A DNA stretch of 64,000 bases from Perkinsus chesapeaki ATCC PRA-425. Its lineage: Eukaryota > Protista > Perkinsozoa. The translations under genes and the position numbers were made by a program. How positions within the stretch are numbered: the stretch's first letter is position 1; every line of letters begins with the position of its first letter. This document shows positions 1 through 64,000 of the stretch, piece by piece. Where the stretch lies: NCBI GenBank assembly GCA_013115145.1, contig JAAPAO010000125.1:1-64000 (forward strand), in the 5' to 3' direction. The notes under the pieces are model-generated. The model was not told the origin of the DNA. It saw only the letters and a program-made list of their open reading frames with translations, and searched no databases.

Positions 1-165
1 CTAACCCATTGGTTTTATTTTTTCCGCTTATTTTTACCAAAAAATTTGGTCACACCATGGGTGCTGAACAAAAAAAATTGACATTTTAATTTTTGGGGCC
101 CCCCCCCCCCCCCCCGATTTACCTCGGTTTATTTTCCTGATGGTATTACTGTGTTCGGTGGTCAG

Positions 166-928
166 GTACACCTGTTTATTACAGGCATGCGTCCACAATA
201 AACAGCTTCAGCGTGCCATACGACTGCATGATGCGATGGTTGAGGAATACCGAGTAGATCCTGACCAGAAAACGTGAGGCTGCCAGGCGTTGGTTGATGA
301 TGCTTACAACAGTCTCCCGCAAGCCTCGAGTCTCACGCAATAGCGTACAAAACTGCCGCGTCAGTTTATCATCTGCTGAATCGATTTTGTGAACAACGGG
401 TCACATCAACTTCGTTACGCCGTCCTGTTCTGCGTACCGCTAGTTGAGTATCTCTACCAGGTACGCGGTTCTGGCTCGTGGATGCATATACTCTAACCAT
501 CTCGAACTTGCATCCAGTGTTGTTCGATGTGCGTTCGGATTGTCGACAGCAAATGGGATGGCATTGTGCAGAAAGCCGGTAAGAACGTTCGCGCTGCGCT
601 GAAGACTCGCCAAAGATTGGCCACCGACACCAATCTTCGATCGCATTGCCTACTTGGCCAACCATCGGTAGCGCCTGAGGCGCTACGCCTCTCCACGCAG
701 AGGATGGCTGACTCTTGATGTCTATTGTGCAACTTGTCCCAAAGATATGGTGAAGTTTCGGGCTTGCTGGAATAGCAGTATAATACTGCCAATAATTGCC
801 CGGTTCATTTTCAGCCCGGAATGGAAACCCGTGTGGCGGAGGAGATACTAGCCCAAATCGTCCAGCGCGGTGGGAACGCATCCGCGGCAAGACTGGCGGC
901 TCCGCTACTCCATGACCTCAGACGGTAA
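166..928 (+). CDS. Pentatricopeptide-repeat (PPR) protein, 3' part (5' end outside the window or in poor-quality sequence)
   Basis: Manually spliced exons give YTCLLQACVHNKQLQRAIRLHDAMVEEYRVDPDQKT|YAVLARGCIYSNHLELASSVVRCAFGL...|PGMETRVAEEILAQIV...*. This matches the PPR pattern (Y..LI.AC...G....A..L...M....V.PD..TY). GT-AG junctions at about 273/459. Not in the ORF track. Confidence 0.7.
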
Positions 929-1062
929 CGATAGCAAGAGAGATTTGGAAATTGCATCGCTTACATGACACTAGGCCGTGCTGTACCAAGAATCATTGTT
1001 TAGTCGCTATCCTTGGTAGTTACCGTGGTCTTCGAATTACGGACACGACAGTGAATCTGATC

Positions 1063-1751
1063 ATGACCGCCGCTGCACAGCAAGAGTGAGCAGTTTAAGC
1101 CTCCGTCGTTTGGGATTTTCGACGTCAGGTATCCACATTTGCCGGAACGCGAGGATGCGGTGCGATATGAGGGGACTCAGAATGGCCCGCCTCCTCCCCC
1201 TCCCCCACCGACATCAGTTACTTTGCCTCCGTGGGTTCCTAACACAGTCTCCGTTAAGTCCCTCTACATAGGTTCACTCATAGCGGAGGAGGTGGCGCCG
1301 CGCTAGGCGCACTGCAGGGAAACCCTCGGTATTCGCCGCCACTAACACCTCTTGATTCACCTCACAGCACCAGCATGCGTTCTATGCCTACGGCTGGGGC
1401 ATCGGCTGAGTAAATGAACACTGTGTGGCGGCTTGTTGACGATTTCTACAGGTTCGACCGTTTTCAGTTGCCCGTTGCTCACCATCACGGAGGGAACCCT
1501 TTCATGGGGGTGTATCCCACTGCATCGTTCTGGTGAATAATTCCAGTTGGTTTTTATACGTGCATGGTTGCATCAGGGCTCCCGTGGGCGCACCTCCACA
1601 GAGAAGTCAGTCCGTTAGCTCGAGCCCTCCATTGCCGGTCGCTCAAGCATTGCCTGGTATCTTGCACCCCCAGCTGCACATGGAGTACGGGCCGGCCGTT
1701 GTTGACTGGCAACGTTGCTCTGGCAGCACCCAGCCTCCGGGTTATTCCTGA
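1063..1751 (+). CDS. Hypothetical small proline-rich protein (multi-exon)
   Basis: ATG at 1063 and a phase-2 intron give MTAAAQQEYPHLPEREDAVRYEGTQNGPPPPPPPTS. Later exons include FDRFQLPVAHHHGGNPFMG and ...STQPPGYS*. Confidence 0.45.
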
Positions 1752-2143
1752 GGAGAATGCTGAAGTATGATATTGTAGAGGTTACTGAAATATGTACTTC
1801 TTTTACTTAATCACCATCCGCTTACTGAATTCACGTATATTCGTTATTGTCGATTGTTCGATACCACCATGCAAGCGGAAGAAGTCGATGCATGACAGCA
1901 GACTAGCTTAGTTTCCATTCTACCACGGTTTCTGTGTTTGACTGAATGTCACTCAATTCCGTTCTGGGTTCATAAACGTGTCCGTCGACGAGATGAACGG
2001 AACTTGCGTTTAATCCAGCGGCCGGCCATCGCAAGTTTGCAGTTTAAGCAGTGGTGAATAGCATGAGGACCTCTCCAGTGCAGTACTAGGACAGTGGTAA
2101 CGATTGTTAGAGCTCACCGGATGGCTATGACATACCACTGAGC

Positions 2144-2165
2144 GGTGTGGCCCACACCGTGTGAG
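2144..2165. mobile_element. hAT-type excision footprint (near-perfect)
   Basis: g-GTGTGG-c-CCACAC-c-GTGTGA-g. Both loop bases are the complements of the outer target bases; one mismatch in the third D copy. Confidence 0.7.
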
Positions 2166-2750
2166 ACTCGCACTGTGAGCCCTTAGCAGAAACCATATGT
2201 CCGAGATGAGCGCCGATGCGGTGAGCTGATCTTTCTTTAAACTCCGTTACAATAACCCTTGTATGTTAACAGTACATCTACTACAGTACTCGGAGGTCGT
2301 ATTTGAGCACCATTGATGTAAGAAAGCTCTATCCGAAACCCGACTAGACGATTCGAGTGGCTTCCATGGGGGCAGTGCAAAGAACAATATCGGTTACCCA
2401 CGGGGTAGATTTGTTGCCTGGGCCAACTTGCCAACTGCTTTGCGGAGTATTCGACAGAGCGTTGAGCTCACGACACCCACAGCAGACGACGCTGCTCTCT
2501 TCGTTGAACACGAGCTCCGCCGAGCTCTATGATGAGCAATTATTTTGCTATCGGAATCGTACACTAGATCGCACACAAGATTATTGAACAACCGAGACGA
2601 TGCTTAATGAGCTTTATTTTGACTCTCGATGGATGTTGCGAAGTTAATAACGGACTACCACTGAAACTGGTTGTGGGTAATGAAGTTGGAGGAGCTTTTT
2701 AAAGAGCTCAACGATCAACATCAGTCTAAGATGGGACTTCTCTTGCCAAG

Positions 2751-3428
2751 TCATGGTTCATACGTACACACTCCAGGATAACCAATTTTCTCGCAGTAGC
2801 TCCCCACCCCCGCTGGACAATCCTAAAAGCACTTCTTGGTGCACAATGGTCGAATCTCGTATGTAAGCGGCTGCTCACCTTGGTCGAGTTGCAATACAGT
2901 TCACAAACTTGCAAACTTTCCGCCGTACGAGTGCAGCTCACTTTGCCCGTAGAGGGAGCAGGGCAATTTCCAAAAGGACAGAATGGCACGCACATCACGC
3001 CCGTTAGCTTGTATCCGAGAAGTGAGTCGGTCTAACGCAGTCCAAGACATACAGGACACAATTTGTGCTCTTTGTGTCACACAAAGAGCAGATATACTCA
3101 CTATAACATAGCTCAGATACATGCCTTGGCAGTCACAGTCCGTTATCTCTCTACTGTACGGTTCAGCGCTCAGCAGACATTGACCCACCGGCCTCTTATA
3201 GGCCAGACCTATAATACGAAAAGATATCGTGTCTAATCCCTCGTTTGGTACTCACTAGTAGTATTACTGGTAGTGGAAGAACGCACAGTCGGGTACCTAC
3301 GGAGGAACGCTCAACCGTACTATCACCGAGTTCAAGCAGCTCGCTCACTCGTCCAAGTTCCCTTGATGCATCATCTGGACCAAACCGATGGACACGGCGG
3401 TGGTCATGCAGAATCCCAGAATATTCAT
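2751..3428 (-). CDS. Small Cys-rich secreted protein, paralog 1
   Basis: Spliced: MNILGFCMTTAVSIGLVQMMHQGNLDE|YPTVRSSTTSNTS|LAYKRPVGQCLLSAEPYSREITDCDCQG..|..KLTGVMCVPFCPFGNCPAPSTGKVSCTRTAESLQVCELYCNSTK|DCPAGVGSYCEKIGYPGVCTYEP*. Cys spacing and intron phases match paralogs 2 and 3. Confidence 0.8.
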
Positions 3429-3500
3429 TATGTTGATAGTAATGCGAGGAGAGAATTCAACACGGACAGAAGAATCGTAGCCGGTTTCCGTCATGGTCAC

Positions 3501-3620
3501 AATGCAAATGTCACCGATGGTGACAATGCAAATGTCACCGATGGCGACAATACAGATGTCACCGATGGTGACAATGCAAATGTCACCGATGGTGACAATG
3601 CGAATGTCACCGTTGGAGTG
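3501..3620. repeat. 24-bp tandem repeat, about 5 copies (AATGCAAATGTCACCGATGGTGAC)
   Basis: Directly visible. It lies about 70-190 bp upstream of the paralog 1 ATG and reads as (DGDNANVT)n in the + strand ORF 3273..3710. Confidence 0.95.
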
Positions 3621-4301
3621 AAGATCTGGCGAGCTACATTACATCTGGTCATCTCTGATTTATTTGTCAACGAGAATGAACAATTTGCAGAGAACTGTGT
3701 ATTTTCGTAGCGAAAGAAAGATTATTCACTATCATGAAGGGAGAGACGGGATTACGGAGCTCCGGAGTGAGACCGTGGTGTCCAGTGACTTTAGCTAGTG
3801 TCCCGGTCACAGTGACCGTGACGTAACATAATATTGCGGTGCAAAATCCATACCGCACATAAACGGAGGATTCATCCCAGCCGATATACACGCGCTTCTC
3901 AAAGATTATGTCCCGACCCGCTTTCGGCACTGTCCTGTGATTGGCTTTCTGGTAACAGGTATGCGCTACAGCAGGCTCAGTACACGCTCGCCTCTAGAGA
4001 CGAGACACCTGCGTGACGCTCAAGACCTGTCTCCCCCTCAACTCCACTTCATTCTTTGTCTTCGCGCTCTTCGGAACCATGCATGCTGGATAGATATGGG
4101 GAGGAGCTATTGACGGAACTAACTAGAGGACTTCGATCAGCACCTTCAAAGAGCCCCGAGAGTCAGTAGGACATTTCATTGTTAATCATTAATGCGCAGC
4201 TGAGTGTTAACGGGCACATTTTGCTGTCGCGAGCTCCATCGGACGTCTGATTTCTGTCGGACTCCATCGGGGACTGCGCAGTCCATACTTGGATTGATCA
4301 C

Positions 4302-4323
4302 GTCTAGCTGCTAGACTCTAGCA
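4302..4323. mobile_element. hAT-type excision footprint (perfect)
   Basis: g-TCTAGC-t-GCTAGA-c-TCTAGC-a; inferred 8-bp target GTCTAGCA. Confidence 0.85.
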
Positions 4324-4761
4324 ACCTTTTCGCTGCGAGGCACGTAGCTATTAGTGAATGGACTTCATGCTGTTGTAGACAGCGGAGGGCGCCGCGCGCC
4401 CGCTGAGGAATAATTATGGGCGGAGGCGTGATCGAGACGTCGATTGATACTATCGGTAGACGATGGGCGACTCTGGTAACACAATCCTATAGGCTTTATA
4501 CGAAGTAGTGCTTAGCGGGCAGGCAATACAGCTTCGAGTTACAATAGCTTGAGACCTCGGGGACAAGTCATGAAGCGTTGGTGAAGCTAACTTCTCACCA
4601 ACAGCACGAATAAAGGATTCCGGCGAGTATTCTTGTCACTGCCGTTCGCTGATGAGAGCCATATTCCGGGATACACCTCTGTTTAGATAAGCATGAGACA
4701 GTGGAAACTGCTGTGGAGGTCGTGGAGTCCTCGGCAGGGATCCGTCCAACCCGTTTCACGA

Positions 4762-5070
4762 AGGTTCCTAGAGGCAGCCTTACTTTTCGAGGAGGTTCCT
4801 GCTCCAGGAATCCTAGAGGAAAGTAGTTCAGAAAATTCGCGCGAGCGCTCTAGGGAGGTTCCTCCTCTATAAAGTAGTACATTGCGTTACTCAAGGGCCT
4901 CATGATGAGGCCCTCATCACTGATGAGTCATCAGCGCAAGCAGAGCTGGGCACAAGCAGTCATCACGACCCCGCAGGAACATAGGGGTTCCTGAACTGGT
5001 CGAGATGAAAAGGTTCCTGGAATCTATCGCATCGTTGAAAAAGGTTCCTCGAGGAGCCTCAAAGGTTCCT
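4762..5070 (+). repeat. Cluster of AGGTTCCT motifs (6 exact plus 1 GGGTTCCT), all in the same orientation
   Basis: Exact copies at 4762, 4793, 4856, 5011, 5042 and 5063; variant at 4985; intergenic. Confidence 0.85.
4894..4934. repeat. Nested 1-nt-loop palindromes (compound footprint-like)
   Basis: AGGGCCTCAT-g-ATGAGGCCCT, CTCATCA-c-TGATGAG and CTGATGA-g-TCATCAG overlap one another. Confidence 0.8.
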
Positions 5071-5456
5071 GGATGAAACCCTGGTCCTCAGTGTACGAGA
5101 TGATTTAAATCGCGGCCGGATCTAGGTTTCACTCAAGACAGTGAGCCCATCGAAACAACGTTTCACGAGCAAAAAATGTGAGTAATAATGTCGCAGCTGA
5201 AGGGACCTAAATTTAGTTAAGGAGGCAATGGGGCGAGATTTCCCCGGAGTCTAAGTCATTCGCATCACGATCGAGCAATCTCGACGGTTTTATTAGACAG
5301 GGTATCAGATATACTTGTGTGGGAACGTCGGTGACTTACCGATGGTAAGAGAGGGCTCTAAGGTTTGAAGAAAAAGACAGCTTATGATTTCGAAGGCCTG
5401 AATCAGCCGCAAAAAGCTAATAACCAATGTATTTTCAAATGATTTTGGACTTCAAC

Positions 5457-6151
5457 TTAGGGAGGATATAGACACACCCGCGGTGCCTTCGGACCCACAC
5501 ATGTCGTTCCTCTAGGGCAATCCTAAACAAATAGAAGATAAGTGTTGTAGCTCCAGATGCCAACAAGGCTCACCTCATCCTTATCACACGATAACTGACA
5601 AATATGGACGCCCCCAAAATCAGTGCAGGTCGCTCTTTCGGTCGGTGCGCCCGGGCATGCACCTTCATTGGTACAGGCTGGCTCACACATTACCCCGAGG
5701 ATTTTTAGAAACGGCCACACTTCTATCTGAAGCCGGTAGAGTGGCAGCTAGCACGAAGCATAGTATAAGCTCCTCACCCAACAATGCAGGTAGATGTCCG
5801 CGCCAATGCAATAGCAGCCCTTTACTTGACCATCTGGCGTCAATTCACACGTCCCCTCGGGCCACGTGTAAGCTATGCCTGAAAAAAAGCAAAATAGCAG
5901 GCTTCCCGCTTGTGACGTTACTCTCATCATCAGGAAGTGCTATAGTCGACAAGTGCCTGACATACGAGTCGTCTGTGTACGTTATGAGCGAAAAGCGGTT
6001 CACTCACCAGGCCCCCTGGAAAATAGATTCATAGATCATCTGGGTACGGGCGATACACGACTCGTGTATCGCCATGTCTTGATCACAGTCGCCTCGTGTA
6101 ACACGAGGCGACTGTGATCAAGACATGCAGCTGATGCAGCTGATGGAACAT
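5457..6151 (-). pseudogene. Small Cys-rich secreted protein, paralog 2; signal-peptide exon interrupted by a 46-bp palindromic insertion
   Basis: Removing 6061-6106 restores MFHQLHQLHVLITVASCIARTQMIYESIFQGAW|HLSTIALPDDES|IAYTWPEGTCELTPDGQVKGCYCIG..|..KILGVMCEPACTNEGACPGAPTERATCTDFGGVHICQLSCDKDE|DCPRGTTCVGPKAPRVCLYPP*. With the insert, the frame from ATG 6151 hits a TGA. Confidence 0.7.
6049..6127. mobile_element. Long two-sided hAT-type excision footprint (12-bp and 27-bp perfect hairpin arms)
   Basis: GGCGAT-ACACGA-c-TCGTGTATCGCC, then CATGTCTTGATCACAGTCGCCTCGTGT-a-ACACGA-GGCGACTGTGATCAAGACATG. Target is t-ACACGA-g and both loop bases are as predicted. Confidence 0.85.
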
Positions 6152-7682
6152 ATTAACACTTAGCCTTGGTGGCTCAGGCGAAAAAAATGCTATTTCCTGC
6201 GATAAATAGTAAGTCGGTGACGCCTCTCGGGCTTGGGGAGTTCAAATTGGAACTCTGAGATGCCGGGGCGGTCCCAGTGGGACAGACTCACTGCGCATCA
6301 CCGAAACACGGTTTCATCAAAACTGCTTGTTCAAGTCTCCATAGAGGAGAAGCATCGTTTTCGATTTTTGTTATTGGGAGTTTGACAAACTCAGTTTGTA
6401 CTCATAGCGGCGAAAAAAGCGGCCGGCGTGAGGTCCAAATGCAGGCAGTGCCTCATGAGCACCGGCTTGGCCGCATTGGTCACGGAGCATTTATGACAGA
6501 CTAGTCTTCCTACTGCATACTCTACCCAGCTCCTACCCTAGCTTCTCAGGAGGATCTTAAGAAACCTAGAATATGCGCCTGGTCAAAACAACCGACTTTT
6601 TCAGTGTTTTGGTGTCAGAGATAGGTCTCAGTCGTAAGGCTAACCGATGAGTGCAACCCAAAGTTCATGTCGACAAAGATGACTCACATATGTATTGATA
6701 CATCCGTGGGTGCGTAACGAGACTTGGGATAGTCTGAATCCATGGGTCACGGTGGTTAGTCGCGATAAAGTGTCGTAGTCTGATTCTTTAGATGTTCTCG
6801 TAGCGTCTGGTTGATGAATTGACTGCTTCTAATACCGAAGGATTGGACTTAATCGACGTAACAGCGGCGGGTTCATTCAGACACACAATTTCAGAGCACG
6901 CCTCATTCAGTCTACGCACTCAGGAACGTAACACCAACTCCGAGAATATACTGGTAGGTTAAAGTATGCATGGGAAGCAAGCAAGCCTCGGGCCTGACTT
7001 GCAGTATGGAGATATCCACATATAGACACCTCGGCTTCTGTCACGCGGTCGCTCCCACATGTGTATGCGTACAAAAGCGGTCGGATGGAAAGGTACTTTA
7101 ATGACTCATTTGCCTGTTGATTTACGAACTAATCGTATAGTTGGATTTAACATGCTTTCAGCGATGTGCAAGCGTTTTGTCACAGTAAGTTTAGCTGGTC
7201 GCACAAATTATCCCGCTCGATTCCTGGCGAGTGCATTTCTCTTGCATTTTTTTTCAAAAACTCAAATAAAACAAAGTAAATCAGGTGGTTTGGAATTCAT
7301 TTATGGCGGTCATTTATCGCCTTATGTGCAATGGGCAGCTCATTATCGTCGCAAGATACCAGGGACTGGCCGGAGCCACCGTAGCTCTCTCGAATCGTCA
7401 ATATTTCTTTTCCTGTAGTCTCTTGCGCGCCTTTGTTTATGGACACTGCTTCCCCTGCCACAAGCAGTAGTGATTCATCTTCAGCAGCTCCGGAGCGAGC
7501 GGGAGAGCTACCACGGTGAGACGGACAAAATGATAAACATAGAGCGTTCGTTTTTTGTTGGGCCAACTGACCGTTCGGAAAAGTGCTCTCACAAGAAGTC
7601 TGCCAGGCCGCTGTTGTCTCTGGCATCCCGTCTCCACTCTCTATTCGTGACATTCCAACAGCGTGCAGCAGCAGTGACCGCG

Positions 7683-10600
7683 ATGGCTGAGGAGGGCCAC
7701 GAGCTAGAGGTGTCAGATAGAGAGCTTGAAGGTTACGTACAGGGGCTTACGGCCGCACTGGAAGCCGGGCGTCGGGAGGTAGCACTGATGAACGCCAAGC
7801 GTGGAATAGGGAATCTTAGGTTGAGGATGCATTGGAGAACTCGGCCAATATGGACTGGCCAGAGATCGACTCTGACTACGAGGCGCTCTGCCGTGCCCTC
7901 GCATGTGTTGACATTATCGGCATCTGCTTTGTAATATATCCTCGTTTGCCAAGGGGATGTGTTCTGCTGTAGGTATACGAATCTGCCACTCGATCGTTCG
8001 GCACGGCATCAAGGCTGCTTAATTGGTATATAACTCATCATGATATGGACCAGGAAATAACAGAGGTAGTAACAGTTGTGAAGTGGGCAGGTTTATGAAA
8101 ATTTCGCATTCGACAGTACAAGACGGCCTTAGGAAAGTCCTGTAGTGCGCTGTGATAGAAGGAGCTCTATACCGAATCATTTCACAGCTCGAATGCCTTC
8201 AGATATCAGCACGAGCCCATGACCTGCTGGTAGGCGGGCAGCTGGATAGAGAAGGCGATGCTGAGTTCTGGCAATGTCTGCAATTCCTAGCTTCGATGGA
8301 TATGTCCAAGCACGTTGCTCACCTGTTGACTCAGTGGCTCCAGGTTAAAGGAGAGGATCATGAGGTTGATCCAGGGTAGTAACAGTTGGCACGGAAGGAT
8401 ATATTTCTGAGTTCATGTTGATTTCCAACGCTATATAATATATAGTATACAATGCATATTCCTTACGAAGTTGGCGAACAAGAAAGCTCGGTAAAGTGCC
8501 GGTAGAGTTCCGCATCTTAGAGAATTTCAAGGATTTCTAAAATCCGAGCATCAAGAATTTCTAGGCCAACTCGGTGCGTCAGTGTTAGTTCTCCATTGAG
8601 CAACGCAACGCAAATTCTCATACTTCTGACGGCCACAGTTCGTGCTGCATCCCATGGAGTGGAACAGATATGTCGCGAGAACCGTTCTTTTTCCTGCGTT
8701 TTCTGCACTTTTGGTGTACCCGGACACAGCATAGGGACTATAGTAGCCCATTAAAGCGTGAATGAGCCGAACTGGGGCATCTTTACTTATCCAGGAGGGC
8801 TTTCATTTATACGCAATAGTATAGCACTGTTCAACGCGTATAGTTCTCGTCAAGTCTTGCCGTCGGTAGCCATTTGTGAATTAGGCTATATGAAGATGTG
8901 CGGCTGTTGGCAACGTTCTACGCAGACATCCCGTCAGTTAATGACATTACCACTCATAGCAGGACTACAGCGGAGTTTGAGAAACGAATGGACAATCGGA
9001 TGTGAGGAGGTTTGGTGAAATATGGGAAGGGTTTTGGCAGGAATCTTGCTTACTCGGGTTGGAGCAAGGTTTGTGCTACAGGAAAGCAGCATGATGAGAC
9101 TGCGTTCATGTGGAAGCTGAATGCCAGCAGCGAGGAGGTAAGTTGGTAGATTGATTGGGTCAAAGGGAAGCTTCGTGTAGGATATGGATTCTCTGATCAA
9201 ACGGATGTGCGAGCTGACATCTCCGGAGACGGGCCCTGTAGAGTCTGATACTGCTTGGTAGTAGTCTGGGTCGGAGTGGTTTGGCGAGCGGCTCTGTTAG
9301 GTATCTAAAGGTCATATTGGAATACTTCTGGTTCTATCCGAATCTAACTGTAACTGGCGGCGGAGCGAGCTCTATTGTGGAGTCGGCGGCGAAGCTGTTG
9401 TCTGGGGAAAAGGACGCCTCGGTTACTCCGATGGACGTCGTTGTCCACGCCTGTCTCACTGGAGATGTTAGCGAGTTGTTGACGAGCCTGTCGGCGGACG
9501 GTCGAGAGTAGTGAGCGTCCTGTGGCTATGGGAGCATTTTTTGATGTAGGCTTGGCGGGTCAATGGTCGTGTGCCATATAGTGGATTTGCTGTATTATTC
9601 TGGAAGTCTATCCGAGGCTCTGCCTGCCGAGAGGGATGTGGAGCTGTACAGGGACGGGTAGTAGCAGGGAGGGCGTGGCTTGGGTTTTCCATCAATTTTC
9701 GGGTGTTTTTCTCATTTCTACTGAAGGATGTATGTTGGATAAATGGGCAGGATTCGTACATGCGTAATTGTTGAGCTCAACTGGGGATAAATCCGTGGAG
9801 TATCTTAATGTATATTAGCTGCCTAATGTCAATACGCGGGGAGATAGTGAGGAGAATCTATAGTGGAGTTTAGGCGTCTGAAGGATTATGTTAACTTCCT
9901 GACGTCCCCTTGTGTGCCGAAAGCCCTGGGATATCGGCTGGCCGAAGACTATGCTGCTGCGGCGCATGAGGATAAACTATCTCGAAACAGACTGTCTGAT
10001 ATACTTATGGACATGGCAGGTGGGAATCCATCAAGATTTCGCCCCATTATTTCGGGTTCTCTCGGGAAGGAGGGAGGGAGGGAGCCGTTAAATTCTCAGC
10101 GTTGATGTTCTTATGGAATCCATATTCCTTTAGTTTTCCACTGATTTCGACCCTAGAACTCATCGCTGCGGTTTCTGTCTTGTTAATAATCGTGTTTTAG
10201 AGGAGATGAGCCCAACTGATAATGACGTGATGTCCGTAATAAAAAGGAGCTTAGACCACCGGCTGCCTGATGTAGCCCTCGACATCTGTTCGTCTCGATT
10301 TGAGTCTCTGAGCGACACTGACGTTCTGTCGGCGATTCGGTGGTTGGAACGGTCGCAGGATATCTCGGGCTCGCGCAAGCCGCTTATTTCTGACTATCTC
10401 GATAAGCTTTCTATGAGGGAAAATGGTGTTGAAAAACTGGTTGAGATTTTCAAGGCAGCGAACCGGCTTAATGGCGGTGCAGAGCTGGGGCGGGGAAGGC
10501 TGGGCTTCTATTCCCGTCTGGCATCCGCGGTAGAGCGGCCGGAAGCTGAGACGATTGCACGGTTGTTGGTGAGCGACGACTGCCCGTCCGAGGCATTGCC

Positions 10601-10784
10601 GATGCTATTAAGAGAGCTCAAGAGGAGTGGTAGCTGTGATGTTAGTGATGATGAAGCTATGGCTGTATGGGAGAGGCTGCAGGATAGGCGTTTGGAGGGG
10701 GATGAAGGGGATCTGGTGGAGGCATTATTGGTGGAGGTAATAGGAAAGGGAAAACGGGGGGGGGTTATCGTGGAGCAGGTGTGA
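7683..10784 (+). CDS. NUP85: Nucleoporin Nup85-like protein (multi-exon)
   Basis: Exon peptides DREGDAEFWQCLQFLASMDMSKHVAHLL and EYFWFYPNLT..SIVESAAKLLSGEKDASVTPMDVVVHACLTGDVSELL resemble Nup85 segments recalled from memory (..YW..V..LVL.G....A..ML; LLYSNPTV...PLDNILLAAFEFDI). Last exon is ORF 10206..10784. No database search was run. Confidence 0.5.
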
Positions 10785-11775
10785 AATTTGGTTGCTAAAT
10801 ATGGACAAGAAAGTCAACGATAAAGTCGTTGGCAATAAACGACCATGTGATGGCAAATATAACGATCATGCATCACATTACGGGTTGTAAAGTCACCAGT
10901 TATCATGCCGTTTGAAGCAACTTGTTCGGACAGGCAAACACCTTCAACGAGCCAACCTATATAATATATAACTACTTTAATCAGTATTATAATGTTCCCG
11001 TTTAGTTTTACTCTATTGCTTCTGTAATGTATATCTGCTTTCCTCTTTTAGTCCTTTCTTAGCTCTGGTAAAGATACCGGCTACGCTGGATCACCGCAGG
11101 CTTCTAGTGTTAGTGGCGATGCAGCAGCAGCTATAAACAGTCAATGGGTGTTTGTTTGAGAGGACCAGGCCGAACCTCGTTTCGATATGCTACGTTGAAA
11201 TAGCCGACTTTGTTTTTGTGTTGTTAAGTTCGATAATGGTTAGTAGTGAACTATAGGGAAGTGGGAGAGGTATTTTGTAGGTGGTGGTATAGGAGACCTT
11301 GAGCCTCTGGGATGAGGGGTGCTATGATGACTACGATATTTTATCTCTGGAAACTGTTGCTTGAACGAAGTTTCATGAAGCGTGTTGTATTTACATTTAA
11401 GCTCACTTGGCTTAGCCGTTGGCTGGCATTTACTAGGGAAATCGATGATAGTGTATTATTGTCCTCAATGCTTGCTTTACCCATAAGTCGCGTTGCTATG
11501 AGGGTGATGGGTTGTGAAAATAGTTGGTTAGGCGAGACTTCATGGATGGTGGTGTGTTCTCATTTCGGCAGCTTAGTTAGCTTAGCCGTTTGCTAGGTAA
11601 ATTGACGGTATACTATTACTGTCCTCAATCGTTGCTCTGCTCGCGAGTTGCCAATGAGGGGGCGGGAGTATTCGGTAGAAGGAGTAATCGGGCAACTCAT
11701 CATAGATGGATGTATAAAACGTATCGTCTCATTGTCTATTACCTCCCGCTCTGCTGCAGTTTTGAATTCATATCG

Positions 11776-13430
11776 ATGGCGCGTGCCGTTGCCGCTGCAG
11801 TCGGGCAGGATGTCGTCAGAAATGGAGCTTCCTTTCTGAAGTACACGGCGAAGTCTACCTTCACCAATCGTTATGTGAATCGAATCACAGACATCCAAGC
11901 TTTGGTTGGCGCGGTGCATACAGACTTTTATAAGAACGCTCGTGAGAGGATGTTCTCCAGGGCACCGGAGCTGATGCATTTCATGGCTGCTATGAGGCCA
12001 GGGGAGCTGGGATTGGTTTCACATCACTTTGCAAGGATGGGGTATCGAGAGAAGGACTTCTGGTGAGCCCTGCAGGAATAGCAGTTGATCGCTGCCTGCC
12101 GCTGGCGTAGTCGCCAGGTGTGTTTTGTGCCTGGTGCTGCTCCCCAGCAGGATCAGTGTTGTTTATAATTCTAAGCCGCGAGTTTCCTATGGTTTCAAGA
12201 TGGTATTTTTTTCTCAAGTTCGATTTTTCAATAGGAAGTCACCGGTGACTTCCTATTGAATCATAAGTGATTCAAGTTCCTAGTGATTTCAAGTTCTTGC
12301 ATCATAAGGATAAGATATCCGGCGAGAAATTTTATCTGCATTTGATCCCACTTCAGCCCCACTTACGGCCAGCCGTGCACCCTTTTAGCAAACACGATCG
12401 GCCCATGCTCAATGAGAAGGAATTCCTCATATTTCCCTTGTATTATCGTGAAGACCCCCTCATGAAGAAATATAGGCTCCCATTCGTATTCAATAGGGAG
12501 ATGTTTTTTCCTACAGCAATGCTCCCTCCTGTTTAATAAACCCTTGAGTTGCTACTTCAGGAACGAGGTGTCCCGGTCGGTTATGGAGTATGGCATGGTC
12601 GACCCGGTGGCATGGGACGTGGCGTGCGTGGTGAATGCTTTTGCCAGCATCGACTACTACGATGAGAAGGTGAGATGGTGGCTACTACACGTGCTCTATG
12701 GGCCTATGTTTTACCTCACTTCAGTGCATACTATTTCTGGCGAATCAGCTTCGTATAGTCGTCCCTACCATAGACCATATAACGATATCAGTACTGCTAC
12801 ATGGACTAGGAAGGCTTAATGAACCTAGGAAAGGTAAGCACCTGTTATCTTGCGCAATTGAACAAAGCTTCGGCTCTCTTTGCCCCCCCGCCACTGCGGA
12901 GACCTCATTATGTCTTTTTGATTGAAGTGTACCTAGCTATATCACTAGGAGTTCACTGAACTCACCGACTAGGCTCGGCAATGCCTCGAAAATCTCGGAG
13001 GTCTGCCTCCATCGAGGCTCGCCTCCATGGCAGCAGACCATCACAGATTAGCAGGTTACAATGTATGCTTATCTGTGATGGGAAATTAATCGCTTCTGCG
13101 ATACACTATTTTTTAGTTGGTCAACACCGCGGTAGAGTGTCTCAGCGGATACCACAGGAAGCCTTGGACTCGTTTCTGGATACCTGCGCCGAGTGGATCC
13201 TGGCTAACCGCAGCAACTTGAAGGTTTGTGCAATGGGACAATCGATGCAAGGCTTCGCCAAATTAAAACATTATCGGGAAGATTTATTTCTGGTAAGAAT
13301 TGGTTTATTACTGTCCCGCGCTGATCTCGCCGACGTTGGGGAACTTCTGCAGTAGTTTTGCGCTCACGGAGACCTATCAGTTCTCTTGAGATAACTTACT
13401 AATAAAGATGCAGTAGCTACGCGAATACAC
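11776..13430 (+). CDS. Helical-repeat (HPR/OPR-like) putative organellar RNA-binding protein A; 3' end uncertain
   Basis: MARAVAAAVGQ... N-terminus. Repeat-like units MRPGELGLVSHHFARMGYREKDFW and VAWDVACVVNAFASIDYYDEK. Confidence 0.5.
12227..12260. repeat. Perfect 34-bp palindrome with no spacer
   Basis: TTCAATAGGAAGTCACC|GGTGACTTCCTATTGAA. Confidence 0.95.
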
Positions 13431-13699
13431 CTTTTGCCGTGCAAGTTTGAAAAATGTCCAAGCAACAATGTCGATGTCTTCCTCAAAAATATTCATGTTT
13501 GACACAAGTGGAAAATATCGGGTCCAAGTTTGACAGCATTTGCACCAAGAATGACAATGAGCGCCCAAGTTTGGCACCTCAGTAGTCTTCTTGAAGTAGC
13601 GGCATAGGTTTCGAGGTCATTGGAAGCTTAGAATCGAGGGAACACGAGCGAGTATGGTTTTTAAACATCTACGCGTATTTTCTTTGGCATATCAATGAA

Positions 13700-15555
13700 G
13701 ATGGGACATCGTGGATTTGGCAATCTATATATTATATATTTGTTATTACCGTATAATATACGGTAATAATGAGTAATTATATAATATATCATATCATGTA
13801 GTATTTATATATTTTATGTATTATACACCGGATTGGGGCTTCCTGCAGCATCCTTGGTTTTCGTTGTGCTATACGGTCTCTGCGTATTGAAGTGTCCGCG
13901 AGCTCTGAAGGGAAATCTGTTAAGTCCTGATTTCTAGGCACTTGCTGAAGAAGTTCGTGTGATGGCAAAGGACTTCAACCTAGCTCAGTTGTCGATGGTG
14001 ATTAACTCCATGGCAAGAAGTCTGACGCACGATTGGGAGGCGGTAAGTGGGTTGGGAAAAGTAGTAGGTGTTCCTCCGAAGAGTTTCGGCACCGGATGAT
14101 TCGGCGTTAGTCTGATTGATCGCGTCTCGTCACAAGATATGTTGCAAAGCCTCGGCATTTTTGTTTCGGCGGATGCACTGGAAAATTCTCTCCGATGCGA
14201 TTGACCGATTCCGAGCTGTGCCTCCTCTTTTTGCAGGAAGAAGCGATATGTGTTCGGCTTGAAAAGCTATTATCCGAGATGGATGAATCACAGCTGCCAG
14301 AAGCATCGAACTACATAGCGGGGATCCTTACAGCATTTCTCAAGCTGGAGGCTGACTGTAGCCCGGCTTCTAGTTTCCTGTCCGCCAACTTACCTCAGGC
14401 CATCCTACCCTCGAAGCGACGATACTGCGATATCTTCCCCGCTTCATGCCGCAGCTTAGCATGACCGATATTGTTCTCACGGTGCCGACGCTGGCACGGC
14501 TGGTGCAAGTGGTGCCGCACCGGGAATTTTTAGAAGCGATTTTTAATGGCAAGTGTCGAGAGAATATCGGAAGCTATGAGAAGGAGGGCCTTGGAGGAAT
14601 CATGCTCACAGCGTAGGTATATTGAGCAGGCGCATATTGGGCTCTTATCTTCAAGGAACCTTCGATATTAGTTTTGTGCGTAGTTTCCTAGTTTGCGGTA
14701 GACGCAGCGTGTTTCTTCTTCGGTGAATGCATCGGCATTATTCGTATAAAGATTTTCGGCTTGGTCCTTGAAGAATGATCAGAAATAATGATCTATCTGG
14801 TGTAAGCATAAACGGGAGCTATTACTTGGTCTTTCCCTCTACATTTGTAAAGAAATAGGCATCCTCGACAGACTTGTCGATAGTTCTTGTCGGCAGGAGT
14901 GTGGAGTGAAATTTTGCTCTTAGGCAAAGGCTTGGCTTCACCTACGACGTCCAGTGGTGGGAAGATGCTGTCGCGCAAGCTACAGCAATGATACGCAGAG
15001 GCCAGTGGAAGGGGCTCACGGTGGCGGGCGTCATATACGCAGTTGCTCGGTGAGAAATGCGCGTAAGATTCTTGCAGTGTGGGCGTTTCAGGTTGGGCGT
15101 TGTCGCCGAAAACTCTAACGTGACGTCTGAGGTTCTCGGTGAGTTTAAGAATTTGAGGAAGAGATTCTTCGAAGACGTCTCATCGGCGCTGCCAGGACAA
15201 ACTGCTGACTGGTGAGTTGCGCGTTTGAGCGAGTGATCCAGTAACGGTTCTCAGGCATCCGAGAGCGGTTACTACACTACTGACAGCGTGCGTTAAGACC
15301 GACTACTGCGATCCGGAGATTGCTCGGGCTCTCTTCGATCGAGCAAAGGCGACCTTGCATCAGTACAATGCTAAAGATATTTCCCAGCTCATATCGGCAA
15401 TGGGCGTCTTTGAAGTTTCCCACCCCGAGCTGATTCGCGCTGTGGAGCAGAGATTCGAGACGCGCGCACTTGTCATGGACCCCGGGCTGCGGGCAATCTT
15501 CCAGACCGCTTATTCTAGACTTGGCCGACAGTGGCCGTTTCTGCATCGAGCGTGA
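13700..15555 (+). CDS. Helical-repeat (HPR/OPR-like) protein B; 5' end uncertain, may be continuous with A
   Basis: Exon peptides AKDFNLAQLSMVINSMARSLTHDWEA and LHQYNAKDISQLISAMGVFEVSHPELIRAVEQRF...LGRQWPFLHRA*. Confidence 0.5.
13743..13769. repeat. One-sided 13-bp-arm palindrome with 1-nt loop
   Basis: TTATTACCGTATA-a-TATACGGTAATAA in an AT-rich non-coding stretch. Confidence 0.85.
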
Positions 15556-15693
15556 CATGTGTTTCTGATGCTGCTCGTTGTTGGGTTATTAATTCGAAGG
15601 AGTTCTATCAACTGTCGTTCACCGTTGAAGAGTCCGTAGTTGCGCCGCGGACGCGCGGAGTTCCGAGTTGTCGTTTGGTAATCTTAGTGTTAC

Positions 15694-18149
15694 ATGAACA
15701 CTGTTGTTTGCCGTCGTGGCTTCGACAGTGCAGCAAGACGCGTATCAGCTGAACGCATAGCGTCTCTGCACATTTGGGTGCGGGAGTGCCACGAGCTCTA
15801 TCTCAGAAAAGATTCTCAGGAGGTGGGTTCACGGCCTTGGACTCGAACTTCTAACCCCTATCCCAGCTGGCGCGCCGGTCTACCGAGCTCTTACAGTTCG
15901 CGCGTTTTCTCCGAGGCCATGAGCTGTCTATGCTCACAAATCATTTCGCGATGATTAAGCTTGAAGACGACCAGTTCTGGTAAAGCTGCCTTTGGCGTCT
16001 CGGAATGATATTGTGGCACGACAGGCATGCTCTAGCCGGGGAGCTCGCAAGGAATGGTTTGCCCGACCCGACGCCGGAGGATGTGGCCCTCATCGCGGAT
16101 GCATACAGCAAAGCGCATTGCTTCAATTTGGAGGTTGTGAAGTGTCTTCTACTTGTCAGCATGGATTCCATTGCTCAGGTGATCGAGCTCATAACCCTAC
16201 ACTTTTCTGCGATAGAGAGCAGATTGGAACCCTACCCGTTGAGCGTTATGATCATGTCGCTGGGCAATCTGGTCGAGTATAGAGACGACAGTAAGCCGCT
16301 AGCACTACTCTTATGGCATTCGGCTAGTACTAGTATACGGCTTATTTGGCACGCGAAATCTCTACTTCGCTGTTGCTTCAGTTTAACACGGTAGGATCGT
16401 TATACCTGGTTATGCTTTCCACTAATTATTATTATATTCAGATCGGTTTGCTCCCCGTCCACGCGAAGGTTTCCGTTCGGCAGTGCGCGTTGAGGCAGAG
16501 GCCTTTCTCGCGCTATTGGAGATGGCTGCTGCGTGGGTTATCCGAAATGACCATGCTCTGTCCCCGTTAACATTGACTTCGCTGCTTCAAGGCTTCACTA
16601 AACTACGATATTCGAATCGAGTGCTCTATCGTGTGAGTGAGCTCGCCGTTAATCGCCAAGATATTGCTTTTCGTTCCTTTCAGAGCTTGGCTGTCGCTAC
16701 GCGGCTGCTGGCTCCAGAGATGTCGTTCGAGCAAGTTTGCGCTAATCTAAGCTCGTTCTCCAGAATGGACAAGCACGATCGAAGAGCAGTAAGTTCATTA
16801 CAGTATGCGAGACCAGGGCTGCCGAGTTAAAGCCTCGAATAGTCTGTGGTATGTAATAGACAATGTAGGCTTTGGCTAGAAAGGTGCATAAGCCTTCTGC
16901 CGGAGTCGAACCGACGACCTCCCGCTTACTAAGCGGGTGCTCTACCAACTAAGCTAAGAAGGCTCTGTGAAAAAGACTAGCATCGTTCAGATATCTGCTT
17001 TACTGGATCGACTCTGTACTTTACCCGAAGACGAGCCAGTGGACCTGGCCTTCTTACCACCACTGGTTCATGTCATTGCAAAGCTAGATCTAAGAGGTAA
17101 CTAAGCGTCATCGCTTCCGAGCATCAGCTTTGTTAGCCTGGACCTCAGACTCGAACGTGCAAAGGGTTATCTTAAAACGGCTTCCAGGGTGCATGAACGA
17201 CCTGAAGACTGGCGAGCTTATACGAGTATTGAGCATGTTGCCAAATGTCATCCACAAGCCTACCGAGTCTTTCCTTGTTGACATGTTTGGACCATCTAGC
17301 AGATGCCAAAGCGAGCTACGTTGCAGTCATGATCAGACCGTTATTAGTGTCATTGTCGAAGCGGCGTAAGTGTGCGGCTAAGTTCCTTCTCCCAGCGTTA
17401 CATCTTTAGTAATCGAATGAACTACTTTGATGATCATGAGTTCTGGGAGCTTGTCATGGCTGTCGTTTCTCGTGAGGTGTCCAGATCGACGTGGCACGTG
17501 GAGGCACGTGTAAAATGCTTTGTTGCTGTGGCTAAGCTGGACGCCGAAAGATATCCTGAAACGGTCCCAAAGTTTTTCCAGATGATGGAGCCTATTATCA
17601 CTGAGGAAATCCCTACGTGGTAAGCTCGTCTGTGAGCAGTTACTTCTTCGCGTCAGATCGTAGTATTATATGTCTCGTAGTTGTCCGTCTCATTCTCTAT
17701 TTATTTTGCTAACTCTTTCAACTGTGCAAGCTCTTTGCATATTATAAATTATTATTAATCGCAATGTCTCTAGTATCCCATCATGGGTCTCCCATGGCTA
17801 CGCGCAACTTTTGACATATCGTTGGTATTTCAGGAACCCCACTACTATCACAGGTCTTGCATGGGGTCTACTTTGGCGTAAAGTGCCATTATCGTCGACT
17901 CTGGCCGCCGTGTTCCGATACGCAATGGATAACATCGATAATTACGATCAGTCTGATATTTACCGTTTAATAAGGCTGATGGCATCGCTGGAGAGCCCTT
18001 ATCCATCCGAACTGCCTGCTCTCGTGAAATCTGTCAATGACCGGCTCGTCCAGCAGGGCTTTTACTTCACACCTTATCAATGCAAATTAGTAGAATCTTT
18101 CTGCAAGAAGTTTGATATTCATCTCCGTTCGAAAAATCCTGATGGCTAG
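15694..18149 (+). CDS. Helical-repeat (HPR/OPR-like) protein C
   Basis: Repeat-like units PTPEDVALIADAYSKAHCFNLEVV, PYPLSVMIMSLGNL, LSPLTLTSLLQGFTKLRYSNRVLY, LKTGELIRVLSML and YDQSDIYRLIRLMASL. Last exon is ORF 17811..18149. Confidence 0.6.
16891..16963 (-). tRNA. tRNA-Thr(AGT), antisense within an intron of helical-repeat gene C
   Basis: GCCTTCT-TA-GCTT AGTTGGT AGAGC-A-CCCGC TTAGTAA GCGGG-AGGTC-GTCGG TTCGACT CCGGC-AGAAGGC-T; complete cloverleaf. Confidence 0.97.
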
Positions 18150-18487
18150 TTTCTGCACCTTCATTGTCGTGTTCGCCCTGCATGTTTGCATGCATCAGTC
18201 AATTCGGTACACAAACCAATAAGAACAGTACGTAGTGTGACTGATCGAGAAAGCGACACCTACATCGAATTCTTCATTGGCATTAACGCATGTCCGTTAT
18301 CATGGAGCCATGAGTTATATCTCATACAGCGGCTCTGATGCTTGCAAAGTATGAAACGGACCGCGTAACATTTCCTTGTCTTACCTGATACCTCATGCTC
18401 ACTGTGTGGAGTTATCGCTAATCTGTTGTCCACATTCGCGCCTTGCGAAACACAAGCTTGTATCCATCACAGAAGTTGTGCAACCGG

Positions 18488-21478
18488 ATGACGCCAGCGA
18501 TTTCTCTAATCATACTCTTGTTCGCTAATCCGACGGTCACCGCTTGGTCACCGGGCAGCAGTGCTCTGAGCTGCGAGGAGGGCGCACAAGAATGGACCAG
18601 TTTACGGAAAGCACTTTATCGCTTATATTTCACTGAAGGTGGGGCAGAAAGCTCGAGAGAAGTCGTAGCGCTCACCGAGGAATTGGCTGAATACGCAGGC
18701 AAGAGATGGACCTCGTCAAGCCCAGCTGCAACTCATTGGCAAAACAACAGTATAGGTTCCTGTCCACTTGGCTATGTGACTGCGCGTTTGACCCTGGCAC
18801 ACTTGACAGAGGCCGATCGCGAGGAAATAATGGAACTGGTGGCTTTCATTGACAACTACGACACTCCGGACATCGTGTCATCTGGTAGAATTAGGACTCC
18901 TGAACAACTTCATTTCCTATCTAGGATGGCCGTTCTACCGTGCCGTGCGAGAGCTGAGAACGCGGTTTCCCGAGACCTATGGGAGCGCACCTAACACGAC
19001 CGAGTGCCACTCAGGAGTCGCTCCCGTGTTCGAGAGCTATCTGGAATCTGCGTTTATACGAAGAAGCCATGTTGGTGAGGCTGTACCCACCATACAATAG
19101 ACCTACGGTCGATTCACAGGCTCGTCGACAATTGCCGCGGTCAGTGGCTTTCTACTGGGTGTTAGTGTTGCTGATCGAGAAGAGCTGGCGTGCGGCTATC
19201 TCATCTCGGCAGCATATCTCGCTTTGGCGGTAGATCGTTTTCCCACGTTTGATCATCAGGTAAAATGTTGATTCATACCACTCCAGAATGTCATCCAGGT
19301 ACCCGAGCTTATACATTTGGCGTTCGATTCGCGGACCTCCATGTCGTCATCGCAGTTTCTCACTGATAGATCGGTCGAAGCAGAATTACTTCTGTATATG
19401 CTAGGCGAAGCGGAGCATTCCTACTTCACTTTCTTGGTATAACTAATACTTTTAGCTTGCTGATTTAACATGGTCTCAGTAGCTTTACTCGAACGCACTG
19501 TATACACCTTCTGATCCTTCAACGCGAGAAGCAGAAGCCTACGCTAGGCATATGGTCTCTGACGAGGGAAACGATAGGCCGAATTCACTGTGGGGAGCTG
19601 GCGATTGCTTGGGTAGGGGTTGAAACTAGACTTATGCAGTGAACACATACCCTTAGTTGATTTCGCTACTACGCCGACTGGGCAATGCAACCCATATGCA
19701 CCCATAGCTCATACCTTGAAAACGTGGCGCACCAAGGGAATCACGAGGAATGAAGTCCAGATGGCTTTGAAGCAACGAGCCGATCAAAAGACCATCCTTG
19801 TCACAGTCAAGGACAATGTTTTGTATTTTACTGTACCTGTGCACTCACATTACTTTGGACAAGTAAGAATTCGAGCCTAGCAAAGACCACGATTTTGAGA
19901 CCTATTACACTTTCCCCTCCCAGGTTACCGTGCATGAGGAGTTGCTATGCCTTGTCTCACACTTCCTCAAACTGTTATCGCGGACCTCACTTCCCGACTT
20001 CGAGCTCGCTCTAAACCACGGCGATTTACCGCAGATTCGAAAGTCCTTCAACAAACCACCGTTCCATCACTTCAATGATCGAGAGGTGCATCTTACCTGA
20101 TTTGAATGAGCTAGCGGGTCTTATTCCAGGCTAGTCTGCCTGTTCCACTGTTCTCGATTGCCACATCTGATGACTTCTGGGACATATTGTTCCCGAATGT
20201 CTGCAGACCGAAGCTAGTAAACATGTCTCAATCGAGCAGTGATGAACCAGCTTGGAATGAGCGAATTCCGAAGGCTATCTGGCGAGGGACAGACCGTGGA
20301 GCAGTGAATTGGTTCACTGGCTTCGACCTGGATGGACTCCACAGTAGGAGGTGCCATATCTGATACGGTCCATACAATAGCTGCCTGCTTCTCTTTAGCT
20401 CTCGGGTGTCGATACGAAGCATTTATTGCCAGGTAGTCGCTCTCTCCGGCAAACCGTGAAGCAGTCGGGCTCTAAGGAGTTGACTGATATTGAGTTCCTC
20501 GAAGATGATCTCACAGACTCTAGTGTGGCCGCTAGTGACCCAAACTTCATTCCAATGGACCAAGCATCTCGGCAATGGAAATATATGCTCGACATACCAG
20601 GTATATCGACTCACCATTACGCACCCCCCGTCCGGGCCGGACGGGAGCAAGACTGGAAACTTAGTGAGCCAGACGGTCCGGCTCACCAAGTTATCAGCCT
20701 TGCCGCAAAGTCAGTTGGGAGTTGAGAGGTTTTTTTTCACCGCATCCCGTACTGGAATTTGTCTGCAAAGCTTCGTAGGAGTCTTGTGTATCACTTACTG
20801 TATTCTCATCGGTATTTTCGGTCAGTAACTGAATTGTGCTGGGGTGGCCAGCCGCATACACTTGTTTAGGCAACGGCTACTCTGGATCTCTCAAACAGAA
20901 GCTGACATCTAGCGCTTTGGTACTGCCTGTACGACTGGAGAAAACCGAAGAGTCCAGATCCCTGTACGAGCATTTCTATGCTGGCTTGAAAGACAAAGAG
21001 CACGTGCTTTTGGTTACTTGTGACGATAGCGATTGTGATACAGATGAACAGGTCGGTGTAAGGTGACGAAAGCGATGGGCATAGTAAATATTCCATGGCT
21101 TTTCGCGTATATTTACCAACCCCAGGCCTGGGCTACTTTCGGCTGTGCATTTAACTATGATTACGTATAGACTCCGGTGATATGGGCAGTAGCGCCACTC
21201 AGGTTAAGCTAGCGGAAATTCATGGCATCGAGGCACGCGAGGCAAGTACAACGGCCAACAAGTTTATGGACAAATTCAACTCGTTCTCCTTCTGCTACAC
21301 CTGGAGGCTCATCCAGCTCTATGCCGAAATGCTTCAATATGATATCGGGAATGTCCCGCGCAACACAGACCCAAATATTAAGGTTCATCGATATGAACCG
21401 CAGCATGTGCCGACAAGAGTAGAAGAGCTGAAGTGGCAGAATTCATGCCTTCAAGACATGTATATAAGCTCTGTCTGA
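18488..21478 (+). CDS. Glycosyltransferase family 90 (CAP10 / KDELC-POGLUT-like) with signal peptide
   Basis: Signal MTPAISLIILLFANPTVTA. GT90 motifs LPDFELALNHGDLP, PLFSIATSDDFWDILFP, WNERIPKAIWRGTDRG, KYMLDIPG|NGYSGSLKQKL and LYEHFYAGLKDKEHVL. Confidence 0.85.
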
Positions 21479-21621
21479 TTCATGACCTTTACGAAACCTT
21501 GTTCGAGTATTTAAGATCTAATTGGCCGCTTGCTCTAGATTCTCTCGGCTTTATTAAGGGGACAAACAATTCGGTATACTGAAGGTTGAGTGATTCTTCC
21601 CCAAGGAGGGGTAACAGCCTA

Positions 21622-21766
21622 TGAGAACTGTGGGAATTTCCTACAGGAACATTCCAGCATTCTGAAGTTTTTGCGAGCTTTGCTCGTTAGTGATAACCTG
21701 TTACTAGCAGGTTATTACTAACAGGCAAAGCTCTCAAGTTCTGGTGGGAAACTCCCACAGTTCTCA
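21622..21766. repeat. Imperfect fold-back of about 145 bp
   Basis: Outer arms TGAGAACTGTGGGAATTTCC / GGAAACTCCCACAGTTCTCA (1 mismatch). Inner arms GAGCTTTGC/GCAAAGCTC and TTAGTGATAACCTG/CAGGTTATTACTAA. Confidence 0.85.
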
Positions 21767-21959
21767 CTGGAAATGTCTCGAGGCAGAGAGTATTACGCTT
21801 GGTCGAAAGACTCACTCACATGAGCAGGGCTGACGCCCCTTACTTACAACAACTTCGCTCGTTCGACTCCATACAGTATTATTCCTATTTTAAGAATAGT
21901 ATTTTTCTCTGTCGATCAAGGAGTCACAATTCTGAGCGGTACACCTGGGCCGGTATGCG

Positions 21960-22150
21960 GATCCTGATCCGCATGTGATCCGGAGAAAAAGGTCACGGAA
22001 AAAGATCAACGCACTGATTTTCTGCCGTGAACCTGATTTTTTGGCTCAGATCAATAAATTCGGGATCACGTAGCAGGATCAGAGATCAAGGATCATGGAT
22101 CTAGCTCAAGCATTTCAGATCACGATTGATTTGGCTCAGACAAGAAGATC
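21960..22150. repeat. GATC-dense block (12 GATC in about 190 bp)
   Basis: Counted directly; also contains ATGCGGATC-ct-GATCCGCAT and two TTTGGCTCAGA copies. Confidence 0.85.
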
Positions 22151-22251
22151 ACTGAGTTCGTCGAACTCTTGAAATGGCTTTTGATCTTCTATGCGGAAGT
22201 AGGGCAGCTGTATGCCATACACAGCTGTGCAGTGCAAGGTGTACTGTTCGA

Positions 22252-22273
22252 CTGTGGACTCCACAGTGTAAAG
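22252..22273. mobile_element. hAT-type excision footprint (decayed)
   Basis: c-TGTGGA-c-TCCACA-g-TGTAAA-g. Both diagnostic bases match; 2 transitions in the third copy. Confidence 0.55.
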
Positions 22274-22464
22274 TGTAATGGGGACGCAATGCGTTTGCAG
22301 AAGCAATGCGTACCGTTACGAGGCACCATAGTTGAATAAAACTAATACGGTCCACATAGTGGTAGATGATATCAGGTAATCTGATTAAGGTTGAATCTGT
22401 CAAATCATGCTACTGAGTGTAAGAAGTGCAGTGCAATTAATGCAACGGAGTCCTAATTGAACAA

Positions 22465-22560
22465 TGATGAACCAGCTTGGCATAAGGACATTCCCAAAGC
22501 TATCTGGCGAGACACACACATCGTGGAGCAGTGAATTGGTTCACCAAATTCGACCTGGAT
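22465..22560 (+). pseudogene. Frameshifted copy of a GT90 exon (paralog of 20240-20333)
   Basis: TGATGAACCAGCTTGG...GCTATCTGGCGAG...CGTGGAGCAGTGAATTGGTTCAC...TTCGACCTGGAT is shared with 20240-20333. A +2-nt change (CACACACATCGT) breaks the WRGTDRG frame. Confidence 0.85.
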
Positions 22561-25500
22561 TGACTTCTCTCTCTGTTACACCTGGAAGCTTAACGAGCTC
22601 TATGCTGGAACGCTCCGATATGATCAATGGTGTGACTCACACCATTGATCGATTCACGTTGCAGAATACATACAGTAATTTTTAAAATATATTTCTCGCT
22701 ATAAAGCCAAATGAAGGAACATGGTTTGTTCAATGCTCGATAAGCCACTGCAGATTTCTGGAGGAAGACCTAAAGAACCAGATGTAAGAGGATACTGAAT
22801 GAGACGTGTATCATACTAAGTAAATATGCAATTGGTTGTGAGGACCGGCGCAGGCCCAGAAAAAAAAGAGCGGCAACAGGCGGACTCTCACTGTATGACA
22901 AACAACACAAGACAATGAATCTTAAGAAAGATGCTCCGTGGACCATTAACTGGCAGCAAAGTGATTGAGTTGATCCAGCTAAACCAAAACTTATGTGGGG
23001 GGAATTCAGCTGGGCAGGATAGGCTGAGATGCAGTTCAAGCCCCTCTCTCTGACGGACGAGCAATCTCGTTAACCCCGCGGCATGGAAGAATCTTCGCTC
23101 AGACTACAAGTGATGAGTTTTCAATTGTGAGACCGGATCTCAGAGACCTCGGGAAAGAAGAATGTTGACTGATAAGACAATAAGTAGTGCCAAGGTGAGC
23201 GTGAATAAAAGAACTCCCCTAATACCATTTAATAATAATCTTTCACGTAGAAGTTATGGGGGATACAAGCACACGCTGGGATTTATTAGTTTCACGCAGA
23301 AGGTGCCTTGAGGGCAGTCCTGACAAGCATGCACCTGCTTAGCGCTTCTCAGTGGCTCATCGGCCGAGCCGTTCCCGTCACCTTTGATGAAGCGCAGAGG
23401 ATCTTGCAGAATTGTCCCGGAGTACTCGCGCATTGGGCTTGACCCCTGGGTGGAGCAGGACAGGCGCCTTGAGGGCATCCTGGTACACACATTACTCCTT
23501 CCAGGAAGTCGTGGAAGAGGTAATGGTCCTAGACTTTTTAATAAGCAGATAACTTTCAAAGCAAGGAAAAGATTCCGAGATTTGAGCTCACATATACGAA
23601 AAATATGTCGAGACTGCCACACGAGCAGCCCTAAATGCGCCTGTTCTTCAACACACATTTACCATCCGGCTTCGAGTAAGCCATACCTATGAGAGAATAT
23701 GAGATATAGTGTATTTGTAAGAGGATAGACGTACTTCTATTGTTAACAAAAGACTGCCTGGACCTTTCGTACCTGATGTGCGACCATCAACGAAATTGGT
23801 GCATGATAGACGGCTCAATTACCCAATCATGCCCGAATCCTTCTGGTATATCGTCTGGATAACGGCAATGCAAGAGACGATAGAGCTGAAAAGCTTCAGA
23901 GCGCCGAACATGTCGCAAATTTGCCTATGCTGACAAGTGTGCTGACAAGTTGCCAGTGGTCGAGTCCGCTGAGTCACTGTTGAACCAACGGCGTTGGTGA
24001 CCTGCCACTGATCTTGCTTCTCCTGTGACAGCGTTCTTGTCTCCTAGATCTGTCGGAATGATGGTAGCTCGAAACTCTTGGAAATTCCAAGTTAGAATGT
24101 CGGGAATGACCACAGTACTGATGGCTAGTGTCGAAATTGCAAAACAACGTTTGGGTAGACTTCCAGAAAGAAATTTGACAGCATTACCATCATGTACTCG
24201 TCTTTGGCAATGCTCACCAAGCAGAAATATGTACTCGCGGCTCCACAGCCTAGATTTGTGGTACCTAGGGCTGTATTATGCACTCATTATCACAACCAAC
24301 CAACCTGCATCACTCTTTACGACCTTAGCGGGTCGGATGAATGCTAGTTCTCTTGATCAGCATCTTCCCGGGTTATCGAATGTCTGAGCTGGAAGAGCTC
24401 GTTAGGTCAGCTCACCAGCTCATCCCCCAACGAGCGCGACGTGATTCGTTAGACGTTACTGAACAAATGAGAGAGGTAAAGAAAGATCCACCCCGGATAG
24501 CTGACTAGAGATATGTGTGCAAGTTGGACTGATCTAGTAGGTTCTGGCATTTATAGGAACAGTCTGTGGACCTGCACGTCCTAATAGCTACTCTCCAAGT
24601 ATGGATTTGAAAGTTAAGACTGAGTCGAAAGAACTACCTCAAATAAGTTTGTTGCTCTACTAACACCGCTCGAAGCCTGCTGCTCAGTTAAAAACGCGAT
24701 TACTGATGGGACTCGCGTGGTTCGCATTACAGACGAGGGTATAATAGATATGAGATCTCCTATAGTTGTCGCCCAGAGGGGGGTAAGAAAAGACAGCAAT
24801 TGTACATAACAGACATGATATGGGCATGGCCTCCTACTCAGGCATCGATCACGATTGAAGGCATCAGGCAAAGGACTATTCTGAAATGCAGTTTGGGACC
24901 AGTCCTCATGATAGCGGCGCCGCACACCAGAGTCACCCTCAAAAATTTAGTAGGTGTTCCGTTTGTTAACCCCAACATTTGATATTGCAGTTTATTATGT
25001 TCTTTTATATTATAAAATAATATAAGCACTGGTTGCCTACTAGTATAAATACTCACCGCGCTACCTGAGACTCTCCAGCGCCACTAAATTTTCCCATTCT
25101 GAATTCAACTGAGCAATACTGAATGCTTATTCAGTGAACCATCATTCAGTGCAGTACGCGACGTCTAGGAATGCGGGGTCAGAAGGAGTAAGAGGCTCGA
25201 GGAGTATAGCTCAGATCATCTTTCTGGAAGAGAAATATATGAAATTACTGTCTTAGAATTTCTCAGAATTTAGTATTGTTACATTATGATTAGGATGCGC
25301 ACTCTCCCGTGTGGTGCTCGTTTAGGTGCTGGATGGGTCACTAGGATCTGGTCGCGAGTCTTCGTACGATGTGGTTGAGTTAACAACTGGAAGGGACGAG
25401 ACTGGAACAGTCGTTGTGAAATTCGAATCGTGCCGCATCGCAAACAGTAAGTCTCTCACAATTTGAATCAAGTTAAAAATGTTATGCTGATATAAATTAT

Positions 25501-25599
25501 GTCACATGGGTTCGGTAGAGGTATTATGGCACATAATGCCTTTCCCGAACCTAGATTGCTCCGTAACTCCGTAGATTAACGTATTACTGAAGGGTATTA

Positions 25600-26060
25600 C
25601 GGCTGCCGCGTGGCTTCCTGTAGGTGCGAGGAATTTGATACGAGTTACCAGTGGAGCAGCAAGTGTGAGCTTGAGTAGGTCGCCTGTATCACCGCCTTCT
25701 TCTCCGTATTATGCTTTCCTCTTTGGTGCAGCTGAATGCGTGCTTGAGAACTGCGATAGTTGCGGCGTTCAAGCCAGCAGCAACGCGGTAGAAATCTCCC
25801 ATGCCACAAAGGTCTAGCGGATAACCTAATCCTTCCAACAGGTTTTCAGTTTGACGGACTGCATGGTGCAATCATGTCGTGGGCCGGCAGCGGTCAGTGT
25901 TGCTGGGCTGGCCAGAGCTGACCTTATTTCGACGCGCATATCAGACAGTAGCTGTAACGCGTAAGCCAAAGCACGTTTGGCTCTTTCAGGTCGAGTAGGA
26001 CTACTGGTAGAGGATACCGCCAGCTTTACTCTGAACAACTCAACAATCACCACCTGCACT
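25600..26060 (-). CDS. Hypothetical protein (multi-exon, boundaries uncertain)
   Basis: Plausible exon VIVELFRVKLAVSSTSSPTRPERAKRALAYALQLLSDMRVEIRSAL...; no recognisable domain. Confidence 0.3.
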
Positions 26061-26349
26061 CAGGGTGTCTTAGTCAACGGTGGGGCATTCAACTATCATG
26101 ACCAAAGGATTATCAAAGGCACCCAATACTGAATTTCGACGTGGTTGCGTAGCTATACATATTCAGACTCGACAATACACCTCAATAAACATGGACTATT
26201 GGTTCGTGGTGGCGCAATCATTACCGTTAAGGAGGGATGTAAGTTCGAGTCTACTTGGGTTTCGAGAGGTCGACTTATCATGGCCCGTTGCACGTGAAGT
26301 CAGTACAGTTTACGTCACACTGTAGCTTACACTTGATATGTACGACCAA

Positions 26350-29300
26350 TGATGAGATGCCCTTCAACTGACTACCTCACGCTCATTCAAAATTTGGATG
26401 AGCATTAGGTAGTCAGTTCCTAATTCGGGTTGCTATAAAGGAGTATTTGGATCTCGAATACTTCTTCAATGAAGAATCTTCTAGTACAGGTTAGTACGCA
26501 TTAAGGCGCTGCAGTTTCCAACATTCATATCCTCACACCGTCTGCAGTCTTAACAAGACTCTTGAGAAAGCTTATGTGGTCTCCAATAGGTATTATATGC
26601 CACAACTGCGATACAGCCAGGACAACCTCCAACGACGGGTTGCAGGAAAACGTTGTAAGCGGAGACGCCTTGCCTCAGTGTCCCCCTGCTTCCTTCCAAG
26701 ACTATTAGTCAGTCAAACTACTAGCCCGTAGATAACCGACGTTGGAACTGGATCTGCAATGCTTGTGGACTATCCGCTGCCACCGGTGACACAGACGGGC
26801 GGTGCACTTATTACCGTAGGCTCATTCCCTCAACCAGCCTGCGCACAACTAGCAGTGCAGGTATTGCATATGGATAACTCTGGCCGAGCCCTGGTTGAAG
26901 CCTTCGCACATGGCTGCCAAACCCGAGGAAAGTGCCAACTTTTCGGGTGTTTGCCGATCGGCATCGAGAAACGTGGAACTAATGGCCGTGATAAGTGAAG
27001 CGGGCCCTCGAGAGATCATTCAAAAAGCCTCTAATATTTGTCTTGGGTTTAGAGACCAACCTAGCTGAGTTAATCAAATTGTGTACTTTGCATTATTGCG
27101 GTTTCGCTCATGCTGGCAAGAGCCGATAAGCAATAGGTTCGGAATTTATCGCCGGGTGATACAGGAAGTAAGTTGGAACATTTACCTGGAGCCACCACTG
27201 GTCTAGTCGTATGTTAAGAAGTAGACTATTTGCTCATGTCACGACGACCCGGCAAATCGTTTGCACAAGGCAACTCAGGAGATCAATTGAGAGATGACAG
27301 CGACAACATATCACTCCCTCAAGTACGTCGTAAAGCTCGGAGAGGCCCGCTACCGTGAACCAAGCATTATGAGCTTGAAGCTTCGTGTTGTGCCTCTTCG
27401 TCCTGTGTACGAGTCTGGATGACGTATGACCTTAACTGCACCTAGAGTCCTATACAACCTGCCAAGACGTGATATTATATTCTTATTTGGCAGGCTGCAG
27501 TTAGCTGCTACTCCGCATGTGAAGTTTACCTCAGATGCCTAGAGACTCTACCACTGGGAGAGCCAGGCAACAGCTGCTTGCGGAGCTAGGGTTCACTGGA
27601 CAATCAGCCTTCACTGACCTTGTGAACGACGATCCAGAACTCCTCCTCGCTTCGGGCGCCTCATCGGCTGCTATTATCGACCGGTACTGAAGTCTGATCC
27701 ATATGACTTACAAAACATTGATACTAATCGATTTGATAGATATCGAGTCATTGAGAAAAAGCTCCGCGAGAAAGAGAGGGAAGTGGACAACTTACGGGCG
27801 GACAACGGACATCTGAGGACGGAGGTCAGTAGATGGTGGGGTTTCCCGAACCGCCGTTCCTCCCAGCTCGCAAACACAGCCGGTCCTCCATCTCGTAGCT
27901 CTGATAATAGAGCTCTGATAAAAACACAGATGGGGCTTCTCAAGTAAGGTTTGTAACAGGAGCTTTGGGGCCGCCTTAGGCGCTAGCAGTGTCCTAGCCA
28001 TCCATTATACTTCGTCAGGCGTGAAATCGTTTCCCAGCGAGAGGCGATTGCTCAGATGAGCTGGAAGGAACAGTGGATGCAGAATTGCATACAATGGTGA
28101 GCATACTTTACTTCAGTGACATCTGTGTGCTTATGTTACATTAGCACGTAGCATTATAAATTCACGCTCAAGTTATTACAAGTTCTACAATTCACAACTC
28201 CTAAATGACCTTCTTCAGGTATTCAGCAAAGTCTGGGTTAGGGCTTCCAAAAGAGCTGGTGAATATGCCGGCCAGAGAGGCAAAACCAGCATCAACTTCA
28301 TTCGCCGAGGTGAAAGCTCACACGCCACGAGCTGTGGCCGGGCCACAGCCGCACAGCTTCTCCGACGCTGTTGCATTCGCTCTCGGCCCCACATCAATAA
28401 TTGCCACTGTTCCTCGAGTAGATGGGGAGTCTGGATCAGCTTCTCCAAGAGACACATACTCATTAACTTGTTTGGCTGCTAACATCCTGTCATATTAGGT
28501 AGATAAGGACATTGCCGAGATTGAGGCAATCTACCGGCAGAGGAAACTAGACCAGACACATGGAGGACAGCCGGCAGAAACTCTCAACCGTCAAGAAGGC
28601 CGGGTAGAAATGACTTCTGTGCACGACGGTCTTGGTATAGCACACCACACTGTATACGCTGCGCTTAATAGAAGATGCTCACTTAACTTGTTTTGAGGAA
28701 TGACCAAGGATGTGAATCTTGTAGGCTCGATCGAGTGTGGCTTCTAGTGACGCCCGAGGGGACGAACCGGACGAGGGCTCAAAAGTTAGGAAGCTCACCG
28801 AGAAGTACAAGGTGAAAAGGGGGACTCTGATTTCCGTTCGGAGCTTATTTTCCATGCAAAGGCTATGTTGGCTCAGAACCTTCGAAGGCTGTATAATAAG
28901 GCCCTGGAGGACCTCGAGCAAGCTACACGTGCTACTCCATCCCAGACGGTACATGGTGACCATATGAACACTATGACGTTCACAAGACAGGCTAGGTCTG
29001 ATCTCCAAGTGCGATAAAGACAGCTTCTTCTGTGGCATATGATAGAAAAGAGCATTTTGCCTTCTAGGCTTTGAAGAAGGTGGTCACCGCTGAGCTAGCA
29101 AACACATATGCATTCCTTGAGAAACGGTGCCAAAAGATCGAGACTGCTGCAGACGACCGAGTAAAAGCTGGTATCTATAGATATAGGCTATATCATATAG
29201 TCTCTCGCGCAGCGTCGCCTGGCTCTTTTCGGAGAATACAGTTACATAATCGAACCAGGTAACGCGATTGCTAGCTAAGCTAGCAGAGGAGTCGAAACGA

Positions 29301-30972
29301 CGGCGAGAGTTACATAATAAAGTTCAGGAGCTACGTGGAAATATCAGGGTCTTTGTTCGTGTGAGGCATCTCCCATAGCTGCGTCAGAGGACACAGGAGA
29401 TCCACAGGTGCGCCCTCTATTGGAGAGGGAGAAGGATGGGAGTTGCACTAGCTGTCCTGATATTGACACTGTACAAATATTCAATCATGATATGGGCACC
29501 GCGAAGAAGTGGGAGTTTGATAGGGTATTCAATGACAAAGCTGGCCAGGTGGGTTACTCAACGTGATGGATGACTCGTGACTGTACGATGCGACAGAGCC
29601 TTCTGGCACAGTGTGTGGATTTCAGGCCGATGTATTCTCTGAGGTGAAGCCATTGGTTGTTTCTGCCATGGATGGGTACAATGTCTGCATTTTCGCTTAC
29701 GGGCAGACTGGCAGCGGCAAAACTCACACAATGCAGGTAGAGGGAGTAAAGGCTGTAGAACAACATATTGGTTGAATACCATCGCAACTCAGGGCACACC
29801 TGAGCAGCCAGGACTGTACCAGAGGACGATCGCTGAGCTTTTCGAGGTTACGACTAGCAGGCGATGATTGTAGCCTAAGAGTTGACCTTACACAGGTTGT
29901 CAAAAGCAGACGAGATGCCTGGACGTATAGATTGTCCGCATCGGTCATCGAAATATACAATGAAGAGATACGTGATTTGCTAGTCGAGAGTAGCAATAAA
30001 GGAAATTTCAAGCCCAAAGTGAGAGATTCAATCATGCAGTAGATTGAGAAAGCGAGCCGAAGTGAGCTGTGACAAATGAGCCTGGCCCGATTCGAACGGA
30101 CAACCGTCTGATCTGGAGTCAGATGCTCTACCGTTGAGCCACAAGCCCAATTAAATTTTAGCTTTTCCGTTGGGTTTCGCCTGCAGGCAAACTCGACTAC
30201 AGGTTCAGCTCACTTCTTCCGCTGAAGGGCCTGTAAGCCATATCCCTGGTCTCACATGGTTATCAGTAATTTCTCCAGAAGACGTTCACACGATACTCCA
30301 AAAAGGTTACTGCGCTGTTGTTGAAGCGATTGAAAACCTCTCAGGTTGGGAAGCTAGGGCTGTTGGCTCAACTAACATGAATGAGCAGTCGTCAAGATCA
30401 CACATGATAGTATCGATCCGAGCAGACATAGGCACTCCTGGGGGCGAGAAATTATCCTCCAAAATTAACTTGGTGGATCTTGCAGGAAGCGAACGCCTGC
30501 GGAAGAGCGGTGAGCCGGCAGGCCGCCGCTGATGTTGCCCTTATAAGCCCGTGCTGAGCTGCTCGTTCCGTCGAAGGGCTAATATTTCTCAGGGGCGACA
30601 GGACAGCGACAAAAAGAAGCCGTGGCAATTAATAAATCCCTGAGCGCTCTTGGGGACGTGATCAGCGCTCGGGTCACGAAAACCCAACACGTTCCGTACA
30701 GGTATAAATTGAATCACGCTTCACATCATCGCCAGGTTTCAGGAATTCAGTGCTGACCTCGGTCTTGAGTGAGAGCCTTGGAGGTGATTCCAAGACGGTC
30801 ATGCTCCTCCAGATAGACCCTTCGCTTGTATGCACTCGGGGCTAATACCCCTATGTCTCAGCGACTTCTTTAGAACTCGTTCGATGAGTCCAGCAATTCC
30901 CTTAATTTCGGCTCTCGAGTGAGCGCAGTGGAGATGAAGATCGTTGACCCTCGCAAAAAGCTGAGCTCATGA
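26350..30972 (+). CDS. Kinesin-14 (C-terminal motor, KIFC/KAR3-like) with a long N-terminal coiled-coil region; start approximate
   Basis: Neck [21 protein letters not shown]; P-loop [14 protein letters not shown]; [14 protein letters not shown]; NEQSSRSH; LVDLAGSER; [14 protein letters not shown]; [13 protein letters not shown]; SLNFGSRV. Confidence 0.95.
29180..29201. mobile_element. hAT-type excision footprint (near-perfect), in a kinesin intron
   Basis: g-ATATAG-g-CTATAT-c-ATATAG-t. The three D copies are exact; the second loop base is as predicted, the first is g instead of a. Confidence 0.65.
30077..30148 (-). tRNA. tRNA-Trp(CCA), antisense within a kinesin-14 intron
   Basis: GGGCTTG-TG-GCTC AACGGT AGAGC-A-TCTGA CTCCAGA TCAGA-CGGTT-GTCCG TTCGAAT CGGGC-CAGGCTC-A. 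The host intron starts at GTGAGA (30019). Confidence 0.97.
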
Positions 30973-31755
30973 TACATGCGGTTGCTCAGCCAGTCTTGAT
31001 GAAGATTCTTACGACGCAAGTCTTGCGTTCGGTCAATATTCATTGCTGAACATTCAAGCATTCACTTTCTACTGCGTAGAGGAGCCTGGCAAGCTTTGGG
31101 AGCGGAGTGGTATTCCTACCCACCCCTACGTGATATATCTGCGACGCGTTTGCATGCACAGCTCGTTGCTTTTCCTCATTGGAGCCCATTTGTCTTAGTT
31201 CCCTACTCACACTTTTTCTCACTAGTACGGCGGAGCAACCAAGAAGCTGCGTGGCACGCAGTGCGTGCCCGCCACGCCGTGAGGCCACAGTACGTATGGC
31301 CTCGTGCTACTTTTATACCTCTAATGCATGTCAAGCATTGAGGGGGGGGGTACGCTTCAGTTCTTTAAAAATCTGACGGATTCAATCCGGTCATTGCCGA
31401 GCGACTAGTGAAAGCCTTTAATAAGCTCTTCCAGATTTCGGCATGATACAACCGACTGGAGGCGCTAAGTGCACAAACTTTGCACAAGGCTTATAATAAA
31501 CTTGGTTAAATGAAGGACTGCCCTTCTAAGTTGCACCCTCTGGGAGCGAGAAGCGTTTTTTCCAATGGCATATTTCCGGTCAGCATATTTAAAACTACAA
31601 GTAGAAGACTGGCATTTCTATTACCAGAAGCAATTCCACATCGACGGTGCTACACAGTGTGGCCCACACTCTTCACACTGGCCTGAACAGTTACATGACT
31701 GTTACATGTAACAGTTACTCCACTTCACAGTTATACAGGAATCGATAGTCGCTTA

Positions 31756-31777
31756 CTGCACACTGTGCAGTGCACAG
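31756..31777. mobile_element. hAT-type excision footprint (perfect)
   Basis: c-TGCACA-c-TGTGCA-g-TGCACA-g; target CTGCACAG. Confidence 0.85.
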
Positions 31778-32267
31778 TTCACACTGGAGACCAAGCATCG
31801 GCGACCCGCAAGCGGAATGACGGAACGAGTTGCATTGGCGGTCTCGACGGCTGCGCCTGTCGGGCAAGTTGTCAGTGACAACTTATGAATGGAAGGAGGG
31901 GTTGTAAAAGGAATACAAAACATCGTTGATGAACACTACGTTTTCAACCAAGGCAGGATCGCTCCGAGGCTGCCTTAGTGGCCTGCCGCTACGGAGTTCT
32001 CCTTGTCATTGCTCATTCTCTTCGTTGTCTCGCTCGTTCTCATTGGCTAAATGCCGGAGGTGAAGAACTAATTCAATGGGCTCCTCTACGGCGGTGACTT
32101 AGTGTCTTCGAACTGGCAGTAGTTGCAGACAGGACAATGGCTAAGCAAACCCCGCTTGATGTTCAAACCTTGCAAACGGCCTGTGTGTGAGTTCATAGCT
32201 CAACGCCAAAAGTGGCTTCGTTAGACTATCAATTCTAATTTGCGTGCGACTTTCGGGATAGTTTAAT

Positions 32268-32289
32268 ACCTATAGTATAGGTCCTATAC
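32268..32289. mobile_element. hAT-type excision footprint (perfect)
   Basis: a-CCTATA-g-TATAGG-t-CCTATA-c; target ACCTATAC. Confidence 0.85.
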
Positions 32290-32683
32290 CGTTTTTGTCA
32301 CTGTCTGGTTCAACGAGAAGAGTGTAGCTGGTGTTGAGATGTCTTAATGTTCGTAGCAGAACGCCTGTGATAAAGTGGATCCTGCAAAGATTCTTGCTTC
32401 CCCGGGAGATCGCGCAGTCTTGCTCGCTGGTCGTGTGACACGACTCGTCACGAGACACGAGGGCTGATAGTATGCAAATTCTTATGAGGATATTCACATA
32501 TCATAGAGTGCTGGCTATGAGGCTAATCATAGTGACCCGATATTATGTTGAACTGCACACAAGACGATACTCCTCAAGAGACTATTCTCGGTGAACCATT
32601 TACTAGTGAAAATGAGCTAATACAGCAGCTGTAGCTGACTGCACAGGGTTAGCTGAAATACGATTAAAGATCCTTCGCTTCGC

Positions 32684-32705
32684 ATAGTATCATACTATTA
32701 GTATG
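32684..32705. mobile_element. hAT-type excision footprint (perfect)
   Basis: a-TAGTAT-c-ATACTA-t-TAGTAT-g; target ATAGTATG. Confidence 0.85.
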
Positions 32706-32884
32706 GGACGTTCGCCCTCGTTAGTCCACATACTGAGCACACCAAATAGAGTTCTAAGACTAATAGGAGAGAGTCAATAACAGAAGAATAAAGAGGATAA
32801 TGAGTGGGAGAAAAATGAGGATCGACTGTTCGCACTTCTTGAGTGATGAGGCACTCACTAGGACCCTCTCATGTAAAATCCAAG

Positions 32885-33515
32885 TCATGGACTATACAAG
32901 CATATGTTCGGAGGTATTAGGTCTTTGGTACAATAGCTTCCGTTCGGGCAGTCCTAAATCCAGCCACTCTGCAGGCTAGAGCGGCAGAGTTACCTTTAAC
33001 GAGTAGCAGGGCATGACACATGATTTCCATTCCTGTGAACCCATGCAGGTGGCTTTGCCGACTGGTGGGGGAATGCACGCACTTGTAGAGCATCCTGGTA
33101 CGCACATCACACCTCTGAGTTTATGCCACCAGAGGGTTCTCTCCTAACATAGTCAGAGATGCTTGAAACCATTTGAAATCCGTGGGACCAGCTTACGATG
33201 TAATAGACCAAGTTAAGTTTGCCACTGCACGAGCAGCCTTCAACCTTCGTTCCACGGCCCAATTTACATTTGCCATTTGGTCTCTTGTAGGCCATACCTA
33301 CTTCCAAGAGTCATAAAATGTCAAAAGCTGGACTTACTCTCATTATTAGCAGCATACTCTCCGGTCACCATGAACCTGATTGAGACACTTAATGAAATGC
33401 GGGCCATAACAGACCGCTGGCTTACTCAGACTCGCCTGAATCCACCTGGTACATCAACTGGGTAACGGCCGTGCATGCGACTATAACAGTCAACAGATTC
33501 AGAACTCGGAACATG
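32885..33515 (-). CDS. Small Cys-rich secreted protein, paralog 3; apparent +1 frameshift in the signal peptide
   Basis: MFRVL(+1 nt)ILLTVIVACTAVTQLMYQVDSGE|FMVTGEYAANNES|MAYKRPNGKCKLGRGTKVEGCSCSG..|..HKLRGVMCVPGCSTSACIPPPVGKATCMGSQEWKSCVMPCYSLK|DCPNGSYCTKDLIPPNICLYSP*. Confidence 0.75.
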
Positions 33516-33559
33516 CTGCAACTCGAGCGATGCTGACCGAGGGCAAAGTATTCAGTGGC

Positions 33560-34450
33560 GTCTCGCCTATGGTGACTCCCCATTGGTGACATCTCCTCTG
33601 TGACCGGGTTCCTGTCTTCTCCTGTCGCTTGTCAACTGGAGCCCCACTACTACTGGGTCAGTATTGCTGACTCAGTACCCCAGTCTCAAAGGATGAGAGT
33701 TCTTCTTTTGCTGGGAATTCAGTTCCTAGTCAAAGCAGGGAATGCTTGGCTTCCAAAACTTGAGAACCGAACAAACAACCCTTGAGTTGAGGTTAACACA
33801 GCCTCACGATAGTAAAGTTGCAGCTTGCAACACGACTCATCATCGCTAAGCAGTAAGGGTGTATGACATGGATAAACATGGAGACTCCATGATGGAGTAT
33901 AAATATTATTATTTAGAGCACCCTGGTGCAATCTGGACAGAACCTACAAAGACGAGCGCGAGACAGAACATCGCCATTGCCTCAAGCTCTCCGAGTCCCA
34001 GCCTGCCATTCGCCTTCTGCCAGAAATCTTCTGGTGCTGACTCCAGGTTCAAGCCCCTCACACTGAGTGAAACCACTCATCACATTGAGAGGGAAGGATG
34101 GTTCTTTTAGAACGCTTCATGAGGCCGTGAATACTTCTTCGCTCCAACTTGGGTCTTCCCAAGTCTCACCCTGCGACATCCAATGAGGATTCTGCCTGGG
34201 GAGCTCCATTGCTCGTGGCATATTAGGCAGCTCCTCGTCCAGTGACTGGACTCCAGTCCTATGAGAGGACTCCTCCCGCCTCCCGATTTATCTGCAAGTC
34301 ATACTTGCCACTCGCAAGTTGCGGGCTGCACGGAGTTCGAGTACGAATTCGTTTGCGGATTTGATTAGATGACTCGGCAAACCCTTTCTCTTCAAGTTTT
34401 TGTATGGTCTTTCAAGGCAAGATTCCGTCCTTTGCATCCGCCGCGGCCCG
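33560..34450 (-). CDS. Hypothetical protein (multi-exon, boundaries uncertain)
   Basis: GT-AG-bounded open exons such as VQSLDEELPNMPRAMELPRQNPHWMSQ, GLNLESAPEDFWQKANGRLG and GTEFPAKEELSSFETG. Confidence 0.3.
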
Positions 34451-34474
34451 CGGATGATCGGCGTCAACTATGTC

Positions 34475-34496
34475 GACAGCTCAGCTGTGACAGCTG
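34475..34496. mobile_element. hAT-type excision footprint (near-perfect)
   Basis: g-ACAGCT-c-AGCTGT-g-ACAGCT-g. The first loop base is as predicted; the second is g instead of c. Confidence 0.55.
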
Positions 34497-34522
34497 CCGC
34501 ACACCTGTAGCAGGTACTGTAT

Positions 34523-34544
34523 ACTATACGGTATAGTCTATACC
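34523..34544. mobile_element. hAT-type excision footprint (perfect)
   Basis: a-CTATAC-g-GTATAG-t-CTATAC-c; target ACTATACC. Confidence 0.85.
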
Positions 34545-34810
34545 TCCATGTGCGAGACGCTCCGTGGGAACCCCCGGACCGAACCCATGGAAGTGATAGA
34601 CAATGGTAACTGTCCATTAACTGTGTACCAAGCCGAAATGCAGAAATGCTGTGTTTCTCTCAGTGTGACAGTGGAATGTGTAACAGTGTGAATTCCGCAC
34701 ACATTTAAGGGCGAGCGATATGATTCTTGTGGGTCACCGGGCGCATGATAAAAAGCGCTCGCCACAAAATTAACTTACCGTGGAGATGTCGTGCGTACTA
34801 TGCTTTCCAG

Positions 34811-36447
34811 ATGAGTTCTTTATCAACTATACTCAATGGCGAAATAGACGCGGCCCATCTGCATAGCAAGTGCTGGCTCCAAGGCTTGGCTGGCTGGCTG
34901 ATGGTACTGTATGCTATCTTTCTTTGTCGAATCCTCACTTTTACCAACGAGACGGCTTTTTACTCAGGTTGTTGGCCTCGTCTTTGGGGCGGTGTTCAAT
35001 TGTATCAGCTCGGCTAAGGCATATATGCATCCCTTTGCACACTTGAATTTAGAGGCCTTTGAGGTAGCTAAATGGTGTAAAATCCTTTCCTGAATTCTTT
35101 CACTAGGATTTTGCCGACTTCACCAACGTGAACATCAAACACATCGAGTACACTGGTCTAGCAGCCACTGCCCTCTATATAACCGCCTTCGGTATGTGCT
35201 GAACCAAGTCACTTTCTCCCAAGTACTTTCAGCCCTGCTCTTCCGCGCTGTGAACTCTGTTCACGCGTCATGGAGAACCCTCCTCATCACAGTCACCGCC
35301 TTGGCCATGGTGGTGCATGGTTTCGGAGGGTGGGCTCTGTACACCACCTCGGATGCATTCTTGAGGATCGGTAGTATAATGGGACCTCAATTTGTGCATT
35401 CCCTTTGCCGAATTTGGATCCTCTGTAACATTTCTATATTCTTATCCGTATTCAGAAGAAGCGAAGAGTCTGGAATTAGCCCATCTAATGGGCGTTCCTT
35501 CGTTCAACATCACCAACGTCACCACCTCCCTGCAGTCCTTCTCATGTGCTTGGGATAGGGGATCGTGCCAGCTAGGCCCTCCACGGGTGCTCAATGCTGC
35601 TTGTTATCCAGACACAGCGACTACCGGTATTCCGGTAAGTCATTGCGTCGTACTCTTTACTTACTTTTGTTTAGGTCACATGTCCTGCAATGGAGCTACA
35701 ACGTTCCACTACCCCCATCAGTTTCCCCGTGGTGCTCAATCAGCTATGCGGGCCACAAAGCATATTTGCTGTTAATGGCGGTATACTACCTGAGCCCTCT
35801 ACGCATTGTGTCCAATGCGACGCTGCAGCAGTGCGGCTTGGAATAGTAGATGCTGAAGTTACCGCAGCTGCTTGCGGCTGTCTGGCGAGTAGTATTCTTC
35901 GGGCTCCTGCACACGTGCCCTCTTGGGGGACAACTTGAGGAAGGATTTTTTTAAATGGAATTTAATGATCTAGAAAAATGCTCGGCATAGCCTTAACCCT
36001 AATGTTTGCTCGATTATTTCCTCGTATTTTCTTACTCGCTGTTACCGCGTGATTGGCTCACAGTTATGCGTGTCACGGTTTGTTATCGATCTCTTCAGGT
36101 GTTGGTGACTTCTTTACCATATACGGCTACAACTACTTCTTCATCTTGTTCATTATGTGTACTGTTGGATTCATTCTCACACTCGCTGGTTTCATCGTTT
36201 ATGTTGCTGTGCTCGGCATAATGAAGTAAGTGGGTAAGGAAATGGGCATGTAGCTGATTAGAGTCGTTGACTGTTGTGCACATGCAACCTCTTTAACTGG
36301 GTCAAACTTTCCATCTTGCGGAGTTGTGACCGGTTATTACTGCATCTGTAAAGAAGCTTGTTCAGGTCGTATGGCGGCTGGCACTTCCACGAGTGGCTTC
36401 GAGAATCCTCAGATGATGGTGTTGAGGCAGATAAGGACGATCTCTAA
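34811..36447 (+). CDS. Four-TM membrane protein with a large Cys-containing loop (tetraspanin-like topology)
   Basis: TM-like segments VVGLVFGAVFNCISSA, GLAATALYITAFG, TLLITVTALAMVVHGFGGWALY and YFFILFIMCTVGFILTLAGFIVYVAVLGIM. The loop contains SCAWDRGSCQL..NAACYP..TCP..QLCG..HCVQC. Confidence 0.55.
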
Positions 36448-36749
36448 ACACTGAGGATTGCAAAATTATTATTTTGGTGAAGGACATTGGAAAACTCGTT
36501 ACGCTGTTCGAATGGTTCAAGGATTCTATGCATGTTCATATTGCAGATTTATCAGTTGTTGTTATTTTAATTACTACGTGTTGCTGGCCTGTGCTCACTG
36601 CGTAATGGTGTTTTGTTTGCAAGTCTACTAGCTTCTTGAGAATGAACTACGTGAGCTCGATGATAACGAATAGTGGAAGGGCAGCAAATTGAACCTTTGG
36701 AAAACCATTCTGTGCGGGACAGAAGATTATATTAGTCTTTGCGGTGTAA

Positions 36750-37260
36750 ATGAGCGTAGCGGGCACATCGGAGAAGTCAATGGACCCTGAGTATCAGGCA
36801 ACAACATACTAAACTCTACCAGCTGGAGATATCACTCTCAGAGCTGGATACTCATCGGAGCCACTATCCTTGCTGTTTGGATCTGCTTGCTGCCGTGCAC
36901 CTGCTCAGGATTACGTACCACAGGTGGACACAATAATCTTCTTCGCTGGGTGCAGACCCGAATGCCTGTAAGATGCTTTGAATTTTAGTTCATTTGGCTA
37001 TCAACCAATATTTTACTTATCGAGACTCACTACCTCAGGTCTGGTTATGCTTCTCCACATTCTGCTATCTCACTTTGATTGCAACTGCTGTGCACATCTG
37101 TCCTGACTGGACATTTGACCAGTACTTCCAGTACGGTGGTCGATTCGCTGCATGGCTCTTCGAACATGTGAGACTTTCACCTCTGTCACTCCGTAAAGCC
37201 AATACTTCAACGCCATTAGACATAACGCTTCCTAGTGGTTTTATATGATATGATTGACTC
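36750..37260 (+). CDS. Hypothetical small membrane protein
   Basis: Exons WILIGATILAVWICLLP, DYVPQVDTIIFFAGCRPECL and VWLCFSTFCYLTLIATAVHICPDWTFDQYFQYGGRFAAWLFEH. Confidence 0.35.
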
Positions 37261-37461
37261 ATCTAGGCTATGCTACACCAGCGGACTAGGCATGCTTCGA
37301 AATCCGTAGCTCGGATGTAAGCTTGCTTTCGACTCAAAAGCAAGCTGAAAGCTCGAAAGCTTCGAGCAGTCTGTAATGTGAACCGACAATTGGCAAGGGT
37401 AGTCTAACATAGCGTAAAGTCAGAAACTGTCCTGTGTCTTCCCGCAATCACACTGAAGTAC

Positions 37462-38459
37462 ATGCACATGAAGGGATTATTATCGGCAGGTCCCGAAAGC
37501 GATGGTGTCCTTGGCAATCATGTTTGTATTTTATATCTTATACAGGATGAGGGCGCAACTAGGAGCTGCGCTTGGATTGGAGGAGGTGAACAAGTGTTGG
37601 CCTCGAACATGAGGCTCTATAACCGATCCGCGATAGCCATCTGCTTGTGAGTGGTTCACCGTGATAGGAGGAGACCCATTGGAGTGGCTCCCTCGGGAAC
37701 TGTCTGGACTGCTACAGAGTATCGAGCGACCGTCCCATGACGCTGTACGTCAGGACCTCGGCTCGGGCACGGAGAGGACTCAGTTACCGTAACTGAGTAA
37801 CGCTAGGTACATCTGGAAGATGGAAGATATCCCTTCGAGCTCAATAGTGAAGTCCAATGACCTGTTTTGTGAGATACGATTTGGATCCAACGAGATTATG
37901 AGAACACGCACATACAACAACATCGGTGTGTATTGATGAGCATTCAACGCGACCACGTTCTGGTAGGTTCACGGTGCTCCCTTCGGTCGGCTTTACAGCT
38001 TAATGTCGATACATCGCATAAAGGCAGCTCATTAGTCATACTCGTTAAGAGCCACACCGGTGCGATGTCCCCAGAGCTCTGTCGCCTCTCTCTTTCCCAG
38101 AGAGAAGTTGTATGATTGTCCCGCGGGGTTTTACGGTTTTGGAAGGCATAACTTGTCAGATCGATTTAGAGTCCAACTGCTTGGCATACTGTGACACTAC
38201 CGAACCAGCCCTCTACGCCTCGCAGATTACCGGGACCGCCGGCTTCAAATGGGCAGACTCTTTCTTTGAAGAATATCACATGGTACGGGCGACGATCACT
38301 CGGGGCCAATCGGGAGGTCGTCACGTTCATGTATGTTAGATACCTCGCGGCAGAATATGGTTGAGGCTATCACCAATCCAAGATGCTGGAGTTAAAGGTT
38401 ACGACTTTGACGATGCTGAGTTGACAGTGGATGAGAAGCTCGTGTCGGCTGCTTGTTAA
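37462..38459 (+). CDS. Hypothetical lineage-specific protein; 3' part duplicated at about 44.3-44.6 kb
   Basis: Exons ...ITGTAGFKWADSFFEEY...RIWLRLSPIQDAGVKGYDFDDAELTVDEKLVSAAC*. Clear nucleotide similarity to 44290-44620. Confidence 0.45.
37778..37798. repeat. One-sided 10-bp-arm palindrome with 1-nt loop
   Basis: ACTCAGTTAC-c-GTAACTGAGT. Confidence 0.75.
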
Positions 38460-38610
38460 TTGTTACTCGTAGAATAAACCGTGTTTTTCGTTAATTCAAC
38501 TTGATGGCTGTTATCCATTGGCTGTCGCCGCATTGCGGCCGGGCCAGTTCCATTTGACCCGAAGTCGTCAAACCTGAGTGAGTTACGAGCGGTATGAGTC
38601 CACGTAGTTG
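38225..38610. repeat. Duplicated block, copy 1 (copy 2 at about 44290-44720)
   Basis: Shared strings GGTTGAGGCTATCACCAAT.CAAGATGCTGG.GTTAAAGGTT, ATGAGAAGCTCGTGTCGGCTGCTTGTT, TTGTTACTCG.AGAATAAAC and TGAGTCCACGTAG. Confidence 0.9.
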
Positions 38611-39010
38611 CTGCGTCGTAGCCGGTCCCCGCTGTACTGTATATTGCAGCGAGGGTTCGAAGCTCGAACTCTCAGTCATTGACCGGCCGGTGGAGCAGCC
38701 TGCTCCGAGCAGGCACCTAGTTCGGAATATAGGGGCCGCTACGCAAGGGGCCTCTGCTACTGCCATTTCATGCCCTTCTACTGCAGGAGTCCGCACACTT
38801 CTGCACGCGTGCGCAGATGTGTGTGACTTTTTCGAAGTGCTTATGCAGGCGCTGTATTGCAGGGCATCGCCACGAGGTAAACCCAAGCACTTCGCCTGAA
38901 ATAGGCTGAAGACATGGCGATATTCCGTATACCACTGAACCATCTTTAGTGTACTGTTCCACCTTATATTGATGTTCCTCGGACATATACGGTACTTTCG
39001 GATAGTATCC

Positions 39011-39069
39011 GCTAAACGAGTGTATGGAGAACCAAGGTATTACCTTGGTTCTCCATACACTCATTTAGC
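39011..39069. repeat. 29-bp-arm hairpin (22 bp perfect, 1 mismatch) with 1-nt loop, next to the transposase truncation point
   Basis: GCTAAA-c-GAGTGTATGGAGAACCAAGGTA-t-TACCTTGGTTCTCCATACACTC-a-TTTAGC; abuts CGGATA-g-TATCCG at 38999-39011. Confidence 0.95.
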
Positions 39070-39114
39070 ATCATAGTAGCTACTGTAGACTGCCTCAGAA
39101 GCCTTCCGTTTGCC

Positions 39115-39927
39115 CTAGTCAGGCCGCAGAAGCTTCATTATTTTTTTATTAGAAGATGAAGCATCGCTTGTTATGCTGCGCAATTGAAGCCCAATTCCAG
39201 CCTCCTCGATGATGTCCCTTATCTCAGCCGTTATGTTGGCCCCAGTGTGCCTTCCTTGTAAGCGTTGGAAATCTACGATGAGACGCTTGAGGGAGCCGTT
39301 GCTATATGTGTGAGCTACAATGCCTACAAAGAGGACCTATCGACAGACAGGACGGGGTTCTAGCAGCTCACATAAGAAGCTTGAGCGACTACTCCTAGAC
39401 CACGCGTCAATGCTCAAGTTGACGCTTCGGCAATTAGCAAACCGACCGGAAGTTGCTCAGGTCGAAAACTGCGACCGCCATACCGCAACAGCTGCGGTAC
39501 GGGTGAGTTGCGGCGCAACTCACTTTTAACCATGTCCATATGTTTGCCCACCCGCTCATGCAGCTGTCTGACTATACCTCGTCTGCTAGGAATGGGGAAG
39601 CTGGGATTGATGAGATGGATAAATTGTTCAAAGAAAGCATTCTTGACTGTGCAGAGTGGACCCCCGAGTGTATGAAATTGGATTAGCCCTTCTTTCTGCT
39701 GCTGAAGAGCCTCTTCATCGTGCTGGCCAGCTGCATTAGGAAGCTTCCTTTTTTATTGCCACAAGCGTCGTGATGGTGTTCGACACCACTCATAGACTTC
39801 TTGGAAATCTTAATCAGGTTCCCACACCATATTCGCCCCCGGGCTTTGTAACACGTATCCATCCCTTTTATTTCTTACTGAGGGGGTCTTCATTAACAAT
39901 CTCTTCGTCAACATTGTCAATATCCAT
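39115..39927 (-). mobile_element. Decayed, 3'-truncated hAT-superfamily transposase with introns
   Basis: Minus-strand translation, absent from the ORF track: degenerate BED-like WCGNLIKISKKSMSGVEHH; PLCTVKNAFFEQFIHLINPSFPIPSRRGIVRQL; FANCRSVNLSIDAWSRSSRSSFL|GIVAHTY (first catalytic D); VDFQRLQGRHTGANITAEIRDIIEEAGIGLQLRSITSDASSSN (second D). Stops and frameshifts are present; I saw no CxxH motif or C-terminal E/dimerisation region. Confidence 0.85.
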
Positions 39928-40062
39928 TTGAGAATATGATCAAATAAAGCTGCAGCATGCGGTAGATCAGGATGGGGAAGTGTCTAGCTGTACAATCCAC
40001 ACTCTATTTGGGTGCGTCAATCCCTACGTGCCATGCACGTGCGCATTTGTGTCGTAAAGATA

Positions 40063-40152
40063 TTTACGGCGTTCCGTAATACACGTTACGATTACGTCGC
40101 GTATTACGCACCGTAGCGATCATGCTTTACGTTTACGCACTGCGTAACGTAA
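40063..40152. repeat. TTACG/CGTAA motif cluster in both orientations upstream of the transposase (candidate subterminal repeats)
   Basis: TTTACGGCGTTCCGTAATACACGTTACGATTACGTCGCGTATTACGCACCGTAGCG...TTTACGTTTACGCACTGCGTAACGTAA. Confidence 0.7.
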
Positions 40153-40218
40153 TTCTGCCCATCTACATGTCACACAGGTGACGCGCCGCCTGCTCATTGC
40201 CATTGTTCATGCGTATAT

Positions 40219-40240
40219 CCCTATATTATAGGGCCTATGA
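40219..40240. mobile_element. hAT-type excision footprint (near-perfect)
   Basis: c-CCTATA-t-TATAGG-g-CCTATG-a. Both loop bases are as predicted; one transition. Confidence 0.75.
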
Positions 40241-40324
40241 TGAGTCAGGGTTTTTTCTACCCTTTTGAGACTAATATGGCCTCGAGTTCTACAGTCGGGT
40301 ACACCTCAACCGGACCCAGCCCTA

Positions 40325-40346
40325 CAGTGATGATCACTGAGTGATC
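40325..40346. mobile_element. hAT-type excision footprint (perfect)
   Basis: c-AGTGAT-g-ATCACT-g-AGTGAT-c; target CAGTGATC. Confidence 0.85.
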
Positions 40347-40460
40347 CTTGACTACTAGTGAACGCCAATTCAAAACCTAATCATCGATGTATAGTTACCG
40401 TAGCATATTATCAGTCCATTGGACTCGATACTAACCGATACTGTACTCTAGTAGCACTCG

Positions 40461-40482
40461 ACTAGTAGTACTAGTCTAGTAC
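40461..40482. mobile_element. hAT-type excision footprint (perfect)
   Basis: a-CTAGTA-g-TACTAG-t-CTAGTA-c; target ACTAGTAC. Confidence 0.85.
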
Positions 40483-41171
40483 CGATTGCAAACCATCCGA
40501 CTGCTCAACACTTCTTACTCACGGTAAACACTTCTTACTCAACATACGAAGTCCCTGCTCAACCGAACCATCGAGAAGGATCACTTGCACGCAAGCACGA
40601 ACACTAACTCCAGCAAATTAGGTCGAACTACGTGCGACCGACAGAACCGGACAACGGCGTCTCGCTCCAGTCTCGAATCTGCGCTACACGCAAAAGACGG
40701 AACAAATTTGAACAAAACGAGCACGATTCCGGTGCAAGAGATAATCGAGGGCGAATTCCGATTCCGAGGAAGGAGTATCGGATGGAACATGCTGTGGACG
40801 AAACGATATTCGTCGGATTGCGCTAGACCCGTAGACCTCAATAATAAGGGTGAAAGTACTTTTCCAGAAGTGCGTTTTACAGGGCATCAGTACTCGCTCG
40901 CCCATAGAGGCAATTCACAAGCAAGTGTAGTAGGTCGCCACGTGTTGGACACGTCACTGTGACCGACTTAATTCAGTAGACTCTACCACGGGCTGGTGAG
41001 CATCAGAACCCGAACTGCGCCACCGCTGTTCACAAGCCTTTCTTGAGCGCCGCTCAACTGGCGAAGCTATGAGATGGCTCTCACGGTCACTGTGTTGTAG
41101 GCAGGAATATGTACATTATTGGTTGTTGTTTCAGCTGTAGCTTTCTACTCACTGCCGAGTCTCTCGGCGCC

Positions 41172-42963
41172 ATGAATCGTCCAGGCTTTGCATTCGTTAC
41201 AGGCATTATTTTGGCGCAATGCGCTGTCATGGGCAAGGAGCTCCCTGACGTCGAAGTGCTCGAGAAATTTGCCCTATTCACGAAAAAGTGATATTGATTC
41301 TCTCTTCCACCACTACGTGCTCAGAGTCTGACTTCTGAGCCTCAGAATTTCCAGGTATTCTACCCCCTACGAGGATGCTATGGAAGGCACATTCAGAGTC
41401 GGAGCATTCGCCGATAACTTGAAATTCATGGACCAAAAGATTAAGAAAGGTGAATGATGGCTCATTTGGGATCCTAGGCAGCCGAACGCAACACGATGGC
41501 GTATTGCAGCTATAGTCAACTGGAATTGCAATATCAAGCCTCCACAGTCAAGTCGACTGAGTCAACCACTAGACTTGACAAGCGGAATGACTATGACTTC
41601 AATCTGTGCCACTTATTTCATTCTTCGTGCAATTGAAGTGATCGATGAGAACTCTGCTCACCAGTTCACTCAATGAACCTTATTGAAGCTCTTGTTCGAT
41701 AAACAGTGCTCATGTTCAGGGCACATGAAGGGATATCTGCCCCCACCTACCGATCTCGTCCAGGATACCCCAGTAGAGCTGAACTGGGCGGAGAGAGGAG
41801 CGGTCAACTCTCCAATGGATCAAGGAGACTGTAATTCTTGCTATGCTATAGTTACATTAGGTATGTTGGGGCTTAACTGATGAGTGATAAGCGAATCGGA
41901 CGGGCAGCCTATTAGTGGTGACACAGCTGGAGCTGCACATAATGCAGCTGCTCTGTTCGGATGGTGCAGTAGTGTGGCGAATTAGCTTCGCCAGACTACT
42001 GATCTGCTCGAGCTAAGATCACGTTTTCCCGTCAGGTGTCTTAGAAGCAGCATTTTGGAAGGCAACGGGCTCCTTGGCCAGGTTTTCGATACAGCAGGTA
42101 ATTGATTGCTCGGAAATGGAGGGCAACGAGTAGGAAGTTATGTGGAAGTTATACGATGAACGTGACTGATCCAGAGGATGCTTGCATGGCAACAGAGGCG
42201 ACACATTGCAGTATATCGTCAATTACGGTATAGTATCCGATGGCGACTATCCTTACCGCCAAATGGAAAGCGATTGCAACGCTGTTGTTGATGACAGATC
42301 GAAGCAGTGTTTGCAGGTACGTCCACTGGACGTCTTCCAGTAACCCGTGACTATTTTGTAGAGTGAAGATGAACGCCTTCAGCGATCTCCTTAGGCCCAT
42401 GACTTGGACGAGGATGATGTGACTGTCATACAAGAGAACAAGCTTAGCCAGTTGTTCCAGGCTCTTCAGGAAGGCCCTCTTGCTGTACAGGTTGACGTCA
42501 CACCAAAACAATGGAAATCGTACAAAGGAGGAATCCTCGAATGTGAGCGACCATTGGTTTTAGTGCTACCGATACTAGCCTAGTACAAAGCTCTTGTACT
42601 TAGCTTTCAAGTGCGATGGAGAAGCTGACCACGGTGTCCTACTCGTTGGATATGGAATTGAAAATGGGAAAAGGTACTGTAGAGCTGTTGCACGTTCGAT
42701 TGGTACTATTGTCCACCTTCGATTAGTTACTGGATCATCAGGAATAGCTGGGGAACTGGTTGGGGAGAAGGCGGATATGCCAGGCTTCACAGAGATCCGA
42801 CTGCTGAAGAAGGACCAGGTAACGCTACACTGTAAATGAGAGCGATTCACAATTTTGATCGGTCGCTCTTCATTTCTCAGGTTTCTGCAATATCATGCAG
42901 CATAAGGCGATAGGCGTATCGTTCAAAAGGCCGCTGAAGTCGGAAGCCTGTCGTGAGCGTTAA
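41172..42963 (+). CDS. Papain-family (C1A, cathepsin L-like) cysteine protease; apparent 1-nt frameshift at about 42751
   Basis: Signal [21 protein letters not shown]; [24 protein letters not shown]; [14 protein letters not shown]; [10 protein letters not shown]; GPLAVQV; YKGGI; [10 protein letters not shown]; YWIIRNSW(fs)GTGWGEGGY. Confidence 0.92.
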
Positions 42964-44289
42964 CGGCGACATGAATGGCTAAGTGAAGAATGGTCCATTA
43001 CAGCAAATCTATCTCGGTATATTGTGGCCGGGTGGCCCGTTTTGAGTCCTTTGGATGTAGAATGATCTTATACAAGAGATCATATATTTCTGAGTCGTAT
43101 GGCGTCCCTTTGATTGCCACGCGGCCCGTTTCATGTAGAGTCTTCACGAGCCGTACAGGCCGTCATCAGAACAATATTAATCGGCATGATAAATCCGAGT
43201 TGAGTATGTCGTCTTAGTCTGACCTTAACAGTCTCAGGCTGAATATTCCAGCACCAACTTTGAACATTATTGAGTTCCCAAGTTAACACTCTGGTGAGGG
43301 AGATTGGTGCACGGCACCAATAACGGTGGTGATTATCGTGCATCAGAACACGGAAAAGCCATAGAGTAGAGATTAAAAGCTGACAGGGTACTGACTCGAG
43401 GTCTGTTATGATTCCGGAAAGGATACTACAGCACATATATTCACTCGCTCGATATTTCCATTCATTCCGAAGACTCGCTCTCTCGGAGAGAAAGCAAACT
43501 CGCAGGAAGCCAACCTTAGTCGAAAATACTGCTCCGGAAAAGCTATGAAACGTCTGTGGAATCAGATGAAGATTGCATTCCATGATGATGCTATTTCAAC
43601 GATTCGAGTAGACTGTATATCTGTTTATCTCACACAATTAATTACTCACTCGGATGAATTTGTAGACGCAAACTGTCGCTGTTTAAACGGCTGGAAGATT
43701 CCCCAGCACCATCTCGTGCTGTGGGATTGCATAGCTTTTCTCTGCCCAACGGCGTGCTATTCCGTCACGTCACTCTGCTAGTGATACGTCTACATCTGCA
43801 AGCCACTAAGGTTATCGTATATTTGATTATATACTAGTCTGGTGGTTATTGTGTTCTTTAGTCTATACTCATAAGCAGACTAAACAGTCATAGCTCGGAG
43901 TGATATTCATGGAACTGGAGGCCACATCAAATAGAAGTCGGATTCGATGTATGGGTGAAAGTTGGTGATGTAAGCTTTGTACTGGCGCTCTTCGCTTAGT
44001 GCTTATTTGGCAGGGATAAGGTTTCGATTCCCACGTTGAAGTGAGTGAGTGCAAGGCGATTCGTCTTCGAAAGATTCTGAGAAGTTTTGGCCAGAGAGAC
44101 TGTGTTGAACGAACCCGCGAAACAGTGATGTTTTTATCCAGTTGAGTCCGTGACTCAGGACATTTTAGATTGAAGCTGTATGAGTGTTTTCTGGACTTCG
44201 CAGTCTTACTAAGCATGCCATTGGCATGTAAGATCGATGGAGAGCCTGCTGCTTGCCGTACTACTAGAACAAGTCTCTAAGCCCCGAAT

Positions 44290-44720
44290 ATCTGGAGCCG
44301 TCGGGTTCCAATGGGCAGCTTTTCCCTTCGTAGAATATTATTCTGAGAAAAAGCTCTTTACTAAAAGCTCAAAAGCTGCTAACAAAAGCTTACTAAGCTG
44401 CTTTACTCATTGTGACATTATCACACGGTACGGGCCACAATCATTCGGGACCAACCGCAAGCTCGCCACACGTATGTCAGATACCTCACGGTAGAATACG
44501 GTTGAGGCTATCACCAATTCAAGATGCTGGTGTTAAAGGTTCCGACTTGGATGATGCATGAGAAGCTCGTGTCGGCTGCTTGTTGATTGTTACTCGCAGA
44601 ATAAACTATAGTGTTCGTTAAGTCAGTTTGATGGCCGATACGAACAGGCCACTACCGGGTAACTCAACGTCTTTAAAGCTTACAAATTGTAAGGTATGAG
44701 CGCTGTGAGTCCACGTAGCG
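44290..44720. pseudogene. Duplicated block, copy 2; the + strand paralog has a deletion of about 14 bp that gives a premature TGA
   Basis: GATGATGC-ATGAGAAGC here versus GACGATGCTGAGTTGACAGTGGATGAGAAGC in copy 1. Confidence 0.7.
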
Positions 44721-47191
44721 GGGTATTCCCATTTCCGTAGACCTTCTCGATAAAGCCGTTGTTGGCGAAGCATTGTATGAACCAGCATACCACAAACAAT
44801 GACTTTAGACATCACGCACTCTCATATTGGGCACAGGAATGGAGAGGGGTCTTCACTGTTGACCAAGCAGGATCATTCTGCAAAAGGGTCAACTATTTCG
44901 AGGATGCATAGCCACAGGGACCAATACGTGACAACCGCTACAGGAGTCGGAATATTATCTTGTCAACAGTTATCAATCCTTCCTGGTCAGGAACGTCCGA
45001 TTCCGATGCACAGAATCATATATCGGGCTGACCTGCTGAAGAAGTTGCCGCCATACTCAGCTGTACATTATGCCAGAGATGACCACCACAAGCTAGCAAA
45101 TGTAGCTAGGAGTATCTCGGCCACGTCGCTACCGTGAGAGGAGCTTTAGGCGATAAGCACTAATTTACAGGAGGCCGTCGGTCAGCTTCCTGACAACAGA
45201 ATGAGGATTGATCGGATGCGTTGTATTAATGAGTAGGACAGAGTTCCCTCGTAATTCAAAACACTTCGTCAGGGACGGGGCGCCTGGCAAAGACTTCTCT
45301 ATGTGCTCAGCGCATGGAGTGAATCACGCTTTACCGGCTGTGAGAGTCTACCGAGTCGACTGGGATAAGCACAGGATAAGCGATTGGGTTGAGTGAGAGA
45401 GCTTGATGCCGTTTTAGCTCACCCAACGACTTCGGGTCCACCCGCTATCATTTTCTTGCTCAGAGTTCCCCGGAACGTGCTTATGACGCCATCAGATGGA
45501 CTCGCGAAGCTTCTCTCCCGGTTTGAGGGCCTGGCGGATTCCCGTGAACATATGCCTCATTTAGCACGTAGGTGCGTGTGAGACAAAACGAAGTAAATGG
45601 TTTAGAATGGATTAGATTTCACTATGTTTGGTATCGAAACTCTTCCTGGGACACGGGGAAGCTCCCGGGATTGACAGTTCATTCCTCTTGACATTCTGAA
45701 CCGGAGTGTACAGAACAATCGAGAAGCTGGGATTTCAGGCAATAACCACCATGATCCCTGTCACCCACATCGGTTACATTTTACCAAACTCGGATACACC
45801 GCCCCAAAGTCCATTGCCCATCACCCGCGGCATCGCTACTCATCTATGTAGGATTAGCCGTGGACCTGTTAAAAAATGATCTGCGAGGCTCTCATGCAAC
45901 CGTGCTTGTTTTCAAGTGTACACTAGCGTATCCAAGTTCGGTTGAGTTTGGCATTCATCACGGAAACTAGATATGCGATTTCATTCGTCTGGGCAGGTCC
46001 TGAGCCTTGGAGGCTCAGAGTCGGAGCGGTATCGCTCGGGTGACACCCTTGCGCTCAGTCGGACGCTGCAACGCCTTCACTCATGACTCGAGCAAAGTAA
46101 GTCATGACAAAAACATCGCCCATTGCATCAGAAATATCGAATGAGTCATTCGACATTTCCGATGACATCCGTATGACACTCTGCTTGCTCTTAGTAGTGC
46201 TCATAACCTGCCTCAACCTCGTAAATGGATTATAGGGCCTTGGGTTTCGAAATTCTCTTTGAACCGTTCAACGAAGTCGCTCGGAACAAAGACGGTTGTT
46301 CACTGATGTCTGACATATGTATCGTGAGGAACGCCCGGAAAGGATCGCTTCTAGCCACACTATTGCATTTAGGGCTCTACTTCAGACTCTGCGCAAGATC
46401 CGCCCAGTGGAGCAGGCATGTAATTTGGTTCGTGCGCGGTGCCCTGTCGGTGGAGTCGCATGGAGCAGGTATGCTACTGCAGCGGCGAGATGCAAGGAGC
46501 CAGATACTCCAGCGCCTCTCAAGATACAGTCTGTATCATACAGACTTTGTGGTGCCTTCGAATCCATCAAGTTGATTCGAGCTGTTGCCAATGAGTAGAT
46601 TTTGAGGAAGGGGTTTCTAGTATAGTTGACGATGGAGTATTGTGTCGCTGTCACGCTAGCTTCGAGGTGGCCCACAAAAGTCAGATACATTAGATTCCGT
46701 CGACCAGGCATGATACACGCGGAGCATGTCCCTTCTCGCATCTGGTCATACGTGAATAGCTTTCAGTGCTATTCGTTCGGAATTATTAGAATAGAGAAAG
46801 CAGTCTCAGTTCTCTTTTATGCTCAGTCTTCTCTCGACAAGGGAACTATTTTAGCACGTATGGGCATGGAGGCTCAGCACAAAATGCGAGGATCCTCTCA
46901 GGCCGGTATTCCAGGCACTCCTGTTTCACTATTCCTAAACTCTTACATGTTGTAGCGAAGAGAATATCTTCGCTCATTTCGCTTTACTCAGCTGGTGCAG
47001 TAGAGCTCTTATTAAGGAAGGAGAATCGATAGTAAGGTCTTCCATCGACTCGGCTGTGTGCAAGCGTTTGACTGCGATCTACTGGTCCGCGCTCACTGGC
47101 AGCTTGGCAGTATTAGCATTCCTCCCTGCCTTGCCGTATAGCTGACTGATGACGTGGATCGAGGTGTGACTGTAGGGTTATTGTATTTGTC

Positions 47192-47578
47192 ATGGCTTTC
47201 TACCTGCTACTACTATTCGGACTACGTATCGTTTCCCATGAGTCCTCCCAAGATACGAAATTCTGTTCGAAGAACAACGTGGTACTGAACGTCACTATGC
47301 ACATTGTCGCCCTCAAGGCCGCATATTTCGACTTCAGTCCTTCTTCGGTTCCAAGACCAGAAACAGGAATAATGCCCATCACGGTGGGGAAGAAGGGAGA
47401 ACTTACTTTCAAAATGCCAAACAAGAACTTTACCTCGTTTGCTAAGCGATTCCATTTGGACCCGACGAGATGGGTGGAGCTACCCTATACGGAGGGCAAT
47501 GACTCCTATGTGCTACCATTCTCCAATGCAAGCATCCCGGTATCCCCTGTACTGTGCTATGCTCGAGGCCTTAGTTGA
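47192..47578 (+). CDS. Hypothetical secreted protein, single exon, 128 aa
   Basis: ORF with hydrophobic N-terminus MAFYLLLLFGLRIVS and several N-x-S/T sites. Confidence 0.6.
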   Translation: MAFYLLLLFGLRIVSHESSQDTKFCSKNNVVLNVTMHIVALKAAYFDFSPSSVPRPETGIMPITVGKKGELTFKMPNKNFTSFAKRFHLDPTRWVELPYTEGNDSYVLPFSNASIPVSPVLCYARGLS

Positions 47579-48065
47579 ACTAAAAACGGAGCTTCAAGCA
47601 ACTGCTTGCGTGTGCCCGATGTGCAGTGCGCATGTGCTCAATGAGCAGCTTGTTTCAACTAGCCGGCGAAAGAGCCAGTTCGCGCGCAGGCTTTTGCTCT
47701 ACTATACATTCATTTTAAGTGTCGGTTCAGTACGATTCAATCGATTCATCTCAAGTCATATCTAACTTTTTCCACGGGGTTCATCGATCCGTGGGTTACG
47801 GTATACCTTTATATGTCACCTCTTGATTGGAGTTGGTCAATTGAGTCTGGCTCAAATACGTCAATATAGACTTTTTGGGCCATGAGAGCAAATCATGGTT
47901 TCAAGAGATCCGAATTATCACGGGATTTGGCTTTCCGTGCGTCATTTCAATCGCTGCTTTTTGGACACAGAATGCCCGTCAGAAATGCCCAAAAGCACTT
48001 TACTGAACACAAATCGACGTAGGCGAACGTAGCGACGGTAGCATGCGCAGCATGACAGAGATCGG

Positions 48066-49574
48066 TTAGACGATCGAAGTATCGATATTATGCACAGCTA
48101 TTCCTCTGAGCGCCGGCGACGAGGTCTCCATTCCGCTGGACGAAGACAGTTGCATCATCATTAGTATATTATTCGACCAAGTCTGCAACACATCTGAATA
48201 TCTGACAGCAGCAACGCCGATCTACACCATTCACTAAAGCGTAATGTCTCACTCATCTTGTGTCATTGGGTTGAAGTACTCAAGGCACTTCTGCCCTACA
48301 ATCGGCCCGAAGTCTGCCGAGGAGACGCCTCGCAAGTATGTTATCAAAGCCGCCTTCACACCCTTCCTCTGCTGGTACCTTACAAAATGACACCCTGGAA
48401 CGCCAAGCGCGGATCGGCGAAATACTCTTCATGAAAAAGCGAACGATGGGACGGATCAGAGTAAACCTCCACTGCATAAGCGAACTGCGCCCCGCGTCCA
48501 TCATTAAATGCATAATCGAGGCTTGAGCCCGGAGCACCATGCCCTATCTCTAGGGATGCCTGACCTGATGAGAGAAGACTGCACCAAGGCCTACAATGTC
48601 GACTGAGTTACCAGAGGGACACTGACAGCCTTTATCCGCCACTTTATCTAGAACACTCTCGAGGGATACAGCTGTTCTAGGGTGCGCCTGTGGGCTGTAA
48701 GCGTATGGGTAAAAGAGGCCCAACATGCCAGAGTGGACAGAAAGGAAGAAATTAGGGGCAACGCCGTCAATCAGAGAACGGAGAATCTGAAAGATCGCCT
48801 CAAAACGCAACTCGTCACCGAACATCTCGCCTTAGTCTCGGGTTCACTGAACTGAGAAGGCCCCGAGTTTTCCTCAACGGAGCGCAGCCTCGAGGACCAG
48901 TGGGCAGAGCCACCGAAGTTCCTATTGAGGTCCACACCGTTCTCATTACCTACAACAGCGTTTAGTCGTAAATATGTTGACTTAATGACGCACCTCGCCA
49001 GCACCAGTCCTCCTTGTCCATCACGATCGATCGGCCTGCCTCATTCACGATAGGGAGAATCGTCATTTCGCCCATGGCGGCCTTAAAGCAAGTAAAAGTC
49101 AGGTGAGCTGCAATGACCTACTTGCGTGGTATCAGTTGGGCGACGCTTTCCGTTGCGGATGTCACAGACTTGTTGGATGAAATCGAGGGCGATTTCAGAT
49201 GAGATGAGCTCTCTGAAAGAGTCCCATGCACTCTCGCCAATTCGCTTACTATCCACCTCGCATGCTCCCCAAAGACCAACAACGCTCGTCCAGACTTGGC
49301 TGGCTTGGCCGTGTCGACAGCCATATTCTTAAAGTGCACTTCGGTCATCGATATTCCTGAACGTTGCTGGAGAGATGCGCGGAGATGATGATTCTTTTCG
49401 CTCACCGTCATCATGCAGCTCAGTCACGCTCATGCCAGGGCAAATGCCCACGAGGTTTTTCAATGCGATCCTTATCTTCTGAGTGGAATGATAAAATGCC
49501 GGGAGCACCGAAGCGTCGACACCAACGAAGGCCAGAACAAGCAGCCCCAAAAGGGCCTGCGGCCAGGGCGGCAT
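48066..49574 (-). CDS. M14 zinc carboxypeptidase with signal peptide
   Basis: MPPWPQALLGLLVLAFVGVDA; LLVFGEHAR(E) (HxxE); NENGVDLNRNF; GPSQFSEPET; FFLSVHSG; FYPYAY; PGSSLDYA; FAYAVE. Confidence 0.92.
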
Positions 49575-49699
49575 CCTTATAATCGCTGATGATTGGATAG
49601 AGCTTATTGACCAACACAAAGGAAGCTCCATAGGGAAATGCACGTTGAAAGTAGTTGCAGCTAGTGTACTACTAGGCAGTAGTGAGACGGCAGTTGATC

Positions 49700-50211
49700 G
49701 TTAAAGAAGGGCACCCCCGCCGCCGGCGTGGAGTAAAGGTCTAGAAATATCACTGACGATCGCGCTGATATATTTGAAATGATTTAGTGAGCAGAGGATA
49801 GAAATCACAGAAGTATGAGATAGGAGTTCGGCGGCGGCGGTGGGGGTGATGTTCTTCAATAATGCAAGAGTGACGATGATTGTTATGATGATAGTAGCAA
49901 ATATACATATCTACATGCCAAAGATACTAGCAAGAAGCCCCCAAAAGAGACCACTGCTGAGCGTCTTGTAGTGGCACTGGCAGTGATATGGTACAGTGCG
50001 AGGGGGCAGGAACAGTAATAGTACAGAAAGAGGGGATAAGAAAGAGTTTCGCGTCGTAGGATTGCCGAATGATGAACGTATGGAACAGAGTTCGGCACAT
50101 ATCATCGGTATTAGTATTATTAACATAAATCCTGCAAAGTCATCTAGCAGAGGAACCTGAAACCAACAGCAGCATAACCACTACCAATGTGCCTGCAAGG
50201 CTGCGAGCCAT
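49700..50211 (-). CDS. Small multi-pass membrane protein (possibly Vps55-like)
   Basis: MARSLAGTLVVVMLLLVS|GFMLIILIPMICA..PLSVLLLFLPP..SGLFWGLLASIFG..FATIIITIIVTLALL: four hydrophobic segments. The family guess is weak. Confidence 0.35.
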
Positions 50212-51116
50212 GGTGCGGAAGTCCAATGTTTGCTACAAAATGTATTTCAAAGCCGAAGGTTGATATCGAACGCTATCATTCCGGGCCTGACACCTCATGT
50301 CCCTCTACGACTTCAGGCACTGGGCAGATAGCCGAGTCTTAAGCTCCCTACTCAGTGGGAGAGTTAGGGACGTCGAAGCTGGGGAGGGGGATTTTGCGTA
50401 AGACAACTTAATCGATTAACCGCCGTTTCAGTTTACATCAGCACAAACTCACACATTAAGTGAATTATGTAACCATCTTCTTCTTCTTTTTCACATATTT
50501 CAACCACCACTGCTGACGCTGCTAGCACCCGTCGTGGCCGTCGGCTCCGATGAGTCTCCTAAATTGAAGTCCTATACTGCACAACAGGCATCCACTCACT
50601 TACGTCTTGCGGTGGTGCTGCTGTTGCCAATGGCCTCCGCGGCCGCCGCCGCCGATGCATTCGGAGATGGGAAGCCAGCGCGTCTTGCTGCCACCCAAAC
50701 AGTAGGAGTCGCCAAACCGTACCTGAGAGCACCTTTAAATTCGATACCGTGTCTTGCCTTACTTTTGACCCCACCATCCTCCACATTCCAAACTCCTCCT
50801 GGCATTTCGGAACGCCGCTGCCACTGCTGGCCATCGCCACACCGACTGTCCGAGGTTAACGTAGTCACCTTGAAAGAGCCGACAAATAGAACGGGGGAAT
50901 GTACAGCAGTCCAATATGATGAAAATAAAAACAATAAGTTGGAGAAGCTTCGAACGAATCTCGTAAATAGTAAACGAATCATGTCAAATCGTTCATCAAC
51001 ATACCGGGAGGACAAACCCGTAATTTATCTATGATAAAGGAAAGTGTTCAACTACCGCTGGTCACTGATTACACAAAAGCTCAAAGATGGTGAGGTTGGC
51101 GAACGAAAAATAATAG

Positions 51117-54100
51117 TCACGCGCCACAATATTCCCTACCATTAAGTGCCAGAGGATCCAGGATCACCATCATGTCCGTGGCGAATCTTGAGCTCAGTAT
51201 GGGGTCTTCCGATCGCTCACAGTAGTGCGTGTGAGGCTCCACTGCAACCGGCCGAATCGCTAATCGACTTGATGAGAATGACTGTAGGCAAGCGCCTGAG
51301 AGAAAAGGTAACCGGGAGACAGGCGGAGCGAAGCTGCTTACCATCGGCCATAATGAGATGAACCTTGTCCTTAAACTGTCGTGAAGGGTCCACATAAGAG
51401 GCCTCGACGGAAGGTTCGTCCTCCCCTCCATACCAGTATAACATACTGAGCAGGAGCTGACCGAGAGCTGCTCTACGATGGCCGTCATTGCCGTAGAACT
51501 GGTTGAGGAATGAAACCACCATAAGTACCTTCGAGAGGAGCCAATAGAAAAGAGTTGTTACTAATGTTGAGATAGCTGAAGACAATACTAGCAGCAGAGG
51601 ATCAAAAAGAGCCAAGAAGTGTTCCTGAGGCGACAATACCATATGAGTTATGATAGGAAATAGGCTCGTTGAGCAAAAGCTAGCATCAAGTGAATTTCTT
51701 CTGGATACAAACCCGAAATTGAACCAGAAAATGTTCACAGTGCGAAAAAATATGACACAAGTTTGGATAGAAAAAAGTTGTTAAAGACACTTGTCATCTA
51801 GGACTTCTTGACGAGCGGCAATTGTATGACTTATTGAGCAATGGCAAGTTTTATCGATGAGGCCCCCTCCTCGACCGCCGCCTACTAGTGTATAACTGCT
51901 CATACCGCCGTCATAGGGAGTTACCAGACCATCACAAACCAATATATGCTTTATAACCAACACCAAAGGCCGGAGACAGTCGTAATGTTGACATAGCATC
52001 GCAACATAAGCAGAGGTCTCGATACCTAATTGGACAGGATTGCACACAAAAAGATACTACTCGCTTTTAATTCACGATTTAGGAGTTATGTAATATTATA
52101 CAGGAATATACTATACATATACAGCCTGCCAAATAATAATATAATATCGCGTTTTTTTCGAAAATTCTCGTCTGTATGGGCTCATCCGTGTATATAGGTA
52201 CTATACGTATGACACTAGGTCTGTTCATATAGATTGATGCCCCCCTTAAAGCATTAGATCAATTATATTAAACGGAGGGGGAAAATATAATGTTATGATT
52301 AGTATCCTAATACCAGACATGATGAGCATTCTCCAGATCCTACCACTGTGAGCCGGTCCTGCGACTGATATCTGGACTTTCACGGGCGAATGTAATGGAC
52401 AGCATTCCGAGAAGCCACCATCACACGTAGAGCACCTGTCTGGGGGATGTAGGGATCCACGAAGACCAAAGCCAGCAACACTACCATTTTTTCTCGGCTG
52501 CAGTCTGGGCGGGGCCCTTGCACTGTAGAGTAAGCAGGGGCACTCTGGAGGAAGCTATCACCACAGGAGTGCTGACCAGGACACCTGATGACCAGGACAG
52601 GATCCAACCGGACTACATGCCTGTGAACACTTAAATGTTGGCGAGGGAGAGCCTTCAAAATCGTCGAGCCGCAAATACTGGCTGGAATTTCGATCGGAAA
52701 ATACAGTGGAGTGTCACCGTATTTGGTGGGGAACTTCACAACACTTCTCCTCTGGAAGTTCACGAATGACGCCTCCCGAATCCCCTTTGGCGGGTGAATT
52801 TCCAAGTGTTCCTCGAGCGAAATAACATGCTTCCGAAAGGCACAAGTCCGGAGCACCAGCTCGTTAAGAATGAAGAGTTACAAGGGCCCCCTCTATGCGC
52901 CCTGTAGTACCTTGAGATAGTCTTCTCTCTAGATGCTGGGCCACAAGGTAAAGCAGTTTAAGGCGGTCCTCCGCCGTCGATGGCGTCTCATACGACCGAG
53001 AGGCTCCCGAGGATGTCTGCATCCAGAATCCGAGACGGCTTTAAGATACTCTTACGGAGCTCGGTGAGCCTCCCCCACCTCTGTGTCGGTGATGCTGCCG
53101 ACTCGGGATGAGGACGAAATCGAGATCACTCGCCCACGGAAGGTGCAAGTTGTATGCGTACCTGAATGCGCACCTAGATGACCGTGCAAAATCTAGGTCC
53201 TACGAGCCAAAGACAATCGTCTTAATGTGGGACTGCGGGAAGTTATAGGGATGAAAGTTGGTGATGGCGTGCTCGATCTGATGGAGACTCTGGCGGGAGG
53301 GTGTCAAAGGGGGGCTCACCTCATTACAGAGACTTATACGCTTTAAGTTGTCACCGCTGACGCTGTAGGAATCAACGAAATGCATGAAGAGACCGACATC
53401 CACGGTTACCTAGACAGCAAGCGATACGAACATATGCCTTGAGGAGTTGGGACAAAATCGTGAAGAATGACTGGGAAGCATGGAAAGTGGTTCACATTCG
53501 GATCCCGATATAACTATACATGTTTACTCTGAGATAATATAATATGATCAATAGTTCCTATTTTTATATTTATACAGTCAGTGTTATAAAAGACACTATA
53601 TATAGTATTGTATCGGAGGCAACCTCTTGACATCCTCGGAGATACGAGCATGTTGTTTCTGCCAGTCAAATATATTGCTTCCCTATTTAGGCTACCCTCT
53701 GACCGCGCGCCAAGAAATTACTACCCTATCCGCAATGCTCTCTGTCTCAGCACTTGCAATGCTCTTGAAGACCGTATCGACCGATGCCGCCGGCGAATCC
53801 TGCGAAACCTCCTACGTGTGCTTCCGGCCATTTCTCTTACATCTTCTGTAGTCGGGCTCGGATCCTCGTCCCCAAATGAGGATGATCTGTCCGGTACTAC
53901 TACCTCCTCCGCTTTGGAAGGCTGCTCCTCCCCTTTCTTCTCTTCTACAGGAGCTGGTGACACTTCTTGTGACAGGGTCTCTGCTTTATCCAGATAAGAC
54001 TCAGAGGTCTCATCAAAGCCACCGTCATCTGTAGGGGATCTGCTGGACGGCCGTACAACCCTGATAAGCGAATACGCCCGATCAAGAAATGATAGTGTTT

Positions 54101-55430
54101 CGCAAAATAATAAAGTCCAATGGATCGAGCGCCGTCAAGATTCTAACGCCAAAAGCATCTCCGCAAGTAATCAACGAAGAGGATGATGATTAATGCAATC
54201 TAATGGTCATATCTTTATCGCAATGGTACAAATGTGTAGAATAAAACCAACTCTCTCCAGCCCCAGCACAGTAGTATAAACCTTCGAAATATATCCTAAT
54301 ATATCTTCCATATTACTTTTTCCCCTTCTTTCCAGCCTTCCGTTTGGTCTTCGTCGTTTTCCCAGTATCGACCCGGCTGACTTCTGGTGACGAGCTCCGA
54401 GACGTACTGCTTTCAGATTGCTTAGCCGATTCCGCAGAGGAATCACCGGAGGCATCCCCCTTGTTCTCAAATTGAGCTGGGGCCGGCAACATGCCCAACC
54501 GGGCCTGAGATGGCTTTTTCCGGTTTTTCCATCAGAAACTCCGCCCAGTTCTTCCCGCTATTACCTTTATTGTAGCCTCCATCTGAGCTGCGTCCTCCTT
54601 CGAGAACTCCTTACATTCGTAAGTAGCTGAAGGACCTAACACGGTCTCTTCCAAAGCGATGAAGATTCGGGTTAAGATACATCTGCCCCACGATACTTGC
54701 CAGTGAAGATCAAGGTTGAAGCGTGCATTGTATACATACAAAGATTCATCCACACCCACAAAAGTTCAGCCCTCGAATGAATGAAGCTTTCGGAAAGCAA
54801 GATTATGGTTGATGTGTTCTCGTAGAAGATGAAATGTGCAACATTTGTCAACAGTGTTAATCTGGAAGACCTTCGGCTCCTACCAATATTGCTGGGATCA
54901 TATACGCATCCGCCGGTAATCTTTATTAAACCAATTCTGGGACACAGAATCGACTCTAGCATCGCATTTATGAGTATAAAGCAGTTCTGGAATGAATTCT
55001 GAATTTCAAAATCAGTTCATCGAACGACCCCTTTGACGAGGCCAAAATATCCAACAAAATTCCGCCCCGCGCTGCGGTAGATTCTATGTTCGGTGCTAGA
55101 GCTTGGGAAGAAATTGCTGGAAGGCCTCAGCAGACTTACGTTGCTGTCGATGATAATGTTGAGGTCTGTTATGATGATGATGGTAGTGGTGCGGTCTGGG
55201 CCCTCCTCCCTTATGAGGACGGTCTCCGGGTCCGAGCTCTGGGGTAGAGGAGCCTATGAAGCTTGCAATAGGAATAAGATTCGAAGTCTGTTACCACTGT
55301 GGTCCTCCTCCCTATGGCGGCTTGATCTGTGATGGCCTCCGGTCCTGTCAGGGGCCTGGGGGCCTCGACGGTAACTGCTGCGTTGTCTGGGATATGAAAT
55401 GGTGATAGAATCAAATAAAACACACTGCAC
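51117..55430 (-). CDS. Non-canonical poly(A) polymerase / terminal nucleotidyltransferase (Trf4/PAPD5-like); core 51117-53430, long N-terminal extension inferred
   Basis: TIVFGS|YAYNLHLPWASDLDFV (GS..LP.SD.D); GIETSAYVAMLCQHYDCLRPLVLVIKHILVCDGLVTPYDGGMSSYTL; LGQLLLSMLYWYG; MVILDPL. Linkage to the 53.6-55.4 kb exons is inferred. Confidence 0.85.
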
Positions 55431-55620
55431 ATCAAGTTAAGATCGAAGAAACTTGCAGGGTGATCAATCTGAGCTCAAAAATATCTTTTGACATGCGAAT
55501 AAAAGAACCTCCGCGATCAACAGTAGCAATGCTCGAATTGTGGTAAACGTGAAAACCAATTTCAGCGGAGCGAAGCACGTAACGGCCCATTTTGATTGCG
55601 CGTCATCGCCGTCTTAATTG

Positions 55621-58600
55621 ATGGAGGCAGCGGAAGAGAAGGTCAGACGGTGTCGACTCTTCTTGCCAGGCGTATCTTTAGGTTGACTTGGAGCCACCTG
55701 CTGACCTGAGTGATGTGGAATTAGTTGCTACTTCACAGAGGCAAGAATCGGTCAACACCGAAGGGGCTGAAAAAGATTCTTCGAGGTCGCATAGGAAGAC
55801 CAACTTGGTAACGGCGATCTTGTATACCTTCGAAACTCCTTCGTTAATCAGCCCTTGGCACCGATGTTCCTGCCTAAAAATGAGAGGCTCGCAGCTGAAA
55901 AGAAGCGTGCGGCCGAGCTGGAGGCGGCAAAGGTTCAGGAGACCGGCGAAAAGAGCAAAAAGGTGATGGAAATGAAATCAAACCAAGTACCATTGAAACT
56001 CAGAAGAAAGCGGTTCGCAGTCGACCTGAGAAAGAATCTTCGAGAGAGCCTTCTGAGGAGAGGGAGAAATCTCTTAAAGCTCAGAAGAAAGGGGTTCGCA
56101 GTCGACCTGACAAAGAATCTTTGAAAGAGTCGTCTGAGGAGAGGGAGAAATCTTTTGAAACTCAGAAGGAAGGGGTTCGCAGTCGACCTGAGAAAGAATC
56201 TTCGAGGGAGCCTTCTGAGGAGAGGAGGAAATCTTGCGGAGCGAATGTTGTAACTCACGTGCCCGGAAACGACAGATCAAATTTTGTGGTCAGCCCTTGG
56301 CTCCCATGTTCGCACCGAAGAGCGAGCGACTGCGACTACTGGCCGAGAAAAGGGAGGCTGCGGAGGCCGTTAAAGCCGCCGAGGAGAAGCCCGCTAGGAA
56401 GCGGCGGGCATCTAGGGTGAAGCCAGGGGATACGATTCCCGCCGACAAGGGAGGTTCCTGTTGCCAAAATCGGTTGCTGTTTTGAGGTCGCGGGATACTG
56501 GTGTTATGGCTCGTAGGTCTCTTGTGTCTCGGACAACACATCTGCAGAGGAAGACGAGCCACCCCCTCCGCGAAGAAGAAAACAGGTTTGCCTGGCGGGG
56601 GCTGGTGTAGGAGGACATCCTGGACGATCAGGTGGCCCGGGCCAAACCCAAAGGGAAGAAGAAAAAGGATATGGAGTCCGACTCGGAGTACTCTATTTCG
56701 GATGGTTCCCAGCAGCAGGAGGAGGAGGCAGCCGGGCCCACCAAAGTGGTTCTCACCGAATACAGTACAGCGGCGTTGAAAGTGACGGGGACCTCGAAGC
56801 CCTCCGGACCTGTCTTTGGGATTTTCGCACCTAGGGCCTCCGGTACGGCACATGCGGCTCCTGACCTCCCGAGTTCGGTCATATCAGTTGCCCCGAAGTC
56901 AGATCGGTCACAGATGGTGGTCGAGCTTAAAGGCTGTTTGCCATCGCCGTTCTGTGGTTCGGTGAACTTCGCTTCAGATGTCTCCGTGTCTAATTCCACT
57001 TCCCTTTGGTCCCAGAGGGACAGGTCAGACAACTCTCCAGAGACAGAGAGGATAAGTACATCGAGAGCGAAGGTGATATGGGGGGCTCTAGGGCGAAATG
57101 ATGTCAGTTTCAGAACCTGTCCCAGGCCGCCGCCAACTTGCTAATCGGGAATGAAAGCGTTGATTTGAATCTTGACGCGGAGGAGGGAAGGGCAAGTCTG
57201 TCGTGGGAGGGGGTACGGCGGCCCGACATCAAGGAAGCTTTGGAGATGATGATGGTGCCGAGGGATGGACGGCCGTGGGGTGCCCCGCTGGAACCGAACA
57301 ACACACACCAGTGGTTGGCCGCTAGAATACCAGCAGGTAGAGGATACTTGAGAAAGGGACACAGGGCCCGTGCGCATGCGTGCAAAAAGATTCATTGTCA
57401 GACTTGAAACATGCAAATGAAGACTGCAAGCAGTTTCATAAGAACTGGAACCGATACGGTCTGTTGCCGCCGTCGGCTCGTCACAAGCATGCGTTGGCGA
57501 AATGGCTGGAGTTGTGGGTGAAGAGGGCGGACACAGCGAGGGACAGACGCCGAGTAGAGGCACCATTGCTGCCAGCCAAGCCTAGGAAGCTTCGCAAGGG
57601 AGATGTAGTAGATGCCTTCGCTGAGGTTCGAACTTGGGTGCTTTCTGGTCAGGCCACCGCCGCCGAGAATGGCGCTGCTAAGGCCAGCAGAGGCTCCGCC
57701 GCGTAAGTCCCGCCCCGGGGTTGTGATGGTAGAGGCGTATTTAGTGGAGAGGACCAAGAGGGTTGGCATCAGAAGAAGAGCACTAAGACCAGGGCAACTG
57801 GGAGGCGAGGGCCCCGCCGACGTAGTGGTTGGCCATACAATAGGGGGTTATTTTCCCTACCAGAGATGTGCTATGGTTGCGACGGATCGGTCCTTGTGTT
57901 CGAGCCTCCGAGCAAGAACAGAGGGAAGAGGGGACGATACCAATCCGATGTCTCTGAAGATGAGGAGGATGAGACCACTGGGCCCACTTATACGCCTTTC
58001 GGATGCAGCGTTGTTGTTACTGGCGAGACAGGCTGTGGGAAGACAAGTCTGGTGTATGCGGCGGCCAGAGAGGTGAGCCCCGATTTGCCGACAGGGGGAC
58101 GATTTCGGGAATATCTCCTTTTGCTTCTGGCTGGTAATTCCGTATCGAACTTGAACGCTGTCGAGATTCTAGGGGTGACGGATGGGCTTTCAAATGCGAG
58201 AATGATGTGATGATCTATGTGTGCAGCACAACCAGGTTTGCGCGCATCTACGCCTTCCACACAAGGCATACATCTCAGCAAAGATCCTAGCGTCTCTGAG
58301 GAAGAAGACCTCCGAAATTTCAACCCTGAAGCCTCTAGGCCATTGTGCAGTCGTCACGGCTACTGGCTCCGTCAGGCCGGAGTCGCCGTCATCGAACTTT
58401 CGGTTGACTCGTGTCCGCCTGGGCGGGCCACACAAGTAGGCCTGTCCATAGAGGAAGCCATACAAAGCAGGTGACCATCCCGCACAGGTTTGACCCCCAG
58501 TCCTGTCATTTTAGTTCTATTCATACTCGAGGAAGTCAATCAAGTGTGGCCTCCACCGACCCGAGCTCTATCCAGTCCGATGATGGCGGTCCGGCTGCTA

Positions 58601-59799
58601 TAGCCTCAGCCCTTCAACTCCTTCTCATAGACGACGTTGACGCCATCCTGGCCAATGACCGCAGGTGCGGCGGTGCTCCACCCCTGCACTCTGTCGGCAG
58701 TGAAGGGCTTGCTCATCAGTTACAGCGCTCTTTTCGGCCAGCTAATAGCGTCATCACGCCGACCAGTGGTCTTCACGGCCCGGTCCATCGAGGATCTTCC
58801 TCGGCAGCTCAAGCCGCAGCCAGTACGTCGTCGGCCGATCATTGAGTTTTGGGACGACCTAGATTCATCTCAGTAACCATCGTTTAACCTGCGCCCTCAT
58901 TCACAGTATTATAGATTCCTCGTGCAGTCGAGCCCTCAGCAGCTGCCCGTGTCATCGCCCCCACAGGAGGCAGTCATGGCCGTGGCCCTCCAGCTCGCCG
59001 ATGCCCTTTACGGCCGGAACGCTAAGGTAGCGGATGCTCTCCCTTCTCGGCAGCCCTAATGGTTCCGTCATCAGGGCTGCTTGCCTCCATCTTGTACATG
59101 TACGGACTTCCGTCGTGCCGCTCTCGAGGTGGAGGCTGCGAGGCGCGTCGAACCCTCTTCTGCCGTCTGCTCGGATGAGGTCGACGCGGCTAGTACACTA
59201 TTGTCTAGACCTCAACTGGGCATCAATGATATCTGTTTCATCACTTCTCTTCGGAGCGCGATGGCGACCACAACGGAGCCGGATGAGAAGAAGCCAGAGT
59301 CGACAGCGATGGAGGCACTGCGTGTTCTAGGCGGAAATCTGACCAGAGTGTCGACCAGGCAGTGCCATTCGACTGTTATCCCTATGCTCATGCATCTCCT
59401 CACTGAGCGCAGTGCAGCTGGGGCCAGTACGAGGAGGAGCACGCGAGAGAACAACACCGAACTCTTCAAGATGTACGCGACGTGTCTGTCTGGTGCGCCA
59501 CCGTGACCGTTGGTATTATGTCACAGAAGTTCCGGCAACGTCGCTTTGTTCACCACCAAATACAGTATCCTTTCAGGTGGTCGGAGAGGCAACGAATCCG
59601 GTCTGGGCAGGGGGCCGACTTGAAGAGATGTCTCGTTGAGGAAGCGATTGTGGCCCTCTTGGAGCTTCGAGATATGTATCCTACCACCGCGAGAGAGCTC
59701 ACCGCAGCTGCTGAAAATGGAGGCTCCTCGGACACGTCTGATCCGGCAGAACAAGCCGCCGCTTCGCACTCGGAAGATTTTTCGCCTCCGGGCGATTAG
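55621..59799 (+). CDS. ATAD5: ATAD5/Elg1-like AAA+ ATPase (RFC-like clamp unloader)
   Basis: KWLELWVKRAD; Walker A VVVTGETGCGKTSLVYAAARE; VIELSVDS...IEEAIQS; Walker B LLLIDDVDAIL; FGQLIASSRRPVVFT; long charged N-terminus. Confidence 0.75.
55993..56235 (+). repeat. 81-bp (27-aa) coding tandem repeat, 3 copies
   Basis: CGCAGTCGACCTG at 56016, 56097 and 56178; peptide (ETQKKGVRSRPEKESSREPSEEREKSF)x3. Confidence 0.95.
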
Positions 59800-59894
59800 A
59801 AGGATACTCCAAAATTTATGCACGTTTCTTCTATGGAACGTTGTTGGGTGTAGTTGTGCCTCCTCTGACTGTTGCATCTTAGGAATGTTAATGC

Positions 59895-60176
59895 ATGTCA
59901 GGCGCCGGACGTGGTAGCGATATTCTCCAGCCAACGTGCCCCCAACTTGGAAGTCCGAAGCCCGTATTGGTAGGACTGAAGAGCCCTGTCATCCCTGATG
60001 AGGACGAAGTCATACACCTTCAACGGCAAGGCCCACGGTTTGCATTCTTACGCTCCTTCGAGGGTGGCACACCGGAACGGCACCGATGGCGTTGCATCAT
60101 TTTTTGGGTGTCTCTGATAGTAGCTCTGCTACTAGTGGTAGGAATAACTATTATTGTACACGCGTTTGCGAGCTGA
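59895..60176 (+). CDS. Small tail-anchored membrane protein, 93 aa
   Basis: Single ORF ending ..RWRCIIFWVSLIVALLLVVGITIIVHAFAS*. Confidence 0.55.
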   Translation: MSGAGRGSDILQPTCPQLGSPKPVLVGLKSPVIPDEDEVIHLQRQGPRFAFLRSFEGGTPERHRWRCIIFWVSLIVALLLVVGITIIVHAFAS

Positions 60177-60499
60177 AGATTAATAGCCGCCTTAAGGCTG
60201 CTGCCTCATTCAGCGCTTGGTCACTGTCTGGTTCTGCTCGCATGTAGAATCGCAGTAGTAAATTTCTGTATAGAAGTCGCCAGTACCCTTCGGTTAGCCT
60301 ACTCGTCCTTGTGTTAATGATAGTCAAACGAAACGAATACGGACGAGGAGGAGGAGGACCATATGAGGAACGCGCGATGGTAGCCGAGGTGTCGATCGGT
60401 GTAGGGAGACTTGTTCTTCGACCCTCGTAAATTATTAGTCATACTGATTATCAGTCTCTGGGGCGCTACTGAGCAAGCCTAAAGCTGAGCGGCGAGCGC

Positions 60500-61330
60500 T
60501 CATTGCAATTCGTCCTTATATTGTATATGTCCCTGGCACTATATGATATATTGTGTGCCAGAGACAACTTCGAACAAGATTCTCAGCTCAGATCCCGCGG
60601 TTCCAAGTGAGATACTTCCGGACGCGAGTGCGGAATGCACAAGTCGTTCTTTAGATTGCTCCGATTTAGCAGGAGACCGGGACATGGTCACTACCAAAAC
60701 TCCATCCGTGCTAGAAGTATGAGCGTCCAGTGTATATCACAAGGCATTGTAAACGGCTAGAAGTTGAAAATATAACACAATCAACAAAACTGCGGGCACT
60801 TCACGAACAAGCGAGATACCAATCCTATAAAACAACGTATAGAGCATCAAATGCACTGATGAGTGTCTGATAGTCACTGGGCTAATAAGGTATTAAGTAA
60901 TAGATAAGAGAAGGTCCAATGGAAAGGTTGATCGATATCTCAATGACGTTGAGGTCTCCTAGTGAAAATGCATGTACCATTCATCCTTGGCATCTCAAAA
61001 CCGCTCTACGGTGGGAGACAACTAAAACTAGCAGGGCCATCGTGGGGTCATAAAGTTGCGTGGTCGTATGGTTGCCGTGAATAGGATAGAGCGATACTAT
61101 TGAAGTGCATTGCCACTCCAACCCGAATAATAATAGAAGATACATTTGTATTAGAGCACATGTGTTCGGCGCTACAGGCTGGTAGCTGTCATCTTAACCG
61201 CCTCATCGGGAGGCTTCATCGTTGAGGCTATCTGGCGAGATATGTAATCCTGCAATAGTAGCTGATGGTCAGGATGTTCTGCGCGGTACTTTCGACAAGC
61301 ATCTTCGAGACTCTCGACCCTGAAATACGT
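60500..61330 (-). CDS. Hypothetical protein (exon fragments, boundaries uncertain)
   Basis: Open minus-strand segments VESLEDACRKYRAEHPDHQLLLQDYISRQIA and SKERLVHSALASGSISLGTAGSELRILFEVVSG. Confidence 0.25.
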
Positions 61331-61784
61331 TCACAGTCACAAAGTCCCACTCCAACTGCTTATCGCTAGACGTAGGAAGGGCTTGCCCTCCTACTCCTGC
61401 TTGAATTCAGTTCTGTCATATCTGTGCTAACCCTACAGTCAGCGGCGTTGGACTACGTGAAACTCACACACATCTCGCTATAACGCATTATTGTATGCTG
61501 TTAGCCTCGGATGGTTGCAAAGCTCACCACTGAACAGGCACTCGCCCCGCAGCTGTATTGACTATCCACTTGGGTATAAGCCCTTTTATATCAGTTTGTG
61601 ATAGGATAAAGAGTGAAGTGTCCCTTGAATCACCAGCTTGTTCGATAATGTAGCCCGAAATAACAGTCTCAGCTCGTATATACTGAGGGACCTGATGATG
61701 CAGGTTATTTCGACCGACAGCTCCGAATTATAAAGGGCAAGAACTGCACTACTATCTGAGGCTCTTTAATATGCAAATAGAAAA

Positions 61785-64000
61785 TCAATGACGGCTCGCG
61801 AGATCTTTCAACTGCCGGAGCCAGCCTTCGATGCTCACTTCGGGCATCTCCGCTCGCGCCGCACTTCGCATAAGAATCAGGAACCTTTTGGCACCGTTAG
61901 CCGGCGACGGTGCGCCAGAGACTCTCCTATATTGGAGAAAGTCTCTGGTTTGAACACCTAGCGGAGCCTGAGCCATAATCTTTCATCAGTTCCAGCGCAT
62001 GGTAGCGCACTCGCAGCACGCAGTAGAGGGTGTCACAGAACTCGTCATCCTTGGTTGGCTTCAGCAGTCGCATTTCATTGAACGTTTTGTCCCACTCGAC
62101 GCGTCTTCTGATAAGCAGCAAGCCTGTTTGGTAGTTAACAAATCTCTGGCCTAACCCGAAGTCGTGTATGTGGTAAAGAACAAGCTCAGCGGAGGTGTCG
62201 GAAACCGTCGCCCACGCACGAACGAGTACCGATGGTGACGCATCGGACTTCAATTTGACCACCTAAACCCATACGACTGCGATTTCAGTGGGATAAGCTA
62301 CAAAAAGCATCTACCTTCACTTTAGGCTTGTTGACACAGACATCCCATCCTTCGTAAGGTTCTTTTTCCTTCTCTTCGAGGAAGCGGAACTCGCCCTATA
62401 TCCGGCTGGCGCAATTAGAAGTCACAAACGCTATCACCGTCCCGATTGGGAGCTTATGCTTCAATTCAAGGTCGAAGTTAAGGAAGTCATCGAAATCCTT
62501 AAAGAATACTTCCCGGTTGACCTGGAAGATGAGCTGGTAATCAGCCAGGCGTGTCTGCCCGATTGCTTGTCCTACTGTAGGACAAGCAATCGGACAGACA
62601 CGCAGTAGGACTCCTACAGCGACATTGGATTCTTTGCACTTCTGAGGGGCGTCGCCTTCAGTAATACGGTCCCGGGAGATAACCTATCGAGAAGAAGCGA
62701 TCTGCTAGTAGATCGCATATTTCTGACGAAAAGATCTGCTTCGTCGATGTTCTCCTCTGGGCGAAACATCGAGTTGCCTCTAAGGGATCAGGAAGTATCT
62801 TTGCACCTCGATGGCAGCTTACCTTGAGCTAGATGCTGGCGACACGTACGGCGTATCGATGTCGCCCTCTTCGACTGAGCGGATTCGCTAACTCCCTGGA
62901 ATATATAGTTTACTCATTACTTTCGCCCAAGACATGGTCAGGTTGTTTTTTCCAAGGCTGATTGATATTCAGAGCAACCTTTCGTAACTGACCGGCAATC
63001 TTAAAAGGAAACACGAGTCGACTGGGCAAGACTTTTTGAACTGCTTCGCGTATGCCAGTCTGATCTGTATCTTGCTCTTGTCTTTCCAATGCGTCCGTAT
63101 ACCTGTACAGATTTGCTCCCAATCGATGATGATAATAACCGCTCACATGAGGCTTTCTATCACTCTTTGGGTTGCTGATGGTGGATGCCACTGTGAGTGT
63201 TCGTAGATAGGCTGAAGCACGAAGGAGGAGTTCACCGAGTTCACCGAGCCAAACACACGAAATTCGATGAACACCCGCCACAAGGAGTTCGGGACACGGA
63301 TAAAATGTTAATACAAAACACACTCCTCGAATGTACTGTGAAAAACGTGTTTATGTAACAAAAGAACCCATAATGGGCCGAGCCATGCTGCGCTCTTTGC
63401 GTGGAACTTTGGCGCGTACCTTGATATTGGGGTGCTCAATGAAGGCTTTCATGCGTTTTACCACTTCGAACTGAGGCTTGGATGAGAGAGCTTCGTCCAT
63501 CGAGACGAGCGTCTTCAATATGTCTACGCAAATACGGACGAAATCCGCGCTGGAGAACGTTCGCCAGTTCTACGACCACGAATGTAGTGCGTCTTATTGA
63601 ATGGAGGCTTACCTTTAAAAAATCGTCCATGTATATCCAAAGACATTGGTGCACATCATCCCGACACAGGAAGCAGTATAGAAGTGCCTAAGTACATCGC
63701 AGTAGTAGGAGCAGACTGGGCTACTTCAACTTGATAGTTCAAGTCGTAATAGGTACAGTATAAGACCGAGCGCTGTGTTCGATTCTGAGAGCAGAGTCGG
63801 CCTCCGACCTATTTACCAGCTCCTTCTTGGCTGCATTAGAGATCATTCCTATCTCCGCTACAGGTTTGAACTCAGTTATAACCTAACACTTGAATTCGTC
63901 GGGAATTGAACTTCTTCGACTCTTACGCTTTCGAGGAACCCCGCTGGGTCGTCGCTCCGCGGGAACCTGTCGGATGCGTATCGTATAAGGTACTTCAGGC
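61785..64000 (-). CDS. Large hypothetical multi-exon protein; 5' end beyond the window
   Basis: Chain of GT-AG-bounded open exons (ORFs 63436-63654, 62910-63323, 61927-62262, 61785-61976; VNREVFFKDFDDFLNFDLELKHKLPIG). Confidence 0.55.
62549..62621. mobile_element. Long two-sided hAT-type excision footprint (42-bp insertion, 62576-62617)
   Basis: GCGTGTCTG-c-CCGATTGCTTG-TCCTAC-t-GTAGGACAAGCAATCGG-a-CAGACACGC-a-GTAGGA-c-TCCTAC-a. Target is g-TCCTAC-a and both loop bases are as predicted. Confidence 0.85.

Follow-up and report, generated by a model that had tools for sequence, protein, structure and literature searches.

What left the 22-bp forward-inverted-forward structures that recur in the non-coding DNA of this 64-kb stretch of Perkinsus sequence (hereafter, the window)? 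Each can be written as W[1-7]+revcomp(W)+W[2-8], where W is an 8-bp site, xDy, with a 6-bp core, D. We consider it probable (roughly 0.8) that each structure is the donor-site scar of one cycle of hAT insertion and excision, in which the hairpins formed on the flanking DNA were opened away from the tip and then annealed over their full 8 nt.

Scars of fixed geometry

An exhaustive scan of the window yielded 15 perfect 22-mers, and a further 11 scars, including the one at 2144, carry a single mismatch. The first-pass annotation had reported 12 such structures, and we verified the arrangement at every one of them (perfect: 4302, 31756, 32268, 32684, 34523, 40325 and 40461; mismatched: 2144, 22252, 29180, 34475 and 40219). 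While all seven of its perfect scars are real, that count was too low, as eight more lie at 4897, 4913, 6378, 31247, 33877, 34237, 38692 and 46523. At 0, 1, 2 and 3 mismatches, the mismatch scan counted 15, 10, 24 and 28 scars, against 0, 0.03, 0.43 and 6.3 per Markov-simulated window; the 2144 scar, masked by the low-complexity filter, was read by hand and is additional to the 10. In total, about 45-55 scars are recognizable in the window, where essentially none is expected by chance, and these would have added some 0.7 kb (about 1%) to its sequence. Their density, one recognizable scar per 1.2-2.5 kb, exceeds the earlier estimate of about one site per 5 kb.

The scars are listed below, all without strand. 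Perfect scars come from the exact scan and, unless otherwise stated, 1-mismatch scars from the mismatch scan; S2 is a second, independently sequenced sample that differs from the first (S1) by few SNPs.

670..691: 1-mismatch scar
2144..2165: 1-mismatch scar, W=GGTGTGGG; read by hand
3055..3085: two-sided scar (5 + 10 nt of palindromic addition) without annealing on W; W=GACACAAA
4302..4323: perfect scar, W=GTCTAGCA
4897..4918: perfect scar, W=GCCTCATC; overlaps the 4913 scar, the original sites being 2 bp apart
4913..4934: perfect scar, W=CTCATCAG; nested with the 4897 scar
6054..6107: long two-sided scar (12 + 27 nt of palindromic addition), W=TACACGAG; its palindromes cover 6049-6127
6378..6399: perfect scar, W=GAGTTTGT
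21885..21906: 1-mismatch scar
24077..24098: 1-mismatch scar
29180..29201: 1-mismatch scar, first spacer off; exact-core and mismatch scans
31247..31268: perfect scar, W=CTGCGTGC; identical in S2 contig
31649..31670: 1-mismatch scar
31756..31777: perfect scar, W=CTGCACAG; S2 contig
32268..32289: perfect scar, W=ACCTATAC; S2 contig
32684..32705: perfect scar, W=ATAGTATG; S2 contig
33877..33898: perfect scar, W=CATGGAGT; S2 contig
34237..34258: perfect scar, W=GTCCAGTC; S2 contig
34475..34496: 1-mismatch scar, second spacer off; exact-core and mismatch scans
34523..34544: perfect scar, W=ACTATACC; S2 contig
37781..37802: 1-mismatch scar
38692..38713: perfect scar, W=GGAGCAGG; within the decayed hAT transposase; S2 contig
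40219..40240: 1-mismatch scar
40325..40346: perfect scar, W=CAGTGATC
40461..40482: perfect scar, W=ACTAGTAC
41545..41566: 1-mismatch scar
42319..42340: 1-mismatch scar
46523..46544: perfect scar, W=GATACAGA
62569..62618: long two-sided scar (at least 17, plus 6 nt of palindromic addition), W=GTCCTACA

When the window was scanned by site length, the 15 perfect copies all fell at W=8, and the offset form gave none at W=7 or W=9-13; this is the sharp peak at a core of 6 that had been predicted from an 8-bp target-site duplication (TSD). The window contains 17 exact D6-N-rc(D6)-N-D6 cores, and in 15 both spacers complement the terminal bases of the site, as had been proposed. Consistent with a single-base centre, odd-centred palindromes in the window spike at an arm of 7 (44 palindromes), with a tail reaching arm 27; even-centred palindromes decay geometrically with arm length and show no enrichment. 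Of the detectable scars, about 90% have the +14-bp, fully annealed 8-nt form. The three long two-sided scars (arms 5/10, 12/27 and 17/6) each rebuild an 8-bp W and obey the same centre rule, and no enrichment of classical short hAT footprints was found in the window.

Candidate elements and the origin of the scars

The window itself contains the remains of a hAT element, at about 38.5-40.2 kb overall, broken by stops, frameshifts and scars:

38494..39983, minus strand: fragments of a decayed hAT transposase (zinc finger, RNase-H-like and insertion domains), by homology
40157..40167, minus strand: TGTAGATGGGC, resembling a terminal repeat, at the remnant's 5' edge; a 2-mismatch match to the family terminal inverted repeat (TIR), significant by position only

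The remnant is 39% identical to the protein P0001 (E 3e-9) and 63% identical over 52 aa to a P. marinus hAT ORF (E 1e-22). A hAT transposase with an RNase-H-like core and a C-terminal dimerisation domain is present in the lineage, as represented by the P. marinus L003 ORF (Dimer_Tnp_hAT, PF05699, E 1.4e-7, above cut-off), by P0003 (ZBED1_RNase-like, PF27041), and by the homologous window remnant. The family TIR is TATAGATGGGC, and TGTAGATGGGC is followed by TTACG-type subterminal motifs. One 1,167-bp P. olseni element (L002:9752-10918) has 11-bp TIRs (11/12) and an 8-bp TSD, CTCCGAGT, and copies of the family at different loci are 98% identical. A search of the window for intact elements combining TIRs with a TSD of 7-10 bp gave no credible candidate, so that its many scars contrast with few elements. 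Pfam searches of 20 long window ORFs, like a protein-atlas look-up, returned nothing useful, and neither the remnant nor P0001 matched a transposase in PDB sequence searches. An alternative genetic code, considered as the cause of the short ORFs, was tested and rejected.

We propose that hAT insertion would duplicate the 8-bp target W and that, upon excision, the transposase would nick one base into each flank and seal the flanks as hairpins, the tip of each being the complement of the terminal target base. Such one-base flank nicking and hairpin sealing are established hAT chemistry. A host nuclease would then open both hairpins at least 8 nt from the tip. The resulting 3' tails would read y'-rc(D)-x' from one flank and x-D-y from the other and, since each stems from the duplicated target, could pair without mismatch along 8 nt. 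Once annealed, trimmed of flaps and ligated, they would yield W[1-7]+rc(W)+W[2-8], for an overall gain of 14 bp. The first-pass annotation had joined the ends through the 6-bp D as microhomology, but the overlap is the whole 8 nt; by sequence logic, the middle 8 nt of a scar can be derived from either hairpin tail, and the junction lies within sequence common to both ends. Tails that failed to anneal on W would be joined directly, giving longer two-sided palindromic scars, and the three long scars, with their variable arms but the same 8-bp W and centre rule, suggest variable opening by the host and optional annealing. The hairpin-excision reading advanced earlier is thus supported by the 8-bp site, the one-base centres, the three long scars, a hAT with an 8-bp TSD in the genus, and a +14-bp paralogous pair (discussed later). 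We infer both which enzymes opened and joined the hairpins and that these particular scars belong to hAT and not another family. The case for hAT over another hairpin transposon that duplicates 8 bp is strong but indirect, because no element has been seen in, or missing from, a scar site of the window.

Another cut-and-paste superfamily with flank hairpins and 8-bp duplications, either Mutator-like or undescribed, is an unlikely maker. No direct link joins any scar to a hAT copy, and Mutator-like elements (MULEs) do combine flank hairpins with duplications of 8-10 bp (PMC5499845); however, the Muta1 hairpin holds both flank strands in full (43+43 nt; PMC5499845), predicting an even-centred W+rc(W)+W, and this no-offset form had no copies in the window at any length scanned. 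Further, only 8-bp sites occur here, with no 9- or 10-bp class, and the one-base offset is the hAT signature.

We regard as very unlikely an origin with no element ever resident, in which paired hairpin breaks at an 8-bp stagger would be the work of a host nuclease derived from a transposase, or of aborted transposition. ZBED-like domesticated hATs exist in other lineages and, as such an origin would have it, scars are far more numerous than elements in the window; yet this route needs two copies of W before the hairpins form, which insertion and gap filling supply naturally, and mobile copies with TIRs and a TSD do exist. Less probable still is replication template switching or fold-back priming, which would generate short inverted triplications without a transposon. 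While a switch to the opposite strand and back gives the same forward-inverted-forward order, it should have variable switch points, whereas the length here is fixed at 8; even the long scars rebuild exactly 8 bp, and template switching gives no basis for the single-base centre rule.

Scars in a second sample and in other species

Contigs from S2 showed 0 differences from the window over 30873-34825 and 1 SNP over 38000-40063, and the approximately 25 scars in these two regions are fixed in both samples. In the same two regions, no polymorphic window scar was seen, and no window scar site was found filled, with the element in place, or empty, reduced to a single W. Scars are present in Illumina-based contigs, as well as in P. 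olseni contigs (L001, L002) and the P. marinus ATCC 50983 assembly (L003). Since the S2 contigs carry identical structures despite SNP differences, assembly did not create the scars; given also their presence in three other assemblies, including that of P. marinus, an artefact of sequencing or assembly, in favour of which we found no point, can practically be dismissed.

A P. olseni tandem array provides one paralogous before/after pair. Copies 2-4 bear a scar on TTCATGAC; copy 1 is longer by exactly 14 bp, the predicted increment, and these form a second scar on GTCATGAA. The new spacers in copy 1, T and C, are those predicted, and slippage cannot supply them. Kinesin exons lie at 30.3-31.0 kb and have matches in P. 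olseni and in a Logan contig; via this locus no cross-species empty sites were obtained, downstream synteny being lost and the non-coding DNA too diverged to align. A 14-bp indel between old repeats at 38.3 and 44.4 kb initially appeared promising, but its shape is not that of a scar.

Comparison with known systems, and target sites

Excision footprints of Tam3, hobo and Ascot-1 are known from the hAT superfamily, as are the hairpin model of Coen and the biochemistry of Hermes. These footprints, together with those of Ac/Ds, share with the Perkinsus scars (i) an 8-bp duplication kept on both sides, (ii) palindromic additions whose centre complements the base next to the element, and (iii) microhomology junctions. 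In yeasts and plants, the centre of an Ac/Ds footprint is the complement of the base adjoining the transposon, and in yeast their arms extend up to 20 nt and microhomology is frequent (PMC5873905). Arms in Candida are at most 3 nt and those in yeast, though long, are varied, whereas Perkinsus has the full 8-nt annealed form. Likewise, known hAT hosts yield heterogeneous products, mostly short changes or deletions, in contrast to the one +14-bp product that dominates here; as short classical footprints are not enriched, the product spectrum is unlike that of every studied hAT host. The hairpin excision chemistry is known, and what is new is the near-exclusive single product and its density. A literature search of incomplete coverage found no report of such scars in Perkinsus, nor of a dominant 7+8+7 product.

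Two other systems are informative. Precise excision of mPing proceeds through the duplicated target (PMC4561436), and its microhomology-mediated end joining (MMEJ) or single-strand annealing resembles the Perkinsus case in that repair is templated by homology from the target duplication itself; in mPing, however, direct copies anneal and one target copy is restored, whereas in Perkinsus folded-back inverted copies would anneal and an inverted copy is added. The P nucleotides of V(D)J coding joints (RAG, Transib) similarly arise when sealed flank hairpins are opened off-centre to give palindromic additions, but those hairpins lack the one-base offset, the additions are of few nucleotides, and the duplication is 5 bp.

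A broader proposal, to which we give somewhat less than even odds, is that Perkinsus repairs hairpin-sealed donor sites almost exclusively by one route, in which the hairpins are opened well away from the tip and the inverted 8-nt copies of the target anneal. This would reflect weak or missing tip-opening and classical end-joining, and scars would themselves be re-used as targets. If true, the constant 14-bp increment per excision would make the scars a clock-like, sequence-independent fossil record of hAT activity, while continually supplying new non-coding DNA and small hairpins. Should the hAT-excision reading itself hold, cut-and-paste elements could enlarge non-coding DNA while being rare themselves, and this would be the first genome known to us in which excision can be counted from sequence without the transposon itself, permitting estimates of excision flux through time, local hopping and target choice. 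Perkinsus is a shellfish parasite, and its scars would offer a natural readout of the repair of hairpin-capped double-strand breaks in an alveolate parasite, a pathway relevant to genome editing in Perkinsus and its relatives.

The scars are spread unevenly over the window (P about 0.02). A trail of short hops was rejected as a description of this pattern, as scar spacing inside the dense 29-47 kb block is no tighter than random (P 0.18). The target preference nTnnnnAn is typical of several hATs, but not defining. It is absent among 25 scar target sites, where T at the second position of W and A at the seventh each occur in 8/25. What these sites do show is avoidance of T at position 1 and of A at position 8.

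Geometry and abundance of the scars

A systematic search of the window for triplets in which a 6-mer is followed by its reverse complement and then by a second direct copy, with single-base spacers between them, recovered 17 exact structures, and the 12 structures listed by the first-pass annotation were all found where it had placed them. Its two spacer rules were both obeyed in 15 of the 17: spacer 1 is complementary to the base that follows the last arm, and spacer 2 to the base that precedes the first. All 15 can be written compactly as W[1-7]+revcomp(W)+W[2-8], where W is an 8-bp word that is different in each. Matches with 0, 1, 2 and 3 mismatches numbered 15, 10, 24 and 28 in the window, compared with 0, 0.03, 0.43 and 6.3 in Markov-simulated windows. 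Once shadow hits at ±7 bp had been discarded, approximately 45-55 recognisable scars remained, which amounts, according to the stringency applied, to one per 1.2-2.5 kb; the density of about one per 5 kb given at first pass was too low. Scar numbers were roughly flat over the mismatch classes, as would be expected of steady production followed by neutral decay.

An 8-bp target duplication had been predicted to produce a sharp peak at a core length of 6, and a scan of core and spacer lengths revealed exactly this, with a lone peak at core 6, spacer 1 (17 cases) and 0-2 cases elsewhere, save at core 4, spacer 3 (28 cases), where the excess arises because the same structures are read with shorter arms. 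When the length of W was varied, the window contained 15 perfect scars at 8 bp and none at 7 or 9-13 bp, and the form W+rc(W)+W, which lacks the one-base offset, was found in the window at no length. Scars of a Mutator-like element would be expected to lack the offset and to lie on sites of 8-10 bp (PMC5499845), neither of which was observed, while template switching would give variable lengths. Palindromes with a single unpaired centre showed a spike at an arm length of 7 (44 cases) and a tail extending to 27; even-centred palindromes decayed geometrically, in line with chance. Classical short footprints, consisting of two target copies with altered central bases, were not enriched (3/35, vs 2.2 expected).

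Several hAT elements prefer the target nTnnnnAn. This preference was absent among the window scar sites, which instead avoided T at position 1 of W (0/25) and A at position 8 (3/25), an observation that rests on these 25 sites and eight more in three contigs of other Perkinsus assemblies (L001-L003). Because W rarely ends in A and almost never starts with T, the base retained at the excised element's 5' end would seldom be A. The bias could stem from either the choice of target or the cleavage step.

The hAT family and a proposed route to the scar

The window carries the following hAT remnant:

38494-39983, minus strand: broken transposase, in collinear pieces

One piece matched the P. olseni protein P0001 (39% identity, E 3e-9, in a search of 1.8 billion proteins), and another matched a 482-aa open frame on the P. 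marinus contig L003 (63% over 52 aa, E 1e-22). That frame contains a hAT C-terminal dimerisation domain above the Pfam cut-off, and a further relative, P0003, has a ZBED1_RNase-like domain. The P. olseni contig L002 holds a 1,167-bp hAT derivative whose terminal repeats match at 11/12 positions (TATAGATGGGC) and which is flanked by a perfect 8-bp duplication, CTCCGAGT. The P. olseni contig L001 contains a 98% identical copy, with homology beginning exactly at the terminal repeat and with unrelated flanks, indicating that the family moved recently. At the edge of the window remnant (40157-40167) lie an 11-mer similar to the family terminal repeat and TTACG-type motifs, and scars occur 40-700 bp outside that hAT element end in the window, L001 and L003. 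The window contains no intact element, and for no window scar was a filled or empty state caught.

In hAT chemistry, as established biochemically for Hermes, the flank is nicked one base in and each flank is sealed as a hairpin, so that the centre of the footprint is the complement of the base beside the element. Ac/Ds footprints are centred in this way on the complement of the element-adjacent base (PMC5873905). Given a duplicated target xDy, where D is the 6-mer core, a left hairpin opened at least 8 nt from its tip would leave the 3' tail y'-rc(D)-x', and a right hairpin opened likewise would leave x-D-y on the opposite strand. The two tails would pair over all 8 nt, and annealing and trimming would yield exactly the 22-mer. 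The microhomology joining of opened hairpins suggested at first pass fits this derivation, except that the overlap would be the full 8 complementary nt rather than the 6-bp D. If a nuclease had acted at sites that never held an element, the two copies of W would be hard to account for. As to enzymes, Mre11/CtIP-type opening and theta-type or annealing-type joining are our guesses.

Three longer scars each consist of two odd-centred palindromes:

3055-3085: long scar, arms of 5 and 10 nt
6054-6107: long scar, arms of 12 and 27 nt
62569-62618: long scar, arms of 17 and 6 nt

In all three, the scar rule again yields a single 8-bp W, assembled from where the left arm ends, where the right arm starts and the two central bases. 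As their arms range from 5 to 27 nt, the opening position is variable; this suggests a host nuclease and not a cut at a set position. The long scars also show that direct joining without annealing of W occurs occasionally.

Scars in independent assemblies and a before-and-after case

A sequencing or assembly artefact is excluded by independent data, namely contigs of a second sample (S2, 2022) and the P. olseni and P. marinus assemblies. The S2 contigs showed no differences from the window over 30873-34825 and one SNP over 38000-40063. S2 differs from the first sample at 39017, 40498 and 41884, and is therefore not the same data set; none of the approximately 25 scars in the two compared regions was polymorphic between samples. 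Among the contigs of other assemblies, obtained via a transposase relative, L001 has two perfect scars in 3.7 kb, L002 has scars within a tandem array and one elsewhere, and L003 (P. marinus ATCC 50983) has one perfect scar. Protein searches from the window found relatives only in P. olseni and P. marinus. Non-coding DNA had diverged beyond alignment, which defeated a comparison across species. Our literature search, which was incomplete and does not prove novelty, found no publication describing such scars.

In the L002 array (L002:3566-9700; P. olseni JABANP010000389.1), which adjoins the hAT derivative, a 1,386-bp unit occurs in tandem approximately 4.5 times. The same three scars are present in every unit, and are thus older than the amplification. 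Copies 2-4 contain the scar TTCATGA-GTCATGAA-TCATGAC, while in copy 1 a single 14-bp insertion has converted the middle word GTCATGAA to GTCATGA-TTCATGAC-TCATGAA. As predicted, the two spacers created by the insertion, T and C, complement GTCATGAA at its last and first base, respectively. Slippage was rejected as the source of the insertion, as these spacers were unavailable for copying. Judged by their sequences, the copies appear to provide a clean empty-versus-scarred comparison, though a paralogous one from a sister species. Copy 1 also shows that an existing scar can be hit again, like the overlapping window pair 4897/4913.

Possible shorter target sites and other features of the window

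At TGAC (42493-42496), a contig found in both samples, which stems from the alternative haplotype or from a close paralog (seven further differences in 510 bp), has 29 extra bases. These form two odd-centred palindromes with 9-nt arms and centres G and A, following the complement rule for a 4-bp TGAC; between them lies CGTCACC, apparently a copy of right-flank sequence. From this arrangement, the window allele probably represents the empty site, and the extra bases a polymorphic, hairpin-type scar left by a transposon, perhaps Chapaev-like, that duplicates 4 bp of target. Inside the hAT remnant (38999-39062), odd-centred palindromes with 6-nt and 22-nt arms rebuild a 4-bp ATAC by the same rule, a statistically weak second candidate of this class.

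Two direct repeats, 38328-38513 and 44469-44640, lie 6.1 kb apart, are 85-89% identical, and begin approximately 165 bp before and 4.5 kb beyond the hAT remnant; an old segmental duplication and long terminal repeats are both candidates.

The remaining features are:

3493-3616: tandem array, period 24 bp, 5 copies; one frame reads a repeated NANVTDGD peptide
55993-56235: tandem array, period 81 bp, 3 copies, in a G+C-rich block at 56-60 kb
30341-30990, plus strand: kinesin 3' exons, 77-90% protein identity to the kinesin on P. olseni contig L004
30873-30970, 34797-34911, 35800-35899, 39955-40310 and 43516-43900: short multi-copy segments at 4-15x single-copy depth, with a few differences in the runs

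The 4-15x segments are members of dispersed repeat families. In every run, words of the tRNA-Trp gene (30076-30149) occur at ~60x single-copy depth and have flanks that differ, which suggests that the genome contains many tRNA-Trp-like copies. The order of tRNA then kinesin is kept in the Logan contig L005. An NAD(P) transhydrogenase gene follows the kinesin in L004 and L005 and is absent from the window, indicating a rearrangement or a paralog there.
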